Positions 1 through 64,000 of a DNA stretch of 64,000 nucleotides are shown here, one piece after another. The DNA comes from Yuukianura sp. NJ FZ-2021 (lineage: Eukaryota). The translations under genes and the position numbers were made by a program. Within the stretch, counting starts at the first letter, position 1. Each line of letters begins with the position of its first letter. The notes under the pieces were generated by a model, which saw only the letters and a program-made list of their open reading frames with translations, did no database searches and was not told where the DNA came from. The DNA is taken from positions 248,001-312,000 of the forward strand of contig JAJCTO010000014.1 of NCBI GenBank assembly GCA_046563655.1. The letters run 5' to 3'.

Positions 1-2
1 AA

Positions 3-275
3 GATTACGATGAAACTCGGTTCAAGAAATCCGCAATGAAGGGCATACCGCAGAGAGTTCAAAAAATGTCCATATCATTTGAAATGCTTGAGAAGGTTTT
101 ATTCAAGCAAAAAATTCTATCATGTACTCTACGCTCAATGCGCTCGTACAAGCACAAGATCTACAATATCAAGACAACAAAAGCTGCCTTGCATGCATTT
201 GATTCCAAGCGATACATTTTAAACGACGGTATTACAACCCTACCGTACGGTCATTATTTGATTAATAAAAACTGA
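3..275 (+). CDS. Protein-primed family B DNA polymerase, C-terminal end (Polinton-1)
   Basis: KGIP...IYNIKTTKAALHAFDSKRYILNDGITTLPYGHY matches the typical Polinton pPolB C-terminus (KGI...DDKR...TLPYGH). Frame is open from the window edge. AATAAA at the stop. Confidence 0.9.
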   Translation, partial: DYDETRFKKSAMKGIPQRVQKMSISFEMLEKVLFKQKILSCTLRSMRSYKHKIYNIKTTKAALHAFDSKRYILNDGITTLPYGHYLINKN

Positions 276-339
276 ATGTTCTATTTTCTGTATATTACAT
301 CCGTTTTTTATAAGCCAAACTATTTATTTGCAGCATATT

Positions 340-1042
340 TTAAACGAAAACCTTAATTATAAGTGTTATTGGGGAACGGCATATTGGGCATAGTGATTGA
401 GTTGTACAGCATTCCAGACATGTAGCCATATGACAGCACGGAGCGTACATGTAGGAGACTTGGCGCGTCATACAAATCTTGCATCTCAGAATCGACTTGA
501 GATTATCCAATTCTATGGAAAAGAAAATATATAAAAAATGGTACAGTACAATGCATAAGTTATGTTCAATTGCTTCACTTTTTTTCTACCTGTTTCGATA
601 CTTCCTCCGGACTCCATGTCACAAAGATCCTTGGTTGCCGAAACCTGTATTTTGCAAAATGCACGCTGTTAAAGAAGTGTTTAGTCTGATAATTTTGCTT
701 CCAATCATTTTCGCTTACATTCGTAACTGGGTGCTGTAGGATTAAATAGGCGCAGTTTGGAGCATGAATACGGTGTTCCAACCAAGGTGAATCGTGTTGA
801 CTCCAAGAAGTCAGACATAACCCACAGTAGAAACAAATTACAGCGTCCTCAAACTCGGTAAAAAAGAATCCAGCCTTTGCCAGATTTGCAACAGGAGGGA
901 AGCAATCCTTAACAGACGAATCGAAGCTCGATAACCTGCTTTCAATTGTTGCGTACTGTTCGAAGTCCGGACCTTTATTTGTTAATACTACCAGAGGCAT
1001 GTTGATCACCTCTACGTTGGTCGGTATTTCACTTTCTGACAT
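340..1042 (-). CDS. Inhibitor of apoptosis (one BIR + C-terminal RING), 3 exons: 1042-719, 665-590, 512-340 (~190 aa)
   Basis: BIR: RLSSF...LAKAGFFF...DAVICFYC...W...DSPWLEHRIHAPNC. GT-AG introns 718-666 (53 bp) and 589-513 (77 bp) join it in frame to CKICMTRQVSYMYAPCCHMATCLECCTTQSLCPICRSPI (C3HC4 RING), which the ORF track misses. Confidence 0.9.
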
Positions 1043-1073
1043 TGTTGTAGTATTAACTCCAAAAATCTACTGA

Positions 1074-1937
1074 TTAGAAAATGCTCCAAGCAGATTTCGC
1101 AACTGGGGTTTGATAATGCTCATCAGATGTATCCCCGGTCGCCGAAGCATCCGTTTCGCCTTCCATGCCATCCCTCTCCTCCTCCTCCTCCTCTTCAACG
1201 CTTTCTTCATCCTCCTCCTCTTCCTCCTCTTCGCCTTCTTCTAGCGGTTGGTTAACCATTGGAGTATTTTGGGCCAGTAGTGTTACCGTACTCAAATTTA
1301 GCTTGTTTCTAATATGAATTCCGAGCAACTCCTTTGGTATATTAACCTTTTTTAAAATGTAAATAAATGTTCGAACTCCTTTTGGTGGAGTGACCTTCGC
1401 CGGAGGCTTGAGAACGTATGCCAGCAATTCAATAATGTTTGCACCATTCCTGGGTACGCCTTTAAATGAAACTTGACCCGATTCATCCCAGGATATGTCA
1501 TTAAAAGCAGATGTAGAAAGGACTTGCATTATTTTCATGGCAGGTAGCTGGTACTTTTTTGGAAGAAACTTAGCTAGATGATTGTTGTACAAAGCCTGGT
1601 CGACGGTCGTTCCTGCATCGCGTTTTATATTTTCTTCGGGGTCCGTCTTTGTACTTTTGGGTGTCGTAGGAAGCTTTCCCGGTTTATAAACTTCAACCTG
1701 AAGTGGAGTGTTCATTAGAGCCGAAAAATTTGCGTGCAGTCCCTTCACCATACTATTGAATAAGGCTAATTTGATGTCATCGGAAATAGAATTCCATTTT
1801 GGAATATTTGTTGCTGCTGCTTGCTTCCTTTGGAATAGTTGAACTGATGCAGACTTATGTAAAAGTTGAGGAGCTCGTTGGATGGCAATAAGCTTTTCGT
1901 ACTCCAGATGCGGTATCAATTTCATTTTTTTGGACAT
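1074..1937 (-). CDS. Polinton-associated hypothetical protein with acidic C-terminal tract
   Basis: 287-aa ORF translationally coupled (TAATG) to the neighbouring gene. ISWDESGQVSFKGVPRNGANIIELL resembles a motif recurrent in Polinton accessory ORFs. Poly-Glu tract. Confidence 0.7.
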   Translation of the reverse strand: MSKKMKLIPHLEYEKLIAIQRAPQLLHKSASVQLFQRKQAAATNIPKWNSISDDIKLALFNSMVKGLHANFSALMNTPLQVEVYKPGKLPTTPKSTKTDPEENIKRDAGTTVDQALYNNHLAKFLPKKYQLPAMKIMQVLSTSAFNDISWDESGQVSFKGVPRNGANIIELLAYVLKPPAKVTPPKGVRTFIYILKKVNIPKELLGIHIRNKLNLSTVTLLAQNTPMVNQPLEEGEEEEEEEDEESVEEEEEEERDGMEGETDASATGDTSDEHYQTPVAKSAWSIF

Positions 1938-2284
1938 TATAAACCCACAAGGTGAGTTAATGCGTTAGCTGCAAGACCGCCAAGTATCGACAAAGCTGGT
2001 GTCACCAACAATGGAAGAAATCCACCTTTTTGTATTAAGAATTCCTTCTTCTTTTTAATAGAGAACTTCTTTGCAAGATTTCTGATACAACGCCTGTGCC
2101 GTTTGAGTTTATGTTTGTGTTGTTTAGTTAATGGCACATTACCTATTAACGTGTTTAGAGCAATTTCGGACAATGCTTCAATGTTGTCTTTTGAAGCCTT
2201 CTTTATTAACTTTTTTCGGCGCGGAGCTTTACACTTTTTAACCTCTTCGAGGAAGGTTTTGTTTCGAACTAAACGGTTTGTCAT
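1937..2284 (-). CDS. Small basic Polinton protein (PW-like) with C-terminal amphipathic peptide after a QKGG motif
   Basis: ALSEIALNTLIGNVPL, then K/R-rich segment, then QKGGFLPLLVTPALSILGGLAANAL. Typical small conserved Polinton ORF next to the ATPase. Confidence 0.8.
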   Translation of the reverse strand: MTNRLVRNKTFLEEVKKCKAPRRKKLIKKASKDNIEALSEIALNTLIGNVPLTKQHKHKLKRHRRCIRNLAKKFSIKKKKEFLIQKGGFLPLLVTPALSILGGLAANALTHLVGL

Positions 2285-2298
2285 TGTAAAAGAAACAC

Positions 2299-3026
2299 TT
2301 AACTTGGTAAGTAAATAATATGTTCTTCCTTTGGAAGGATTCCTGACTGTATTCGTAAATTATCGTGGCAACTAGGGTGCAGATTTAGGAACAAGTATGA
2401 ATAAGGCTGTCGAGTTGCCTCCTCGTAAGCGTTTAAAATTGCACTTGGCTTCCTTGGATTGAGTTGTCTACTGAGGTACATCACTTGTGATGGAAATGAG
2501 GGGGTCTTGCAAATCGTCATGTAATGTGTATTGAGACGAATATCCCTGGCATATTTTCCTTGCGGCAGCAAATTTTGAGAAAGGAAGATGACGGATATTG
2601 ACCTGGAATTCAAAAACGTTTTGTCAATTCTATGCAAATTTATCGTGGTAGTGCATTTGCAAAGTGATTTTTGCCTTACCTATGATGAACACCGCAAGTG
2701 AAAAGTTCTTGAACAGATTTGTCTTTCAATGAATCTGCCATTTGGTCATCGATGACTAGCAATGTATTATTGGCGTAGACTTCGTCCAATTTTACTCCCT
2801 CCATGCATCTAACTCTCGGGTCCATTGACTTCATGACGTCATAGCCGCTTTGATATACCTTATAGAATACAATTACGTCATCGATTCTAGGTGACACCAT
2901 CATGTCGAGGTTTTGAATAATCTTGCAAACAAATGTTGTTTTTCCAGACATTGTGCCGCCCGCTACAATAAATGTGAATGGATGTTTGAGTTGAATTTGA
3001 TCGAAATCGTACGTATGGTTCTCCAT
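2299..3026 (-). CDS. FtsK/A32-like genome packaging ATPase, 2 exons (3026-2680, 2602-2299)
   Basis: Walker A GGTMSGKT, Walker B LLVIDDQM. A 77-bp GTAAGG...TTCCAG intron (2679-2603) restores FTCGVHHR/SISVIFLSQNLLPQGKYARDIRLN, the conserved Polinton ATPase motif. Confidence 0.93.
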
Positions 3027-3772
3027 TAGGTTGATATCTTCTTAAAATGTAGAGTTAAAGTCACTTGACCTTTGTCAATTGGTAACTCCTCCCCAAACTC
3101 GTCGCACAGTACAATAGAAATGATGTCAAACTCGCTCCTTGAAATCGGTAGATAAAACGGATGAGCAAAAGTTTGAGTGACTGCTTGTCCTTCGTTTCCA
3201 ATTATGTTCACCATACGAAGCAGAGGCACAAGGGAAGATCCAACGACTTGAGACTCTATTATGTCACAGTATAGAAATATGTGATATCGCCCACCGAGTA
3301 TATCCGGTGGAGAATCGGCGATGAAGTAAGTATTTTGCTGATTCGAATTAAATTCAAGCGTACCATTAAATCCCAAAATGTAGGAGAGTTTCTCACTTAT
3401 TTCGATACTAAATCCGGCTTCTACTTCCAGGCTAACACGACACTTTGTTTCGTAGTATTTCAGGTTGGAAGGGACGCTGTGCTTTATAAAAGATGCGTTG
3501 ACCATGTGAACCAAATGCTCAACGGTACTGTAATGAAGTAAAGGAAGCTCTATTTTCCCGGCAGTCTTCGCCCCATTATACTCAATGAGGTTGTCTTTCT
3601 CAGCTCCGGTTAGAGTTTTTATAGAGCACACATAAGTTAACTCAGCAAGTCCAACCTCGTAACAGGACGGTTCAAGTTTGATTTTGGATGGAAGTTTAAT
3701 CCTGTAGTTACTAGTTCGGTTGTCCGAAAAATAGCGTGAGCCGTTCGACGGTAATGTAATATAGAATCCCAT
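3026..3772 (-). CDS. Minor capsid/penton-like protein (PZ)
   Basis: MGFYITLPSNGS...DNRTSNYRIKLP...YEVGLAEL at the N-terminus and FLYCDIIESQVVG...PLLRMV...YLPI...VTLTLHFK at the C-terminus, characteristic of Polinton PZ. Confidence 0.88.
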   Translation of the reverse strand: MGFYITLPSNGSRYFSDNRTSNYRIKLPSKIKLEPSCYEVGLAELTYVCSIKTLTGAEKDNLIEYNGAKTAGKIELPLLHYSTVEHLVHMVNASFIKHSVPSNLKYYETKCRVSLEVEAGFSIEISEKLSYILGFNGTLEFNSNQQNTYFIADSPPDILGGRYHIFLYCDIIESQVVGSSLVPLLRMVNIIGNEGQAVTQTFAHPFYLPISRSEFDIISIVLCDEFGEELPIDKGQVTLTLHFKKIST

Positions 3773-3773
3773 T

Positions 3774-4703
3774 TTACTCTTTTGGACTTATCTTGCTGAG
3801 GTCTTGGCTGTAATAGATCCCAGAAATTTGCTCACCGGAAAGATCCCTGACACGGTACGTCACAGGAATGGAATTGATGACTTCACAGACTTCGAAAATT
3901 TCGCTTGTAAAAGCAGGCCAATAACCTTTGCCAAATATGTGTTTCGTTTTATCAAGGCGAACGCGGTCGTACAGTTTAAGACTTGGTTTTGGTTTAGGTT
4001 TTGAATACAAGTCCTTATAAGATTCCAACCAGACGTCCATTTCATTGTATTTGTTAACGTCACATGGTGCCACTTTCGTTCGCGAATGTATTTTGCTGTT
4101 ATACGTTTTCAATAGAAAAGGCAGGGCGTCAATGTACCTCGCTTGACCAGTTTCAGTAAGATGTCTTGAAATAGCTGTGCATATTGTTCGGTTAAACCTT
4201 TCAATAACGGATGAACCAAAGTCTGAAAAGTTGTGGTACATCAATATGCCAACAGACTTCGCCCACTTTTGGAATGTAGCTGACCAAAATTCCAAACCTT
4301 GATCGCATTCTAGCGTTACGGGCTGCCCCTTTCCCGAAGAGATGATCCTCTTAAATGCTTGAATAACTTCACTAGTTTTCTTTGATTTCATGGGCACAGC
4401 AAATGCATACTTTGACAGGACATCAATTGCGGTTAAAAGACAAGAATAGCCATCGTTTTCTTCAGTATATTTTGGCAAAAAAACAATATCAGCCTGCCAT
4501 AGGTAGTTTATACCTGGTGATGTTACCCGTCTCCTGCGAAATTTGCACCTCCGACTCTTATGGCGTGTGTATGAGTCTTGAGTTTGTAAGAATTTCAATG
4601 CTTTAGATTCATAAATACCGTTTAACTTACTTAAAAGTTTCTTGCTTCCTAAATAAGTTGAACTTCCGATGTTCTTGTATGCTTTCGCAACTTGAGATTT
4701 CAT
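3774..4703 (-). CDS. Retroviral-like DDE integrase (Polinton-1), intronless
   Basis: WQADIV...LTAIDVLSKYA...LECDQGLEF...VIERFNRT...YNSKIHSRTK, ending GIYYSQDL. Likely start is the ATG at 4703 (MKSQV). Confidence 0.95.
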   Translation of the reverse strand: MKSQVAKAYKNIGSSTYLGSKKLLSKLNGIYESKALKFLQTQDSYTRHKSRRCKFRRRRVTSPGINYLWQADIVFLPKYTEENDGYSCLLTAIDVLSKYAFAVPMKSKKTSEVIQAFKRIISSGKGQPVTLECDQGLEFWSATFQKWAKSVGILMYHNFSDFGSSVIERFNRTICTAISRHLTETGQARYIDALPFLLKTYNSKIHSRTKVAPCDVNKYNEMDVWLESYKDLYSKPKPKPSLKLYDRVRLDKTKHIFGKGYWPAFTSEIFEVCEVINSIPVTYRVRDLSGEQISGIYYSQDLSKISPKE

Positions 4704-4770
4704 TTTAATAAGATTAGAATGATTGTACAATTTGGTCACATAAAACATACACACTTGTAGGAACTGAAAC

Positions 4771-5322
4771 TTACATATTTAGTAAAACTTCTAAAATCTC
4801 ACAACACTGAATAATCCTGGTTACTCCTAAGTTTTGAGAGTCACCCCTGAAGCCTGTATTGTCGTAATGTAAATTAACTGCCGCGAAGTCTCTAACGATG
4901 TTGTCGTTTATATTTAGATCAAATTCGTCAAACCTGCTTAAAATTTTTTCGAATGATTCTCCCTTGACTCTGTGTATCAAGTAGTATAGCGCGAACTGTC
5001 CACAAGCATCGCTATGCTCTGGCTGAACTCGAAGGCTGCTCATCCTTATGACGTCGGATTTTGAGTAAAGAAAATTTACAAAGCTAGGATTGTAGAAGTC
5101 TATCGGCATTGCACAGCTGTCGAAGAATTCTACTTCCCTACCTCCACGTTTTTTGAACATGCTGATCCAATGCATTCCTGGTTCCTTAGAAGTTTGGGAG
5201 TTTGCTACGACTGCGAACTGATCCGAAGTAATAGCCTTTAATTTGTCGGACGGTAGAACTGCAGTTTGGTATGATCCATTGATGCTCCTATCCAATATCT
5301 CCATGATTTCGGTGGTATTCAT
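4771..5322 (-). CDS. Adenain-like (adenovirus-type) cysteine protease
   Basis: VANSQ...PGMHW (His), EFFDS (Asp), VQPEHSDACGQFA (Gln/Cys). Confidence 0.92.
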   Translation of the reverse strand: MNTTEIMEILDRSINGSYQTAVLPSDKLKAITSDQFAVVANSQTSKEPGMHWISMFKKRGGREVEFFDSCAMPIDFYNPSFVNFLYSKSDVIRMSSLRVQPEHSDACGQFALYYLIHRVKGESFEKILSRFDEFDLNINDNIVRDFAAVNLHYDNTGFRGDSQNLGVTRIIQCCEILEVLLNM

Positions 5323-6620
5323 TGTGCCACAACTGCTTGTCGGTACTTGTCAATCTCCAAAACCCCTTGTTGCTCAGACAGTATAACACAGTGCACTGAT
5401 TTTTCTAGTGCCACGCCAAACTGAACTTCAATTTTTACGCTCCCAGATTTTTCCAAATGAAGGAGTGCTTCGTTCCCAGTGGGCTGAAGAATGTCAAATG
5501 TAAACAGGGCATTGCTCTCTTTATAGTCGTCTCGCCCAAAAGATAGTCCAACATCGTGCCCAGCAATTCCTGTGCTCGTAAATAAAAGATAGTATGCCAA
5601 AAGACATTCGTTATTAGCAAAGTCCAATGACAACGGTCTAATAGGTATAGACACATTGTTGACTGAAATCGAAATGGACTTAATGTTGTAATGGTGGAAG
5701 CGAAACGGATTTGAATTGAAGTCTCCGTTGAACGCCAAGCTATCTACAAATCCAATAATGATGCGACTCGGCACAGTATTTGCGAAAAGGTTTTCTTCGA
5801 GAGCAGATGAATTTCCTTGAGCAATGGTAAAGTATTTCACTTCAGTGGACTTAAATGGGTATTGAGCAATTTCTCCCTTTTCTAAAAGTCTCTGGTGAGC
5901 CAAGATAATGCTAGGAAATGGCAGTTGTTTTCGAATGTAGTAGGTTGCAGATAAGAACTTGATTACTCCCTCCTCACCCTTCGCCTTTGAAAAAAGGGCA
6001 AATGCATCGGAAGATCGCGTGAGACAAATGCGAACGTTCACGTCATTCAATATGTATCGATGTTGATTGGCTAGGTTAAATCTCAATTTGTCAATTAGTT
6101 CCAAGTCTTTCGATTCGTTGATGTAGCTTTTTCGTTTTTCCCATCCTAGGTTTGTCGAGTCTGCAATTCCACCAACGGTGTCTTCATAGTACAAAGCACA
6201 TCCACCCTGGGAGGTTTTGTAATCCTTTCCGTAGCAAAGCAATGTTTCTATGTACGCACGATATGAGTAGCCATTATTGCTTGTGGACACAAGTTTTTCA
6301 TTGAAATAAATGTCCAGCTGTGAGAAGAGGGCGTGCATAAATAAATTCACAGTTCCAACTGTGGAATCCTTTCCTAGGTTAGCTCCGGCCTTCTGCGTCA
6401 CTTTTAGCTTGATTCGCAGGAAACTGTCAGTCAAATCCAGATAATGGTTACTATTACCCGGAATCTTAAATTCGATTTTGTTTGAAGCGTCCTGAACGTT
6501 TACAACTGGCTGATACTCTTCGTACATACTGTAGTCACAAGTCGTATCTGTTGCAGGGATTGAAAATAGGTCGACTTCTCCACGAATAGCCGGTTTAGAT
6601 CGTGAATGCAGCAAAGACAT
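5319..6620 (-). CDS. Major capsid protein (PY, double jelly-roll), 433 aa
   Basis: EVDLFSIPAT...IEFKIPG...YLDLTDSFL...NLFMHALFSQLDIY...YSYRAYIETLL...PSRIIIGFV...AFNGDFNSNPFRF...LEIDKYR match Polinton MCP motifs. Confidence 0.93.
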   Translation of the reverse strand: MSLLHSRSKPAIRGEVDLFSIPATDTTCDYSMYEEYQPVVNVQDASNKIEFKIPGNSNHYLDLTDSFLRIKLKVTQKAGANLGKDSTVGTVNLFMHALFSQLDIYFNEKLVSTSNNGYSYRAYIETLLCYGKDYKTSQGGCALYYEDTVGGIADSTNLGWEKRKSYINESKDLELIDKLRFNLANQHRYILNDVNVRICLTRSSDAFALFSKAKGEEGVIKFLSATYYIRKQLPFPSIILAHQRLLEKGEIAQYPFKSTEVKYFTIAQGNSSALEENLFANTVPSRIIIGFVDSLAFNGDFNSNPFRFHHYNIKSISISVNNVSIPIRPLSLDFANNECLLAYYLLFTSTGIAGHDVGLSFGRDDYKESNALFTFDILQPTGNEALLHLEKSGSVKIEVQFGVALEKSVHCVILSEQQGVLEIDKYRQAVVAQ

Positions 6621-7114
6621 TATTCAAAAATATCTAATTTGGTTCTCTTCGTTTTTGTTGGATTTGGTTTCGCTTTTCGTTTTTTTGAGACTTTGGGTTT
6701 GGATTTCTTAACCTTGTTCGTAGAGACTTGCTTCCTTAGTTTCGCAGGTTTCCTCTTTGTGTACGTCCGCTTCTGTTTATTACGAACACCGTTCCCGGTT
6801 TGACTTCCCACTACTGAATTCAAAAGATCAGAGCCGACGTTCTTCAAAAAACCAATGCTGTTTTCTTTCAAAGCCTTCTTTACTGACTGGCGTCCTCCCG
6901 CAATGCCACTCATAGTTTTAACTGCAGCTTCCTTTGCGCGAGGCATAATCCATTTCATGATGATTGGCAGAGCGTACTTGGCAATCCCGCCTAAGATGGA
7001 ACCAATCCCACCCCCTCTTTGACGTACCCCGTGAAACACAGGCATTCCATGGCCAATTTGGTCCCTTAAAGTATTGTAGTAGTGTTCGTGATTAAAGACG
7101 TACCTTTGCCGCAT
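6620..7114 (-). CDS. Basic virion core-like protein (PX-like) with QxGxG motifs
   Basis: QIGHG, FHGVRQRGGGIGSILGGIAKYALP, QTGNG, K/R-rich tail ending DIFE. Overlaps the MCP start (TAATG). Confidence 0.82.
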   Translation of the reverse strand: MRQRYVFNHEHYYNTLRDQIGHGMPVFHGVRQRGGGIGSILGGIAKYALPIIMKWIMPRAKEAAVKTMSGIAGGRQSVKKALKENSIGFLKNVGSDLLNSVVGSQTGNGVRNKQKRTYTKRKPAKLRKQVSTNKVKKSKPKVSKKRKAKPNPTKTKRTKLDIFE

Positions 7115-7423
7115 TGTAGATAGATGCTTTCTATTTCACTCGCGAAAGAGAACTGAGGATGATTTCGATTTGGGAATAATACGAGAATGTATACAGCATA
7201 CTAATATGATTAATATGACTATTAAGTCTACAATACACTAACCGGAAAGGAATTCAAGCATAGCTTTTGTGATATAAACAATTTCTTATGTTAAAAACGT
7301 TTATGTTTAAAATCTTGTTTTATACCAGCCCCCTGCAATCAGCACCTAGTAGTATTCTATTTACCTTGGTTTTTAACGAACATTTTGATTATTTGCGAGT
7401 ATATATTGAATTCACTTTGAATT

Positions 7424-7505
7424 AAGCTATGGTAAGTGGATTAGCGCAAACGATAGGGTGGTGGAATCAAATCAAGGGAACCAGGGGTCGATTCCCGTTA
7501 GCAGT
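7424..7505 (+). promoter_or_regulatory. tRNA-like RNA polymerase III internal promoter (A box + B box)
   Basis: A box-like TGGTAAGTGG (7430-7439) followed by ATTAGCGC. B box GGGTCGATTCC (7485-7495, one mismatch to GGTTCGANTCC) inside a GGG-loop-CCC T-arm. GCTA...TAGC ends. TATA-like run at ~7400. Confidence 0.55.
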
Positions 7506-7517
7506 AATAAAAAAAAA

Positions 7518-7760
7518 TTAAAAAAAAGTTAGGTTCCTACTCTATTTAAACTCTTCGTATAGTCAAGCATTCTTCTCTCACGGTTGCCTCAACCTGTAGT
7601 CCTCTGCTCTTTAAGTCATTGTTCCATTTCCACCATTCTGGAGAAGGTGGAATGAGACAATGACTTAGAGAGCGGCGGACTACAAGTTGAGGCAACCGTG
7701 AGAGAAGAATGCTTGACTATACGAAGAGTTTAAATAGAGTAGGAACTTAACTTTTTTTAA
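7518..7760. repeat. Long imperfect inverted repeat (~115-bp arms, 11-nt loop)
   Basis: AAAAAAAGTTAGGTTCCTAC...TTCCACC / GGTGGAA...GTAGGAACTTAACTTTTTTT. About 7 mismatches and 1 bulge, with a ~60-bp perfect stretch. Confidence 0.95.
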
Positions 7761-8072
7761 GTTTACATGGAAAATGTTACAAAGTGCATTTTCTCCTTCA
7801 GCCAAAAGGAACAATGCAGTACAGTGTGAATCTGTCTTTTTGTCATCACACCAGAAACCACTGAACGACATGAAGTTGTATTGCATATTCTGCCGAAAAA
7901 AACACATGATGTCTTTTGTGCCATCACTCCAAGAAGACGTCGTGTCAATTCGGCGCAAAAAACAATGTGACATGAATGGCAAAAAAGCATTCTGCATTTT
8001 TTGCCATCATGTCATCAAAACTTGGGGCAACTTGAGATTTGCGGGGGCAGAAGTGGCTTACCTCCCTCATCA

Positions 8073-11000
8073 CACGGGGGGTTCTAAAACCCGAAGCAAA
8101 CTTTTGAATCATTTAAAAAAAATTTCCCTCCTCACGAACTGAGGGGTTTTAGCGTTCAAATGTTTAAATTCTGAATGTGGAGAGAGGCGTCTCTGCCATC
8201 GCTGTACTATGAGTCCTTCCTAGACGTGATCAAATTTCCGACAATTCCAAAAACAACACAAGTGTTAGCGGTCAAAGTTTGAAGTTACGGCCCCATGCAA
8301 ACCGGGTAGAAACTTCGCTCACGGGGGTTCTAAAAGCCGATGCAAACTTTTGAATCATTTAAAAAATTTCCCTCCTCACGAACTGAGGGGTTTTAGCGTT
8401 CAAAAGTTTAAATTCTGAATGTGGAGAGAGGCGACTCTGCCATCGCTGTACTATGAGTCCTTCCTAGACGTGATCAAATTTCCGACAATTCCAAAAACAA
8501 CACAAGTGTTAGCGGTCAAAGTTTGAAGTTACGGCCCCATGCAAACCGGGTAGAAACTTCGGTCACGGGGGGTTCTATAAGCCGATGCAAACTTTTGAAT
8601 CATTTAAAAAAATTTCCCTCCTCACGAACTGAGGGGTTTTAGCGTTCAAAAGTTTAAATTCTGAATGTGGAGAGAGGCGACTCTGCCATCGCTGTACTAT
8701 GAGTCCTTCCTAGACGTGATCAAATTTCCGACAATTCCAAAAACAACACAAGTGTTAGCGGTCAAAGTTTGAAGTTACGTCCCCATGCAAACCGGGTAGA
8801 AACTTCGCTCACGGGGGGTTCTAAAAGCCGATGCAAACTTTTGAATCATTTAAAAAAAATTTCCCTCCTCACGAACTGAGGGGTTTTAGCGTTCAAAAGT
8901 TTAAATTCTGAATGTGGAGAGAGGCGACTCTGCCATCGCTGTACTATGAGTCCTTCCTAGACGTGATCAAATTTCCGACAATTCCAAAAACAACACAAGT
9001 GTTAGCGGTCAAAGTTTGAAGTTACGGCCCCATGCAAACCGGGTAGAAACTTCGGTCACGGGGGGTTCTATAAGCCGATGCAAACTTTTGAATCATTTAA
9101 AAAAAATTTCCCTCCTCACGAACTGAGGGGTTTTAGCGTTCAAAAGTTTAAATTCTGAATGTGGAGAGAGGCGACTCTGCCATCGCTGTACTATGAGTCC
9201 TTCCTAGACGTGATCAAATTTCCGACAATTCCAAAAACAACACAAGTGTTAGCGGTCAAAGTTTGAAGTTACGGCCCCATGCAAACCGGGTAGAAACTTC
9301 GCTCACGGGGGGTTCTAAAACCCGAAGCAAACTTTTGAATCATTTAAAAAAAATTTCCCTCCTCACGAACTGAGGGGTTTTAGCGTTCAAAAGTTTAAAT
9401 TCTGAATGTGGAGAGAGGCGACTCTGCCATCGCTGTACTATGAGTCCTTCCTAGACGTGATCAAATTTCCGACAATTCCAAAAACAACACAAGTGTTAGC
9501 GGTCAAAGTTTGAAGTTACGGCCCCATGAAAACCGGGTAGAAACTTCGCTCAAGGGGGGTTCTAAAAGCCGATGCAAACTTTTGAATCATTTAAAAAAAA
9601 TTTCCGTCCTCACGAACTGAAGGGTTTGAGCGTTCAAAAGTTTAAATTCTGAATGTGGAGAGAGGCGACTCTGCCATCGCTGTACTATGAGTCCTTCCTA
9701 GACGTGATCAAATTTCCGACAATTCCAAAAACAACACAAGTGTTAGCGGTCAAAGTTTGAAGTTACGTCCCCATGCAAACCGGGTAGAAACTTCGCTCAC
9801 GGGGGGTTCTAAAAGCCGATGCAAACTTTTGAATCATTTAAAAAAAATTTCCCTCCTCACGAACTGAGGGGTTTTAGCGTTCAAAAGTTTAAATTCTGAA
9901 TGTGGAGAGAGGCGACTCTGCCATCGCTGTACTATGAGTCCTTCCTAGACGTGATCAAATTTCCGACAATTCCAAAAACAACACAAGTGTTAGCGGTCAA
10001 AGTTTGAAGTTACGGCCCCATGCAAACCGGGTAGAAACTTCGCTCACGTGGGGTTCTAAAAGCCGATGCAAACTTTTGAATCATTTAAAAAAAATTCCCT
10101 CCTCACGAACTGAGGGGTTTTAGCGTTCAAGAGTTTAAATTCTGAATGTGGAGAGAGGCGACTCTGCCATCGCTGTACTATGAGTCCTTCCTAGACGTGA
10201 TCAAATTTCCGACAATTCCAAAAACAACACAAGTGTTTGCGGTCAAAGTTTGAAGTTACGGCCCCATGCAAACCGGGTAGAAACTTCGCTCACGTGGGGT
10301 TCTAAAAGCCGATGCAAACTTTTGAATCATTTAAAAAAAATTCCCTCCTCACGAACTGAAGGGTTTTAGCGTTCAAAAGTTTAAATTCTGAATGTGGAGA
10401 GAGGCGACTCTGCCATCGCTGTACTATGAGTCCTTCCTAGACGTGATCAAATTTCCGACAATTCCAAAAACAACACAAGTGTTAGCGGTCAAAGTTTGAA
10501 GTTACGGCCCCATGCAAACCGGGTAGAAACTTCGCTCACGGGGGGTTCTAAAACCCGATGCAAACTTTTGAATCATTTAAAAAAAATTCCCTCCTCACGA
10601 ACTGAAGGGTTTTAGCGTTCAAAAGTTTAAATTCTGAATGTGGAGAGAGGCGACTCTGCCATCGCTGTACTATGAGTCCTTCCTAGACGTGATCAAATTT
10701 CCGACAATTCCAAAAACAACACAAGTGTTAGCGGTCAAAGTTTGAAGTTACGGCCCCATGCAAACCGGGTAGAAACTTCGCTCACGGGGGTTCTAAAACC
10801 CGATGCAAACTTTTGAATCATTTAAAAAAATTTCCCTCCTCACGAACTGAGGGGTTTTAGCGTTCAAAAGTTTAAATTCTGAATGTGGAGAGAGGCGACT
10901 CTGCCATCGCTGTACTATGAGTCCTTCCTAGACGTGATCAAATTTCCGACAATTCCAAAAACAACACAAGTGTTAGCGGTCAAAGTTTGAAGTTACGGCC

Positions 11001-14000
11001 CCATGCAAACCGGGTAGAAACTTCGCTCATGGGGGGTTCTAAAAGCCGATGCAAACTTTTGAATCATTTAAAAAAATGTCCCTCCTCACGAACTGAGGGG
11101 TTTTAGCGTTCAAAAGTTTAAATTCTGAATGTGGAGAGAGGCGTCTCTGCCATCGCTGTACTATGAGTCCTTCCTAGACGTGATCAAATTTCCGACAATT
11201 CCAAAAACAACACAAGTGTTAGCGGTCAAAGTTTGAAGTTACGGCCCCATGCAAACCGGGTAGAAACTTCGCTCAAGGGGGGTTCTAAAAGGCGATGCAA
11301 ACTTTTGAATCATTTAAAAAAATGTCCCTCCTCACGAACTGAGGGGTTTTAGCGTTCAAAAGTTTAAATTCTGAATGTGGAGAGAGGCGTCTCTGCCATC
11401 GCTGTACTATGAGTCCTTCCTAGACGTGATCAAATTTCCGACAATTCCAAAAACAACACAAGTGTTAGCGGTCAAAGTTTGAAGTTACGGCCCCATGCAA
11501 ACCGGGTAGAAACTTCGCTCATGGGGGGTTCTAAAAGCCGATGCAAACTTTTGAATCATTTAAAAAAATGTCCCTCCTCACGAACTGAGGGGTTTTAGCG
11601 TTCAAAAGTTTAAATTCTGAATGTGGAGAGAGGCGTCTCTGCCATCGCTGTACTATGAGTCCTTCCTAGACGTGATCAAATTTCCGACAATTCCAAAAAC
11701 AACACAAGTGTTAGCGGTCAAAGTTTGAAGTTACGGCCCCATGCAAACCGGGTAGAAACTTCGCTCACGGGGGGTTCTAAAAGCCGATGCAAACTTTTGA
11801 ATCATTTAAAAAAATTTCCCTCCTCACGAACTGAGGGGTTTTAGCGTTCAAAAGTTTAAATTCTGAATGTGGAGAGAGGCGACTCTGCCATCGCTGTACT
11901 ATGAGTCCTTCCTAGACGTGATCAAATTTCCGACAATTCCAAAAACAACACAAGTGTTAGCGGTCAAAGTTTGAAGTTACGGCCCCATGCAAACCGGGTA
12001 GAAACTTCGGTCACGGGGGGTTCTAAAACCCGAAGCAAACTTTTGAATCATTTAAAAAAAATTTCCCTCCTCACGAACTGAGGGGTTTTAGCGTTCAAAT
12101 GTTTAAATTCTGAATGTGGAGAGAGGCGTCTCTGCCATCGCTGTACTATGAGTCCTTCCTAGACGTGATCAAATTTCCGACAATTCCAAAAACAACACAA
12201 GTGTTAGCGGTCAAAGTTTGAAGTTACGGCCCCATGCAAACCGGGTAGAAACTTCGCTCACGGGGGGTTCTAAAAGCCGATGCAAACTTTTGAATCATTT
12301 AAAAAAAAATTTCCCTCCTCACGAACTGAGGGGTTTTAGCGTTCAAAAGTTTAAATTCTGAATGTGGAGAGAGGCGACTCTGCCATCGCTGTACTATGAG
12401 TCCTTCCTAGACGTGATCAAATTTCCGACAATTCCAAAAACAACACAAGTGTTAGCGGTCAAAGTTTGAAGTTACGGCCCCATGCAAACCGGGTAGAAAC
12501 TTCGGTCACGGGGGGTTCTAAAACCCGAAGCAAACTTTTGAATCATTTAAAAAAAATTTCCCTCCTCACGAACTGAGGGGTTTTAGCGTTCAAAAGTTTA
12601 AATTCTGAATGTGGAGAGAGGCGACTCTGCCATCGCTGTACTATGAGTCCTTCCTAGACGTGATCAAATTTCCGACAATTCCAAAAACAACACAAGTGTT
12701 AGCGGTCAAAGTTTGAAGTTACGGCCCCATGAAAACCGGGTAGAAACTTCGCTCAAGGGGGGTTCTAAAAGCCGATGCAAACTTTTGAATCATTTAAAAA
12801 AAATTTCCGTCCTCACGAACTGAAGGGTTTGAGCGTTCAAAAGTTTAAATTCTGAATGTGGAGAGAGGCGACTCTGCCATCGCTGTACTATGAGTCCTTC
12901 CTAGACGTGATCAAATTTCCGACAATTCCAAAAACAACACAAGTGTTAGCGGTCAAAGTTTGAAGTTACGTCCCCATGCAAACCGGGTAGAAACTTCGCT
13001 CACGGGGGGTTCTAAAAGCCGATGCAAACTTTTGAATCATTTAAAAAATTTCCCTCCTCACGAACTGAGGGGTTTTAGCGTTCAAAAGTTTAAATTCTGA
13101 ATGTGGAGAGAGGCGACTCTGCCATCGCTGTACTATGAGTCCTTCCTAGACGTGATCAAATTTCCGACAATTCCAAAAACAACACAAGTGTTAGCGGTCA
13201 AAGTTTGAAGTTACGGCCCCATGCAAACCGGGTAGAAACTTCGCTCACGTGGGGTTCTAAAAGCCGATGCAAACTTTTGAATCATTTAAAAAAAAATTCC
13301 CTCCTCACGAACTGAGGGGTTTTAGCGTTCAAGAGTTTAAATTCTGAATGTGGAGAGAGGCGACTCTGCCATCGCTGTACTATGAGTCCTTCCTAGACGT
13401 GATCAAATTTCCGACAATTCCAAAAACAACACAAGTGTTTGCGATCAAAGTTTGAAGTTACGGCCCCATGCAAACCGGGTAGAAACTTCGCTCACGTGGG
13501 GTTCTAAAAGCCGATGCAAACTTTTGAATCATTTAAAAAAAAATTCCCTCCTCACGAACTGAAGGGTTTTAGCGTTCAAAAGTTTAAATTCTGAATGTGG
13601 AGAGAGGCGACTCTGCCATCGCTGTACTATGAGTCCTTCCTAGACGTGATCAAATTTCCGACAATTCCAAAAACAACACAAGTGTTAGCGGTCAAAGTTT
13701 GAAGTTATGGCCTCAGGCAAACCGGGTAGAAACTTCGTTCAAGGGGGGTTCTAAAAGCCGATGCAAACTTTTGAATCATTTAAAAAAAAATTCCCTCCTC
13801 ACGAACTGAAGGGTTTTAGCGTTCAAAAGTTTAAATTCTGAATGTGGAGAGAGGCGACTCTGCCATCGCTGTACTATGAGTCCTTCCTAGACGTGATCAA
13901 ATTTCCGACAATTCCAAAAACAACACAAGTGTTAGCGGTCAAAGTTTGAAGTTACGGCCCCATGCAAACCGGGTAGAAACTTCGCTCACGGGGGTTCTAA

Positions 14001-17000
14001 AACCCGATGCAAACTTTTGAATCATTTAAAAAAATTTCCCTCCTCACGAACTGAGGGGTTTTAGCGTTCAAAAGTTTAAATTCTGAATGTGGAGAGAGGC
14101 GACTCTGCCATCGCTGTACTATGAGTCCTTCCTAGACGTGATCAAATTTCCGACAATTCCAAAAACAACACAAGTGTTAGCGGTCAAAGTTTGAAGTTAT
14201 GGCCCCATGCAAACCGGGTAGAAACTTCGCTCACGTGGGGTTCTAAATACGATGCAAACTTTTGAATCATTTAAAAAAAAAATCCCTCCTCACGAACTGA
14301 GGGGTTTTAGCGTTCAAAAGTTTAAATTCTGAATGTGGAGAGAGGCGACTCTGCCATCGCTGTACTATGAGTCCTTCCTAGACGTGATCAAATTTCCGAC
14401 AATTCCAAAAACAACACAAGTGTTAGCGGTCAAAGTTTGAAGTTACGGCCCCATGCAAACCGGGTAGAAACTTCGCTCACGGGGGGTTCTAAAACCCGAT
14501 GCAAACTTTTGAATCATTTAAAAAAATTCCCTTCTCACGAACTGAGGGGTTTTAGCGTTCAAATGTTTAAATTCTGAATGTGGAGAGAGGCGACTCTGCC
14601 ATCGCTGTACTATGAGTCCTTCCTAGACGTGATCAAATTTCCGACAATTCCAAAAACAACACAAGAGTTAGCGGTCAAAGTTTGAAGTTACGGCCCCATG
14701 CAAACCGGGTAGAAACTTCGCTCAAGGGGGGTTCTAAAAGGCGATGCAAACTTTTGAATCATTTAAAAAAATGTCCCTCCTCACGAACTGAGGGGTTTTA
14801 GCGTTCAAAAGTTTAAATTCTGAATGTGGAGAGAGGCGACTCTGCCATCGCTGTACTATGAGTCCTTCCTAGACGTGATCAAATTTCCGACAATTCCAAA
14901 AACAACACAAGAGTTAGCGGTCAAAGTTTGAAGTTACGGCCCCATGCAAACCGGGTAGAAACTTCGCTCAAGGGGGGTTCTAAAAGGCGATGCAAACTTT
15001 TGAATCATTTAAAAAAAATGTCCCTCCTCACGAACTGAGGATTTTTAGCGTTCAAAAGTATAAATTCTGAATGTGGAGAGAGGCGACTCTGCCATCACTG
15101 TACTATGAGTCCTTCCTAGACGTGATCAAATTTCCGACAATTCCAAGAACAGCACAAGTGTTAGCGGTCAAAGTTTGAAGTTACGGCCCCATGCAAACCG
15201 GGTAGAAACTTCGGTCACGGGGGGTTCTATAAGCCGATGCAACAAACTTTTGAATCATTTAAAAAAAATTTCCCTCACGAACTGAGGGGTTTTAGCGTTC
15301 AAAAGTTTAAATTCTGTATGTGGAGAGAGGCGACTCTGCCATCGCTGTACTATGAGTCCTTCCTAGACGTGATCAAATTTCCGACAATTCCAAGAACAAC
15401 ACAAGTGTTAGCGGTCAAAGTTTGAAGTTACGGCCCCATGCAAACCGGGTAGAAACTTCGGTCACGGGGGGTTCTATAAGCCGATGCAACAAACTTTTGA
15501 ATCATTTAAAAAAAATTTCCCTCACGAACTGAGGGGTTTTAGCGTTCAAAAGTTTAAATTCTGAATGTGGAGAGAGGCGACTCTGCCATCGCTGTACTAT
15601 GAGTCCTTCCTAGACGTGATCAAATTTCCGACAATTCCAAAAACAACACAAGTGTTAGCGGTCAAAGTTTGAAGTTACGGCCCCATGCAAACCGGGTAGA
15701 AACTTCGGTCACGGGGGGTTCTATAAGCCGATGCAAACTTTTGAATCATTTAAAAAAAATTTCCCTCCTCACGAACTGAGGGGTTTTAGCGTTCAAAAGT
15801 TCAAATTCTGAATGTGGAGAGAGGCGACTCTGCCATCGCTGTACTATGAGTCCTTCCTAGACGTGATCAAATTTCCGACAATTCCAAAAACAACACAAGT
15901 GTTAGCGGTCAAAGTTTGAAGTTACGGCCCCATGCAAACCGGGTAGAAACTTCGGTCACGGGGGGTTCTATAAGCCGATGCAAACTTTTGAATCATTTAA
16001 AAAATTTCCCTCACGAACTGAGGGGTTTTAGCGTTCAAAAGTTTAAATTCTGAATGTGGAGAGAGGCGTCTCTGCCATCGCTGTACTATGAGTCCTTCCT
16101 AGACGTGATCAAATTTCCGACAATTCCAAAAACAACACAAGTGTTAGCGGTCAAAGTTTGAAGTTACGGCCCCATGCAAACCGGGTAGAAACTTCGCTCA
16201 CGGGGGGTTCTAAAACCCGATGCAAACTTTTGAATCATTTAAAAAAAATTTCCCTCCTCACGAACTGAGGGGTTTTAGCGTTCAAAAGTTTAAATTCTGA
16301 ATGTGGAGAGAGGCGACTCTGCCATCGCTGTACTATGAGTCCTTCCTAGACGTGATCAAATTTCCGACAATTCCAAAAACAACACAAGTGTTAGCGGTCA
16401 AAGTTTGAAGTTATGGCCTCATGCAAACCGGGTAGAAACTTCGTACAAGGGGGTTCTAAAAGCCGATGCAAACTTTTGAATCATTTAAAAAAAATTTCCC
16501 TCCTCACGAACTGAAGGGTTTTAGCGTTCAAAAGTTTAAATTCTGAATGTGGAGAGAGGCGTCTCTGCCATCGCTGTACTATGAGTCCTTCCTAGACGTG
16601 ATCAAATTTCCGACAATTCCAAAAACAACACAAGTGTTAGCGGTCAAAGTTTGAAGTTACGGCCCCATGCAAACCGGCTAGAAACTTCGCTCACGGGGGG
16701 TTCTAAAAGCCGATGCAAACTTTTGAATCATTTAAAAAAAAATTTCCCTCCTCACGAACTGAGGGGTTTTAGCGTTCAAAAGTTTAAATTCTGAATGTGG
16801 AGAGAGGCGACTCTGCCATCGCTGTACTATGAGTCCTTCCTTTACGTGATCAAATTTCCGACAATTCCAAGAACAACACAAGTGTTAGCGGTCAAAGTTT
16901 GAAGTTACGGCCCCATGCAAACCGGGTAGAAACTTCGCTCACGGGGGGTTCTAAAAGCCGATGCAAACTTTTGAATCATTTAAAAAAAATTTCCCTCCTC

Positions 17001-20000
17001 ACGAACTGAGGGGTTTTAGCGTTCAAAAGTTTAAATTCTGAATGTGGAGAGAGGCGACTCTGCCATCGCTGTACTATGAGTCCTTCCTAGACGTGATCAA
17101 ATTTCCGACAATTCCAAAAACAACACAAGTGTTAGCGGTCAAAGTTTGAAGTTACGGCCCCATGCAAACCGGGTAGAAACTTCGGTCACGGGGGGTTCTA
17201 TAAGCCGATGCAAACTTTTGAATCATTTAAAAAAAATTTCCCTCACGAACTGAGGGGTTTTAGCGTTCAAAAGTTTAAATTCTGAATGTGGAGAGAGGCG
17301 TCTCTGCCATCGCTGTACTATGAGTCCTTCCTAGACGTGATCAAATTTCCGACAATTCCAAAAACAACACAAGTGTTAGCGGTCAAAGTTTGAAGTTACG
17401 GCCCCATGCAAACCAGGTAGAAACTTCGCTCACGGGGGTTCTAAAAGCCGATGCAAACTTTTGAATCATTTAAAAAAATTTCCCTCCTCACGAACTGAGG
17501 GGTTTTAGCGTTCAAAAGTTTAAATTCTGAATGTGGAGAGAGGCGACTCTGCCATCGCTGTACTATGAGTCCTTCCTAGACGTGATCAAATTTCCGACAA
17601 TTCCAAAAACAACACAAGTGTTAGCGGTCAAAGTTTGAAGTTACGGCCCCATGCAAACCGGGTAGAAACTTCGCTCACGGGGGTTCTAAAACCCGATGCA
17701 AACTTTTGAATCATTTAAAAAAATTTCCCTCCTCACGAACTGAGGGGTTTTAGCGTTCAAAAGTTTAAATTCTGAATGTGGAGAGAGGCGACTCTGCCAT
17801 CGCTGTACTATGAGTCCTTCCTAGACGTGATCAAATTTCCGACAATTCCAAAAACAACACAAGTGTTAGCGGTCAAAGTTTGAAGTTATGGCCTCATGCA
17901 AACCGGGTAGAAACTTCGTACAAGGGGGTTCTAAAAGCCGATGCAAACTTTTGAATCATTTAAAAAAAATTTCCCTCCTCACGAACTGAAGCGTTTTAGC
18001 GTTCAAAAGTTTAAATTCTGAATGTGGAGAGAGGCGACTCTGCCATCGCTGTACTATGAGTCCTTCCTAGACGTGATCAAATTTCCGACAATTCCAAAAA
18101 CAACACATGTGTTAGCGGTCAAAGTTTGAAGTTACGGCCCCATGCAAACCGGGTAGAAACTTCGGTCACGGGGGGTTCTATAAGCCGATGCAAACTTTTG
18201 AATCATTTAAAAAAATTTCCCTCACGAACTGAGGGGTTTTAGCGTTCAAAAGTTTAAATTCTGAATGTGGAGAGAGGCGTCTCTGCCATCGCTGTACTAT
18301 GAGTCCTTCCTAGACGTGATCAAATTTCCGACAATTCCAAAAACAACACAAGTGTTAGCGGTCAAAGTTTGAAGTTACGGCCCCATGCAAACCAGGTAGA
18401 AACTTCGCTCACGGGGGTTCTAAAAGCCGATGCAAACTTTTGAATCATTTAAAAAAATTTCCCTCCTCACGAACTGAGGGGTTTTAGCGTTCAAAAGTTT
18501 AAATTCTGAATGTGGAGAGAGGCGACTCTGCCATCGCTGTACTATGAGTCCTTCCTAGACGTGATCAAATTTCCGACAATTCCAAAAACAACACAAGTGT
18601 TAGCGGTCAAAGTTTGAAGTTATGGCCTCATGCAAACCGGGTAGAAACTTCGTACAAGGGGGTTCTAAAAGCCGATGCAAACTTTTGAATCATTTAAAAA
18701 AAATTTCCCTCCTCACGAACTGAAGGGTTTTAGCGTTCAAAAGTTTAAATTCTGAATGTGGAGAGAGGCGTCTCTGCCATCGCTGTACTATGAGTCCTTC
18801 CTAGACGTGATCAAATTTCCGACAATTCCAAAAACAACACAAGTGTTAGCGGTCAAAGTTTGAAGTTACGGCCCCATGCAAACCGGCTAGAAACTTCGCT
18901 CACGGGGGTTCTAAAAGCCGATGCAAACTTTTGAATCATTTAAAAAAAAATTTCCCTCCTCACGAACTGAGGGGTTTTAGCGTTCAAAAGTTTAAATTCT
19001 GAATGTGGAGAGAGGCGACTCTGCCATCGCTGTACTATGAGTCCTTCCTTTACGTGATCAAATTTCCGACAATTCCAAGAACAACACAAGTGTTAGCGGT
19101 CAAAGTTTGAAGTTACGGCCCCATGCAAACCGGGTAGAAACTTCGCTCACGGGGGGTTCTAAAAGCCGATGCAAACTTTTGAATCATTTAAAAAATTTCC
19201 CTCCTCACGAACTGAGGGGTTTTAGCGTTCAAAAGTTTAAATTCTGAATGTGGAGAGAGGCGACTCTGCCATCGCTGTACTATGAGTCCTTCCTAGACGT
19301 GATCAAATTTCCGACAATTCCAAAAACAACACATGTGTTAGCGGTCAAAGTTTGAAGTTACGGCCCCATGCAAACCGGGTAGAAACTTCGGTCACGGGGG
19401 GTTCTATAAGCCGATGCAAACTTTTGAATCATTTAAAAAAATTTCCCTCACGAACTGAGGGGTTTTAGCGTTCAAAAGTTTAAATTCTGAATGTGGAGAG
19501 AGGCGTCTCTGCCATCGCTGTACTATGAGTCCTTCCTAGACGTGATCAAATTTCCGACAATTCCAAAAACAACACAAGTGTTAGCGGTCAAAGTTTGAAG
19601 TTACGGCCCCATGCAAACCAGGTAGAAACTTCGCTCACGGGGGTTCTAAAAGCCGATGCAAACTTTTGAATCATTTAAAAAAATTTCCCTCCTCACGAAC
19701 TGAGGGGTTTTAGCGTTCAAAAGTTTAAATTCTGAATGTGGAGAGAGGCGACTCTGCCATCGCTGTACTATGAGTCCTTCCTAGACGTGATCAAATTTCC
19801 GACAATTCCAAAAACAACACAAGTGTTAGCGGTCAAAGTTTGAAGTTACGGCCCCATGCAAACCGGGTAGAAACTTCGCTCACGGGGGGTTCTAAAACCC
19901 GATGCAAACTTTTGAATCATTTAAAAAAATTTCCCTCCTCACGAACTGAGGGGTTTTAGCGTTCAAAAGTTTAAATTCTGAATGTGGAGAGAGGCGACTC

Positions 20001-22411
20001 TGCCATCGCTGTACTATGAGTCCTTCCTAGACGTGATCAAATTTCCGACAATTCCAAAAACAACACAAGTGTTAGCGGTCAAAGTTTGAAGTTATGGCCT
20101 CATGCAAACCGGGTAGAAACTTCGTACAAGGGGGGTTCTAAAAGCCGATGCAAACTTTTGAATCATTTAAAAAAAATTTCCCTCCTCACGAACTGAAGCG
20201 TTTTAGCGTTCAAAAGTTTAAATTCTGAATGTGGAGAGAGGCGACTCTGCCATCGCTGTACTATGAGTCCTTCCTAGACGTGATCAAATTTCCGACAATT
20301 CCAAAAACAACACATGTGTTAGCGGTCAAAGTTTGAAGTTACGGCCCCATGCAAACCGGGTAGAAACTTCGGTCACGGGGGGTTCTATAAGCCGATGCAA
20401 ACTTTTGAATCATTTAAAAAATTTCCCTCACGAACTGAGGGGTTTTAGCGTTCAAAAGTTTAAATTCTGAATGTGGAGAGAGGCGTCTCTGCCATCGCTG
20501 TACTATGAGTCCTTCCTAGACGTGATCAAATTTCCGACAATTCCAAAAACAACACAAGTGTTAGCGGTCAAAGTTTGAAGTTACGGCCCCATGCAAACCA
20601 GGTAGAAACTTCGCTCACGGGGGTTCTAAAAGCCGATGCAAACTTTTGAATCATTTAAAAAAAATTTCCCTCCTCACGAACTGAGGGGTTTTAGCGTTCA
20701 AAAGTTTAAATTCTGAATGTGGAGAGAGGCGACTCTGCCATCGCTGTACTATGAGTCCTTCCTAGACGTGATCAAATTTCCGACAATTCCAAAAACAACA
20801 CAAGTGTTAGCGGTCAAAGTTTGAAGTTACGGCCCCATGCAAACCGGGTAGAAACTTCGCTCACGGGGGTTCTAAAACCCGATGCAAACTTTTGAATCAT
20901 TTAAAAAAATTTCCCTCCTCACGAACTGAGGGGTTTTAGCGTTCAAAAGTTTAAATTCTGAATGTGGAGAGAGGCGACTCTGCCATCGCTGTACTATGAG
21001 TCCTTCCTAGACGTGATCAAATTTCCGACAATTCCAAAAACAACACAAGTGTTAGCGGTCAAAGTTTGAAGTTATGGCCTCATGCAAACCGGGTAGAAAC
21101 TTCGTACAAGGGGGGTTCTAAAAGCCGATGCAAACTTTTGAATCATTTAAAAAAAATTTCCCTCCTCACGAACTGAAGCGTTTTAGCGTTCAAAAGTTTA
21201 AATTCTGAATGTGGAGAGAGGCGTCTCTGCCATCGCTGTACTATGAGTCCTTCCTAGACGTGATCAAATTTCCGACAATTCCAAAAACAACACAAGTGTT
21301 AGCGGTCAAAGTTTGAAGTTACGGCCCCATGCAAACCGGGTAGAAACTTCGCTCACGGGGGTTCTAAAAGCCGATGCAAACTTTTGAATCATTTAAAAAA
21401 ATTCCCTCCTCACGAACTGAGGGGTTTTAGCGTTCAAAAGTTTAAATTCTGAATGTGGAGAGAGGCGACTCTGCCATCGCTGTACTATGAGTCCTTCCTA
21501 GACGTGATCAAATTTCCGACAATTCCAAAAACAACACAAGTGTTAGCGGTCAAAGTTTGAAGTTATGGCCTCATGCAAACCGGGTAGAAACTTCGTTCAA
21601 GGGGGGTTCTAAAAGCCGATGCAAACTTTTGAATCATTTAAAAAAAATTTCCCTCCTCACGAACTGAGGGGTTTTAGCGTTCAAAAGTTTAAATTCTGAA
21701 TGTGGAGAGAGGCGACTCTGCCATCGCTGTACTATGAGTCCTTCCTAGACGTGATCAAATTTCCGACAATTCCAAAAACAACACAAGTGTTAGCGGTCAA
21801 AGTTTGAAGTTACGGCCCCATGCAAACCGGGTAGAAACTTCGGTCACGGGGGGTTCTATAAGCCGATGCAAACTTTTGAATCATTTAAAAAAAAATTCCC
21901 TCACGAACTGAGGGGTTTTAGCGTTCAAAAGTTTAAATTCTGAATGTGGAGAGAGGCGTCTCTGCCATCGCTGTACTATGAGTCCTTCCTAGACGTGATC
22001 AAATTTCCGACAATTCCAAAAACAACACAAGTGTTAGCGGTCAAAGTTTGAAGTTACGGCCCCATGCAAACCAGGTAGAAACTTCGCTCACGGGGGTTCT
22101 AAAAGCCGATGCAAACTTTTGAATCATTTAAAAAAAATTTCCCTCCTCACGAACTGAGGGGTTTTAGCGTTCAAAAGTTTAAATTCTGAATGTGGAGAGA
22201 GGCGACTCTGCCATCGCTGTACTATGAGTCCTTCCTAGACGTGATCAAATTTCCAAGAATTCCAAAAACAACACAAGTGTTAGCGGTCAAAGTTTGAAGT
22301 TACGGCCCCATGCAAACCGGGTAGAAACTTCGCTCAAGGGGGGTTCTAAAACCCGATGCAAACTTTTGAATCATTTAAAAAAAATTTCCCTCCTCACGAA
22401 CTGAGGGGTTT
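8073..22411 (+). repeat. ~245-bp satellite DNA array, block 1 (~58 monomers)
   Basis: Head-to-tail near-identical monomers (GCAAACTTTTGAATCATTTAAAAAAATTTCCCTCCTCACGAACTGAGGGG...). Measured periods 244-247 bp, varying mainly in homopolymers. Confidence 0.99.
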
Positions 22412-23099
22412 CCAATAGTAGCGTTGTCGGATTCTTGCAAACGTCTTGGTGAATCCTAGGTGTCCGGCAATTGCGTCGTCGTGATAAGCGTGTAAAATTT
22501 CCGGTGTCATGACTGCGGGAAGGACAGGAATGGGTTGCCCGTCACGATTGTGGTGATATAGAATATCGCAAATGATTGTATAACCTTTGGGTTTGCTACC
22601 ATGTGATTTAATAAGCTTCAGCTTAATTGACTTGATGGTGTCATCCTTATCCTGGGACTCGGCTAGCTGGAGTGGCTGAATCGATGCAATTGATACATCG
22701 GCTGATTGATTTGAGACTTCATTTGGTCGTCCTGTTTCTATAGCTGGGCAACGCGACAATGCGTCAGGAACATGATTTGTTGAGCCTTTAATGTAATAAA
22801 TCCCATCTACATCGAATTCAGAAATTTTGAGTGCCATGCGTGTTAACTTCGGGCTAATTTCCTCCTTTTTAGCGTTTTGAATCCAACATAGCGCATGGTG
22901 ATCGGTAAAGATTTTGAATCGATGTCCATCTAAAAACTGTCGAAACTTCTTCAATGCGAATGTAATCGCCAGCAGCTCGAGTTCTGTTGTTGTCCATTTC
23001 TGCTCGGCTGGAGTGAGCGTGCGGGAGACAAAGGCAATCGGTTTTTCTTGTCCGTTGTGTATTTGTGAAAGGACTGCTCCGATGCCTTGCGTGCTTGCT
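22412..23099 (-). pseudogene. Internal fragment of a Ty3/gypsy pol gene (RNase H to integrase zinc-binding start), no LTRs
   Basis: ASTQGIGAVLSQ...PIAFVSRTLTPAEQKWTTTELELLAI...FTDHHAL...NHVPDALSR (Ty3 RNase H), then HDDAIAGHLGFTKTFARIRQRYYW (HHCC first half). Both ends of the listed ORF are satellite-derived. Confidence 0.92.
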
Positions 23100-26000
23100 C
23101 CGATGCAAACTTTTGAATCATTTAAAAAAAAAATTTCCCTCCTCACGAACTGAGGGGTTTTAGCGTTCAAAAGTTTAAATTCTGAATGTGGAGAGAGGCG
23201 ACTCTGCCATCGCTGTACTATGAGTCCTTCCTAGACGTGATCAAATTTCCGACAATTCCAAAAACAACACAAGTGTTAGCGGTCAAAGTTTGAAGTTACG
23301 GCCCCATGCAAACCGGGTAGAAACTTCGGTCACGGGGGGTTCTATAAGCCGCTGCAAACTTTTGAATCATTTAAAAAAAATTCCCTCACGAACTGAGGGG
23401 TTTTAGCGTTCAAAAGTTTAAATTCTGAATGTGGAGAGAGGCGTCTCTGCCATCGCTGTACTATGAGTCCTTCCTAGACGTGATCAAATTTCCGACAATT
23501 CCAAAAACAACACAAGTGTTAGCGGTCAAAGTTTGAAGTTACGGCCCCATGCAAACCAGGTAGAAACTTCGCTCACGGGGGGTTCTAAAAGCCGATGCAA
23601 ACTTTTGAATCATTTAAAAAAAAATTTCCCTCCTCACGAACTGAGGGGTTTTAGCGTTCAAAAGTTTAAATTCTGAATGTGGAGAGAGGCGACTCTGCCA
23701 TCGCTGTACTATGAGTCCTTCCTAGACGTGATCAAATTTCCAAGAATTCCAAAAACAACACAAGTGTTAGCGGTCAAAGTTTGAAGTTACGGCCCCATGC
23801 AAACCGGGTAGAAACTTCGCTCACGGGGGTTCTAAAACCCGATGCAAACTTTTGAATCATTTAAAAAAATTTCCCTCCTCACGAACTGAGGGGTTTTAGC
23901 GTTCAAAAGTTTAAATTCTGAATGTGGAGAGAGGCGACTCTGCCATCGCTGTACTATGAGTCCTTCCTAGACGTGATCAAATTTCCGACAATTCCAAAAA
24001 CAACACAAGTGTTAGCGGTCAAAGTTTGAAGTTATGGCCTCATGCAAACCGGGTAGAAACTTCGTACAAGGGGGTTCTAAAAGCCGATGCAAACTTTTGA
24101 ATCATTTAAAAAAATTTCCCTCCTCACGAACTGAAGGGTTTTAGCGTTCAAAAGTTTAAATTCTGAATGTGGAGAGAGGCGTCTCTGCCATCGCTGTACT
24201 ATGAGTCCTTCCTAGACGTGATCAAATTTCCGACAATTCCAAAAACAACACAAGTGTTAGCGGTCAAAGTTTGAAGTTACGGCCCCATGCAAACCGGGTA
24301 GAAACTTCGCTCACGGGGGTTCTAAAAGCCGATGCAAACTTTTGAATCATTTAAAAAAATTCCCTCCTCACGAACTGAGGGGTTTTAGCGTTCAAAAGTT
24401 TAAATTCTGAATGTGGAGAGAGGCGACTCTGCCATCGCTGTACTATGAGTCCTTCCTAGACGTGATCAAATTTCCGACAATTCCAAAAACAACACAAGTG
24501 TTAGCGGTCAAAGTTTGAAGTTATGGCCTCATGCAAACCGGGTAGAAACTTCGTTCAAGGGGGGTACTAAAAGCCGATGCAAACTTTTGAATCATTTAAA
24601 AAAATGTCCCTCCTCACGAACTGAGGGGTTTTAGCGTTCAAAAGTTTAAATTCTGAATGTGGAGAGAGGCGTCTCTGCCATCGCTGTACTATGAGTCCTT
24701 CCTAGACGTGATCAAATTTCCGACAATTCCAAAAACAACACAAGTGTTAGCGGTCAAAGTTTGAAGTTACGGCCCCATGCAAACCGGGTAGAAACTTCGC
24801 TCAAGGGGGGTTCTAAAAGCCGATGCAAACTTTTGAATCATTTAAAAAAAATTTCCCTCCTCACGAACTGAGGGGTTTTAGCGTTCAAAAGTTTAAATTC
24901 TGAATGTGGAGAGAGGCGACTCTGCCATCGCTGTACTATGAGTCCTTCCTAGACGTGATCAAATTTCCGACAATTCCAAAAACAACACAAGTGTTAGCGG
25001 TCAAAGTTTGAAGTTATGGCCTCATGCAAACCGGGTAGAAACTTCGTACAAGGGGGGTTCTAAAAGCCGATGCAAACTTTTGAATCATTTAAAAAAAATT
25101 TCCCTCCTCACGAACTGAAGGGTTTTAGCGTTCAAAAGTTTAAATTCTGAATGTGGAGAGAGGCGTCTCTGCCATCGCTGTACTATGAGTCCTTTCTAGA
25201 CGTGATCAAATTTCCGACAATTCCAAAAACAACACAAGTGTTAGCGGTCAAAGTTTGAAGTTACGGCCCCATGCAAACCGGGTAGAAACTTCGCTCACGG
25301 GGGGTTCTAAAAGCCGATGCAAACTTTTGAATCATTTAAAAAAAATTCCCTCCTCACGAACTGAGGGGTTTTAGCGTTCAAAAGTTTAAATTCTGAATGT
25401 GGAGAGAGGCGACTCTGCCATCGCTGTACTATGAGTCCTTCCTAGACGTGATCAAATTTCCGACAATTCCAAAAACAACACAAGTGTTAGCGGTCAAAGT
25501 TTGAAGTTATGGCCTCATGCAAACCGGGTAGAAACTTCGTTCAAGGGGGGTACTAAAAGCCGATGCAAACTTTTGAATCATTTAAAAAAAAATTTCCCTC
25601 CTCACGAACTGAGGGGTTTTAGCGTTCAAAAGTTTAAATTCTGAATGTGGAGAGAGGCGTCTCTGCCATCGCTGTACTATGAGTCCTTCCTAGACGTGAT
25701 CAAATTTCCGACAATTCCAAAAACAGCACAAGTGTTAGCGGTCAAAGTTTGAAGTTATGGCCTCATGCAAACCGGGTAGAAACTTCGTACAAGGGGGGTT
25801 CTAAAAGCCGATGCAAACTTTTGAATCATTTAAAAAAAATTTCCCTCCTCACGAACTGAAGGGTTTTAGCGTTCAAAAGTTTAAATTCTGAATGTGGAGA
25901 GAGGCGTCTCTGCCATCGCTGTACTATGAGTCCTTCCTAGACGTGATCAAATTTCCGACAATTCCAAAAACAACACAAGTGTTAGCGGTCAAAGTTTGAA

Positions 26001-29000
26001 GTTATGGCCTCATGCAAACCGGGTAGAAACTTCGTACAAGGGGGGTTCTAAAAGCCGATGCAAACTTTTGAATCATTTAAAAAAAATTTCCCTCCTCACG
26101 AACTGAAGGGTTTTAGCGTTCAAAAGTTTAAATTCTGAATGTGGAGAGAGGCGTCTCTGCCATCGCTGTACTATGAGTCCTTTCTAGACGTGATCAAATT
26201 TCCGACAATTCCAAAAACAACACAAGTGTTAGCGGTCAAAGTTTGAAGTTACGGCCCCATGCAAACCGGGTAGAAACTTCGCTCACGGGGGTTCTAAAAG
26301 CCGATGCAAACTTTTGAATCATTTAAAAAATTCCCTCCTCACGAACTGAGGGGTTTTAGCGTTCAAAAGTTTAAATTCTGAATGTGGAGAGAGGCGACTC
26401 TGCCATCGCTGTACTATGAGTCCTTCCTAGACGTGATCAAATTTCCGACAATTCCAAAAACAACACAAGTGTTAGCGGTCAAAGTTTGAAGTTATGGCCT
26501 CATGCAAACCGGGTAGAAACTTCGTTCAAGGGGGGTACTAAAAGCCGATGCAAACTTTTGAATCATTTAAAAAATTTCCCTCCTCACGAACTGAGGGGTT
26601 TTAGCGTTCAAAAGTTTAAATTCTGAATGTGGAGAGAGGCGTCTCTGCCATCGCTGTACTATGAGTCCTTCCTAGACGTGATCAAATTTCCGACAATTCC
26701 AAAAACAGCACAAGTGTTAGCGGTCAAAGTTTGAAGTTATGGCCTCATGCAAACCGGGTAGAAACTTCGAACACGGGGGGTTCTAAAAGCCGATGCAAAC
26801 TTTTGAATCATTTAAAAAATTTCCCTCCTCACGAACTGAAGGGTTTTAGCGTTCAAAAGTTTAAATTCTGAATGTGGAGAGAGGCGTCTCTGCCATCGCT
26901 GTACTATGAGTCCTTCCTAGACGTGATCAAATTTCCGACAATTCCAAAAACAACACAAGTGTTAGCGGTCAAAGTTTGAAGTTACGGCCCCATGCAAACC
27001 GGGTAGAAACTTCGCTCACGGGGGGTTCTAAAAGCCGATGCAAACTTTTGAATCATTTAAAAAATTCCCTCCTCACGAACTGAGGGGTTTTAGCGTTCAA
27101 AAGTTTAAATTCTGAATGTGGAGAGAGGCGACTCTGCCATCGCTGTACTATGAGTCCTTCCTAGACGTGATCAAATTTCCGACAATTCCAAAAACAACAC
27201 AAGTGTTAGCGGTCAAAGTTTGAAGTTATGGCCTCATGCAAACCGGGTAGAAACTTCGTTCAAGGGGGGTACTAAAAGCCGATGCAAACTTTTGAATCAT
27301 TTAAAAAAATGTCCCTCCTCACGAACTGAGGGGTTTTAGCGTTCAAAAGTTTAAATTCTGAATGTGGAGAGAGGCGTCTCTGCCATCGCTGTACTATGAG
27401 TCCTTCCTAGACGTGATCAAATTTCCGACAATTCCAAAAACAACACAAGTGTTAGCGGTCAAAGTTTGAAGTTACGGCCCCATGCAAACCGGGTAGAAAC
27501 TTCGCTCAAGGGGGGTTCTAAAAGCCGATGCAAACTTTTGAATCATTTTAAAAATTTCCCTCCTCACGAACTGAGGGGTTTTAGCGTTCAAAAGTTTAAA
27601 TTCTGAATGTGGAGAGAGGCGACTCTGCCATCGCTGTACTATGAGTCCTTCCTAGACGTGATCAAATTTCCGACAATTCCAAAAACAACACAAGTGTTAG
27701 CGGTCAAAGTTTGAAGTTATGGCCTCATGCAAACCGGGTAGAAACTTCGTACAAGGGGGGTTCTAAAAGCCGATGCAAACTTTTGAATCATTTAAAAAAA
27801 ATTTCCCTCCTCACGAACTGAAGGGTTTTAGCGTTCAAAAGTTTAAATTCTGAATGTGGAGAGAGGCGTCTCTGCCATCGCTGTACTATGAGTCCTTTCT
27901 AGACGTGATCAAATTTCCGACAATTCCAAAAACAACACAAGTGTTAGCGGTCAAAGTTTGAAGTTACGGCCCCATGCAAACCGGGTAGAAACTTCGCTCA
28001 CGGGGGGTTCTAAAAGCCGATGCAAACTTTTGAATCATTTAAAAAAATTCCCTCCTCACGAACTGAGGGGTTTTAGCGTTCAAAAGTTTAAATTCTGAAT
28101 GTGGAGAGAGGCGACTCTGCCATCGCTGTACTATGAGTCCTTCCTAGACGTGATCAAATTTCCGACAATTCCAAAAACAACACAAGTGTTAGCGGTCAAA
28201 GTTTGAAGTTATGGCCTCATGCAAACCGGGTAGAAACTTCGTTCAAGGGGGGTACTAAAAGCCGATGCAAACTTTTGAATCATTTAAAAAAAAATTTCCC
28301 TCCTCACGAACTGAGGGGTTTTAGCGTTCAAAAGTTTAAATTCTGAATGTGGAGAGAGGCGTCTCTGCCATCGCTGTACTATGAGTCCTTCCTAGACGTG
28401 ATCAAATTTCCGACAATTCCAAAAACAGCACAAGTGTTAGCGGTCAAAGTTTGAAGTTACGGCCCCATGCAAACCGGGTAGAAACTTCGCTCAAGGGGGG
28501 TTCTAAAAGCCGATGCAAACTTTTGAATCATTTAAAAAAATTTCCCTCCTCACGAACTGAGGGGTTTTAGCGTTCAAAAGTTTAAATTCTGAATGTGGAG
28601 AGAGGCGACTCTGCCATCGCTGTACTATGAGTCCTTCCTAGACGTGATCAAATTTCCGACAATTCCAAAAACAACACAAGTGTTAGCGGTCAAAGTTTGA
28701 AGTTATGGCCTCATGCAAACCGGGTAGAAACTTCGTACAAGGGGGGTTCTAAAAGCCGATGCAAACTTTTGAATCATTTAAAAAAAATTTCCCTCCTCAC
28801 GAACTGAAGGGTTTTAGCGTTCAAAAGTTTAAATTCTGAATGTGGAGAGAGGCGTCTCTGCCATCGCTGTACTATGAGTCCTTCCTAGACGTGATCAAAT
28901 TTCCGACAATTCCAAAAACAACACAAGTGTTAGCGGTCAAAGTTTGAAGTTACGGCCCCATGCAAACCGGGTAGAAACTTCGCTCACGGGGGGTTCTAAA

Positions 29001-29273
29001 AGCCGATGCAAACTTTTGAATCATTTAAAAAAAATTCCCTCCTCACGAACTGAGGGGTTTTAGCGTTCAAAAGTTTAAATTCTGAATGTGGAGAGAGGCG
29101 ACTCTGCCATCGCTGTACTATGAGTCCTTCCTAGACGTGATCAAATTTCCGACAATTCCAAAAACAACACAAGTGTTAGCGGTCAAAGTTTGAAGTTATG
29201 GCCTCATGCAAACCGGGTAGAAACTTCGTTCAAGGGGGGTTCTAAAAGCCGATGCAAACTTTTGAATCATTTA
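23100..29273 (+). repeat. ~245-bp satellite DNA array, block 2 (~25 monomers)
   Basis: Same monomer and orientation. Ends at GAATCATTTA, the TSD of Polinton-2. Confidence 0.99.
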
Positions 29274-29560
29274 AGTTAGTGTTAAATGATTACTAAAAGA
29301 ATGTAGGTCAAGCCCCCCTCCCCACAGCCCCATCCCCTGTTCGTTCACCCCGTTCCATTGTTGAAAAGTTTAGCCCTGAGGCAATGAGTGGTGGAATGAA
29401 ATTTAAATTTGCAAATTAAAAAAATATTAATAAACAATAATTTGTTTAATTAATTAGTTATTATTTGTATTTATAATTTTAAATTTAATTTAGTTTTAAA
29501 AGTGTTATACAAAAAAAATAAAAATAAAAATTTTTTTTCGAGATTCGAACTCGCGTCAAC
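29274..29560 (+). repeat. Left terminal inverted repeat of Polinton-2
   Basis: First ~140 bp are roughly 90% identical to the reverse complement of 52505-52649. A degenerate AT-rich match continues to the B box at 29541-29551. Confidence 0.9.
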
Positions 29561-29733
29561 CATTACCTCTCTTGTTTGTTACTGCCGCTCTTCACCGCCA
29601 AGTAATTCTGGCAACACTGACAAATCAAGTAAAAAAAGCAACTACAAGTAAGTGGCAGGCCGCAAATAATATGTTTATTTTTGAAAGTGCAAAATTTTGA
29701 AAAAACAGTGCAAAAAATTAAACTAACTATCGT

Positions 29734-29838
29734 TTCCTAGTTATTTTCGGTTCCAAATTCAATGTTATGCCTTATACTTTATTTGGCTAAGCTCTTCTTT
29801 TGAGCAACATTGAATTTGGAGCCGAAAGTAACTGGAAA
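29734..29838 (+). repeat. Stem-loop (~30-bp arms, ~39-nt loop)
   Basis: TAGTTATTTTCGGTTCCAAATTCAATGTT / AACATTGAATTTGGAGCCGAAAGTAACTG. The mismatches are G-U compatible on the + strand. Confidence 0.8.
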
Positions 29839-29864
29839 AGGAATAACTAACTAATGAACATGGT

Positions 29865-31332
29865 TCATTCCCATTTGCCATTAAACAGATGACGTTTCTT
29901 CAGCACTGGAAACTAATCCCGTAGGATTCAAGTCCAGTGCTGAATACTGCGGATTTGTAACCGCAAATGGGAACGAAACCATGTTCCCGCGAAGAAATGG
30001 ATTGGTGCTGGTGCTGGGTGCTTGGTACCTAGTACCGGTACCTGAAATAAAAACAAAATTTGATTAAAAAAAAAGTTGCAAAAATCTGCAATGCAGTTTT
30101 TTGCAAGCAAACAGAATGACAATGGAGAGAGATGCGGGATGCTTACTTCTACGTCCGCACTCTCCACTCTACTCTCCACTCTCATTCTGTTTACTTGCAA
30201 ATAAAATTGCATTGCAGATTCTGAATAAAGTAGCTTTCGCTACTTAATAAAAACAAAAACAAACCTTGCCTTGGCCGCGAATACTCCGGATGCTGCCGCT
30301 TGGCAGCCAGTCTTGCCGACTGCCGTAACGGCTCCAAGTGCTGCACCATCGTGGGGCTGGTCAGGTTGGGGTATTCACCCCACGGTGGTGGGGCCAAGCC
30401 AGTCGCTGCTACTGCAGGGGTTGTTGGAGCTGGACGGTGGGGCAGCTGGGGTGGGGCAGTGGTGGCACGTCGTGGGGCAGGAGGCGTAGCTGGATGTGGT
30501 GTTGGTGGGCGGGGCCTAAATCCCCGATGTTGGTGGGGCTCTCTCCACTCCCGAACCCACCCAATCAACCACCGAATCCCTGCACCCACGACACATGTTG
30601 TCACTACTGAAACAAAGACAAATCATGAATTAGTGATTTGTATGGAATGTGACAACGAAAAATGAATTTTCTTTAACATGTTGGGTACTACCTCGCTTAT
30701 TGACAAAAATGAAAAAAAAAACATCTTGTACCAATTTCGGTATAAAAAAAAATCGAATGTAAAATTAAAAAATTCAGCTGTATTGTTAAGACTACGATAT
30801 CATGAAATGAAAGAAACTCTTTCTTTTTGCAAAATCGAAAAAACATGAGGTATTACTCAACCTGTTAAAGAAAATCAAAGTCAATAAACCTTGCTAACTC
30901 TGAATCGTTCCAATTTTAGTAAAAAAAAAAGACTTACACGCCAACCATGCTGCCAAAATGATGGCAGCAGTCTCCCACTCTGTTGCAGGGACCCCCTCTC
31001 GTACTTGGTCAGGCTGGGGGCACTTGAGGGTGTCAGGGGGAGCCACGAGAAGATGCAGCGCCCATTGGGGGTATCCCCAATGGGGTGGCATACCCCCACC
31101 CCGTCTTCACGCCTCGACCAAGCGCATCGCTCCCCCAGACACTGAACACAGGGCCAGTTCAGGTCACACTTCGGTGGGTCCCCAAACCCCGTGGCTCCAA
31201 ACAATACCACGATTGCCAAATGGCCCAGCAACATTCGAAAATTTTCCTAAAAATAAATTTTAATTAATAATTTTTTAGTTTTTAGTTTATTTTAGTTTAA
31301 TTGGTTTAATTTTAATTATAAAAACTTACCAT
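29865..31332 (-). CDS. Putative type I membrane protein A: signal peptide, PSI-like Cys domain, TM, Pro-rich tail (multi-exon; one apparent frameshift; 3' exons uncertain)
   Basis: ATG|GTAAGT at 31332. Exon 31246-30938 MENFRMLLGHLAIVVLFGATGFG-DPPKCDLNWPCVQCLGERCAWS...C needs +1 nt in a C/G run near 31070 to continue LLVAPPDTLKCP...TAAIILAAWLA. Exon 30606-30265 LVTTCVVGAGIRWLIGWV...Pro-rich...YPNL. Confidence 0.6.
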
Positions 31333-31633
31333 TTTCTAGGAATCCTCTTCCAGCACAACAGCACAAAACAGAAGCACGAGGAAGTGGGAGTTTTTACAAC
31401 TTTCACTTTCACGTGCTTTTGTTTACAACCGGTTACACATGCATACATGCATTCACCTTTGTACCCACTCACCTGAGATGAGTACATATGGGCAAATTTT
31501 AACTTGAATTCAGTTTTTAAGTTAATTATGCTGTTTTATCTTTTCAACTGTATTAAAAATTTTCAAAAAATAAAAAATAATTTTTTTTAAAGAACGAATT
31601 GTTTCAACAATATGAAAACATAGTATTTGGAAT

Positions 31634-31714
31634 AAAAAAAAAGTTGAACCACTCGAGATTTGAACCCACGGCAACAAAAATTTTCAGAACACGCTCATAC
31701 CACTGAACCACTTG
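31634..31714 (-). promoter_or_regulatory. tRNA-like A box/B box element
   Basis: On the minus strand: TGGTTCAGTGG (31710-31700), then GGTTCAAATCT (31666-31656), then a T9 run. No proper cloverleaf, and an internal T5. Confidence 0.5.
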
Positions 31715-31814
31715 TACTTTGTTAAAAATTCTTGCAAACTGAATACAGTTGAATGGAAATCTATGAATACTTTTACTAGTAAAGCCAAAATTCACAATGC
31801 TACCATAAAACTAT

Positions 31815-33743
31815 TTATTTTAAATCTAAAATTAAATTGAAATTCGTGTTGGTGTTGGCCTCCATGGCTTCTAGGCGCTGTAATTCCTCCTGCCATTGCC
31901 GAATAGCTAGGCTCCTATGTCCCACGACCAGATTTGGACTGAATGGGTGCTGGAACATTAATCCGTCCAGAGTTGTGACACGACCTAAATTTTAAATTTC
32001 ATTATTAAGCTTGAAAAATATGAAAAAAAAATGCAAAAAATTGTTTCTTACTCATTGCTACATAAACCAACTGAGGCGCCTGACTAGTAAACATTGTTGA
32101 TGTGTCACCGGGTGCTGGATTCCCCACCACTACCCGTTTGCAAGTTTTGCCCTATAAAGAAAAAACAAATGATCAAATGTTTTTAGCATAGTCTTGAGGT
32201 AATTCACCTGTGCCTTGTGACATGTCATTCCCCAAGCCAGTTGCAATGGGAATAACTTTCTTTGGTAAGTTCTTCCTGCATACTTGTCATAGTATGGCAT
32301 CACAACCGGAACTATAGGAATGTCTCTCCTGAGTGGATAAGCAACGCCAAAATATGAATCAGGACGCACGAAAATAAAGTTTGGAACTCCATTTTCATCC
32401 ACATCAGTTGAGACTTGAGTCACGGTGACAAGAGCTCCGTTGTAAAGACCTTTTAGAAAAATTCAAAATTAGTCTTTTTAAAATTAGTATGGTTAGGACG
32501 GCATACCTGCAGCGACAAAAAGATTTTTTGTTAACATGCAGCGGGCTCCAACCGCCAGCTTCAATTTGTCGCCAGTCTTTGACTCATCTCGCAAGTCGAT
32601 GGCGTCCACCTCCGTAATGTCTACGCCCAGCTCCGAAATTCGTTTTCTAATTTTTTCACATTTTTAATAGTATGCATAAATTCAGTTTCTTACAAAGACT
32701 TACTCATTGTAACTATTCACGTTGTGATTTTCTGCAAAGAGAACAGGAGCCGAGAGGAAAAGTGAAAGCTCTTCAGCAGTCAGCAGTGAAGAAAGTTTTT
32801 CCAAAGACCTCAATTGCAGCGCTTCAATGTCTTCTTCTTCTAGTTGCCCGCATCTTACGCGCGACAGAATTTCTTTTAACTTGGCTTGAGATTCATCTTG
32901 TCGCATAATTTCTGTCAGTATGACGCATTTGTTAAAATGTGCATACGCCTTGATCCCGTCCAAGCACAAGCCTTCGGCGTGCATTGACTTGTAATATAAG
33001 GGTCTATCTGCCACTGGACTTAACCTTTAACATCAAACATCACTATTATACGGTTTATACATTTAAAAGTGTAACTTACTGTGCCAGATCACCCATGGCC
33101 AACACCGTAAGACCTCCAAACGGATCTTGTGTCCTGAAAATTGCGCGGAGTCTTCGCTCCATGTATCCTAGGAGACCAACCCCAAGCATAAAAACTTCGT
33201 CAATTATTAACAGCCGTACTCCTTTCAGTCTCTCCCGTGGAAAGTCCACGTATTTTTCCGGGTCGTGTTTTCGATGGCCTAAACTCAATGAGAGACCACT
33301 GTGAACAGTTATTCCTCCCGCGTTAAATGCTGCTGCGCCCGTAAATGCAAAAACACGGAAACGAATCTTTTTCTTTTCGAGATAGCCTCTTAAATAGTGT
33401 ATAATGAAGCTTTTTCCTGAAATTTTGAAAAAAAAAAAGTTAATTTCAAATGAAATTTCTAAAGAAATTTTGACTTGCCTGTCCCAGCAGCGCCGTGACA
33501 CAAAATGAATTCCTGGTTACGAGCTTCGAGTGCTTCTGTGACCAGTTTCGCTGTTTGACGCTGCTTGGAATTGAGCTGCTCGAGTACCACTTCCGGAAAT
33601 ACTCTGTTCACCGGCTGTGTTTTGCTGTACTCGATAAATGTCATTGGGTTGCTAGGTACCAACTTTGGAACAACTTTTCCTGTAGTTTCGTCTTTCTGCA
33701 ATTTTCTTTTGAGTGAACTTTTATCCATCCTTACTGTCTGCAA
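31815..33743 (-). CDS. PIF1-family SF1B DNA helicase, 7 exons
   Basis: Introns 33478-33417 (GC-AG), 33079-33025, 32703-32647, 32506-32450, 32207-32152 and 32051-31985 give one open frame with GAAGTGKS, FTGAAAFNAGGITVHS, LLIIDEVFM, FGGLTVLAMGDLAQLSPV, LTEIMRQ, LAVGARCMLTKNL..AGLYNGA, FPLQLAWGMTCHKAQGKT, YVAMSRVTTLDGL. Confidence 0.93.
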
Positions 33744-34135
33744 CGCTTGATTGATGATACCGGTAGACGTGAGGAGTAGAAAACGTTAAAGTTTTTCAAA
33801 ATTTCTTCTTGAGTGTGAGCAGCGTCTAATCCTGTGACTCTTCCAATTTTGAATCGGAACCCGCCAAATGTAAATGGTTCTTTGCTGGACCAGCGACGAA
33901 TGCTACAAAGAATCTCCACGATATCTAAAGGCTTTGAAGGCTTGGCCGAGGGGCAGACGTGCTGCGCAAATCCGTCCCATACAATGTCACAGTTTGTGCA
34001 CTGCGAGTAGTCTTCCCGAACAATTCTCTCAATATCTCGGCAGCGCGATTTAGTAAGCCTGTCTTTGAGTACCTTGATTCTGATTGGACTAAATATTTTT
34101 ACACATCTGCAGCAGTGATGTGTACTTGAATACAT
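33731..34135 (-). CDS. Hypothetical Cys/His-rich protein
   Basis: 134-aa ORF with HHCCRC and CTNC...HVC, overlapping the helicase start. No family recognised. Confidence 0.5.
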   Translation of the reverse strand: MYSSTHHCCRCVKIFSPIRIKVLKDRLTKSRCRDIERIVREDYSQCTNCDIVWDGFAQHVCPSAKPSKPLDIVEILCSIRRWSSKEPFTFGGFRFKIGRVTGLDAAHTQEEILKNFNVFYSSRLPVSSIKRCRQ

Positions 34136-34816
34136 ACTGACTGGTTTAAGAAATTTTTCAGACTTAAAAACGATTTTAAGGCGGGATTTTATACGGCTGT
34201 TTTGAAGCTAGAGTAGAGGTTGCCTTAGGTCATTGAACTGAGCTTAGAAGCCTAGAGGGTAGTAATCAGTCAAAGTTCTTCAACCCTATCGAGGACAATG
34301 CAAAATTCCAAAATTAGAAAGTCGTGCCGCTTTGCCGGCCGGGACATCATTGTTCTGCGTGATATTCATAATTGCATGAAGAGAACGACATGAATGCAAC
34401 TTGCAAGTTAGGAGAATCATTGTTGCAGCTAAGATTCTTAAACACAAAAGAGCACAAATTGCAAAAAAAAATCGTGACGGACAGACCGCCCGGGAGATAA
34501 TTTCTTTTGTGTGATATTCAAATTTGAACATAATTGAACAACTGAATTGCACTAAGATGGCAATGAACTTATCTTCGACGGAGTGCACTGACCCTTTCGC
34601 GACTGTCTGAAAAAGTCGCCGGTCGTCCGAGGTCAAAGAAATGGCCGAAACGGCGTCGGGGGAGGTAGGGGGAGACCAAGCATTGGATTGGATGTTTCAG
34701 GAACATCAGGGGTCACGCGGGACTGAAATTTTCGCTTAAAAAGGCCCGAATTCGAGATCCAGTCATCAGTACTTTCACAAATTCACAAAGGTCAGCCAAA
34801 GCAAAGCAGCTCGAAA

Positions 34817-35717
34817 ATGGGAAGCAATAGCGCTGGTGAGTATTTACTTATTGATACCAAAAGTTTCTTTTTGGATTTTATTCTTTTAAAATACTTTCAG
34901 AGGTTCCATCGCAAAAGGTAGGAGCGTTTCGGAGACGCTTGGATTTTGATGACGCAGATGAAGCTACACCGGCCGTCAGGAGTCGACGGGCCATTGACTT
35001 GTTGACCGGCGTCGCCAATCCAGGCCAGGACGTTGTGGAGGGAAGACCGCCGAACACTCCATTTATTTTCACTGAGGCATTCTCTGGGTTACCGATGAGT
35101 TATGTCAAAAAGGCAAAGCAACTGGAGCTTGGGCCAAAGAATGCGCAAGCGTTCTTTGGTGAATTGGGGCTCGTGGAAAAATTTGGGACTTCAACAACGT
35201 TTTACGCTCGGCTTGGATTTGACCCATTTTCTCAAAGTAAGAAAAAGAATGATTAGTTTCGGCTCATATTTTTAACTCTTCGTCTTTTCTTTTTCTTGCA
35301 GCGATGAAAATTTACATCCAAAAGCTAAACTCGAATGCGAGCCCAACGATCCTTGGAATTTTGTTTCGAGAAGTTGGTGTGATCCTGGATCAAATAAAAT
35401 CGACCTTGGCTGAGATTGACGAGTCTGTGAAGGCAGGAGCTCCCTTATTCAAGTACGAGCCGGGAACTCTGATTGAGCCCAAAGAGTTATCATTCTGGAC
35501 GCACGACGACGCTTGGTATAGCGAAACGATGAGATTTAGAATGCGCTTTGTCAACGTCCGGAGGGATAGATATTTTTTTTACCTCAATTCTCAAAGTGAT
35601 AACTCCAAATTTGACGGCTATTTTGGGCCAAAGTTAACGTTTTGTCGGGGAGACATTGATGGGTTTGTGAAGACAATGCAAAATATCATTGCTAAGGTTG
35701 ACCCTGAAGATTTGTAA
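34817..35717 (+). CDS. Hypothetical protein, 3 exons (34817-34835, 34901-35236, 35302-35717); possibly tandem PC4/PUR-like ssDNA-binding repeats
   Basis: GTGAGT..TTTCAG and GTAAGA..TTGCAG introns join two listed ORFs in frame. AATAAA follows the stop. Fold guess rests only on a repeated strands-then-helix pattern. Confidence 0.65.
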
Positions 35718-35879
35718 AGAAAGAAAAGTTTTCAATAAATGTATGGCTATCAGCCACTTTTTTCGTCTTCAAGGTTTAAGATGCATTTTTTTTTTGCCTC
35801 GTCGTCTACAGTATTTAAAGTCTGTAGTTTCCGAAGTTTTGCATTAGATCATTTTTCACTTCCAAAGAAAAAAATAGAA

Positions 35880-36185
35880 ATGGGATCCACGTTATCCAGA
35901 CCCTGCGAGCACGAGGATTGGGACACTTGTTTCTGTCCTCAGGAGGAAATATTCAACGACCAACGGACGGGAGGAGACTGGAGGCGACGATTGACACTGG
36001 AGGCCTTCTTCGTTTACGACCGCCTCAAGGCTACTTGGACTAATTTTTGGACGCGGCGTCGTAACCGCCCAATATACTGGAAGCCAGAAGAACCTGATGT
36101 AATGTCCCAATTTCTACACTACCGAAGCATGCACCGTCATGCCCAAATGCGGCTGCTCGAATTGAGTAAGGTTTTCCAAGCCTAA
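35880..36185 (+). CDS. Small hypothetical protein with N-myristoylation-like start (MGSTLS)
   Basis: ATG at 35880 in AAAATGG context. MGxxxS motif, CEHEDWDTCFC, Arg-rich. Confidence 0.45.
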   Translation: MGSTLSRPCEHEDWDTCFCPQEEIFNDQRTGGDWRRRLTLEAFFVYDRLKATWTNFWTRRRNRPIYWKPEEPDVMSQFLHYRSMHRHAQMRLLELSKVFQA

Positions 36186-36217
36186 TATGAGCCCATATAG
36201 CCAATTATATTGTCTTA

Positions 36218-36985
36218 CCGTATTTATTCTAATGTAAGCGCGCGCTTATAAGAATTTTTCCGAATTTGAGACGCGCTTCTATTAGAGTGCAAATTTAATA
36301 CCGGATTAATGTATTAATAACAGAGGTTGAATTTCGGTTTATGGATTGTCGTCTTCGCTCACGTCGCTTCCTCGCTTCCGGACTCTTTGGAGCTTATTGG
36401 CTTAAATTGAGCAATTCAACGATTTTCGACGGCGCATGTCTATCCCTCTTTCATACACGTTATTTTTTCATCTTCGCTTCCATTCGTTCGTAAATTGATA
36501 CCGCAGACTTGAAACGATTTTTTGAACTGCTCATTTAAAATTCCGTTGAACGCGCTAATTATCTATGAAATCTTAACATCTTTTAAAGGGGCCTTCAGAT
36601 TTCCGCGTTTTGTGTAGAATTTGTCCTCAGACTCCAATTATTCTTCGTAATATTCATACAATTTGTCTCTGAAGGGCTTGTTCCAGCAAACATCAGGCGC
36701 TTGAATATACTTTGTACAGCTCTAGGAATTATAGTGGTCAGAGTATTGAAGTCGTTCAAGTATTCTTTCGTCGTAGCACTAATATGGCCCTTATATGAGT
36801 CCCAAATCAACACTCGCGTGTTGATTTGGGAAAGTTAGGACTACCTAGCCATAGGTAGTCCTAACTTTCGGTTTAAACTGGACCTAATATACCGCGCTTA
36901 TGTCTCATTTTCACTTTTCGGAACCGCGCTTGCATTAGAGTGTGCGCTTCTATTAGAATGCGCGCTTACATTAGAATAAATACGG
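36218..36985 (-). mobile_element. Nested Tc1/mariner-superfamily (pogo-type) deletion derivative
   Basis: 26-bp perfect TIR CCGTATTTATTCTAATGTAAGCGCGC, TA TSD on both sides. Decayed transposase C-terminus LIWDSYKGH...IIP/CTKYIQAPDVCWNKPF...KSFQVCGI...NGSEDEKI. Confidence 0.92.
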
Positions 36986-37242
36986 TATTTTCAGTTGATT
37001 TTTTTTTACTTTCAGTTCTCTTTAATGCGGCCGACGAAGATCTCCAGCCATACCGTTATAATTATTGACCCTAGGACTATGCCAAATTTCATAATTTTGA
37101 GATTTGAAATAAACAAAAATGAAAGTATGGATTTCTTGTTTAAGCCTTCCTTCAATCCTTGGAAAAATCAATGTTTTTTTTGCAGCGAGTCAAAAAAAAA
37201 ATTAAATTGAAGAAAAGGAGAACATGGATAGTTTATTATTCA

Positions 37243-37907
37243 TCAAATTTCAGACATATCTGCTCCCAATTTCTTTTCTTCGTTCATTTCATACGTCTCA
37301 TACACAGTATGTGGTCCACAATATCCTCCAGGGAAGCGGAAAATTTCGGTTAGAGCTAGGACTTCAGTGTGGGGTCCATCTTCTCCTTCAACTGGCCACT
37401 TTGTATAATCCATTGAGTGCTTGTCTCGAATCACGAGGCATGTCGTACCTTTGTCATGATAAAGTTTGATTTTTGGCAGGTCGCTGACCCCCCCATCCCC
37501 CTGAAGAAAGAGTTGATACAGCTTCCCAATAAGTCTGGGAACCATTTCAAAATCCACCATGGCTGCCGTACCGTGTTGTTCGATCCGGAGTACTGGTGGA
37601 GTTGGACGATACGTTATTAGAGAGCAATCCAAAGTTTCCGGATGATTGATACACACTTTTGTCACTACTTTGTATTCCCCGCTCGCCTCATCAGGACAAG
37701 AGACGGATCTATACCAAGTAGATATCTTTGAGCTTCCCTCCATTGTTTTCCTAAGACTTTTAACTCTGACTTGAGTTGTGGGTGAGTAAAGTGAGACTGA
37801 GCGCCAGAGAACACAGTCAATTTATACCCCTTTCTCTCGGTGTAAACGACTCGTGTGAACGGAGAGATGGTATGGAGCATTGAGCTCCCCATGCCGTAGG
37901 AAGTCAT
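37243..37907 (-). CDS. Hypothetical protein(s): two overlapping ORFs (37907-37665, 37743-37243), possibly one frameshifted gene
   Basis: Protein-like composition in successive frames, divergent from the TATA at ~37957. No family recognised. Confidence 0.45.
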
Positions 37908-38018
37908 TGACCTTTCCGCATTTTCTCAAAAACGTTTGTGCTCGTTTTGGTTGGGTATATAAAGCGGTATAGACTTGGAAATGTGATCATTCCTTTTTTT
38001 AGGCTCAGCGATTTCAAA

Positions 38019-38482
38019 ATGCCGACGAAAAACTGTGCACCTCTGGCGGGTAGAATTTTAGAAATTGTAAGTTTTGAACTCTGACCTTAAAATTCTCTTT
38101 GTTCGTAGATTGTCCAAACAGACAGGAAAAGCCATTGGCTGAACTTTTGGACGAACTTGCCGAAGTGGATCCTGTCGTACGTCAGTTTGGCAGTGCCGTG
38201 CTGAAGCACCGCTGCTGGAACCGTAAGGGTCACCGTGACTGTTACGTCTACGATGCAGAACTTAACAAGGACAAGACAATGAATGAACTGGCAGCGGACC
38301 ATTCGGCCTATGTCCGGGAAGGGGATTTGGAAGAGTTCATGAAGGACATGAAGGCTCACTTGGTTCTTTCTGAACCTTGTATCTTGGGCTGTGGACGAAC
38401 CGGATCACAGTGTTTTGAAAATCCGTGCTTCTTGGTAAAGTCAATGGACTGGAACGACGAAGACGCTATGGATACCAACTGA
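38019..38482 (+). CDS. Hypothetical Cys/His-rich protein, 2 exons (38019-38049, 38109-38482)
   Basis: TATATAAA at ~37957. AAAATG start. 59-bp GTAGAA...CGTAG intron in frame with the listed ORF. Confidence 0.55.
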
Positions 38483-38614
38483 CCCCTGAGTCTTAGGCTT
38501 AAATAATTCTCGAAAATTCGGTCGTTTTTTAAATAAATTTGGTAAAAAGTCATACTCAGCCGGCAGTCGCCGTCATACACTGTCTTGTGTAATTTCTTTT
38601 GTAGGTTTTTTAGC

Positions 38615-39769
38615 ATGTCTGAAAGACAAATAAAGTCAGCCTATTTGAATAAAAAAGCAGTTGGAAGCTTTTCAGGTTTTCCGTCATTCTTAAAGTCGTC
38701 AGGTTTTTTAGACAAAGAGAAGGTCAAGCAAGCTTTGTCCGGAGTACCTGCATATTCTCTGCACAGGCCGCAAAGAAAGCCAAGGACCAGGCCAGTATTA
38801 ACGTTTTTTCCTATATGACGTTCGGAGTGGATCTTTTACAGTTGGATAAAAAGTCTGCCAAAAAAGAAAAGATTGGCTTCATTCTCATCTGCATGGACTT
38901 GTTTAGCCGCTTTGTGTGGACAGAGTTCTGTGTCAACAAGACAGCACGGGTCGTTCTAGAAGCCATAAAGAAAGTTTTCAAAAAAGCTGGGGTAAATGTC
39001 TTCTTTTCTCTCTCAAGTCCATTTAAAGTTTATCATTTTTTTTTTCTCAGCATCTGCCGCATTTCTTGGCTTCTGATTTTGGAAAAGAATTCAAGAATAA
39101 AAGCCTTTTGAAATATTTGGAAGCCAATGACATTCACAGTTATTCGCCGAGAACTGCGAGAAAAGTTTCACAAGTAGAACGTGTAATTCAAACGTTAAGA
39201 AGAAACTTGACCCGGGCTCAATTTGCCAATCCAAAGTCTTCTATGAAAACTCTATGGCCGGACATTGTTTCAAATTACAATAAAACGGTGCATTCAACCC
39301 TGAAAATGACCCCCACGGAGGCTATTGACCCCAAAAACAAAACTACAGTTTTTATAAACGTCTACGACAAACTAATTAATTCCAAACCCGAGAAGCCAAA
39401 ATTCAAGGTAACAGTTAAACATTCCCTTTGTCCTATAAAAACATGTCTCTTCTTTCCAGGTGAATCAGCTCGTGAGGGTCGCAAAAAAACGTCTAACTTT
39501 TGAAAAAGCTTCAACGTCACAATCGTACTCTACGGACATCTTTCGGTAAAAAACGAATTTGCCCAATTTTGGGATGTCAACAAAGTGTCCTTTTTTATAG
39601 GATTCGAAAGGCAATCAGCGCAGTGCCTCCATTCTACTACCTTGAGACGCTGAAAAAGGAGGAAATTAAAGGTAATCATTTTAGACGGATTTTGGAAGTT
39701 GACAACGATACATCTAATTCTTTTTTAGGAAGTTTCTTGAACGAAGATTTGACCCCAGTGACTGCATAA
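38615..39769 (+). CDS. DDE integrase (Polinton-2), 5 exons, one apparent 1-nt frameshift near 38805-38815
   Basis: Introns 38992-39050, 39408-39459, 39546-39600 and 39672-39728 restore FGVDLL...CMDLFSRF...LASDFGKEF...VERVIQTL...YNKTVHSTLKMTP...KFK/VNQLVRVAKKRLTFEK...IF/RI...IK/GSFLNEDL. Confidence 0.9.
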
Positions 39770-39771
39770 AA

Positions 39772-40881
39772 ATGTACCCGTTTTCACGCTTCGTGACCCT
39801 AGGTTCCACTTCATTTCCCTCGTTCTTCCCTTCAAACAATACAAGTTCTTTTCGAAATAGGCTTTTGGACAGTATTACTTTGCAAAAGAATCTCCCGCTT
39901 GAAGTTGCAGTGTGTAATTTGTGGTACCCCGCAACGCCAGACACTGGAAAATATACGATTTTTGGCCATGAATCCGACGACAATGTCGTTTCCGTGGTTC
40001 AACGCTTTGAATCGAGCATGGAAGTGTTTCGAGCCGAAAGTGAAAGTTATATTGAAACAATGAACAAATGCAATACGAATTTTGCAATATTCAACAACAA
40101 GCTGACATTCCTGTTGGAAGTACAAGATGGAAGGGACTTTTTAATATTTCGCAACAATGACACTGGCTACGACGTGAAAATTCCAGAAGTCTATGCGTAT
40201 GCTCTCGGATTTACAAAAAATGTGTTTGGCCAAGGTGAAACCGATGCCCCATTGTCTCCAAACCAAACTGCTTTGGACGCCATCGACATTTCAGAGCCGC
40301 TCAAGTTCACTGTTTTTCGTGAAGTCAGTTCTACCGTAAAGGTCAATGAACCCAATGTCAAGACTGTCGAAGGCCTAGTCAGTGAAATCAATGCGGCTTT
40401 GAAACAGTTGGAAATTTCATTTTCCTACGACGGAAGCAAACTCAGCGTCAACGGCGTCTCCGGAAGAGGCTATAGTGTTCGTCTCTCGGAATTTCTTGAA
40501 AAAACGTTTGGCCTCAAAACTCCATGTTGGTTTAGCTTCAACAACACTTCATCCCCGACAATCGCCAACATTGACCTGGATATACATCACAACAATGTGA
40601 TTGTGCTCTGCGATGCTGTTAAACCGCAGGAATTCAAATCCAAGGCAGTCCGGCACATGAGCATTTTGCCAAGGCGAGATTTGAAAAAAGAGGAAGGAGT
40701 TAGAATTGTACACGAAACCCCACGGCCACTGCTATACTTTCCTGTTGACATGGACCGGAAGGAAATTAATGAAATTGGAATCGATCTCGTTTTTGAAAAT
40801 TTGGAACCAATCCCTCCAGCTAACGATTTATATTCCGCGGTGTACTTCACTTTCAAAATAAAACTTTATAAATATAAATAA
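39772..40881 (+). CDS. Minor capsid/penton-like protein (PZ), divergent, intronless
   Basis: FVTLGSTSFPSFFPSNNTSSFRNRL...LEVAVCNLWYP and IVLCDAVKPQ...PLLYFPV...INEIGIDL align by eye to Polinton-1 PZ. Follows the integrase as in element 1. Confidence 0.85.
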   Translation: MYPFSRFVTLGSTSFPSFFPSNNTSSFRNRLLDSITLQKNLPLEVAVCNLWYPATPDTGKYTIFGHESDDNVVSVVQRFESSMEVFRAESESYIETMNKCNTNFAIFNNKLTFLLEVQDGRDFLIFRNNDTGYDVKIPEVYAYALGFTKNVFGQGETDAPLSPNQTALDAIDISEPLKFTVFREVSSTVKVNEPNVKTVEGLVSEINAALKQLEISFSYDGSKLSVNGVSGRGYSVRLSEFLEKTFGLKTPCWFSFNNTSSPTIANIDLDIHHNNVIVLCDAVKPQEFKSKAVRHMSILPRRDLKKEEGVRIVHETPRPLLYFPVDMDRKEINEIGIDLVFENLEPIPPANDLYSAVYFTFKIKLYKYK

Positions 40882-40932
40882 TCTGCTGCATTAGTTAGTC
40901 GTCATTTGACTTTCGTTGGAGCCAGAGGCCAC

Positions 40933-41289
40933 ATGCTTGAAGTTGTGTGTGAAGGTGAAGGTTGTAAGCTTTTGAAAAGAATGGACGGAGAAAAGACTCG
41001 CCAGGTTGGGTACGGGGCGTTGACCCCTGTAGTTTTACCAAATTCAATTCCATTCCAGAGTGTGAAAAAGGCTAAAAAGGGTAAAAAGAACGGTGCTTCA
41101 GAAATGACAGGAGAAGGACGAAAAAAATCCAAAGGCCGTAAAAAGACTGGAGCTGCTAAAAGAAAAGGAAAAGCACCCCAAAAGAAAGTGTCCGCGGTGG
41201 AAACTTCTGCTTCTAAAAAGAAAACTCCTCAAAAGAAAAAGATCGGCTGTGGACCAACGAAACAAGCCAAGCCAAAATCGTTTAAATAG
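40933..41289 (+). CDS. Lys-rich basic core-like protein
   Basis: QVGYG, MTGEG and IGCG motifs, very Lys-rich. Lies immediately upstream of the MCP like PX in element 1. Confidence 0.65.
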   Translation: MLEVVCEGEGCKLLKRMDGEKTRQVGYGALTPVVLPNSIPFQSVKKAKKGKKNGASEMTGEGRKKSKGRKKTGAAKRKGKAPQKKVSAVETSASKKKTPQKKKIGCGPTKQAKPKSFK

Positions 41290-41352
41290 AAGAACCATTT
41301 ACAACATTCCTCAGTCTTGTGTCCAGCGTTAGTCGGTAGAGTCAGTCTCAAA

Positions 41353-42653
41353 ATGGCTTCAGTAAACACGCTTCCGGGTACAAAGCCCAACTACGTTTCC
41401 CAACTCGATCTATTTTCAGTTCCCCCGACTGACATTAGTGTGCAACAAACAGAGTTCATCAAGATTATTCCAGTGAATACTGTAAAAGAAAATCCTCAAA
41501 TCACGTTCAACATTGGGCAGTTTCAATTCCCGCCCAACGTTTACTTGGATTTCTCATCATCATACCTCTACCTTAAATGTAAAGTGCTCACTGCAAGTGG
41601 AGAAACGCTTCCGGACAATGCCGACGTTGCTATTAGCAACATGATGTTCTACACAATCTTTGACTCTTGCATTGTCACCGTCGGCGGCGTTCAAATGAGT
41701 GAGTACCCACAGAGTTACAGTTACAGAGGAATTCTGTCGCATCTCCTGGGCTACAGTCAAGAGCTCAAAACGAGCCTCCTGTCATCAATTGCCTACTACC
41801 CAGATTCCAAACAGGATGTCTTTGACGCAACAAACACTGGATATACGAAAAGAAAAGCCATTTGTGCCGGGTCAAAGACCTTTGATTTATTTGGAAAAAT
41901 CTCATGTTCATTGTGTGAACTCCAACGATGGATTCCTTCGGGACTAAAAATTGAACTTACGCTGACTAAAAGCTCAGCCCTCTTCTGCTTGGACACGCCC
42001 ACCGACACAAAGTATACGTATTCCATTGAAGATGCCGTCTTTCATCTCAAGGCACATACAATTAGCCCTCGAATCTACTCTAATCATCAGCAGCTATTCA
42101 ACCATGGAAAAAAAGCAATCTACAGTTACCGAGAAATTGAAATTGAAAGAAACACAATCGCTTCCGGAACTGTCAGCTTCACCTCGGACCGGCTTTTTCT
42201 TCGGAGGATGCCTACGATTGTTGCAATTGCGTTTGTGAAATAAAATCGTTTCGGGGAAGCTACAAGAATAGTGCCCAGAATTTTGCCGACTTTGGCGTAA
42301 CGTCAGTCAGCGTCAGAACAGAAGAATTTGTTCCATTTTACAGAGAACTCGTCTGTAATTACGCTGCAAACCTGTACATGGAACCATTCGTGGCTCTTTT
42401 TGATACACTCGGTTCTTTTGGAAACGGAATTTCCCGCGAGAATTTCAAACTTGGCAACGCCGTCTACCTTTTCCAACTTTCTGAAGCTGCAGTCTCGAAC
42501 AATGACCTCCTTCCTGCGCGTGAAGGGCCCGTCCGTGTAACAGCAGTCTTTGCTGAAGCCCTGAACGAGCCAGTCGAGTTGATTGTGCTGGGAACTTTTC
42601 AAAACGTTTTAACAATTGACAAAAACAGAAACGCCCAAGTTCTTAAAACTTGA
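41353..42653 (+). CDS. Major capsid protein (PY), one 1-nt frameshift at ~42240
   Basis: SQLDLFSVPPT...YLDFSSSYL...YSYRG...MPTIVAIAFVK, then in the next frame SFRGSYKNSAQNF...LTIDKNR. Adding one base gives 433 aa, the same length as the element-1 MCP. Confidence 0.9.
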
Positions 42654-42655
42654 GG

Positions 42656-43242
42656 ATGAACGGGACGGAACTGGAGGAAGCAATGGCGTGTATAAAAGAG
42701 TGCTCTGACTCAAAAATTCGAACTTTTGTTACTTCTAATGATGGAATTAGTCTTCTAAACCCACGCCCCCCATTCTGCTGTATACAAAATACCGGATTAA
42801 CTTCTTCTCCAGGTAAATACTCTAGGTAAAAAAAATATGTAAACGCAAGAGATTTATTTTTTGTTTTAATTTAGGAATTCATTGGGTTCTCTGGGCGCAC
42901 TTGGAGCAAGGCCAGTTGGTTTTTTTTGACAGTTTTGGGAAATTGCCTAGCGATTACAACCTATCTCTTCCTTACGGCCCGTGCACTATAATTTCAGAAT
43001 GGAACACTAAAAAACTACAAAGGGATGACAGTGCAACGTGCGGCATGTTCTGCTTAAAAGTCTTTCAAGAGTTGAGCAGCGGAAAGGATTTGTGTACCTC
43101 CTTAAGTATATTTAGTCCTAAAAACTTAAACAAAAACGAAAAAATTGTATCCGATTTTTATAGCAGTTTAAGAATCTGTACGAACAGGGGTCAATCAGGG
43201 TCATCCCAGACATGCTATTCTTATTGCGATTGGCTAAAATAA
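42656..43242 (+). CDS. Adenain-like cysteine protease, 2 exons (42656-42812, 42875-43242)
   Basis: MNGTELEEAM...IQNTGLTSSP/GIHWV...FFDSFG...LQRDDSATCGMFC. 62-bp GTAAAT...TTTAG intron. Confidence 0.9.
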
Positions 43243-43334
43243 CTTTTTACTGTGAATAAAATATAAATATCCTACAATTTCTTGACGATTGTTTCAGTAT
43301 TCATTTCACTCATTTTGAGTCAACAAGTAGTGTA

Positions 43335-44001
43335 ATGGCTCTCTGCAGTTTCCTCTTGTTGTGTTTACTAATCTCAGCGTCATCAGGCAAGTAACCAATT
43401 TCCTTCTCCATGGTCATTTTTTTGTGATTCTTTTCTTTTTGGAAGCAGGAGAGCAAAAAACTCTCCAAGAGCGCTGTAGGAACTGCATCTCAGGCGGTCA
43501 TGTATTTATCAAAGGATGGCATTTCAATTCGATTCAAAACTTTTTTTGCACAAATGACTTGACCCGGAACCTCCCGGGAACACTCATTATGGGCGCAACT
43601 AACGTCACAGCCAATTGCGATTCCCACCAACAAGATACGGATGGAACCGTTTATGGAACGTTGTTTGCTGATAATTTCAGCAATGGGACGGCGCTAAAAG
43701 ACATTTCGAATTTATTGAGAGCGATGACCGGCTGCAAGAGGCAACAAAAGTATGAACCCGCCTCCCAACTTCCAGTATTACAAGCTATTCTGGGTATGCT
43801 ACACCTTATAGTCTGGTCGCCTATATGCATTAATTGTTTTATTTATCCACAGCCTTGTCCTGCGTGACTTTTGCCGCCGCCGTCGCAAACGTCTTGGGGT
43901 GGAGTTTGGGAGGTCAGTGCCATGGTAGCCAATCCCGCGGGACATTCGGCAGTGTATTTAACGTCGCTCTCCGTCGATCCCCCCGTCAGTCCGAAGTCTG
44001 A
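43335..44001 (+). CDS. Putative type I membrane glycoprotein B, 3 exons (43335-43386, 43449-43793, 43853-44001)
   Basis: Signal peptide MALCSFLLLCLLISASS, GC-AG intron (GCAAGT), ectodomain CRNC...C...C with NVT/NFS/NGT sequons, TM LPVLQAILALSCVTFAAAVANVLGW, tail ending SEV. Confidence 0.65.
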
Positions 44002-44058
44002 GCCTGGGAATAGCTTTAGAAAATTTTTTCAGTTTCGTTTTTTTTAAGTTTGAATAAA

Positions 44059-47000
44059 ATGGGTTTTCTGAATAAACGGGCAGCAGAGGTAAAAAAAATT
44101 CTAAGCCGTCTTATTATTGTTGTTTCACAAAAATTTTTATTTATAGTTTAGTTGCGGTTATCAAAGTGCTACGTTGCACTGCCCTTTCAAGTGCTCGACC
44201 TACAAGGCCATGGCCATCCATGTGGAAACTGTAAGACATTACTTTTAGTATGCGGAAAGATGTGAAACTTTCACTTTTGATGCAGGTACATAGCTGTAAT
44301 TCTTGTGGAGGGTACTTTGATGAGGCTAGTCTTCACCGTCCAATCTGCCCTCAGAGAGGCATGGGCCGTACAGCGAACAATGACCTCGCTACGGTGGACA
44401 TCCGCCCTTTCAAAGAAATCCGCCATGCTCTCAAGGGGACTTTGAAGTTGTTTTCTGCACCCGTTGAGCCACCCACCGAATGTCAAGTACTCTCCGTTTT
44501 TGAAAACCTCGACTTTCCTATTAGAAAGTTACTGAAATCCGTGATTGGGCAGTACAGCGGAGTCAAAGTCAACTTTACTTTAATTGCTGACATGATTGAG
44601 GTCACACACAATGTCATTCACCTCGGAGACGCCATCGGAGCTCCTTTCATGCCTCTTTCTCATCCCGATTTCATTTCAAGGGTGGTTACAAACTCTTGCG
44701 TATACATCATTAACGCCCTCAACTTATACCTAGAAAACGGAAGCAATTGGCAAATTCTACGGCTACGTTCTCTCAACATTGGTATTGGTCAGTGGAGTCC
44801 AATTGTTCGAGGGCGGGGCTACATTCCGATTCCAAAGGAATTGGCTCGGAGGCGCGGACTGCTGTCGATAAATACCAATTCCAACTGTTTTCAATTGAGC
44901 GTACTATGTGCACTATACGAAGATGAAATTTTGGAGTTGGGAAGAATGAAGCGGCACTGTCTTGGGCTCAAGGATCACCAAAATTCAAAAGTTGAGAGAG
45001 CAATTTTAGAAAAAACAGCAAGTTATGAAGCCTTTTTAGAGAGATTGGATCTGAGCTTTCTCCCTCGCTCTGACGTTTCTCTTTTGGACATTGACTTGGT
45101 CGAAGAGAAATTCCCAGAACTTAGCATCACCGTATACGGAAACCAGGGATCGGACATTGTTCTGTGGCGTGCACCACAAACTGAGAGAGCGAATCACGTC
45201 AATCTCCTACTAATCAAGCACCCAGAACGAGAAGAACATCACTTTGTTTGCATTCGGGACATTTCGGCACTTCTCGGAAAAATGGGTAATTACAGACACC
45301 AATTTTGTCCTGTCTGTCAAAAACGTTTTGACTCTAGGACTTGGTCTTCCGTAAACCATACATGTGGTGAAAACTCTGTAAAAGTAAAAGTACCTACGAA
45401 TGATATTGTCAAATTTCGCAAGTTTGATGCCCTCCTAAAAGCTCCTTACATTTTTTTCTACAAATTCTTCTACATCTCTGTCCAAACTCCGATGACCATT
45501 GGACAAGAATGTATCAGTGTTACTGAAAAAGCTCCAATTGCGTTCAGTCTAGTGAGTATATGTGAAACAGGACACGTAGACCGCCACTCTTACATCGGAA
45601 AAGACTGTGTGGACGTTTTCTTTAAAACTGCAATGGAAATGGCGAAGATGAAGCTGGACGAAATTAAATTTACAAACAAGATGCTTCAGATGACAGAAGA
45701 ACAGGAAAGGCTTTTTCTGCAAGCGACACATTGCGAAATTTGTGGAAAACAATTCAACGACGTTTCTGTGCTTAAGGCTTACCACCATAACCATTTCACA
45801 GGAGAGAAGATGCAGACATGTTGCACAAACTGCAACTTGGAAATCAAACCAAAGAACCGTATTACAGCGATTGCATTTTGTGAAAAAAATGAGTTTAATT
45901 TTTTGCTAAAATGCGTGAAAGATGAGCACGGAATTGCCACGCCAATTCGTAGAAAGGAAGGCAATACAATAGGCATGGACTTGAGAAAAACCATTTGTAA
46001 ACAAAAGTATGACCTTTACTTTGGGGTCAAATTTGTGGATTTTCAAAATTTTCGTCCAGACTCTCCTCTCTCAGATCTTGTACAGGAGCTGAAGATGTCA
46101 GGCATTGGATTTCCAATCTTTCAAAAAATTTTTGGCCAACAACTTTCTCCCGACGCTACACTAACTGCCGCAGACGACATTCTCCCCGAATTTTCATCGG
46201 TTGATAATTTTTTCGAAAACCAATCCGTGCCGTTCGTGAGTCTAGAAGGTTCGAGTAAATTCCAACTTCCTGACTCTTGGAAACAACTCTCCTTGGAAGC
46301 CATAGTTCGGCATAAACTTAACAGTGTCGCTGCTCTAACGGCAGACGTTTTCCAAGCGATTCGAAACGAATATTGGAAAGAGTTTCATTTGGATCTGGCT
46401 TCCTTTTGGAGCATTTCTTCATTTTCAAGAGAAGCCGCATTCCTAATGGAAAAGTGTGTAATTCAAGCCGTCACGGACGAAGAAATTTCAAAACTAATTA
46501 CACGAGGAATTATTGGCCCTGTGATTCAAGTTACAAAGTTGAAGTCTATTGCCAACAATGAAGAGCTCTCCAACTATGACCATACCCTTCCACAAAAAAT
46601 AATTTTTTATGCTGACATTAACTCCTGTTACAGCAAGTGCTTCTTGGGTAATTTACCGTGCGGAGACTACAAAAAATTGAGAGCAGAGGAGATCATGAAG
46701 TTTGATTTCAACAAACCAGATTTTGACGAAGGCTGGGGTTACCTCTTTGAAGTCGACCTTGAATATCAAAGTGAAGCAGTGAAAGAGTTCCTTTCAGACT
46801 TTCCCTTCCCGCAACAGAGACTCAAGGTTTCTGCTCAAGAGCTTTCTGCATTCCAGCAGGAGAGTTTGGGAGAAAAAACAAACATTGAACAAGAGCGAGT
46901 GCTTCTGACCCTCTACAAAAAAATACGACAAGTCTACTACGGAAAGTACCTCAAGTTCATGATTGACCATGGCGCAAAAGCAACAAAGTACTATTCAGTA

Positions 47001-47909
47001 GTTCGATTTCGGGAGTCTCCGATTTTTGCAAATTTTGCAGCTAGCAATGTTATAGCTAGAAACCAAGCAAAGTATCCCCTTCAAAAACAACTTCGGAAGC
47101 TTTTAAACAACTCGCTGTATGGACAGATGCTGAAAAACAATGCAGATTACATACGTTCAAAGACCATCAGATCTTCGGTGGAAGCGAAAGCAGAACTTGC
47201 GAAAGCAACTTTCAAGTCGTTTGAGATTTTGGACGAAGACACTGCGCTTTTTGACTTTTCAAAAGGAGAAATCACCGATTACAATCTACGCATGATTGGA
47301 CTTGCAATACTTTCAAATGCAAAAATTATGCTCTACTCACACTACTATGACGGACTAAAACGTGAGTTTGGGGACAGGTGCCATCATGTGATGACTCATA
47401 CTGACAGCATAGTTGCTGAAATCCACTGTAGCAGAGCCGAATGCGTAGCTGGTCTGAAACGACTTTCAAATCGCTTCGACTTTTCTAATCTACTGCCGGC
47501 ATCCGAACTCTATGATGCATCTCGGGCAGGAATACCTGGACTCTTGAAGATTCAAGCTGAAGGAATCAAAGAATTTTACTCTACTTCCTGTTCCCAATAT
47601 TCCATGGAAATTGATTCAGCACATGGACAATCCAACATTCTGAAAGCGGGCGGAATTCCGAAAACAGAGGCCAAGGATCTGAGGCACGCTGATTTTAAGC
47701 GCGTAGTTGAGCATGGAGAGGCTTTGAAGAAAGTAAAAATTTCTACGGTGAAAATTTTACATGACCAAATGTTAGTTGTCACAAGTAACCGCTCATCCCT
47801 CACCTCCAGCATCAACGCATCAAGATTTTTTGTGTCAAACACAATTTCCCTTCCCTTTGGAGACAAGCGTATTGACACCATAGTTGATTATGATTTGAAA
47901 AATAATTAG
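44059..47909 (+). CDS. Protein-primed family B DNA polymerase, 3 exons (44059-44088, 44147-44230, 44286-47909)
   Basis: Spliced N-terminal C2H2 finger (CGYQSATLHC...HVETVH). ENGSNW...GRGYIPIP; NCF...HFVCIRDIS; EndoVII/HNH-like CEIC...HHNHFTG...CN; YADINSCY; FEVDLEY; KLLNNSLYG; HTDS; C-terminal SLPFG. Confidence 0.93.
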
Positions 47910-48140
47910 ACTTTTAGAATTGGGAGCTACAAATAAACTCATCTTTAAAGAATGTCTAGACGCTCATGATTTTATGTCTTTGTAATTCGAGTGTCTTAAA
48001 AGTTCCAAAAGATCAATTGCGAAATCATCAATAGCTTTCAAAAGTTTAGCTCTACTGAACTTCTCACAAACAGATCTCTGCACACATTGTCAGTTTAGCT
48101 TCCAGTCTCCAAAAGCGCTCAACAAAAGAATCAAACAATC

Positions 48141-48762
48141 ATGCGTAAGTTTTGAGAAAAACTTTTTAACCTTTAGTCAATTTGTATTTAAATCTTGATT
48201 TCTATTTTTTTTCTCAGCCGCTTGTCATGCATTATGGAGGTGCGTCAAATGTGTCATGATGGGATGTGCGTTCTTCGAATTTAATCGGACTGGACAGGAG
48301 AGGACATTTTGTGGATTGGAAGGAACTGCAAGGGGATACACCTTTAATGTAAACCCTCCCAACTGGGAAGCTTGTCGGAATATCCCGACGACGACGACCA
48401 CTGAGCCACCAACGACGGAACCACCAACCACGGAACCACCAACCACGGAGCCACCAATGACGGACCCACCGGCCACGCTGACCCCGGATGTCCCTGAACC
48501 TTCAATTGAAGCTGCAACGGAATTGAATATTGTCTTGGTCATCATTACTGGTAAGCTATAACTCGTAAATTATGAATATTGCATCAGAATTCTAATTTAA
48601 TAAATCTGTTATTAAGTGGGCTTGCTCCTGGCCATTGCAGTCTATATGGTCACTCGCAACGTGAGGCGCCGTCGACGACCGAGGCCCCTTAGTGACCAAC
48701 TCCAGCGGGGAGAAGCTGCTCTTCAGTTGGAAGCCGTCACCGCCCGTGAAAGCTCCCTTTAG
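48141..48762 (+). CDS. Putative single-pass membrane protein C: PSI-like Cys domain, TEPPT mucin stalk, TM, polybasic tail; 3 exons (48141-48144, 48218-48550, 48617-48762)
   Basis: ACHALWRCVKCVMMGCAFF...FC...AC, (TTEPP)n repeats, IVLVIIT/VGLLLAIAVYMV TM, RRRRRPR, ends ESSL. Canonical GTAAG donors. No signal peptide found. Confidence 0.7.
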
Positions 48763-48785
48763 AAGTTAAACAAATTTTGGAATTT

Positions 48786-48910
48786 TCCTCCCATTAGCTT
48801 CTGTGAGGTGCAACTTGCACCTCACACAAAAACCAAATTGATGTAGTCTCTAGTAGTATTCAAAATTCTCCCATAAGCTCCTGTGAGGTGCAACTTGCAC
48901 CTCACACAAC
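48786..48910. repeat. Two direct copies (80-bp spacing) of a 25-bp palindrome
   Basis: TGTGAGGTGCAA-C-TTGCACCTCACA at 48802-48826 and 48882-48906 within ~43-bp direct repeats. Confidence 0.92.
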
Positions 48911-49197
48911 TCCACATCTCCTTCTAATCCCGTCATTCCCTATCACTTCTGTTCAAAAGAAAACTATTTTAGCTCACCCAATTCCACTTTAAAAATGTTA
49001 TCATTTGTTCGATTGTATTTTACAATTATAAAAAAGTAAATTTTTTTCATTAAATAAAAATTTTTAAAAAATAATTAAAATTAACTACAAAATTTGACAA
49101 ACTGTGTAATTTGTAATGGTTGCAGTACGAGTCAAGGCACAAAATTATAAGCGAACGGCACTTTCCGGCGTTTTTACCAGTTTTTTATTTTTCTTAA

Positions 49198-49705
49198 ACG
49201 AAGATGTCTGATTTTTCCAAAAACAACAGGACTTAATGTTTTTAGCAATGATTTATTTTGGTTTGTTTTTTTGTCCACAACAACCATGGAAATGTTTTTC
49301 AATGGTTGACAAACAAAACAAATGAAAAGAAACAGCGATGAAGAAGTCACCCGTTCTTTGCAAAATCAAACTCAAGCGCCATCTCAATTCTGTTTGTTGA
49401 AATCTCAAAACAAACAAAATGTAAACTCAACTTGCACGTATGAAGTTCACAGTCCACTTTTTTTTCAAAACCTTCAACACTGCTATTGTGGTTAGTTGGT
49501 GCAGGGGTACAGTAAACAAGATAGAGAGAGAGGGAAAGACGCCAGTTCGAAACCGGATTTTTTTTATTTTTTTTCTCTTTTATTTATGCATAATATGTTT
49601 CTAAAATAATTTAACAATTTCAATTTGTATTTTTATAATAATTTAATATTTAATTAATTAATTTAAAATTTGAAATATAAATTTCAGTTTCATTCCGCCA
49701 CCCAT
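49198..49705 (+). repeat. Diverged internal copy of the right subterminal region and inner TIR
   Basis: Colinear with 50968-51148 plus 52202-52537 (e.g. GAAGAAGTCACCCGTTCTTTG, AATGTAAACTCAACTT, GACGCCAGTTCGAAACC, TTTCATTCCRCCACYCAT). Confidence 0.85.
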
Positions 49706-49804
49706 CATGATAAAAGTTTTAAAATAACAAATTTTAAAATCATTTTTGTCATTAAATAGAATGCTTAAAATAATAATTATATTTAATTCCAAAATTTTGA
49801 CAAG

Positions 49805-50185
49805 TTAGTAAAGTGTAATGTGGCACTGAACCCCCAAAACTATTTTGCATCTTCTGACATGACGAAGATAGTTGTCATTCCGGTCAGTTTGGTACTCGCG
49901 GCAGCGACACTGAAACTTGTATTCTTTGGAGGGATTGGACCGCCTGGGGTGTATGTTTTCACAATGTCGCTTGAAAGTAAATTTCCGCTTAAACGACATC
50001 CGACATCCCTCACAGTACAGAGATGAGTAGTCGATGGGTGGTAGTTGAAAACCCATTACGTCTTCCGTTTGAATGGCTACACTTTGCTTCGTTCGATTTC
50101 CAAAACAACGATGCGATTGGTATAAGTCCACAGTTGCAAAGCAGCAGCGACAAGAGAAGCAAACGTATCTGTCGCTGAATTGAGG
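49805..50185 (-). CDS. Zinc-finger protein (last exon; C2HC/C2H2 fingers)
   Basis: After a TTTTAG acceptor: YVCFSCRCCFATVDLYQSHRC, LYCEGCRMSFKRKFTFKRHCENIH, FQCRCREYQTDRNDNYLRHVRRC. Confidence 0.75.
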   Translation of the reverse strand, partial: PQFSDRYVCFSCRCCFATVDLYQSHRCFGNRTKQSVAIQTEDVMGFQLPPIDYSSLYCEGCRMSFKRKFTFKRHCENIHPRRSNPSKEYKFQCRCREYQTDRNDNYLRHVRRCKIVLGVQCHITLY

Positions 50186-50222
50186 CTAAAAAAAATCACA
50201 AAATTCAAAATGAGGGTTTACG

Positions 50223-50990
50223 TTAAAAAAAAAACGTTGACATAACCACAATTTTTTTTTTGAAGCCAAGTTGCATAAACTGAAGTTGTTTCACTGGAGC
50301 TTCAACGGCCGATTGCGCCAGAGTTGTTCCATACTCTCTCCGACGTAGCATGTTGAACTTTGTTCTTAGTTCCGGTGGCATCTCCAAAGGAATCTTAATC
50401 CATCTGAATCTAAAGAAAACGAGAGCCAAAATTAAAACTGAAAAAAATTTTAAATTAATCACTCACGGATAGTAGTCGACTTCTTTTCCCCCGTAACCTA
50501 CGAACATCTCTTCGCCGTATTGTTCTTTGATTTTTGCTTCAGTTTGTTTGTCTTCTTTTTCTCGATACCCGCATTCGTAGTTCCGGCGCGTGGCAAACAC
50601 GGCGGTAATGTTGATGATGTGATACTTGTCAAGTTTGTGGCGTTGTTGTCTTAGAAGCGTCCAGTACTCGTTTGTCTTACCACTTGGACCAGGCGTTTCT
50701 TCCGCAGGAGCCGGGCGCAAAGTATATTCGCTTGGCTAAATTTTCAAAATTTTCGGTTGAATTTGTAATTGAAAACAAAATTGAGACAAAAAAAACTTAC
50801 CGATTCGACCCTGACCCTTTCACCGTCAAAGTCTGGGTCACGAACAGGGTCATCGAAAACATTCTGAAAGTGAGACAGTTATTTGTAATGCTTTTCAGTA
50901 CAAGTAATCGCATAAAATTATAAGGGAACTTACCAGCATTTTGATGCGTTGTATTTTTTTTTGGACGACGAAGTCTTGATTTTTTGAAAA
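50223..50990 (-). CDS. Multi-exon hypothetical protein, weak chromodomain-like pattern
   Basis: GTAAGT/GTGAGT donors near 50930, 50800 and 50465 join DDPVRDPDF.../PSEYTLRP...YHIINITAV...EEMFVGYGG..YY/PFRWIKIPLEMPPELRTKF. Start is uncertain. Confidence 0.45.
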
Positions 50991-51148
50991 ACAACAGAGC
51001 TGAATGTTTTTAACACTGATTTGTTTTTGTTTTTTTGCAACAGCTGTGGTAATGTTTTTGAATTGTTGAGAAACAAAAAATGAAAAGAAACAGAAATGAA
51101 GAAGTCACCCGTTCTTTGTAAAATCCAACTCAAGCGCCATCCCAATTC

Positions 51149-52201
51149 TACGGAAGCGTAAAAGTGCCAACTCAGTACTCGGTGCTCGGTACTTGATGCC
51201 CACTGCGCGGTTCCCAGTACTCGGTTCCCGGTTCCCAGTACTCGGTGCGCGGTTCCCAGTACTCAGTGCGCCGTCCTGATTTCCCAAGATTCATTTCCCG
51301 AGATTCGTTTCTCGAGATTCATTTCGCGAGATTCATTTCCCAAGATTCATTTCCCGAGATTCATTTCTCGAGATTCATTTCCCAAGATTCACTTCCCGAG
51401 ATTCATTTCTCGAGATTAATTATCTCAAGATTCATTTCTCAAGAATACTCAACACTTTACTCACAAGCATGGCAGAAAATTCCAAAAAGTGAAATTAATC
51501 TAATGAATAAATTTTGAAAACAATGATTTCCAAAATATTACCAAAAGAAATTCAAGTTAAACAACTTCAATTTTAAATTGCAGTTCAAAAAAGCACAAAA
51601 CGTTTAGTGAGTCACGCGGGTATTGTTAAATTTAAAGTGTACAATATTCCTCAACTCTTAACAAATGTGAAATTTAACATGCCGGCATGTTAAATGGCCG
51701 CATCTGCCGAACTTGGTTTTGCCGTAACTTGTATCCCTTGCCGGCAAGGGATAATGACGTTTCTTGGAATTGGTGTAGAACTCGAATTTGGACTCGTTTT
51801 GTTAACCTAATTTATGTGTTAGGTAACAAAACGGAATCTCGTGAAATATATCTCGAGAAATGAATCTCGAGAAACGAATCTCGGGAAATGAATCTTGGGA
51901 AATGAATCTCGAGAAATGAATCTCAAGAAACGAATCTCGGGAAATGAATCTTGGGAAATGAATCTCGAGAAATGAATCTCAAGAAACGAATCTCGGGAAA
52001 TTAATCTTGGGAAATGAATCTCGAGAAACGAATCTCGGGAAATGAATCTTGGGAAATCAGGACCGCGCACTGAGTACTGGGAACCGCGCACCGAGTACTG
52101 GGAAGCGGGTACCGAGTAATGGGAACCGCGCAGTTAAACTCCAATGTATTTCTTATGGAGGAGGTAATCGGGAAGCGAGTTGGCCCTTTTAAGCTTCCGT
52201 A
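51149..52201. mobile_element. Nested non-autonomous DNA transposon (IS3EU-like termini) with foldback repeat arrays
   Basis: 25-bp TIR TACGGAAGC(G/T)TAAAAG(T/G)GCCAACTC, 6-bp TSD CAATTC (51143-51148, 52202-52207). Empty site visible in the paralogous copy near 49385. Inverted arrays of 21-bp and 14-bp units. Confidence 0.85.
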
Positions 52202-52354
52202 CAATTCTTTTTGTTGAAATCTTACAACAATCAAAAATGTAAACTCAACTTACAGTGTGAAGTTCATGGGTGCTTTTTTTTTGAAGATTTACAACACTGC
52301 CATAATGATGAGGTGGTGCAGAGATACAGCTCAGAAAATAGGGAGAAAAAAATA

Positions 52355-52649
52355 GACGCCAGTTCGAAACCAGATTTTATTTTTTTTTTTATTTGTTTTT
52401 TCATTTTTTTTTTAAAATTAAACTTGGATAATTTAAAAATAATAAATACAAATTAATAATTAATCAATTAACTAAATTTTGTTTATAAAAATTTATAAAA
52501 TTAAACTTGTAAATTTAAATTTCATTCCACCACTCATTGCCTCAGGGCTAAAAAATTCTCAACAATAGACCGGGGTGAATGGACAGGGGATGGGGCTGTG
52601 GGGAGGGGGGCTTGACCTACATTCTTCTAGTAATCATTTAACACTAACT
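52355..52649 (-). repeat. Right terminal inverted repeat of Polinton-2
   Basis: Reverse complement of 29274-29560. Ends ACACTAACT. Confidence 0.9.
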
Positions 52650-55600
52650 CATTTAAAAAAAAATTTCCCTCCTCACGAACTGAGGGGTTTTAGCGTTCAA
52701 AAGTTTAAATTCTGAATGTGGAGAGAGGCGTCTCTGCCATCGCTGTACTATGAGTCCTTCCTAGACGTGATCAAATTTCCGACAATTCCAAAAACAACAC
52801 AAGTGTTAGCGGTCAAAGTTTGAAGTTACGGCCCCATGCAAACCGGGTAGAAACTTCGCTCAAGGGGGTTCTAAAAGCCGATGCAAACTTTTGAATCATT
52901 TAAAAAAATTTCCCTCCTCACGAACTGAGGGGTTTTAGCGTTCAAAAGTTTCAATTCTGAATGTGGAGAGAGGCGACTCTGCCATCGCTGTACTATGAGT
53001 CCTTCCTAGACGTGATCAAATTTCCGACAATTCCAAAAACAACACAAGTGTTAGCGGTCAAAGTTTGAAGTTACGGCCCCATGCAAACCGGGTAGAAACT
53101 TCGGTCACGGGGGGTTCTATAAGCCGATGCAAACTTTTGAATCATTTAAAAAAATTTCCCTCACGAACTGAGGGGTTTTAGCGTTCAAAAGTTTAAATTC
53201 TGAATGTGGAGAGAGGCGTCTCTGCCATCGCTGTACTATGAGTCCTTCCTAGACGTGATCAAATTTCCGACAATTTCAAAAACAACACAAGTGTTAGCGG
53301 TCAAAGTTTGAAGTTACGGCCCCATGCAAACCAGGTAGAAACTTCGCTCACGGGGGGTTCTAAAAGCCGATGCAAACTTTTGAATCATTTAAAAAAAATT
53401 CCCTCCTCACGAACTGAGGGGTTTTAGCGTTCAAAAGTTTAAATTCTGAATGTGGAGAGAGGCGACTCTGCCATCGCTGTACTATGAGTCCTTCCTAGAC
53501 GTGATCAAATTTCCAACAATTCCAAAAACAACACAAGTGTTAGCGGTCAAAGTTTGAAGTTACGGCCCCATGCAAACCGGGTAGAAACTTCGCTCACGGG
53601 GGTTCTAAAACCCGATGCAAACTTTTGAATCATTTAAAAAAATGTCCCTCCTCACGAACTGAGGGGTTTTAGCGTTCAAAAGTTTAAATTCTGAATGTGG
53701 AGAGAGGCGTCTCTGCCATCGCTGTACTATGAGTCCTTCCTAGACGTGATCAAATTTCCGACAATTCCAAAAACAACACAAGTGTTAGCGGTCAAAGTTT
53801 GAAGTTACGGCCCCATGCAAACCAGGTAGAAACTTCGCTCACGGGGGTTCTAAAAGCCGATGCAAACTTTTGAATCATTTCAAAAAAAATTTCCCTCCTC
53901 ACGAACTGAGGGGTTTTAGCGTTCAAAAGTTTAAATTCTGAATGTGGAGAGAGGCGACTCTGCCATCGCTGTACTCTGAGTCCTTCCTAGACGTGATCAA
54001 ATTTCCAACAATTCCAAAAACAACACAAGTGTTAGCGGTCAAAGTTTGAAGTTACGGCCCCATGCAAACCGGGTAGAAACTTCGCTCACGGGGGGTTCTA
54101 AAACCCGATGCAAACTTTTGAATCATTTAAAAAAATTTCCCTCCTCACGAACTGAGGGGTTTTAGCGTTCAAAAGTTTAAATTCTGAATGTGGAGAGAGG
54201 CGTCTCTGCCATCGCTGTACTATGAGTCCTTCCTAGACGTGATCAAATTTCCGACAATTCCAAAAACAACACAAGTGTTAGCGGTCAAAGTTTGAAGTTA
54301 CGGCCCCATGCAAACCGGGTAGAAACTTCGGTCACGGGGGGTTCTATAAGCCGATGCAAACTTTTGAATCATTTAAAAAAATTTCCCTCACGAACTGAGG
54401 GGTTTTAGCGTTCAAAAGTTTAAATTCTGAATGTGGAGAGAAGCGTCTCTGCCATCGCTGTACTATGAGTCCTTCCTAGACGTGATCAAATTTCCGACAA
54501 TTCCAAAAACAACACAAGTGTTAGCGGTCAAAGTTTGAAGTTACGGCCCCATGCAAACCAGGTAGAAACTTCGCTCACGGGGGTTCTAAAAGCCGATGCA
54601 AACTTTTGAATCATTTAAAAAAAATTTCCCTCCTCACGAACTGAGGGGTTTTAGCGTTCAAAAGTTTAAATTCTGAATGTGGAGAGAGGCGACTCTGCCA
54701 TCGCTGTACTATGAGTCCTTCCTAGACGTGATCAAATTTCCAACAATTCCAAAAACAACACAAGTGTTAGCGGTCAAAGTTTGAAGTTACGGCCCCATGC
54801 AAACCGGGTAGAAACTTCGCTCACGGGGGGTTCTAAAACCCGATGCAAACTTTTGAATCATTTAAAAAAAATTTCCCTCCTCACGAACTGAGGGGTTTTA
54901 GCGTTCAAAAGTTTAAATTCTGAATGTGGAGAGAGGCGTCTCTGCCATCGCTGTACTATGAGTCCTTCCTAGACGTGATCAAATTTCCGACAATTCCAAA
55001 AACAACACAAGTGTTAGTGGTCAAAGTTTGAAGTTACGGCCCCATGCAAACCAGGTAGAAACTTCGCTCACGGGGGGTTCTAAAAGCCGATGCAAACTTT
55101 TGAATCATTTAAAAAAATTTCCCTCCTCACGAACTGAGGGGTTTTAGCGTTCAAAAGTTTAAATTCTGAATGTGGAGAGAGGCGACTCTGCCATCGCTGT
55201 ACTATGAGTCCTTCCTAGACGTGATCAAATTTCCGACAATTCCAAAAACAACACAAGTGTTAGCGGTCAAAGTTTGAAGTTATGGCCTCATGCAAACCGG
55301 GTAGAAACTTCGTTCAAGGGGGGTTCTAAAAGCCGATGCAAACTTTTGAATCATTTAAAAAAAATTTCCCTCACGAACTGAGGGGTTTTAGCGTTCAAAA
55401 GTTTAAATTCTGAATGTGGAGAGAGGCGTCTCTGCCGTCGCTGTACTATGAGTCCTTCCTAGACGTGATCAAATTTCCGACAATTCCAAAAACAACACAA
55501 GTGTTGGCGGTCAAAGTTTGAAGTTACGGCCCCATGCAAACCGGGTAGAAACTTCGCTCACGGGGGTTCTAAAAGCCGATGCAAACTTTTGAATCATTTA

Positions 55601-58600
55601 AAAAATTTCCCTCCTCACGAACTGAGGGGTTTTAGCGTTCAAAAGTTTAAATTCTGAATGTGGAGAGAGGCGACTCTGCCATCGCTGTACTATGAGTCCT
55701 TCCTAGACGTGATCAAATTTCCAACAATTCCAAAAACAACACAAGTGTTAGCGGTCAAAGTTTGAAGTTACGGCCCCATGCAAACCGGGTAGAAACTTCG
55801 CTCACGGGGGTTCTAAAACCCGATGCAAACTTTTGAATCATTTAAAAAAAAATCCCTCCTCACGAACTGAGGGGTTTTAGCGTTCAAAAGTTTAAATTCT
55901 GAATGTGGAGAGAGGCGACTCTGCCATCGCTGTACTATGAGTCCTTCATAGACGTGATCAAATTTCCAACAATTCCAAAAACAACACAAGTGTTAGCGGT
56001 CAAAGTTTGAAGTTACGGCCCCATGCAAACCGGGTAGAAACTTCGCTCACGGGGGGTTCTAAAACCCGATGCAAACTTTTGAATCATTTAAAAAAATTTC
56101 CCTCCTCACGAACTGAGGGGTTTTAGCGTTCAAAAGTTTAAATTCTGAATGTGGAGAGAGGCGACTCTGCCATCGCTGTACTATGAGTCCTTCCTAGACG
56201 TGATCAAATTTCCAACAATTCCAAAAACAACACTAGTGTTAGCGGTCAAAGTTTGAAGTTACGGCCCCATGCAAACCGGGTAGAAACTTCGCTCACGGGG
56301 GGTTCTAAAACCCGATGCAAACTTTTGAATCATTTAAAAAAATGTCCCTCCTCACGAACTGAGGGGTTTTAGCGTTCAAAAGTTTAAATTCTGAATGTGG
56401 AGAGAGGCGTCTCTGCCATCGCTGTACTATGAGTCCTTCCTAGACGTGATCAAATTTCCGACAATTCCAAAAACAACACAAGTGTTAGTGGTCAAAGTTT
56501 GAAGTTACGGCCCCATGCAAACCAGGTAGAAACTTCGCTCACGGGGGTTCTAAAAGCCGATGCAAACTTTTGAATCATTTAAAAAAATTTCCCTCCTCAC
56601 GAACTGAGGGGTTTTAGCGTTCAAAAGTTTGAATTCTGAATGTGGAGAGAGGCGACTCTGCCATCGCTGTACTATGAGTCCTTCCTAGACGTGATCAAAT
56701 TTCCGACAATTCCAAAAACAACACAAGTGTTAGCGGTCAAAGTTTGAAGTTATGGCCTCATGCAAACCGGGTAGAAACTTCGTTCAAGGGGGGTTCTAAA
56801 AGCCGATGCAAACTTTTGAATCATTTAAGAAAAATTTCCCTCACGAACTGAGGGGTTTTAGCGTTCAAAAGTTTAAATTCTGAATGTGGAGAGAGGCGTC
56901 TCTGCCGTCGCTGTACTATGAGTCCTTCCTAGACGTGATCAAATTTCCGACAATTCCAAAAACAACACAAGTGTTGGCGGTCAAAGTTTGAAGTTACGGC
57001 CCCATGCAAACCGGGTAGAAACTTCGCTCACGGGGGTTCTAAAAGGCGATGCAAACTTTTGAATCATTTAAAAAAATGTCCCTCCTCACGAACTGAGGGG
57101 TTTTAGCGTTCAAAAGTTTAAATTCTGAATGTGGAGAGAGGCGTCTCTGCCATCGCTGTACTATGAGTCCTTCCTAGACGTGATCAAATTTCCGACAATT
57201 CCAAAAACAACACAAGTGTTAGTGGTCAAAGTTTGAAGTTACGGCCCCATGCAAACCAGGTAGAAACTTCGCTCACGGGGGTTCTAAAAGCCGATGCAAA
57301 CTTTTGAATCATTTAAAAAAATTTCCCTCCTCACGAACTGAGGGGTTTTAGCGTTCAAAAGTTTAAATTCTGAATGTGGAGAGAGGCGACTCTGCCATCG
57401 CTGTACTATGAGTCCTTCCTAGACGTGATCAAATTTCCGACAATTCCAAAAACAACACAAGTGTTAGCGGTCAAAGTTTGAAGTTATGGCCTCATGCAAA
57501 CCGGGTAGAAACTTCGTTCAAGGGGGTTCTAAAAGCCGATGCAAACTTTTGAATCATTTAAAAAAATGTCCCTCACGAACTGAGGGGTTTTAGCGTTCAA
57601 AAGTTTAAATTCTGAATGTGGAGAGAGGCGTCTCTGCCGTCGCTGTACTATGAGTCCTTCCTAGACGTGATCAAATTTCCGACAATTCCAAAAACAACAC
57701 AAGTGTTGGCGGTCAAAGTTTGAAGTTACGGCCCCATGCAAACCGGGTAGAAACTTCGCTCACGGGGGGTTCTAAAAGCCGATGCAAACTTTTGAATCAT
57801 TTAAAAAAAAATTTCCCTCCTCACGAACTGAGGGGTTTTAGCGTTCAAAAGTTTAAATTCTGAATGTGGAGAGAGGCGACTCTGCCATCGCTGTACTATG
57901 AGTCCTTCCTAGACGTGATCAAATTTCCGACAATTCCAAAAACAACACAAGTGTTAGCGGTCAAAGTTTGAAGTTATGGCCTCATGCAAACCGGGTAGAA
58001 ACTTCGTTCAAGGGGGTTCTAAAAGCCGATGCAAACTTTTGAATCATTTAAAAGAATTTCCCTCACGAACTGAGGGGTTTTAGCGTTCAAAAGTTTAAAT
58101 TCTGAATGTGGAGAGAGGCGTCTCTGCCGTCGCTGTACTATGAGTCCTTCCTAGACGTGATCAAATTTCCGACAATTCCAAAAACAACACAAGTGTTGGC
58201 GGTCAAAGTTTGAAGTTACGGCCCCATGCAAACCGGGTAGAAACTTCGCTCACGGGGGTTCTAAAACCCGATGCAAACTTTTGAATCATTTAAAAAAATT
58301 TCCCTCCTCACGAACTGAGGGGTTTTAGCGTTCAAAAGTTTAAATTCTGAATGTGGAGAGAGGCGACTCTGCCATCGCTGTACTATGAGTCCTTCCTAGA
58401 CGTGATCAAATTTCCAACAATTCCAAAAACAACACAAGTGTTAGCGGTCAAAGTTTGAAGTTACGGCCCCATGCAAACCGGGTAGAAACTTCGCTCACGG
58501 GGGGTTCTAAAACCCGATGCAAACTTTTGAATCATTTAAAAAAATTTCCCTCCTCACGAACTGAGGGGTTTTAGCGTTCAAAAGTTTAAATTCTGAATGT

Positions 58601-61600
58601 GAAGAGAGGCGACTCTGCCATCGCTGTACTATGAGTCCTTCCTAGACGTGATCAAATTTCCAACAATTCCAAAAACAACACAAGTGTTAGCGGTCAAAGT
58701 TTGAAGTTACGGCCCCATGCAAACCGGGTAGAAACTTCGCTCACGGGGGTTCTAAAACCCGATGCAAACTTTTGAATCATTTAAAAAAATTTCCCTCCTC
58801 ACGAACTGAGGGGTTTTAGCGTTCAAAAGTTTAAATTCTGAATGTGGAGAGAGGCGACTCTGCCATCGCTGTACTATGAGTCCTTCCTAGACGTGATCAA
58901 ATTTCCAACAATTCCAAAAACAACACAAGTGTTAGCGGTCAAAGTTTGAAGTTACGGCCCCATGCAAACCGGGTAGAAACTTCGCTCACGGGGGTTCTAA
59001 AACCCGATGCAAACTTTTGAATCATTTAAAAAAATTTCCCTCCTCACGAACTGAGGGGTTTTAGCGTTCAAAAGTTTAAATTCTGAATGTGGAGAGAGGC
59101 GTCTCTGCCATCGCTGTACTATGAGTCCTTCCTAGACGTGATCAAATTTCCGACAATTCCAAAAACAACACAAGTGTTAGTGGTCAAAGTTTGAAGTTAC
59201 GGCCCCATGCAAACCAGGTAGAAACTTCGCTCACGGGGGTTCTAAAAGCCGATGCAAACTTTTGAATCATTTAAAAAAAATTTCCCTCCTCACGAACTGA
59301 GGGGTTTTAGCGTTCAAAAGTTTAAATTCTGAATGTGGAGAGAGGCGACTCTGCCATCGCTGTACTATGAGTCCTTCCTAGACGTGATCAAATTTCCGAC
59401 AATTCCAAAAACAACACAAGTGTTAGCGGTCAAAGTTTGAAGTTATGGCCTCATGCAAACCGGGTAGAAACTTCGTTCACGGGGGGTTCTAAAAGCCGAT
59501 GCAAACTTTTGAATCATTTAAAAAAATTTCCCTCACGAACTGAGGGGTTTTAGCGTTCAAAAGTTTAAATTCTGAATGTGGAGAGAGGCGTCTCTGCCGT
59601 CGCTGTACTATGAGTCCTTCCTAGACGTGATCAAATTTCCGACAATTCCAAAAACAACACAAGTGTTGGCGGTCAAAGTTTGAAGTTACGGCCCCATGCA
59701 AACCGGGTAGAAACTTCGCTCACGGGGGGTTCTAAAAGCCGATGCAAACTTTTGAATCATTTAAAAAAAATTTCCCTCCTCACGAACTGAGGGGTTTTAG
59801 CGTTCAAAAGTTTAAATTCTGAATGTGGAGAGAGGCGACTCTGCCATCGCTGTACTATGAGTCCTTCCTAGACGTGATCAAATTTCCAACAATTCCAAAA
59901 ACAACACAAGTGTTAGCGGTCAAAGTTTGAAGTTACGGCCCCATGCAAACCGGGTAGAAACTTCGCTCACGGGGGGTTCTAAAACCCGATGCAAACTTTT
60001 GAATCATTTAAAAAAAATTTCCCTCCTCACGAACTGAGGGGTTTTAGCGTTCAAAAGTTTAAATTCTGAATGTGGAGAGAGGCGACTCTGCCATCGCTGT
60101 ACTATGAGTCCTTCATAGACGTGATCAAATTTCCAACAATTCCAAAAACAACACAAGTGTTAGCGGTCAAAGTTTGAAGTTACGGCCCCATGCAAACCGG
60201 GTAGAAACTTCGCTCACGGGGGGTTCTAAAACCCGATGCAAACTTTTGAATCATTTAAAAAAAATTTCCCTCCTCACGAACTGAGGGGTTTTAGCGTTCA
60301 AAAGTTTAAATTCTGAATGTGGAGAGAGGCGACTCTGCCATCGCTGTACTATGAGTCCTTCCTAGACGTGATCAAATTTCCAACAATTCCAAAAACAACA
60401 CTAGTGTTAGCGGTCAAAGTTTGAAGTTACGGCCCCATGCAAACCGGGTAGAAACTTCGCTCACGGGGGGTTCTAAAACCCGATGCAAACTTTTGAATCA
60501 TTTAAAAAAATTTCCCTCCTCACGAACTGAGGGGTTTTAGCGTTCAAAAGTTTAAATTCTGAATGTGGAGAGAGGCGTCTCTGCCATCGCTGTACTATGA
60601 GTCCTTCCTAGACGTGATCAAATTTCCGACAATTCCAAAAACAACACAAGTGTTAGTGGTCAAAGTTTGAAGTTACGGCCCCATGCAAACCAGGTAGAAA
60701 CTTCGCTCACGGGGGGTTCTAAAAGCCGATGCAAACTTTTGAATCATTTAAAAAAAAAATTCCCTCCTCACGAACTGAGGGGTTTTAGCGTTCAAAAGTT
60801 TGAATTCTGAATGTGGAGAGAGGCGACTCTGCCATCGCTGTACTATGAGTCCTTCCTAGACGTGATCAAATTTCCGACAATTCCAAAAACAACACAAGTG
60901 TTAGCGGTCAAAGTTTGAAGTTATGGCCTCATGCAAACCGGGTAGAAACTTCGTTCAAGGGGGGTTCTAAAAGCCGATGCAAACTTTTGAATCATTTAAA
61001 AAAGTTCCCCTCACGAACTGAGGGGTTTTAGCGTTCAAAAGTTTAAATTCTGAATGTGGAGAGAGGCGTCTCTGCCGTCGCTGTACTATGAGTCCTTCCT
61101 AGACGTGATCAAATTTCCGACAATTCCAAAAACAACACAAGTGTTGGCGGTCAAAGTTTGAAGTTACGGCCCCATGCAAACCGGGTAGAAACTTCGCTCA
61201 CGGGGGTTCTAAAAGGCGATGCAAACTTTTGAATCATTTAAAAAAATTTCCCTCCTCACGAACTGAGGGGTTTTAGCGTTCAAAAGTTTAAATTCTGAAT
61301 GTGGAGAGAGGCGTCTCTGCCATCGCTGTACTATGAGTCCTTCCTAGACGTGATCAAATTTCCGACAATTCCAAAAACAACACAAGTGTTAGTGGTCAAA
61401 GTTTGAAGTTACGGCCCCATGCAAACCAGGTAGAAACTTCGCTCACGGGGGTTCTAAAAGCCGATGCAAACTTTTGAATCATTTAAAAAAATTTCCCTCC
61501 TCACGAACTGAGGGGTTTTAGCGTTCAAAAGTTTAAATTCTGAATGTGGAGAGAGGCGACTCTGCCATCGCTGTACTATGAGTCCTTCCTAGACGTGATC

Positions 61601-64000
61601 AAATTTCCGACAATTCCAAAAACAACACAAGTGTTAGCGGTCAAAGTTTGAAGTTATGGCCTCATGCAAACCGGGTAGAAACTTCGTTCAAGGGGGGTTC
61701 TAAAAGCCGATGCAAACTTTTGAATCATTTAAAAAAATTTCCCTCACGAACTGAGGGGTTTTAGCGTTCAAAAGTTTAAATTCTGAATGTGGAGAGAGGC
61801 GTCTCTGCCGTCGCTGTACTATGAGTCCTTCCTAGACGTGATCAAATTTCCGACAATTCCAAAAACAACACAAGTGTTGGCGGTCAAAGTTTGAAGTTAC
61901 GGCCCGATGCAAACCGGGTAGAAACTTCGCTCACGGGGGTTCTAAAAGCCGATGCAAACTTTTGAATCATTTACAAAAAATTTCCCTCCTCACGAACTGA
62001 GGGGTTTTAGCGTTCAAAAGTTTAAATTCTGAATGTGGAGAGAGGCGACTCTGCCATCGCTGTACTATGAGTCCTTCCTAGACGTGATCAAATTTCCGAC
62101 AATTCCAAAAACAACACAAGTGTTAGCGGTCAAAGTTTGAAGTTATGGCCTCATGCAAACCGGGTAGAAACTTCGTTCAAGGGGGTTCTAAAAGCCGATG
62201 CAAACTTTTGAATCATTTAAAAGAATTTCCCTCACGAACTGAGGGGTTTTAGCGTTCAAAAGTTTAAATTCTGAATGTGGAGAGAGGCGTCTCTGCCGTC
62301 GCTGTACTATGAGTCCTTCCTAGACGTGATCAAATTTCCGACAATTCCAAAAACAACACAAGTGTTGGCGGTCAAAGTTTGAAGTTACGGCCCCATGCAA
62401 ACCGGGTAGAAACTTCGCTCACGGGGGTTCTAAAAGCCGATGCAAACTTTTGAATCATTTAAAAAAATTTCCCTCCTCACGAACTGAGGGGTTTTAGCGT
62501 TCAAAAGTTTAAATTCTGAATGTGGAGAGAGGCGACTCTGCCATCGCTGTACTATGAGTCCTTCCTAGACGTGATCAAATTTCCAACAATTCCAAAAACA
62601 ACACAAGTGTTAGCGGTCAAAGTTTGAAGTTACGGCCCCATGCAAACCGGGTAGAAACTTCGCTCACGGGGTGTTCTAAAACCCGATGCAAAATTTTGAA
62701 TCATTTAAAAAAAATTTCCCTCCTCACGAACTGAGGGGTTTTAGCGTTCAAAAGTTTAAATTCTGAATGTGAAGAGAGGCGACTCTGCCATCGCTGTACT
62801 ATGAGTCCTTCCTAGACGTGATCAAATTTCCAACAATTCCAAAAACAACACAAGTGTTAGCGGTCAAAGTTTGAAGTTACGGCCCCATGCAAACCGGGTA
62901 GAAACTTCGCTCACGGGGGGTTCTAAAACCCGATGCAAACTTTTGAATCATTTAAAAAAAATTTCCCTCCTCACGAACTGAGGGGTTTTAGCGTTCAAAA
63001 GTTTAAATTCTGAATGTGGAGAGAGGCGACTCTGCCATCGCTGTACTATGAGTCCTTCCTAGACGTGATCAAATTTGCAACAATTCCAAAAACAACACAA
63101 GTGTTAGCGGTCAAAGTTTGAAGTTACGGCCCCATGCAAACCGGGTAGAAACTTCGCTCACGGGGGTTCTAAAACCCGATGCAAACTTTTGAATCATTTA
63201 AAAAAATGTCCCTCCTCACGAACTGAGGGGTTTTAGCGTTCAAAAGTTTAAATTCTGAATGTGGAGAGAGGCGTCTCTGCCATCGCTGTACTATGAGTCC
63301 TTCCTAGACGTGATCAAATTTCCGACAATTCCAAAAACAACACAAGTGTTAGTGGTCAAAGTTTGAAGTTACGGCCCCATGCAAACCAGGTAGAAACTTC
63401 GCTCACGGGGGGTTCTAAAAGCCGATGCAAACTTTTGAATCATTTAAAAAAAATTTCCCTCCTCACGAACTGAGGGGTTTTAGCGTTCAAAAGTTTAAAT
63501 TCTGAATGTGGAGAGAGGCGACTCTGCCATCGCTGTACTATGAGTCCTTCCTAGACGTGATCAAATTTCCGACAATTCCAAAAACAACACAAGTGTTAGC
63601 GGTCAAAGTTTGAAGTTATGGCCTCATGCAAACCGGGTAGAAACTTCGTTCAAGGGGGGTTCTAAAAGCCGATGCAAACTTTTGAATCATTTAAAAAAAA
63701 TTTCCCTCACGAACTGAGGGGTTTTAGCGTTCAAAAGTTTAAATTCTGAATGTGGAGAGAGGCGTCTCTGCCATCGCTGTACTATGAGTCCTTCCTAGAC
63801 GTGATCAAATTTCCGACAATTCCAAAAACAACACAAGTGTTGGCGGTCAAAGTTTGAAGTTACGGCCCCATGCAAACCGGGTAGAAACTTCGCTCACGGG
63901 GGGTTCTAAAAGCCGATGCAAACTTTTGAATCATTTAAAAAAATTTCCCTCCTCACGAACTGAGGGGTTTTAGCGTTCAAAAGTTTAAATTCTGAATGTG
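52650..64000 (+). repeat. ~245-bp satellite DNA array, block 3 (~46 monomers, runs off the window)
   Basis: Same monomer and orientation, in phase with block 2 across the TSD. Confidence 0.99.

Follow-up and report, generated by a model that had tools for sequence, protein, structure and literature searches.

Structured RNAs made by RNA polymerase III (Pol III), such as VA RNAs, EBERs and TMERs, are classic viral tools against host RNA defences and are known in a handful of vertebrate viruses. Adenoviruses have widespread relatives that live integrated in genomes, the Polintons, and to our knowledge little is known about how these handle RNAi or dsRNA sensing. Polintons and adenoviruses are both listed as bamfordviruses (PMC10328495). 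An adenovirus has one or two VA RNAs (PMC4140831, PMC2777419), in which box A forms part of the terminal stem, box B belongs to the apical stem and a U4 run acts as terminator; Dicer cuts the terminal stem, and an origin from a tRNA gene has been hypothesised (PMC7589676). The TMERs of MHV68 are described, in sections of one article, as Pol III RNAs of 200-250 nt encoded near the genome end, in which a tRNA-like element is followed by two pre-miRNA hairpins and which are processed by tRNase Z and Dicer (PMC4838037). Pol III genes on Polinton-like elements have also been recorded, namely 558 tRNAs together with other Rfam matches in PLVs and virophages (sections of PMC12220804) and predicted tRNA genes in a figure legend of an adintovirus paper (PMC8502044). 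As far as these sections go, the tRNA genes of PLVs and virophages are decoding tRNAs found by ARAGORN or Rfam and are read as codon compensation, whereas the units in related Polintons described below are found by neither and have the A box paired in a long stem. A VA-RNA-like layout of small RNA genes is not yet described for Polintons. In line with the original prediction, which did not recognise such an RNA as described, our literature search found no report of Polinton genes for VA-like RNAs or for Pol III hairpins, with subscription journals and tables S11 and S12 of PMC12220804 (PLV ncRNA matches) being places that might hold one.

The window, a 64-kb stretch of DNA, contains from position 1 to about 8071 a Polinton on the minus strand, Polinton A, which abuts a 246-bp satellite (Table 1). 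Its expected identity as a Polinton is supported by an integrase (rve, Pfam E 6.5e-16), double-jelly-roll capsid homologues (175 homologues of the capsid protein, the best 83% identical), a BIR gene and an ATPase that is A32/FtsK-like. The window does not extend to PolB or to the other end of the element, and a related element (L008) has a PolB-like ORF beside the equivalent genes. ORFs of 147-161 aa, equivalent to the 164-aa basic ORF, precede the capsid gene in the relatives. The split of the ATPase over two ORFs points to an intron or a broken gene. Since the Polinton genes stop at 7114 and the satellite begins at 8073, the head and hairpin considered here are located in a non-coding element end of about 960 nt.

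Table 1 Features of Polinton A and of its non-coding end, with positions in the 64-kb window.
Feature	Position	Strand	Basis or remark
BIR (inhibitor-of-apoptosis) domain ORF, 155 aa	575-1042	-	Pfam E 4e-19
Packaging ATPase region, two ORFs	2676-3026 and 2299-2637	-	2676-3026, weak A32/FtsK-like Pfam match; 2299-2637, no Pfam match
ORF of 248 aa, possibly penton	3026-3772	-	no Pfam match
ORF of 183 aa, possibly protease	4771-5322	-	no Pfam match
Major capsid protein gene, 433 aa	5319-6620	-	weak Pfam double jelly roll match
Small basic ORF, 164 aa, first of the capsid-side block	6620-7114	-	head and hairpin upstream of its start, opposite strand
TATATAT motif, about 24 nt upstream of head	7400-7406	+	read from sequence; putative promoter role
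Putative tRNA-derived head, promoter-box segment without own 3' arm or terminator	7424-7505	+	
A-box-like motif TGGTAAGTGG	7430-7439	+	motif scan
B-box-like motif GGGTCGATTCC	7485-7495	+	motif scan
A-rich linker (A9 7509-7517, A8 7520-7527)	7506-7527	+	A8 pairs with T7
Left hairpin arm, pyrimidine-rich	7515-7628	+	repeat search, RNA fold
Hairpin loop region	7629-7650	+	five extra pairs leave a 12-nt loop
Right hairpin arm	7651-7764	+	repeat search, RNA fold
T7 run, candidate Pol III terminator, part of palindrome	7752-7758	+	
Small hairpin, possible stem-only unit relic	7958-8016	-	T6 within 3' arm
End of Polinton A	8065-8072	.	satellite from 8073; siblings diverge at 8065 and 8071

An A box, a B box and then an A-run (7509-7527), as had been predicted, are present upstream of the small basic ORF. 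The A box of the head, TGGTAAGTGG, is one base shorter than the A-box consensus and is nearly identical to TGGTAAAGTGG, the A box of one unit of a related Polinton (L015a). The B box, GGGTCGATTCC, agrees at 10 of 11 positions with the consensus GGTTCGANTCC, and the start-to-start distance of 55 between the two boxes is a tRNA-like spacing. Scanning both strands of 445,481 nt for A+B pairs gave 11 matches, compared with a mean of 4.15 in 20 mononucleotide shuffles, one of which reached 11. Such pairs are not rare over the scanned DNA, so that a single match is weak taken alone; in the 958-nt terminal region about 0.009 pairs are expected. The tRNA-like character ascribed to the head was not supported, with no tRNA gene found by ARAGORN in the 64-kb window, no match to the Rfam tRNA model on 7400-7530 even at E<=10, and a fold of the head alone no better than that of shuffles (z -0.49). 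The first run of at least four Ts after 7410, and hence downstream of the boxes, is indeed the T7 run, as originally predicted. Its value as an argument for termination is small, because T7 mirrors A8 of the left arm and so belongs to the palindrome, and because a head part free of T4 combined with an arm free of both T4 and A4 would arise by chance with a probability of about 0.11. Matching T-runs also exist on the minus strand of the palindrome.

The hairpin is well beyond chance expectation. An inverted-repeat search found two 114-nt arms that are 92% complementary and 22 nt apart, matching the predicted stem of about 115 bp, and five further pairs inside the spacer give a stem of 114-119 bp. 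RNA folding of 7424-7760 yielded -206.4 kcal/mol, compared with -80.2 ± 5.6 kcal/mol for 100 shuffles, none of which was as good (z -22.4). Mismatches between the arms amount to 9 of 114 ungapped pairs, comprising five that are G-U on the plus strand, two that are G-U on the minus strand and two transversions. Within the hairpin core, four of seven are G-U compatible on the plus strand, the same count as in the original prediction; as an argument for a plus-strand RNA it weighs little, the bias of five versus two being not significant. The arms are 8% mismatched against a divergence of about 4% among sibling copies over the hairpin, which gives no sign of selection on pairing. The arm sequence had been proposed as a probe for targets, and it matched none: no similarity was found to any gene in the 64-kb window, to the head or to any unit of the relatives, and the window holds no second copy of either head or hairpin. 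Rfam matches on the hairpin (mir-4716, MIR1023 and others; 15-34 bits) were rejected as lying well under gathering scores, since any long hairpin would give such matches, and a closing stem of 7408-7419 with 7782-7795, noticed by eye, was dismissed as a 7-bp chance match.

Contigs from the sample contain many diverged copies of Polinton A. These sibling contigs come from three DNA runs of one sample, possibly the source of the window assembly, and are for that reason not independent support; contig depth gives no copy number in these data, and uncovered stretches are uninformative. The contigs are colinear with the window over 7205-7324 and over 7378-7496, the latter stretch covering the head with 9 differences, and one contig crosses the hairpin loop (7538-7740) with 8 differences and no gaps. 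Further contigs join the right end of the hairpin to 7958 or 7976 and depart from the window sequence at 8065 and 8071 into dissimilar flanks. The loose sibling end at 7205 resembles window 7145-7172 by eye, suggesting an indel rather than a new flank. Among the 40 of 197 differences listed, a C>T change at position 7594 re-establishes pairing with A7685. Head and hairpin are kept in the same Polinton flanks in the siblings, in at least two variant forms, and none of the joints listed skips either of them. Their presence in the same flanks of diverged copies argues against a private MITE insertion and supports their membership of the element family.

A capsid alignment used as query on metagenome contigs retrieved 80 loci related to Polinton A; in a viral contig collection, the single capsid protein found no relative and the alignment found one locus with 36% identity. 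Eight loci, with capsids 47-80% identical, extend for 300 nt or more beyond the small ORF on its upstream side. Pol III-type units occur upstream of the small ORF in five of the eight (L002, L003, L004, L005 and L015; capsid 63-80%), and no units occur there in L008, L016 and L017 (capsid 47-59%), where another gene abuts the small ORF. L002, L015 and L005 contain two units each and L003 and L004 a single one, which makes eight. The units are about 75-120 nt long, and in all of them a terminal stem, roughly 13-30 bp in length, includes a paired A-box-like motif, the apical part contains a B-box-like motif, and a run of T5-T8 directly follows the 3' arm. In the units of L002 and L015 the stem begins 11-12 nt before the A box, which would place its start close to the expected Pol III start. 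ARAGORN found no tRNA genes in 16 of the loci (L001-L010 and L012-L017), and the Rfam tRNA model had no match on L001-L017 at E<=1.

MAFFT did not bring all eight units into register, and for the table of pairs the MFE folds were anchored at their A boxes. Among the four L002 and L015 units, two-sided changes are present in 8 of 26 pairs. Their covariation score is 0.41, compared with 0.17 in shuffles (none of 500 reached 0.41), and 92% of cells are paired, compared with 29-42% with slid partners, in what is a small set of four sequences, and covariation alone does not part RNA pairing from DNA palindromes. The covarying stems, combined with T-runs that are one-sided and immediately follow the stem, point to an RNA product. 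Comparison of the sequences supports the presence, at the same place in related Polintons, of Pol III-type structured units with covarying stems. The two-unit cassettes of L002 and L015 are colinear but inverted relative to each other, suggesting that the cassette is inherited with the element. Units point outward in three loci and inward in three; the head in the window points outward, like those of L002 and L005. A strict scan of the 445 kb, combining a B box with a stem of at least 12 bp and a T-run of T5 or more, returned six matches, four of them in the upstream stretches of L002 (two), L004 and L015 and none in 63 distant loci.

Long stems are present in the unit region of three lineages, namely the window, L003 and L004. 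The stem of the L004 unit measures 41-58 bp, and L003 has an extra hairpin with 64-nt arms in the unit region. One arm of the latter derives from the 5' arm of the neighbouring unit (z 10.3), suggesting that long hairpins arise from units in this region. Two further observations concern the contigs of the relatives. Between the units and the contig end are arrays of short palindromic repeats (L003 1000-1260, L015 107-190, L004 2-107), candidate subterminal binding sites, and the far end of the L003 contig (1-120, minus strand) resembles by eye a Mur-ligase-type P-loop (GTNGKT), which may be flanking DNA or reflect a chimeric assembly.

The units of the relatives resemble adenovirus VA RNA I and II, as these are described in the sections cited above, in having box A in the terminal stem, an apical box B, a U-run, one or two tandem genes and a pre-miRNA-like stem length. 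They differ in length, at about 75-120 nt compared with about 160 nt for VA RNA. Three scans, covering window positions 6500-8700 and 7400-7530 with a threshold of E<=10 and L001-L017 with E<=1, gave no match to a VA RNA family of Rfam. The window locus itself is unlike VA RNA, in which no counterpart of its 114-bp hairpin exists and the boxes are surrounded by a terminal stem that the window lacks. The VA layout is shared by the eight units in five relatives, but not by the head in the window, which is without terminal stem, 3' arm and terminator; the T7 run there comes after the separate hairpin. MHV68 TMERs, as far as the cited sections describe them, are the closest match to the order seen in the window, that is, a head, then a hairpin, then a T-run. 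Unlike the TMERs, with hairpins of pre-miRNA size, the window has a single stem of 114-119 bp and an A-rich linker between head and hairpin. The order proposed on the TMER model therefore stands, while the head has no tRNA fold, which makes a tRNase Z site doubtful, and the stem is not of pre-miRNA size.

The head is placed where the units are, 310 nt from the start of the small ORF. Unlike the units, it lacks a 3' arm, a terminal stem and its own terminator; its sequence similarity to them is weak (z 2-3), and its A-B spacing is 55 compared with 42-47 in four units of L002, L004 and L015 in the same scan. A BLAST search of 7115-8072 against the 80 loci gave just one 24-nt A-rich match. Model R1, built from four units, weakly finds the L004 unit (E 0.011), the L003 unit (E 0.5) and L005a (E 1.5), and did not find the head in either search. 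The head appears to be a weak, decayed member of the unit class. The same model scored the small hairpin at 7958-8016 with 20.4 bits (E 9e-5 in a 958-nt search); plain sequence similarity of this hairpin to the units of the relatives is not significant, and it may be the stem-only relic of a unit.

We tentatively favour the reading that head and hairpin are the rearranged small-RNA cassette of this Polinton family, with the head driving a hairpin RNA of about 335 nt. The cassette of the clade would be situated in the non-coding stretch between the element end and the capsid-side genes, and would comprise, in the relatives, either a single gene or a pair of genes of Pol III type that are derived from tRNA, measure about 75-120 nt and have a VA RNA or shRNA layout. 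In the family of the window, the first unit would have kept its A and B boxes and lost its 3' arm and terminator, and a 114-119-bp hairpin that lacks its own promoter would occupy the second position of the cassette. We infer both this descent of the head and its use: were the locus expressed, transcription by Pol III with TFIIIC would begin at about 7420 and, the head having boxes but no terminator, would continue across the A-rich linker and then the hairpin as far as T7. The long near-perfect stem of the resulting RNA would be a Dicer substrate, and the RNA might act as an siRNA source or as a competitor for the RNAi or dsRNA-sensing machinery. The two-ORF ATPase of this Polinton A copy and its position in satellite DNA count against the rearranged cassette, and the window locus may be either a functional long-hairpin derivative or a wreck. 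A broader version, which we consider doubtful as a whole, would have a clade of Polintons encode VA-RNA-like Pol III genes, often in tandem, whose stems repeatedly grew into long hairpins (64 nt in L003, 114 nt in the window), here joined to a terminator-less head to form a TMER-like RNA that feeds or jams host RNAi.

A possible, somewhat less probable account than the rearranged cassette starts from the same decayed head and denies the locus a purposeful product. The palindrome would then be a DNA-level product of strand-switching or fold-back, formed while the AT-rich end was replicating or recombining, and would have spread with the family. The state of the head, devoid of arm, fold and terminator and missed by model R1, fits this account, as do the placement of T7 within the palindrome, the non-significant G-U bias, the arm mismatch exceeding sibling divergence and the hint of decay in the possible relic at 7958-8016. 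Palindromes are also found in the unrelated second Polinton of the window, where a subterminal hairpin at 30078-30224 reaches z -14 and large arrays stand inverted at 51.2-52.1 kb, which makes a DNA-level origin a live rival, and subterminal palindromic repeats occur in the relatives. The account fits less well with a B box that still agrees at 10 of 11 positions where boxes would scarcely be expected by chance, with the lack of any T4 or longer run across 322 nt although the left arm is 40% T, and with the recurrence of long stems in the unit region of L003 and L004 as well as the window. A palindrome with a function as DNA, acting as a cruciform in replication, packaging or integration, or B boxes that bind TFIIIC as a chromatin barrier against flanking heterochromatin, would suit a locus that stands between the element end and the first genes and adjoins satellite, and tDNAs can have barrier activity. 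The covarying stems of the relatives and their one-sided T-runs directly after the stem speak for an RNA product instead, and we regard this as the least probable of the explanations.

An assembly from foreign insertions would make the palindrome a MITE or foldback element and would take head plus A-run for a tRNA-derived SINE, both lodged in the only dispensable part of the Polinton. In its favour, the locus combines A and B boxes, an A-rich tail after the head and a long palindrome, unit orientation varies among the relatives, and other tRNA-like fragments occur in the second Polinton (49480-49570, 52275-52390, 31634-31714). This origin is nevertheless improbable. Unlike SINEs and MITEs, neither head nor hairpin has a target-site duplication by eye or another copy in the window; both stay linked to Polinton flanks in the siblings, in at least two variant forms with no listed joint that skips one, and units are co-located in five relatives from other samples, among them an inherited two-unit cassette. 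The same lack of a duplication and the same siblings with head and hairpin speak against the dispersed MITE, absent from sibling Polintons, that the original prediction had named as the opposing case. Equally improbable is a hairpin RNA made by Pol II, through outward read-through or host read-in from the satellite, that would feed host siRNA or piRNA silencing and leave the head irrelevant. A near-perfect 114-bp stem would be a Dicer substrate whichever polymerase made it, and the element is multi-copy and embedded in satellite DNA; no promoter evidence accompanies such a transcript, however, and it would leave unexplained why the relatives have units of Pol III type in the corresponding position. 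Compared with these alternatives, the rearranged cassette remains the explanation that we tentatively prefer.

If a clade of Polintons does encode VA-RNA-like Pol III genes, Pol III decoy or miRNA-precursor RNAs of the VA type would be no invention of adenoviruses but an old or recurrent trait of adenoviruses and Polintons. A conserved VA-like cassette would offer a testable handle on the dealings of Polintons with RNA defence and on the origin of VA RNA, and would add a class of non-coding genes that is missed by ORF- and tRNA-based Polinton annotation. The cassette in the relatives is the more valuable result; the gain from the window is smaller, its version being rearranged and possibly dead.

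The window also contains a second, complete Polinton of another lineage (29257-52666), inserted like Polinton A in the 246-bp satellite. It is bounded by terminal inverted repeats of about 240 bp (29257-29496 and 52420-52666) and has an integrase-like stretch near 39057-39356 and a capsid homologue (41317-42243) that is 29% identical to that of Polinton A. Its 1219-aa PolB-like ORF (44250-47909) is 26% identical (E 5e-74) to the L008 ORF beside the capsid genes (41-3211), and both ORFs have a weak Pfam endonuclease VII match in their N-terminal halves (E 0.005 and 0.002, respectively). The subterminal hairpin at 30078-30224 has a stem of about 65 bp (-84 kcal/mol), and the inverted arrays at 51173-52134 consist of a 14-bp repeat with 220-nt arms at 93%. 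The tRNA-like fragments mentioned above, two on the plus strand (49480-49570 and 52275-52390) and one on the minus strand (31634-31714), contain A/B-box-like motifs and T-runs; two of them are copies that share 77% identity, and no fragment has a fold superior to that of shuffles. Decayed Pol III units or pieces of SINEs are possible sources of these fragments. A fragment of a PIF1-like helicase (33076-33501, minus strand; Pfam E 1e-12) is possibly a piece of a nested Helitron. The satellite arrays themselves extend over 8073-29274 and 52657-64000, with matches of 93-96% and a higher-order period of 491, and are interrupted at 22411-23100 by a retrotransposon fragment with RNase H and integrase zinc-finger domains (ORF 22394-23170).

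Follow-up and report, generated by a model that had tools for sequence, protein, structure and literature searches.

The founding papers on Polintons, or Mavericks, are said to be those of Kapitonov and Jurka in 2006 and of Pritham and colleagues in 2007. The elements are commonly handled as free of introns. In vertebrates, intact Mavericks have been reported with intronless ORFs, in a study where "intact" is itself defined by uninterrupted ORFs (PMC8097293). Surveys of endogenous viruses use prokaryotic gene finders and assume the absence of introns (PMC10120064). With such methods an intron-rich lineage would be missed or scored as degraded, and Polinton diversity may therefore be underestimated. 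The 64-kb stretch of DNA analysed here (the window) contains an element that is best explained, with high probability, as belonging to a Polinton lineage with old, host-spliced introns in its core genes.

The limits proposed for this element in an earlier sequence-only reading, including a clean TSD, proved right to the base. The Polinton/Maverick element occupies 29274-52649 (23,376 bp), with ends of the form AG...CT. Its insertion has broken a 245-bp satellite (8077-29274 and 52657-64000), and the empty target site is present, unbroken, within the satellite consensus unit. The TIRs are about 240 bp long; 59 of the 60 terminal bases agree and identity is 84% across the first 250 aligned columns. 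A second Polinton (the neighbour) lies in the same window.

29268..29273, no strand: left copy of the 6-bp TSD, CATTTA; the satellite consensus gives the unbroken site
29274..29513, forward strand: left TIR, beginning AG, from comparison with the right end
52410..52649, reverse strand: right TIR, finishing CT, from comparison with the left end
52650..52655, no strand: right copy of the TSD, CATTTA, from its match to the left copy

Twenty-one introns could be placed in frame (19 GT-AG and 2 GC-AG), with lengths of 52-83 nt and a median of 59. Seven are in the PIF1-like helicase, three in the integrase, two in pPolB, one in the protease and eight in accessory genes (gA, 2; orfN, sec1 and mem2, 1 each; orfR, 3), and the density is 1-4 per kb of coding sequence. 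Most genes of the element, core viral ones among them, are interrupted in this way. ORF-bridging GT-AG pairs by themselves are common, a raw scan having returned 689 on one strand and 725 on the other, and the case for introns is built on separate lines of evidence. All 21 have GT/GC-AG ends with an extended consensus, as in U2-type introns, and their removal restores the frame. The donor consensus is G/GTAAGT and the acceptor is T-rich followed by YAG. Retention of the intron costs the frame in every case and introduces an in-frame stop in 16 of 21. The GC content of the introns is 0.271, compared with 0.451 in the flanking exons, and is lower in all 21 (Wilcoxon p = 9.5e-7), while an intron-like fit on the antisense strand was found for none of 22 intervals. 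These observations support the view that the interruptions, including those within core genes, are introns of the spliceosomal type, and their signals suggest that they would be spliced. The sequence-only reading had counted 25 or more, mostly of 52-67 nt. Its size range holds for 19 of the 21 and its picture of intron richness stands, with 21 defensible and a total of 25 or more plausible. Our count leaves out two long candidates, of 331 and 157 nt, as well as the region 35715-37240, and it includes eight introns that depend on ab initio signals alone; the exon-chaining finder used over-predicts.

The genes for helicase, integrase, protease and polymerase are as follows.

31815..34135, reverse strand: PIF1-like SF1 helicase in 8 exons, encoding 627 aa after splicing; Pfam PIF1 match in exon 3, E = 5e-11
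33734-33652 (83 nt), 33478-33417 (62 nt, GC-AG) and 33079-33025 (55 nt), reverse strand: PIF1 introns 1-3 of the spliced model
32703-32647 (57 nt), 32506-32450 (57 nt), 32207-32152 (56 nt) and 32051-31985 (67 nt), reverse strand: PIF1 introns 4-7 of the spliced model
38615..39769, forward strand: rve-type integrase, introns 38992-39050 (59 nt), 39408-39459 (52 nt) and 39546-39600 (55 nt)
42656..43242, forward strand: adenain-like cysteine protease, intron 42813-42874 (62 nt)
44059..47909, forward strand: protein-primed DNA polymerase B (pPolB), introns 44089-44146 (58 nt) and 44231-44285 (55 nt)

As had been claimed, junctions in these genes restore conserved motifs. Spliced PIF1 is a single open frame of 627 aa that regains the Walker A loop, within which intron 33478-33417 sits, together with helicase motifs III, V and VI; seven introns were placed in this gene rather than the six first noted. 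The protease junction regains a P-G-x-H-W motif, as in the neighbour's intronless protease (BLASTP E = 2e-7), and the spliced model has the His and Cys motifs; its Pfam match is a sub-threshold one to Peptidase_C48 (E = 0.0099). Both pPolB introns fall in the N-terminal zinc-finger part, where splicing regains the zinc finger, and are followed by 3.6 kb free of introns. For the 1224-aa pPolB frame 36 homologues were found, the best at E = 7e-68 and about 24% identity, with annotated ones from scallop, wasps, beetle and Hydra. The alignment recovers polymerase motifs A, B and C; the exonuclease acidic residues are not conserved, and pPolB has no Pfam match of its own at E <= 0.01. The earlier counts of two introns in pPolB and one in the protease agree with the placed models. 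In the integrase, exon 39051-39407 can be aligned with the rve integrase of the neighbour (E = 7e-8), exon 38800-38991 has a weak rve match that misses the cut-off (E = 0.018), and the exons together align to the neighbour's intronless protein over residues 128-243 and 274-302. Four introns had been claimed for this gene; three could be placed, and the gene also has a frame break.

That break, a frame shift at the T6 run 38805-38810, has a counterpart in the capsid block.

39772..40881, forward strand: X387 (the 387-aa ORF), given as 369 aa over this interval, no intron; homologous to ORF 3772-3029 in the neighbour and to positions 4842-5300 in the relative L001
40882..41289, forward strand: Lys-rich basic ORF, no intron; the neighbour has a basic ORF equally placed before its MCP
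41353..42653, forward strand: MCP, no intron, two frames; homology to the neighbour MCP

The MCP is broken between two frames at 42238-42245, among A runs, where there is no space for an intron; the two frames match the neighbour MCP by BLASTP with E = 2e-36 and 1.7e-10 at abutting coordinates. (The double-jelly-roll (DJR)-like Pfam match of the neighbour MCP is itself sub-threshold, E = 0.0055.) The two breaks, one per gene and each at a homopolymer run, were absent from the sequence-only reading, and may be real mutations or homopolymer assembly indels. Because they affect the integrase and MCP, this copy may be dead; the proposal that the element stayed mobile has the clean TSD and TIRs as its sole basis. 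The breaks also lend something to a reading of all the interruptions as decay, in which a dead copy has collected small insertions, stops and frameshifts, and the authors of the vertebrate Maverick study warn that GeneWise can call insertions "introns" (PMC8097293). Against decay, however, are the GT/GC..AG ends and consensus of all 21 introns, their narrow size range and sharp drop in GC, and the fact that the 3.7-kb pPolB frame and the 627-aa spliced PIF1 stay open.

Comparison with L001, a 5.3-kb metagenome contig and the only relative whose DNA was compared for intron density, sheds further light on this question. Like the window it has gA-PIF1-integrase-X387, at about 50% protein identity, and its PIF1 and integrase contain 11 introns, a density equal to that of the window. 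Eight sites in these two genes are common to both elements (six in PIF1 and two in the integrase), and for seven of these both residue and phase agree: PIF1 introns 2, 4, 5 and 6, integrase introns 1 and 3, and PIF1 intron 3, which in L001 has a GA donor. The counterpart of PIF1 intron 1 lies within a few residues. The seventh PIF1 intron and the second integrase intron are private to the window and precisely missing from L001, where the sequence is continuous; three others, all in the integrase, are private to L001 and precisely missing from the window. The uninterrupted sequence in one element thus marks the junction in the other, so that the splice junctions are mutually confirmed. A third relative, P0039/P0188, is unbroken across the site of the PIF1 Walker A intron. 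The L001 intron with the GA donor reads through in frame; that copy may be decaying, or the insert may be translated. The intron sequences themselves are no more alike than shuffles (identity 0.51-0.65 and 0.51-0.60, respectively), and exon flanks are 0.53-0.76 identical; conserved site and phase with drifted sequence are what spliceosomal introns would show.

Recurrence of eight sites at about 50% identity, seven with the same residue and phase, leaves the decay reading largely refuted and with scarcely any probability. The pattern of eight common, two window-private and three L001-private sites implies that gain or loss went on after the split. We consider it highly probable that the introns are old and real and that they mark an intron-rich lineage with continuing gain or loss; splicing, and any direction of change, are inferred from the DNA. 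The earlier suggestion of lineage-specific introns is borne out by their sparseness in the neighbour; they are not peculiar to this copy. Routinely similar density in related Polintons had been named as a result that would count against that suggestion, and L001 is just as dense, which makes the trait old and shared within the lineage.

The private introns in the window and L001 indicate turnover, as would be expected if a transposon family of the introner type had planted introns, as in the eupolintoviral proviruses of dinoflagellates; of the viral elements of dinoflagellates, 25% are reported to contain introners, and most of these elements are Maverick/Polinton-like (PMC12166617). However, an all-against-all comparison of 22 intron candidates gave only matches of A/T runs of <=16 nt, no intron has a second copy within the 64-kb window, and the introns, at 52-83 nt, have no terminal repeats. 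We regard an introner source as very unlikely; introners of ancient origin, however, would have lost their similarity over time and may have gone unrecognised.

A further possibility is that the intron-bearing genes are host cargo, captured with their introns, and that the truly viral genes are intronless. The distribution of introns gives this idea some appeal: there are none in the capsid block (X387, basic ORF and MCP) or in the 3.6-kb pPolB body, and the classical core does not include PIF1 or the genes for secreted or membrane proteins. All three ORFs of the capsid block lack introns, as first claimed, and the description of the capsid genes as spared holds at that level; its statistical support is weak and was obtained post hoc (P = 0.027), and the capsid identity of X387 is a lead. 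The identities of X387 to its homologues in L001 and the neighbour are 51% and 27%, without regard to order; a search for relatives beyond these two found none, and there was no Pfam match. An AF2 model (pLDDT 32) provides no usable fold, and Protein Atlas leads point to viral clusters; X387 is possibly the minor (penton) capsid protein.

The accessory genes, in which the remaining introns were placed, are as follows.

30042..31246, reverse strand: putative membrane gene of the left arm, ab initio only, outside the 21
34817..35717, forward strand: gA, conserved ORFan (256 aa) in divergent orientation to PIF1, with introns 34836-34900 (65 nt) and 35237-35301 (65 nt)
37246..37743, reverse strand: single-exon ORF of about 166 aa, matching no known family
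38019..38482, forward strand: orfN, with intron 38067-38125 (59 nt), a gene of its own that precedes the integrase and encodes 134 aa
43330..43867, forward strand: sec1, ab initio only, a signal-peptide exon and an N-glycosylation-rich exon
48199..48762, forward strand: mem2, with intron 48551-48616 (66 nt), encoding a stalk of Thr/Pro repeats, a transmembrane helix and a basic tail
49705..50939, reverse strand: orfR, right-arm gene, ab initio only, introns 50933-50864 (70 nt), 50800-50736 (65 nt) and 50466-50410 (57 nt)

The left-arm gene has a signal-peptide-like start, a Cys-rich part, a hydrophobic helix and a Pro-rich tail in two overlapping open frames, and its candidate introns are all long (30937-30607, 331 nt; 30198-30042, 157 nt, GC-AG). 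The C-terminal domain of gA is 73% identical to that of L001, and its second intron site is common to both. In sec1 the intron is GC-AG (43387-43448, 62 nt), with in-frame alternatives of 59 and 65 nt, and the mem2 intron falls within the transmembrane helix. orfR possibly runs on into a C2H2 zinc-finger part (50185-49808), and has two further candidate introns outside the 21. Two assignments were rejected: a 22nd intron upstream in mem2 (48145-48217) fails the frame check, and orfN is not an integrase exon, since the L001 and neighbour integrases both begin at the equivalent of 38615. Twelve or more introns had been claimed for accessory and membrane genes; eight could be placed.

Precedent for captured cargo comes from nematode Mavericks, in which core genes are reportedly intronless and cargo has introns (bioRxiv 10.1101/2022.07.12.499685). 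In the present element, however, introns also interrupt the core genes for integrase (3), protease (1) and pPolB (2); GC (0.40-0.51) and GC3 (0.36-0.56) are alike across genes, with no signal of a recent foreign module, and the PIF1-integrase-X387 linkage is retained in L001. Capture of host cargo is accordingly an unlikely source of the pattern.

The neighbour offers a contrast within the same window. Its integrase (334 aa, with an rve domain), protease (192 aa), MCP and X253 are uninterrupted ORFs, a 77-nt intron (2679-2603) lies in its ATPase gene, and its IAP gene has a possible second one; the earlier description of intronless integrase and protease beside an interrupted ATPase was accurate. 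For intron size and signals, the comparison within the window extends to that single ATPase intron. With this Polinton largely uninterrupted, the analysis supports intron density as a trait of the lineage and not as a host-wide effect.

We may now ask how such an element would function. Its genes would be transcribed in the host nucleus and would need the host spliceosome before translation; since the element copies itself as DNA, its introns would travel with it, and they have been gained or lost during the history of the lineage. A benefit might lie in better expression or in escape from surveillance of intronless transcripts. For the human HUSH complex, protection of this kind by introns is reported as established (PMC8770142). 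The reasons first offered, namely host mimicry, silencing evasion or a programme of early-spliced and late-unspliced transcripts, are conjectures. We propose only tentatively the broader idea that a lineage of virus-like self-synthesizing transposons took on host gene architecture, long keeping introns in integrase, protease, polymerase and helicase while still gaining or losing them. If this were so, the lineage would provide a natural, datable system for intron gain and a test of whether a mobile element with introns is protected from host surveillance directed at intronless transcripts. Obligatory splicing would mean that expression passes through the host nucleus and spliceosome. The precise presence/absence pairs show cleanly that introns were gained or lost in a replicon that is not cellular; examples of this are rare and would be useful for learning how introns arise.

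The element resembles Polintons/Mavericks and animal elements of the "adintovirus" type in its size (about 23 kb), TIRs, 6-bp TSD and AG...CT ends. It also shares with them pPolB, an integrase of the rve type, an adenain-like protease and an MCP homologous to that of the neighbour, a typical Polinton. Unlike typical Polintons it has introns in core genes and a PIF1-like helicase, and a packaging ATPase was not found: the sole Walker A loop in a six-frame scan of the element for an FtsK/A32-type enzyme belongs to PIF1, and tblastn with the neighbour's ATPase gave a best E of 1.1. An ATPase split into small exons with a broken P-loop may escape both searches. The element is consequently not a textbook Polinton and virions may not form; it very likely represents a divergent, thinly sampled lineage of integrating DNA of the Polinton/Maverick type.

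Adenoviruses, from the same virus realm, have nuclear dsDNA, pPolB, adenain and a double-jelly-roll capsid, and depend on host splicing for expression. Their splicing mainly joins leaders to unbroken coding bodies, whereas the present element has short introns inside coding sequence, in the style of cellular genes. The dinoflagellate eupolintoviral proviruses share with it spliceosomal introns in Polinton-like integrated viruses and variation in their presence or absence (PMC12166617). There, however, the introns are recognisable copies of transposon families, whereas those in the window are mutually dissimilar, many of their sites are common at about 50% identity, and the pPolB homologues are in animals, which points to a host of another kind. 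Finally, the nematode Mavericks of Widen et al. (bioRxiv 10.1101/2022.07.12.499685) likewise place spliced genes beside viral ones, but there only host genes that were captured have introns, whereas here introns extend to integrase, protease and pPolB.

Judged from its sequence, the Polinton at 29274-52649 represents an intron-rich lineage in which some intron sites are conserved and others vary. The element is 23,376 bp long and splits an array of a 245-bp satellite unit that spans 8077-29274 and 52657-64000 of the window. It begins with AG and ends with CT, and its inverted repeats of about 240 bp are identical at 59 of the 60 terminal bases, with 84% identity across the first 250 aligned columns. 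CATTTA flanks it on both sides (29268-29273 and 52650-52655), and since this motif occurs once in the satellite consensus, the empty site is given. The boundaries proposed in the sequence-only reading were exact; inverted repeats, AG...CT ends and CATTTA duplication all fit them. Scans of the whole element for tRNA genes and Rfam families gave no match. The window also holds:

~1-8076: a second Polinton, of a different family, which abuts the same 245-bp satellite
22394-23230, minus strand: a Ty3/gypsy pol fragment (RNase H and integrase zinc-binding domain), inserted in the satellite array

A 1224-codon open frame of the element (44235-47906) encodes a protein-primed PolB (pPolB). A homology search returned 36 matches, the top one reaching E = 7e-68 with an identity of only about 24%; those that are annotated belong to scallop, parasitoid wasps, a beetle, ants and Hydra. 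Polymerase motifs A, B and C align with the homologues. At exonuclease motifs I and II the frame lacks acidic residues that are common to all seven aligned homologues; it is otherwise open and possibly encodes a proofreading-dead polymerase. Pieces of a PIF1-like helicase were found by Pfam on the minus strand. The MCP was identified by BLASTP against the proteins of the neighbouring Polinton, in two consecutive frames (E = 2e-36 and 1.7e-10), and the same comparison matched the protease (2e-7), an integrase exon (2e-5) and a 387-aa ORF, X387 (5e-5). X387 has no homologue in a set of 5.8 billion proteins and no Pfam family; its AF2 model, built from a three-row alignment, has a pLDDT of 32, and the Protein Atlas offered no more than leads for X387. 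The sole Walker A loop within the element is that of the PIF1-like helicase. A packaging ATPase of the FtsK/A32 type, a classical core gene, was not found there by a Walker A scan or by tblastn with the ATPase of the neighbour, in which the loop lies near 2960 on the minus strand. Just inside the right end are two mutually inverted arrays of a 14-nt unit (51225-51438 and 51792-52127), and upstream of the right-arm genes lie two pairs of direct repeats (49317-49391 with 51075-51149, 92%; 49438-49587 with 52255-52404, 73%). A role as repeated modules for promoters or binding is possible for these arrays and repeats.

A raw scan for intervals that bridge open frames returned 689 candidates on one strand and 725 on the other, so that bridging by itself is no evidence for introns. 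The counts are manual; an automatic exon chainer gave the PIF1 model exactly but merged all plus-strand genes into a single chain and over-predicted badly, and was rejected for counting introns. In the helicase, the open pieces join exactly through short GT..AG intervals, and excision of seven of these (83, 62, 55, 57, 57, 56 and 67 nt) leaves a single open frame of 627 codons. As the sequence-only reading had noted, removal of core-gene introns restores conserved motifs. In the helicase, the Walker A loop, the motif III box and the boxes H-K-x-Q-G and Y-V-A-x-S-R all become whole at the junctions. Excision of the one protease intron (62 nt) rebuilds a P-G-x-H-W box, as in the intronless protease of the neighbour. 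In pPolB two introns (58 and 55 nt) lie at the 5' end, and without the second a C2H2-like finger appears, of the type found at the N-termini of homologues. The integrase has three introns (59, 52 and 55 nt), and eight more are in accessory genes (two in gA, one each in orfN, sec1 and mem2, and three in orfR). Altogether 21 introns can be placed in frame, 13 of them in genes of known families and 14 backed by homology or by a related contig, L001, described below. A further candidate at 48145-48217 passed the signal tests and was dropped as out of frame with the long ORF; 22 intervals were measured first, and the statistics were redone on 21 after its removal.

The earlier claim of 25 or more introns is thus defensible for 21, and the higher number is possible but short of support. 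The left arm has two long candidates, of 331 and 157 nt, which lie outside the 21. The seven or more introns ascribed to membrane genes were not reproduced in 35715-37240, where one weak candidate of 99 nt was found. The counts of two for pPolB and one for the protease stood; PIF1 has seven introns rather than six, and the integrase three rather than four. The ORF upstream of the integrase is a gene of its own, orfN, with one intron, because the integrases of L001 and of the neighbour both begin at the equivalent of 38615.

Nineteen of the introns are GT-AG and two are GC-AG. Their lengths run from 52 to 83 nt (median 59), and the range of 52-67 given earlier for most of them holds for 19/21. 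The three phases are represented by 8, 8 and 5 introns, the donor consensus is G|GTAAGT, and at the acceptor YAG comes after a T-rich tract. The GC content is 0.271 within introns versus 0.451 in the exon sequence on either side (60+60 bases), and is lower in 21/21 (Wilcoxon p = 9.5e-7). Every one of the 21 would disrupt the frame if retained, and in-frame stops occur in 16. On the opposite strand, GT..AG ends were seen in none of the initial set of 22 intervals. The two GC-AG introns, with the donor GCAAGT, are at 33478-33417 (helicase) and 43387-43448; at the helicase site L001 has a GT donor.

A full HMMER search of 1.84 billion representatives, with helicase exon 3 as the query, returned two close protein fragments, P0038 (69% identical) and P0039 (56% identical). 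P0038 consists of exon 3 and exon 4, at whose end it stops, with 22 additional residues between them that fall exactly at the site of intron 3. P0039 and its cluster mate P0188 are continuous over the Walker A intron site and end at the intron-3 site. The end points of the ORF fragments P0039, P0042 and P0048 suggest further polymorphic intron sites. P0038 is encoded by L001, a metagenome contig of 5,302 bp in which gA occupies one strand, with PIF1, the integrase and a homologue of X387 on the other; the PIF1 model aligns with it at 35-54% identity by segment. Helicase introns 2, 4, 5 and 6 are identical in residue and phase in the two elements. Intron 3 matches in position and phase, but in L001 it has a GA donor and reads through in frame. 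The L001 site for intron 1 is within a few residues of that in the window, and at intron 7 of the window L001 is continuous. Integrase introns 1 and 3 are common to both, as is the second gA site; intron 2 of the window is missing from L001, which has three private integrase introns (63, 61 and 64 nt) across which the window reads straight. At all private sites the junction predicted for one element after splicing is matched by the uninterrupted sequence of the other, which is how spliceosomal introns, and not random insertions, would behave. Shared introns align at the level of shuffled sequence (0.51-0.65 versus 0.51-0.60), while the exon flanks are 0.53-0.76 identical. The 11 introns of L001 are 57-72 nt long, 10 GT-AG and one GA-AG, with a GC content of 0.399 versus 0.473 in the flanks (lower in 9/11). 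On this comparison of sequences, L001 settles the matter: the original observation appears real, and stronger than its author could know.

Intron 3 of L001 (2294-2359, 66 nt) has no in-frame stop and is read as coding sequence in the public ORF P0038; its splice site may be decaying, or the insert may be translated. The accessory gene gA (34817-35717 in the window, 53-541 in L001) is an ORFan that starts with Met-Gly and encodes the best-conserved protein of the lineage, its C-terminal domain being 73% identical between the two. Among 5.8 billion proteins its single relative is the L001 copy, and scans of viral contigs with pPolB, MCP and the gA alignment yielded no further relatives.

Introns are absent from X387, the basic ORF, the MCP and the 3.6-kb body of pPolB. 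With 16 introns over 12.3 kb of modelled coding sequence, the probability of none in the 2.8-kb capsid block is 0.027 and of none in the pPolB body 0.009. These tests are post hoc, so that the depletion of introns from both regions is only suggestive. The sparing of capsid genes claimed earlier stands insofar as the MCP, the basic ORF and X387 are intronless; X387 is at most a candidate capsid protein. A mosaic origin of the intron-free block was rejected, GC and GC3 being alike across modules.

Two frame breaks were missed by the sequence-only reading. The MCP is split over two frames at a homopolymer run (42238-42245), and an intron is not the cause, since none would fit into the alignment with the MCP of the neighbour. 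The integrase changes frame at a T6 run (38805-38810), where L001 is continuous. Both lie at homopolymer runs, and each may be a true lesion or an error of the assembly; in either case the statement that the element stayed mobile is unsupported for this copy. In the minus-strand membrane gene of the left arm, two long open frames overlap (31246-30884 versus 31106-30897), one with a signal peptide and Cys-rich part, the other with a segment leading into a transmembrane helix. This overlap may be a third frame break.

The neighbouring Polinton encodes the end of a pPolB, an IAP, an ATPase, a 253-aa ORF, an integrase, a protease, an MCP and a basic protein. Its integrase, protease, MCP and 253-aa ORFs are uninterrupted, and its ATPase has a 77-nt intron (2679-2603) with the same signals as those of the element, in accordance with what had been said of these genes. 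In its IAP-like gene the BIR domain (1066-578) and a RING-like piece (585-343) are in different frames, so a further intron or a frameshift is likely there. Since the neighbour, in the same genome, has mostly whole ORFs, high intron density is a trait of the lineage and not of the host, as the earlier suggestion of lineage-specific introns had it. An introner origin was rejected, since an all-against-all comparison of the 22 intervals found only matches in A/T runs of 16 nt or less, and the window contains no second copy of any of them; they are not mutual copies, and a recent introner burst is unlikely.

Protein-primed replication and rve integration copy an element at the level of DNA. If the element replicates and integrates in this way, every copy would inherit the introns. 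Because none of the 21 can be read through, its mRNAs would need to be made in the nucleus and then spliced. The introns may have persisted through neutral build-up in an element long resident in the nucleus, through intron-dependent expression or, by analogy, through escape from a surveillance of intronless transcripts of the kind demonstrated for human HUSH (PMC8770142). The adaptive accounts are conjecture.

Polinton core genes are usually described as largely intronless, as the sequence-only reading had stated. Intact vertebrate Mavericks are credited with "intronless ORFs" in PMC8097293, reportedly in line with Kapitonov and Jurka 2006, and according to PMC10120064 gene calling for endogenous viral elements assumes no introns. 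In the paper of Krupovic et al. on capsids (PMC4028283), a term search found introns nowhere mentioned. Searches of openly accessible full texts on Polintons or Mavericks and introns found no account of a Polinton lineage rich in introns. The one report found of spliceosomal introns in Polinton-like proviruses concerns dinoflagellates (PMC12166617), in which the introns are introner transposons, whereas those of our element are not copies of each other. For nematode Mavericks, the preprint 10.1101/2022.07.12.499685 calls the core genes intronless and places introns in cargo genes; in our element, in contrast, integrase, protease and pPolB carry them as well.

Follow-up and report, generated by a model that had tools for sequence, protein, structure and literature searches.

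An integrated Polinton/Maverick element carries three intron-bearing genes, A, B and C, predicted to encode small membrane or secretory proteins of 160–266 aa, and a class I PDZ-binding motif terminates each gene model (SSV in A, SEV in B and SSL in C). The window analyzed is the whole 64-kb stretch of DNA, and positions are counted from its first letter. From the sequence features and the element context we infer splicing, topology, glycosylation, PDZ binding and each functional step. The three products are read as accessory proteins of the element that would engage host trafficking and PDZ scaffolds in an adenovirus E3-like manner. This reading rests on analogy and is held tentatively, as nearly but not quite an even chance.

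The Polinton element

29274–52649, no strand assigned, integrated Polinton/Maverick element of 23,376 bp, recognized by inverted ends, target-site duplication (TSD), family B DNA polymerase (PolB), integrase and helicase
29274–29420, plus strand, left terminal inverted repeat (TIR), from inverted-repeat search and end-to-end alignment of the termini
52501–52649, minus strand, right TIR, from inverted-repeat search and end-to-end alignment of the termini
44235–47909, plus strand, protein-primed family B DNA polymerase ORF of 1224 aa, uninterrupted, between genes B and C

TIRs together with a 6-bp target duplication are the hallmark of Polintons/Mavericks. The two TIRs are 87–94% alike, and the element is bounded by the 6-bp TSD CATTTA (29268–29273 and 52650–52655). 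The insertion site is an array of a 245-bp satellite that spans 8077–29274 and 52657–64000; CATTTA occurs once per unbroken satellite unit and is duplicated around the element.

Pfam searches identified a PIF1 helicase (E=1.3e-12) and a weak Peptidase_C48 match for the protease (E=0.0099). The integrase matched rve in Pfam (E=0.057) and IS481-type DDE (E=3e-06 and 1.5e-04), all under curated cutoffs. Three distant relatives of the polymerase were found at 25–26% identity, each with PF03175 and/or PF02945, and residues 485–536 of the ORF gave weak Endonuclease_7 and zinc-finger matches in Pfam. The presumed capsid ORFs (39718–40881 and 41290–42653) had no match in Pfam, NCBIfam or the PDB, and no packaging ATPase was recognized in the element. 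Neither the polymerase nor the putative capsid ORF had a relative in viral contigs. No fusogen-sized long ORF was seen in the element besides the polymerase.

The first-pass annotation had placed the three genes in a virus-like element, and TIRs, TSD, PolB, integrase and helicase now identify that element as Polinton-type. This copy is not heavily decayed, because its 1224-aa polymerase ORF is intact.

Gene models

43262–43298, plus strand, gene B promoter-like signals, TATAAAT at 43262 and TCAGT at 43294
43335–43386, plus strand, gene B exon 1, signal peptide, GC donor CAG/GCAAGT, phase 1
43446–43793, plus strand, gene B exon 2, phase 1-1, ectodomain with ERCRNC, five cysteines and three N-glycosylation sequons
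43853–44002, plus strand, gene B exon 3, remaining transmembrane segment (TM; to 43908), 30-aa tail, SEV end (43991–43999) and stop

By its sequence, gene B appears to be a complete transcription unit. TCAGT lies 32 nt after TATAAAT and 37 nt before the ATG, and the two signals may be a TATA box and initiator. PolyA signals (AATAAA) stand at 44053 and 44071, 51 and 69 nt past the stop. The first intron must be GC-AG. A strong TM (Kyte-Doolittle 19-residue peak of 2.11) begins at 43769, its first third falling in exon 2, and the exon 2 frame is the best of six by Polinton codon usage (0.109). The CRNC pattern reported earlier is present in the spliced model as ERCRNC with three more ectodomain cysteines. 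An AlphaFold-type model of the ectodomain folded alone reached a pLDDT of 39.7. The product would be a classic type I membrane protein.

48141–48144, plus strand, gene C exon 1, ATG and one base followed by GTAAGT, no encoded signal peptide
48218–48550, plus strand, gene C exon 2, phase 1-1, six-cysteine module (48223–48375), NRT sequon and TTEPP repeats
48617–48762, plus strand, gene C exon 3, remaining TM (to 48651), juxtamembrane RNVRRRRRPRP, SSL end (48751–48759) and stop

The TTEPP repeats of gene C form a Thr/Pro-rich stalk between module and TM, and drew a sub-threshold Extensin_1 match in Pfam (E=0.012, 15.9 bits vs a cutoff of 105). A strong TM (Kyte-Doolittle 19-residue peak of 3.02) begins at 48523, within exon 2, and the frame of this exon is again the best of six by codon usage (0.186). 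A signal-peptide exon was sought upstream of 48141, and none was found between the polymerase gene and exon 2. The product is predicted to be a signal-anchor protein in N-out/C-in orientation. It begins Met-Pro, a start that rules out N-myristoylation, so this modification is not possible for gene C.

30940–31234, minus strand, gene A main 5′ coding exon, 18-aa signal peptide and six-cysteine module
31055–31168, minus strand, gene A cysteine module, Cys23–Cys60 of the model
30265–30606, minus strand, gene A exon 2, phase 1-1, weak hydrophobic segment (30554–30606), then Pro-rich tail with YPNL
29881–30041, minus strand, gene A exon 3, tail with NPF and NPQYSAL, SSV end (29884–29892) and stop

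An AATAAA lies downstream of gene A at 29783, and a possible mini-exon lies upstream (ATG at 31330–31332, then GTAAGT). The TM and tail are in frame solely via a non-consensus phase-1 donor, GGC/GTGTAA (exon end 30940). An overlapping consensus donor two bases downstream, CGT/GTAAGT (exon end 30938), leads to a stop right after the splice, and its use would therefore give a 99-aa secreted product. The hydrophobic segment is weak, with a Kyte-Doolittle 19-residue peak of 1.47 and an internal Arg. GC content is 0.61 in the 5′ exon and 0.64 in exon 2 vs 0.25–0.28 in flank and intron, and GC3 of exon 1 is 0.69 vs 0.44 in core genes. Polinton codon usage did not single out the gene A frame among six, and the opposite strand of the GC-rich exon 2 is likewise open. 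The product would be either type I with a weak membrane anchor or, for the present copy, secreted. The earlier statement that all three proteins have one TM is borne out by hydropathy for B and C, which by sequence are convincing single-pass membrane protein candidates, and is weak for A.

At each predicted exon the GC content steps up between flanking splice signals (exons 0.44–0.64 vs introns 0.22–0.36). All six coding introns of the spliced models are phase 1, each gene has a symmetric middle exon of 333–348 nt, and the TM helix of B and C is split by a phase-1 intron 8–9 residues in. Signal peptides are present in the A and B models, and the N-glycosylation sequons of B and C are confined to the ectodomain side. 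Real genes are favored because of the exon/intron GC steps, the uniform phase-1 introns, and the promoter and polyA signals of gene B. As all introns are phase 1, the signal-peptide exon of gene B could splice in frame onto the ectodomain exon of gene C. On the very doubtful scaffold-hijack proposal given below, the B leader and C ectodomain would by analogy with E3 form an alternatively spliced membrane-protein unit across the polymerase gene.

Tail motifs and proposed function

The tail motifs listed in the first-pass annotation were all recovered in the spliced models: YPNL in A, RRRRRPRP in C, and terminal SEV and SSL in B and C. YxxL-type short motifs are expected by chance in tails as long as these. 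Gene A also carries YSAL besides YPNL.

A new observation is that every one of the models has a class I PDZ-binding motif at its C-terminus, a motif which a passage of PMC4810129 gives as S/T-X-hydrophobic-COOH. As background, six-frame translation of the element gives 206 ORFs of ≥50 aa, 7 of which have such an end; the count is post hoc, and the SSV of gene A depends on its exon 3 model.

On the E3-like reading, A, B and C would be three separate cargo genes for small, probably glycosylated secretory-pathway proteins. When the Polinton is active in a cell, their products would enter the ER/Golgi/plasma-membrane system, and short motifs in their cytoplasmic tails would plug into host sorting and polarity machinery. 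The motifs engaged would be the C-terminal class I PDZ motif in all three, YxxL/NPxY/NPF-type and Pro-rich motifs in A, and the basic-proline cluster in C. The proteins would thereby act as functional counterparts of adenovirus E3-type proteins that modulate the host cell surface or trafficking, and gene C is a candidate for a release function like that of the adenovirus death protein (ADP).

In another proposal, which we consider very doubtful, the three PDZ-tailed proteins hijack polarity or junction scaffolds and C is an exit or spread factor of the death-protein or FAST kind. PDZ hijack, as in tumor viruses and some enveloped viruses, would steer Polinton proteins to cell contacts. Gene C would then give an otherwise non-enveloped virus-like transposon a way out of the cell or from one cell to another, such as towards the germline.

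Relationships and homologue searches

Genes A and C have in common a four-cysteine motif of 17 residues, which reads CDLNWPCVQCLGERCAW in A (minus strand, 31118–31168) and CHALWRCVKCVMMGCAF in C (plus strand, 48223–48273). The cysteine spacing proposed for the two genes was confirmed. In six frames of the window the pattern C.{3,7}C..C.{3,7}C.[WFY] has two matches, A and C, both inside the Polinton. BLASTP aligned the two with 7/17 identical residues (E=0.010), and their Smith-Waterman score of 44 was matched by 27 of 5000 composition-preserving shuffles. Each has six alignable ectodomain cysteines. Genes A and C are plausibly a small paralogous family of old paralogues. Gene B was rejected as a sequence relative, with shuffles reaching its score in 765/5000 cases against C and 2946/5000 against A; gene architecture alone is common to B and the other two. 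The three-gene family first proposed is thus reduced to A and C, to neither of which B is significantly similar.

An exhaustive phmmer search of 1.84 billion representatives with the gene A exon gave no accepted homologue. Two hits at E≤0.001 (2903 aa, 34 stretches; 1531 aa, 5 stretches) were judged spurious and repeat-driven. Word-based searches found no homologue of the gene C module and none of the gene B exon at E≤1, and an ESM Atlas search with gene C gave no usable match. The back-translated A/C motif pattern occurred in 0 stretches of viral contigs. Its 57 loci in metagenome contigs and 34 in genome contigs were all translated and rejected by eye as TG-type low complexity, stops in the motif, or off-frame GC-rich bacterial DNA; none had downstream cysteines, a stalk or a TM. 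By these searches A, B and C are orphans, and there is no conservation evidence for them because no homologue was found.

Orphan status would also be expected if A, B and C were decayed or never-functional ORFs, that is, cargo fragments or chance frames in an old insertion. The divergence of the TIRs (87–94% alike), the gene A consensus donor that truncates the protein, the absence of a signal peptide in gene C and the gene A exon 2 that is open on both strands fit this explanation as well. However, the same secretory architecture occurs three times, with sharp exon/intron GC edges at canonical splice signals. The complete transcription unit predicted for gene B, the intact polymerase ORF, and PDZ ends in three of three tails vs 7/206 background ORFs also argue against decay, and we regard it as unlikely though worth keeping in view. 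If not expressed, A, B and C are just decaying cargo of one insertion.

Proposed PSI-domain similarity

The cysteine spacing had also been likened to PSI domains of CD164/PTTG1IP-like proteins. This kinship found no support in Pfam or in PDB sequence searches, and the AlphaFold models of the C module and the gene B ectodomain were of too low quality to be informative. The ectodomains of A, B and C matched neither PSI (PF01437) nor the CD164_MGC24 sialomucin family (PF05283) in Pfam at E≤0.1 or in searches run to E=10, where few matches above about 0.1 survive HMMER's filters. An A+C profile matched 0 PDB chains at E≤10, hence no plexin, semaphorin, integrin beta or MET PSI chain. Gene A alone matched only dihydroorotate dehydrogenase (E=0.87) and no PSI-bearing chain, and gene C alone had 0 matches at E≤10. 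The C module, modeled by AlphaFold2 with A as second row, reached a mean pLDDT of 51.7, too low to weigh for or against the fold; Foldseek of this low-confidence model against the PDB found nothing at E≤0.001, and PSI proteins were absent from the 47 matches listed.

The PSI pattern has eight cysteines, including C-x-W-C. Genes A and C have six, and the residue after W/F is Ser in A and Phe in C, not Cys. Their C-x5-C-x2-C-x4-C-x-[W/F] is, we assume, similar to the N-terminal half of the PSI pattern, and the six cysteines would presumably fit PSI minus one disulfide. The likeness to PTTG1IP/PBF would then extend to what we take to be a PSI-like spacing of the first four cysteines in A and C. 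As described in part of PMC11655445, PTTG1IP is a type I protein of 180 aa whose PSI domain is glycosylated; it has a signal peptide and a TM, and its tail contains two YXXL signals. Set beside that description, the gene A model is alike in its small size, its Cys-rich and probably glycosylated ectodomain, the single predicted TM that follows and YXXL-type endocytosis signals in the tail. It differs, as does gene C, in having no Pfam or PDB PSI match and six rather than eight cysteines, none of them after the Trp; in addition, gene C has no signal peptide and the gene A TM is weak.

We consider it distinctly unlikely that A and C (and B) are host-captured PSI-domain proteins of PTTG1IP/CD164 type forming a surface/endosomal effector family. 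The cysteine spacing and the order of signal peptide, Cys module, YPNL and YSAL in gene A, which parallels the PTTG1IP layout as far as that partial description goes, speak for it, and the phase 1-1 exons and high GC3 of A exon 1 fit metazoan gene capture. The missing PF01437, PF05283 and PDB matches (E≤10), the missing Cys after W and the dissimilarity of gene B outweigh these likenesses.

Comparison with known systems

Still to be explained is how Polintons/Mavericks pass from one cell or host to the next. In the literature examined, the one membrane protein tied to these elements is the herpesvirus glycoprotein B (gB)-like fusogen of nematode Mavericks, MFUS-1 (866 aa), and the authors of one paper on it ask whether envelopment or wider membrane involvement exists in other Polintons. 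The portion of an adintovirus survey considered here lists membrane-active virion proteins (PLA2, gasdermin-like and cupiennin-like) and no small type I glycoproteins. MFUS-1 resembles A, B and C as a membrane protein, with signal peptide and one TM, carried as an extra gene of a Maverick/Polinton; however, A, B and C are far shorter and have no gB-like fold signal. Should A, B and C be expressed, they would represent a Polinton equivalent of the adenovirus E3 region, with their PDZ motifs, basic-proline cluster and Cys module as experimental handles.

At least one of the three, C foremost, might instead be an entry, spread or release protein: a FAST-type fusogen, an envelope or attachment protein, or an ADP-like lysis protein. 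FAST proteins have an N-out topology without a signal peptide, and the predicted N-out/C-in signal anchor and membrane-proximal polybasic cluster of gene C are consistent with this. We take the YPNL of gene A to fit the YPxL late-domain pattern, and nematode Mavericks did acquire a membrane fusogen in MFUS-1. FAST ectodomains are, however, smaller than the Cys-knot, mucin-stalk ectodomain of about 100 aa in gene C, which is Cys-rich and far larger; nor does gene C have a myristoylation site, its Met-Pro start excluding one. A, B and C resemble no known fusogen, MFUS-1 included, and no ADP or adenovirus E3 family was matched in Pfam. The shared layout of gene C and ADP, which promotes virion release (PMC8657697, in part), counts for this alternative, which we nonetheless see as a long shot.

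The reovirus/rotavirus FAST proteins are comparable in being small and single-pass, in coming from non-enveloped viruses and in having a polybasic cluster next to the membrane, as gene C does. In p14 FAST, a tribasic or polybasic motif at this position acts as a signal for Golgi export, according to extracts of PMC3952855 and PMC3979892.

For PDZ binding, passages of PMC4810129 name HTLV-1 Env (SSL), rabies G and SARS-CoV E as viral membrane proteins with such motifs, and the terminal SSL of HTLV-1 Env given there is identical in gene C. Together with HTLV-1 Tax (TEV) and adenovirus E4-ORF1 (TLV), these proteins carry S/T-X-V/L as A–C do. Their hosts and the proteins themselves are unrelated to A–C, whose PDZ binding is predicted.

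The E3-like reading draws on ADP (E3-11.6K) and on the E3 proteins at large. A, B and C have no sequence similarity to E3 or ADP (no adenovirus family in Pfam), and gene C differs from ADP in its folded-looking six-Cys module, its PDZ end and the lack of a palmitoylatable Cys pair after the TM. ADP, as described in part of PMC8657697, crosses the membrane once, with an N-/O-glycosylated N-terminus on the luminal side and a basic, proline-rich stretch in the cytoplasm, and it aids virion release. Gene C matches that description in layout only, with its NRT sequon, Thr/Pro stalk, TM and RRRRRPRP and no cleaved signal. Like the E3 proteins, A, B and C would be small accessory membrane glycoproteins of the capsid-forming adenovirus–Polinton lineage of DNA viruses.

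Host element

A satellite with a 245–247-bp unit occupies 8077–29274 and 52657–64000 of the window, in about 86 and 46 copies with 93–96% matches. The two blocks are separated by a unique 23.4-kb segment with inverted repeats at its ends. Alignment of the two ends places the termini of this element at 29274 and 52649. CATTTA flanks both termini but occurs once in the unbroken satellite unit, and is therefore a 6-bp target duplication. The Polinton is inserted inside one satellite unit, with duplication of CATTTA. Element features outside the membrane-protein genes are as follows.

Features of the element (window coordinates)
29257–29420 and 52501–52666, inverted-repeat arms, 87–94% complementary
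32130–34207, minus, PIF1-like helicase, E=1.3e-12, several ORFs within the Polinton
35739–36185, plus, ORF with internal start MGSTLS...
49805–50185, minus, 126-aa ORF with C2H2-type zinc-finger spacing, weak zf-met match (E=0.034)
51173–51438 and 51834–52134, two blocks of 14-bp tandem repeats in inverted orientation, unit ATTTCCCGAGATTC and complement

The element is taken for a Polinton/Maverick from its sequence. Family-B polymerase motifs occur in an ORF of 1224 aa without interruptions (44235–47909). The DDE integrase of the element is split (rve, E=0.057; IS481-type, E=3e-06 and 1.5e-04), and its match to an Ulp1/adenain-type protease is weak (E=0.0099). The helicase ORFs are presumably split by short introns. 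Capsid genes and a packaging ATPase were not confirmed by any profile or structure library searched. The zinc-finger-like ORF sits past gene C, ahead of the right end of the element. Close to that end, the two 14-bp repeat blocks together make up an inverted repeat of 220 nt with 93% complementarity. The MGSTLS start would suit an N-myristoylation signal, and the product is possibly a membrane-associated element protein.

The polymerase has only three database relatives, at 25–26% identity, with PF03175 and/or PF02945; PF02945 is borne by two of the three. Its residues about 485–536, in the N-terminal half, weakly match Endonuclease VII and C2H2 zinc fingers. This match and the PF02945 of the relatives recall the HNH-bearing pPolB2 class reported in nematodes, oomycetes, and molluscs (10.1101/2023.08.22.554363).

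Gene models

The element holds three small, putatively spliced genes, A, B, and C, that would encode membrane proteins.

Gene models and cysteine-motif matches (window coordinates)
31234–29881, minus, gene A, spliced model, 266 aa
31118–31168, minus, motif match in gene A
43335–44002, plus, gene B, spliced model, 182 aa
48141–48762, plus, gene C, spliced model, 160 aa
48223–48273, plus, motif match in gene C

The observation made in the first-pass annotation is largely real, and all the peptides it quoted are present in the window. Every predicted exon has a GC content of 0.44–0.64, against 0.22–0.36 in introns and flanks, and the GC steps coincide with splice signals. Coding introns are phase 1 throughout, all three genes have a symmetric middle exon of 333–348 nt, and an intron interrupts the transmembrane (TM) helix of B and C 8–9 residues in. 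Phase-1 introns and a symmetric exon layout are typical of metazoan secretory-pathway genes. Element codon usage favours the frame that the B and C models give to their main exons. It does not single out the frame of A, and the GC-rich exon 2 of A is also open on the opposite strand.

As modelled, gene B codes for a protein that begins with a hydrophobic signal peptide and continues with 105 aa of ectodomain (five cysteines, three N-glycosylation sequons), one TM, and a 30-aa tail. For this model the first intron must be GC-AG, with a donor (CAG|GCAAGT) that otherwise fits the consensus. TATAAAT (43262) and TCAGT (43294) lie 5′ of the gene, and two AATAAA signals lie 3′.

The gene C model starts with the six-cysteine N-terminal region (Cys module), followed by an NRT sequon and a stalk of Thr/Pro repeats. 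Next come a strong TM, RNVRRRRRPRP immediately past it, and the tail. The first coding exon is an ATG plus one base, and the stretch from the polymerase gene to exon 2 contains no signal-peptide exon, so the modelled protein would be signal-anchored, with the N-terminus outside. With every intron in phase 1, the signal-peptide exon of B could join the ectodomain exon of C in frame, a speculative source of a signal peptide for C. A 42-nt unit is present in two copies just past the stop codon (48788–48829 and 48868–48909), each containing a perfect palindrome with 12-bp arms, TGTGAGGTGCAA / TTGCACCTCACA. These are the only two such palindromes in the window, and none was found in 100 shuffles. 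They are possibly a terminator or protein-binding site.

Gene A, as modelled, encodes a signal peptide and Cys module within a single exon. Exon 2 encodes a weak hydrophobic segment and a Pro-rich tail with YPNL, and exon 3 contributes NPF and NPQYSAL. Exon 2 is in frame only via the non-consensus donor GGC|GTGTAA; an overlapping consensus donor (CGT|GTAAGT) leads to an immediate stop and a 99-aa secreted product. The annotation gave all three proteins one TM, which hydropathy predicts convincingly for B and C (Kyte-Doolittle peaks 2.11 and 3.02) but weakly for A (1.47, with an internal Arg). The first two coding exons of A (30265–31234, minus) have a GC content of 0.61–0.64 (exon 1 GC3 0.69), far above the element core genes (GC3 0.44) and the host satellite (0.43). 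This richness hints at recent capture from another source.

Relationships among the genes

The pattern C.{3,7}C..C.{3,7}C.[WFY] has only two matches in six frames of the 64-kb window, one each in A and C. The two share 7 identities across 17 residues (BLASTP E=0.010), and the alignment also pairs a fifth cysteine and a Pro-Asn dipeptide; the sixth cysteines align by eye. Of 5000 composition-keeping shuffles, 27 attain their local alignment score of 44. Evidence for kinship of A and C is thus real and modest. The proposal of one family does not extend to B, whose similarity to C (765/5000 shuffles) and A (2946/5000) is not significant; three-way alignment retains CxxC alone.

A kinship with the PSI domains of CD164/PTTG1IP-like proteins had also been proposed. 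Pfam searches gave no match to the PSI (PF01437) or CD164 (PF05283) family at E<=0.1, nor with up to E=10 requested, and no PSI-bearing PDB chain was matched by an A+C profile or the single sequences. This assignment is unsupported. When the C module was modelled with AlphaFold2, the pLDDT was only 51.7, too low to weigh for or against PSI, and Foldseek on this low-confidence model returned nothing at E<=0.001, so the structural comparison is void rather than negative. In their spacing, the aromatic residue and the four cysteines nearest the N-terminus resemble the beginning of PSI domains, and a total of six cysteines would suit PSI minus one disulfide. We count this resemblance as a lead rather than a result.

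The tail motifs claimed earlier, YPNL (A), polybasic (C), SEV (B), and SSL (C), are present in the spliced models. A feature not stressed there is that all three models terminate in S/T-X-V/L (SSV, SEV, and SSL for A, B, and C), the class I PDZ-binding consensus (PMC4810129). Such endings occur in 7/206 six-frame ORFs of >=50 aa within the element, making three of three unlikely by chance, in a post hoc count where the ending of A depends on the exon 3 model. Viral membrane proteins with this motif include HTLV-1 Env (SSL), rabies G, and SARS-CoV E (PMC4810129).

Sequence-database searches found no homologues of A, B, or C. The A/C pattern matched no stretches in a viral collection, 57 loci in a metagenome collection, and 34 in a prokaryote-genome collection, none of the loci credible. 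The set comprises orphan genes in one Polinton copy.

Comparison with known systems

A, B, and C may be accessory membrane proteins that enter the secretory pathway, with tail motifs that would engage host sorting machinery and PDZ scaffolds. They could be functional analogues of adenovirus E3 proteins, a plausible analogy that now has sharper, testable handles. No published description of a Cys-module, PDZ-tailed membrane-protein set in Polintons was found in the literature searched. The fusogen of nematode Mavericks is gB-like, is 866 aa long, and has a signal peptide and one TM (10.1101/2022.07.12.499685), and membrane involvement in other Polintons was left open by the authors of another study (10.1101/2023.08.22.554363). 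An adintovirus survey describes PLA2-, gasdermin-, and cupiennin-like membrane-active proteins; no small type I glycoproteins were noted in it (PMC8502044). In the adenovirus death protein, which has a role in virion release, a luminal N-terminus with N- and O-glycosylation is followed by one TM and, on the cytoplasmic side, a basic stretch rich in proline (PMC8657697). Gene C shows no sequence similarity to this protein, but its predicted layout matches feature for feature. The reovirus p14 FAST protein is exported from the Golgi by means of a membrane-proximal polybasic signal (PMC3952855, PMC3979892), and gene C likewise has a polybasic stretch directly past its TM.

Follow-up and report, generated by a model that had tools for sequence, protein, structure and literature searches.

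How does a PIF1-family helicase come to stand as a gene of its own inside an animal Polinton, and what might it do there? The question is raised by a stretch of 64,000 nucleotides from Yuukianura sp. NJ FZ-2021 (contig JAJCTO010000014.1, positions 248,001 to 312,000), here termed the window. An initial annotation placed an intact stand-alone PIF1 gene within a Polinton and assigned it to a modified replication module. The analysis described below indicates that the helicase is almost certainly a real, selected part of the element, and that the lineage carrying it probably replicates unlike ordinary Polintons.

A Polinton with a PIF1 helicase gene

The element and its features, in window coordinates, are as follows.

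29274 to 52649, unstranded: whole Polinton, 23,376 bp, with the TSD CATTTA at 29268-29273 and 52650-52655
29274 to 29420, plus strand: left TIR, a near-identical core with weaker likeness to the right end up to ~420 nt
29313 to 29337, minus strand: four-tract G4 motif of the left TIR; the minus strand is G-rich (G4Hunter 2.88)
31815 to 33728, minus strand: PIF1-family SF1B helicase gene of 7 exons and 519 aa, with all motifs and without a Rep domain
33731 to 34135, minus strand: Cys-rich ORF, stopping 2 nt before the helicase ATG
34817 to 35717, plus strand: partner gene of 3 exons and 256 aa, head-to-head with the helicase in the examined families
38615 to 39769, plus strand: RVE integrase, intron-split, with a frameshift near 38812 relative to a sibling
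39772 to 40881, plus strand: probable penton (minor capsid protein), identified from its position and a weak homolog link
40882 to 41289, plus strand: basic Lys-rich ORF, probably a core protein (dN/dS 0.055)
41353 to 42653, plus strand: MCP, 29% to the window's other MCP, with a frameshift near 42242 relative to a sibling
42656 to 43242, plus strand: Adenain/Ulp1-like protease (Pfam C48, E 0.01; dN/dS 0.26)
43331 to 43867, plus strand: gene for a small Cys-containing, probably membrane protein
44235 to 47909, plus strand: group-2-type pPolB, open for 1224 aa, with an EndoVII/HNH-like insert (dN/dS 0.10)
52501 to 52649, minus strand: right TIR core
52586 to 52610, plus strand: four-tract G4 motif of the right TIR; the plus strand is G-rich, near its 3' end

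The element is inserted in a 247-bp satellite. Its termini, AGTTAG...CTAACT, and its 6-bp TSD agree with the AG...CT ends and 5-8 bp TSDs of Polintons/Mavericks; the integrase is linked by tblastn to a Pfam rve-positive integrase, as expected of a Polinton, and the pPolB aligns along its length with group-2 pPolBs. The Polinton set of MCP, penton and protease is present, though the penton assignment is weak (a family-2 homolog matches the corresponding ORF of the window's other Polinton at 26%, E 6e-9) and the MCP is frameshifted in the window copy; the window's other MCP gives a weak Pfam DJR match. Both frameshifts, in the integrase and in the MCP, lie at or near short base runs, so an assembly error is possible. 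The gene at 43331-43867 also stands upstream of pPolB in families 1 (that of the window's element) and 2 and in the C1 mini-element.

The helicase is read from exons at 33728-33479, 33416-33080, 33024-32704, 32646-32507, 32449-32208, 32151-32052 and 31984-31815 on the minus strand. The six intervening introns are predicted and 55-67 nt long; the first is GC-AG and the remaining five are GT-AG. Splicing yields a coding sequence of 1560 nt, that is 519 aa and a stop, with no internal stops. Spliced alignment with the 519-aa protein as query recovers the same six introns, a result that depends on the gene model, and the GC donor of intron 1 is kept in the three siblings that align full-length. 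The seven-exon open frame first drawn at 31815-33743 is retained, with its start moved 15 nt inwards to the first ATG at 33728; a metagenome relative on contig L097 begins at the equivalent site.

Motifs Q (residue 52), I (79, GAAGTGKS), Ia (108), Ib (118), II (154, IIDE), III (192, GDLAQ), IV (236), A (295), B (350), V (425) and VI (460) are all found and ordered as in PIF1-family SF1B helicases, and the Walker A motif is interrupted by an intron. Between motifs II and III, Pif1 proteins carry the signature DKLeXvARaiRKqXkPFGGIQli (PMC8998199, available text). The corresponding region, with PFGG at residue 172, keeps R..R and PFGG and has diverged at the DKLE and IQ positions, a divergence that matches that of Helitron-type helicases. 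Pfam PIF1 (PF05970) matches exon 2 above its cut-off (E 1.3e-12), and an exon profile compared with solved structures finds Pif1 best, the Bacteroides-type 5fhd at the top (E 8e-21). A protein search with exon 2 alone returned 775 candidates, none at E<=0.001, and a phage collection gave no match.

The helicase had also been described as free of any HUH/Rep domain nearby. Searching the window with six Helitron Rep sequences gave no match at E<=1, and the ATG at 33728 leaves about 50 aa ahead of motif Q, with no HUH Rep fused upstream. A CTRRT scan of both strands between 30.6 and 34.8 kb gave 22 short matches, none of which, judged by eye only, was a hairpin-backed Helitron end. The description of an intact, stand-alone PIF1 helicase within a TIR- and TSD-bounded element of 23.4 kb is thereby borne out.

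Copies, relatives and ancestry of the helicase

A DNA search of the genome with the helicase gave eight matches: the window itself, three other full-length genes (one split by an insertion into two matches) and three fragments. The three full-length siblings occupy the same gene order within Polinton copies, are 92-94% identical in amino acids and contain no stops; their dN/dS values of 0.089, 0.093 and 0.118, at dS of ~0.35, reflect purifying selection. The fragments have dN/dS values of 0.11-0.19; a stop interrupts one of them, and two are frameshifted.

A second family carries a helicase 37-38% identical to the first, in the TIR-bounded elements C5c, C5d and C9 (21-24 kb) and in the disrupted C10b. 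Its predicted intron positions are mostly unlike those of family 1. The partner gene lies alongside the helicase in C5c, C9 and C5d, and none was matched at the C10b fragment; both genes also occur together, in decayed form, at C1:802-806 kb. In the metagenome contig L097, the helicase is 57% identical by predicted model, with five introns at or adjoining the window's positions. This contig also encodes the partner (54-66%), the upstream ORF, an integrase and a penton-like gene, and the module is thus present in a second organism. A partner-gene profile selected one protein among 7188 candidates, and it lies on L097. The Cys-rich ORF has a 35% match there and a dN/dS of 0.13 against the sibling. 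Wherever both are found, partner and helicase stand head-to-head, and the helicase keeps its position in three lineages.

As the gene recurs in siblings, in family 2 and in L097, it is not a nested fragment, contrary to the one alternative that the initial annotation had named as fatal to its reading. A broader form of that alternative, which would make the gene either part of a nested Helitron or a neutral passenger, draws on two facts: the genome is rich in Helitrons, and the nearest library relatives include many Rep-bearing helicases (Rep in 35 of 150 matches by local BLAST, from a library of 1.84 billion proteins). It is hardly credible, however, for a gene that has a dN/dS of ~0.1, that keeps one partner across three lineages and in another organism, and whose identity is 92-94% to its siblings but only 24-27% to the Helitron helicases of the genome. 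Other PIF1 matches in the genome were inspected at 10 of 20 loci fetched from 45 matches, and each of the 10 was either a Helitron RepHel gene or a Helitron2/Helentron-like gene that has an endonuclease tail. The helicase domain of the Helraiser RepHel protein (PDB 7lcc) has the PIF1-family fold and motifs seen here, and the nearest outside clade is mostly Rep-bearing; the window helicase differs in having no HUH Rep and no recognised Helitron ends, and in its low identity to the genome's Helitrons.

The phylogeny is consistent with an older relationship. A tree of 40 rows, chosen from 161, unites five Polinton helicase models and P0013 in a clade (97/95), which P0018 and P0153 join (91/90). 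This assemblage in turn joins 12 helicases, 10 of them Rep-bearing (97/98). A FastTree of all 161 rows adds P0018, P0023, P0026 and P0027 to the clade (support 91). Grouping with the genome's own Helitron2 helicases was rejected (AU p 3e-5). A clade of its own beside Rep-bearing, Helitron-type helicases suggests an old capture, and the Polinton helicase was probably acquired anciently from such a Rep-bearing source. The pattern points to gene flow from Helitrons to Polintons. The trees are arbitrarily rooted and were built without labelled host, bacterial or Tlr1-like PIF1 sequences, so that the direction of capture is one that we infer. Of the phylogenetic placement against host, Helitron and viral PIF1 first envisaged, the Helitron part has been carried through, with a separate clade as its outcome. 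No cellular-type PIF1 was found in the genome, the candidates at C3:6914k and C4:22.8k looking Helitron-type. Viral contigs gave six weak helicase loci for P0013, none of the six matching any gene of the element, and nothing matching pPolB.

A recent Helitron fragment is refuted as a source of the gene; an ancient Helitron origin stays within the best explanation.

The polymerase and a proposed replication module

The polymerase of the element had been called degenerate, which is correct for its exonuclease. Exo I reads KFF in place of DFE, and the acidic residues of Exo II, the DS motif and Exo III are replaced, so that the active proofreading motifs typical of Polintons are absent. The RKGxYPY motif is gone, and the KxY and KG lysines are replaced. 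The polymerase motifs fare differently: motif A retains its Asp, motif B departs little from the canonical form, and motif C reads THTDS, with its first Asp replaced, a loss described as compatible with activity (PMC11161782, available sections). Against one sibling, dN/dS is 0.097 overall, 0.077 in the palm/TPR region and 0.08-0.15 across domains. The protein is therefore being maintained in an altered form rather than decaying; both key metal-binding aspartates are kept in every PIF1-lineage copy read, and TPR2 is of normal length.

The family 2 pPolB shows the same Exo I loss and the motif xTDS, and its motif B is further eroded, without its Asn and Tyr, which makes its polymerase activity uncertain. 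Exo I DxE is lost in all five full-length PIF1 elements examined. Canonical group-2 Polintons/Mavericks (adintoviruses) resemble these elements in their AG-starting TIRs, 6-bp TSD, RVE integrase, MCP, penton and protease, and in a pPolB with an EndoVII/HNH-like insert. The six TIR-bounded examples in the same genome differ, however, in keeping all pPolB motifs and the ATPase and in having no PIF1 match; DFE, YD, DS, Y/D and DTD are all kept in the five canonical pPolBs compared. In the MCP tree the PIF1 elements (3 of 3 rows) fall into a single clade, so the correlation represents one evolutionary event, not five.

With a helicase of its own, a pPolB lacking proofreading residues and no packaging motor found, the lineage probably copies its DNA in a different manner. 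The reading that we favour, with a little better than even confidence, is that the helicase powers strand displacement for a pPolB whose exonuclease is dead. It would be a fixed member of a replication module together with that polymerase and the head-to-head partner gene. We infer each enzymatic step from gene content. On excised linear DNA, protein-primed synthesis would begin at each TIR; the altered pPolB would extend the new strand and open the duplex poorly alone. PIF1 would load onto the displaced strand, whose 5' end is freed first, and travel the same way as the polymerase, opening the duplex in front of it. Where replication is protein-primed, displacement of the parental strand starts at its 5' end, and a 5'-3' helicase on the displaced strand thus moves with the fork; for the window helicase this polarity is assumed from its family. 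Against this reading, the TPR2 region, which confers strand displacement on phi29-type polymerases, has its normal length here, so that the sequence does not make it evident that a helicase is needed.

It has been established that yeast Pif1 promotes strand displacement by Pol delta with PCNA (PMC8998199, available text), which speaks for the favoured reading. It also fits a second way of connecting the two genes, in which pPolB mainly supplies and loads the terminal protein primer while host Pol delta/PCNA elongates and PIF1 drives a strand-displacement fork resembling break-induced replication. The replaced KxY and KG lysines (in both families), motif C as xTDS, the loss of Asn and Tyr from motif B in family 2 and the retention of the vOTU Cys and His in family 1 would all suit such a division of labour. 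It is unlikely, however, since no part of pPolB is more constrained than the palm/TPR region, and the metal-binding aspartates are both kept in every copy read from the lineage.

Small TIR elements of the same genome, C1a (6.4 kb), C4a (7.6 kb) and C3f (9.7 kb), carry a related pPolB without PIF1; that of C1a and C4a is clearly degenerate, and that of C3f is only partly read. None of the three has an integrase, and they may therefore borrow integrase and helicase in trans. C3e, a deletion derivative of family 1, has TIRs, no helicase match and no intact integrase, if any. These elements may be helper-dependent. That C1a, C4a, C3f and C3e all occur without a helicase runs counter to a strict coupling.

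The TIRs were initially described as G4-forming, and a strict four-tract motif is indeed present in both, 40 nt from the end and G-rich toward each strand's 3' end. Dinucleotide shuffling of the TIR produced it 56 times in 1000, and 47 of 5544 background 150-mers contain it; it is conserved across family 1 while the first ~30 nt of the TIR are not. A motif within 150 nt of at least one end is found in 5/5 PIF1 elements, 1/6 canonical elements and 1/3 pPolB-only elements; the enrichment in PIF1 elements is suggestive, but these elements share their descent, long C runs account for some of the matches, and the ends of the canonical element C4b are approximate. These observations would accord with a helicase that mainly resolves the TIR G-quadruplex for end priming or re-pairing, leaving pPolB to displace strands alone. 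This is decidedly unlikely: beside the limits of the tally, the motif also occurs in C1c and C4a, which have no PIF1, and stands at a single end only in C5d and C9. Under the favoured reading, in which the helicase drives displacement, PIF1 may in addition clear the G4 of the G-rich 3' TIR arm while the ends of the displaced strand re-pair.

The partner gene had been put forward as a possible ssDNA-binding gene. Its protein is strongly constrained (dN/dS 0.04-0.05). It matches no Pfam family, its best PDB sequence match has E 0.48, and two ESM Atlas searches were blank. Two AlphaFold models were poor (pLDDT 38 and 45), and a wide fold search gave PAS/longin-type folds at a best Z of 5.2, within noise; a viral fold library gave none at E<=0.001. 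Of the PC4/Whirly/PUR class of ssDNA-binding proteins, Pur-alpha ranked only 39th, at Z 2.9 and an rmsd of 3.7 over 69 residues. The ssDNA-binding assignment is thus unsupported by these searches, and of the modified replication module as first proposed there stand the stable helicase gene, the exonuclease-dead pPolB and the TIR G4 motif.

A packaging ATPase not detected, and known systems

The helicase co-occurs not only with dead exonuclease motifs but also with the absence of a detectable packaging ATPase, a feature that the initial annotation had not mentioned. A profile of seven canonical-Polinton ATPases, searched against six PIF1 elements (6914 ORF segments), reached a best E of 2.5, against E 6e-123 and 2e-42 for its controls. 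In five elements, scanning for Walker A brought up only the helicase and scattered chance matches. Pfam Pox_A32 gave no match inside PIF1 elements, though it is insensitive and missed known ATPases too. The ATPase is present in all six TIR-bounded canonical elements of the genome. By sequence, the PIF1 elements appear to lack an A32/FtsK-like ATPase, unless they hold one that is diverged and split by introns. MCP (dN/dS 0.07-0.09), penton-like (0.24) and protease genes are nonetheless still under purifying selection. Of 72 tabulated Polintons, 83% have the ATPase; of the 12 without an intact one, 9 also have no MCP and 3 have a fragmented MCP, so that none combines an intact MCP with a missing ATPase (PMC4028283 Table S1). 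Capsid genes without an ATPase, a state absent from those 72 elements, imply helper dependence or another motor.

The plainest explanation is complementation in trans, as ATPase-bearing Polintons are common in the same genome. It could also be argued that the helicase has replaced the A32-type ATPase as packaging motor, feeding the newly displaced strand into the capsid; the blank profile search beside its strong controls, the maintained capsid genes and the tabulated Polintons would be in line with this. Such a role is very unlikely. An ATPase gene that is intron-split and diverged could escape detection, just as an intron divides the Walker A of the helicase itself, a supply in trans would suffice, and no particles are known. 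Helicase-driven packaging is not known outside the SF3 helicases of parvoviruses. There is likewise a very small chance of a double swap, whereby a captured Helitron-type PIF1 would both replicate the element with the exonuclease-dead pPolB and package the displaced strand in place of the A32 ATPase. If true, an animal double-jelly-roll virus would be using an SF1B helicase to package its genome, and its two separate genes would have evolved, independently, into a counterpart of the pPolB-S1H fusion of PLVs.

Mavirus resembles the window element in having a pPolB without a working exonuclease, an altered first Asp in motif C and a helicase on a separate gene; it differs in that most of its exonuclease domain is deleted, its helicase is SF3, its host is a protist and its ATPase is kept (PMC11161782, available sections). 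The window element, by comparison, retains an exonuclease domain in inactivated form and has an SF1B helicase. The pPolB-S1H fusions of PLVs, Tlr1 and transpovirons share exonuclease loss, a Pif1-related SF1B helicase and a relationship to group-2 pPolBs (PMC5499653 and PMC11161782, available parts). They are, however, single fused proteins with a C-terminal helicase and the exonuclease domain deleted, whereas the window element has separate genes and a retained domain. In both mavirus and PLVs, exonuclease loss accompanies helicase gain (PMC11161782, same sections), which speaks for the favoured reading. According to the accessible text of PMC8502044, S1H replicases occur in non-animal MELD viruses and almost none in animals, and in that of 10.64898/2026.06.19.733378 helicases often replace pPolB in group 2. 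Further sources, likewise cited for their accessible parts, are PMC8788227, PMC11296320 and PMC3671162.

The presence of a stand-alone PIF1 helicase in an animal Polinton is confirmed here and is not the first of its kind. Polinton-2_HM of Hydra magnipapillata combines a stand-alone PIF1-clade SF1 helicase with pPolB, the helicase lying directly upstream of a polymerase described as intact (PMC5499653, available text). MCP, penton, ATPase and protease are all absent from this 42.5-kb element (PMC4028283 Table S1). The window element, compared by description, has a 7-exon helicase 10.5 kb from an exonuclease-dead pPolB, and its capsid genes are kept. The available part of a nematode Polinton paper mentions no helicase. 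An animal Polinton with a separate PIF1, an exonuclease-dead pPolB and capsid genes without an ATPase was not found in the literature covered, which lies outside Repbase records, most subscription journals and the supplements of PMC5499653 and the bioRxiv papers.

Krupovic and colleagues have reportedly suggested that PLVs arose when a helicase joined a polymerase that had lost its exonuclease, the two activities compensating for one another. In the lineage described here, which lives in an animal genome, helicase and polymerase are unfused and purifying selection acts on both. Canonical Polintons of the same genome serve as a control, and the idea of compensation between helicase and exonuclease becomes testable with two purified proteins. 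In the window element the genes for these proteins lie on opposite strands, 10.5 kb apart; in C5c and C9 their separation is about 3 kb.

Divergence from a sibling copy

When the PIF1-bearing Polinton (window 29274-52649) is compared with a sibling copy of its own family in the host genome (G000:C5:16641-38690), the integrase, capsid, core and protease genes give dS values of 0.16-0.21. Values are higher for the helicase (0.36), the Cys-rich ORF upstream of it (0.50), the protein-primed polymerase gene, pPolB (0.51), and the 256-aa partner gene that lies head-to-head with the helicase (0.6-1.5). This gene-to-gene unevenness suggests that Polinton copies may have swapped modules.

Frameshifts relative to a sibling are found in the integrase near window 38812 and in MCP near 42242, the helicase and pPolB being open in the same copy. 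The frameshifts represent either real decay or an assembly error. Three further features were noted within the element:

30191-30622: Pro/Thr-rich, Cys-containing ORF, membrane-protein-like by appearance; 95% identity to sibling
48199-48760: a second such ORF; 74% identity to sibling
51180-52134: internal inverted repeat, arms of ~220-240 nt made of short tandem units; not present in sibling alignments

The helicase gene and its upstream ORF

Across the helicase gene (31815-33728, minus strand), identity to siblings is 92-93% at aligned intron positions and only ~72% at synonymous sites, an excess that AT richness might explain, as might constraint acting on introns this short. The stop codon of the Cys-rich upstream ORF (33731-34135, minus strand) is separated from the helicase ATG by 2 nt (window 33728-33733), and the corresponding gap in the metagenome relative (L097) is 5 nt; coupled translation or a bicistronic message is possible. 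In this relative (L097-L098) the helicase directly adjoins the integrase gene, an arrangement unlike that of either family 1, to which the window element belongs, or family 2, the second PIF1-bearing family. A cellular-type PIF1 gene was not found in the whole host genome when the top candidates were scored and exons matched singly, a result that is not evidence of absence.

Other related elements

Family-2 elements (L050 and L057-L058) carry an IAP-like gene, with BIR plus RING domains, between penton and MCP. An ORF past the helicase may resemble an inactive SF2 domain, and one towards the end of C5c may resemble a SET domain. The host genome also holds small elements, bounded by TIRs, that encode a related pPolB and in which no integrase, capsid, ATPase or helicase match was found:

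G000:C1:141532-147965 (L064-L065): TIRs 98.6% identical, apparent 6-bp TSD
G000:C4:11097154-11104725 (L070)
G000:C3:5225880-5235555 (L118-L119)

Surroundings of the element

The PIF1-bearing Polinton interrupts a satellite, with a clean 6-bp duplication at the insertion. Its neighbours in the window are:

8077-29273 and 52650-64000: 247-bp satellite, 129 copies
22394-23230: retrotransposon fragment within the satellite, with RT-RNase H and integrase zinc-finger
575-7764: second, partial Polinton of canonical type, one end being a 114-nt inverted repeat

The genes of this second Polinton are MCP, protease, integrase, a penton-like gene, an ATPase lying in two frames and one gene with a BIR domain (E 5e-19 in Pfam).
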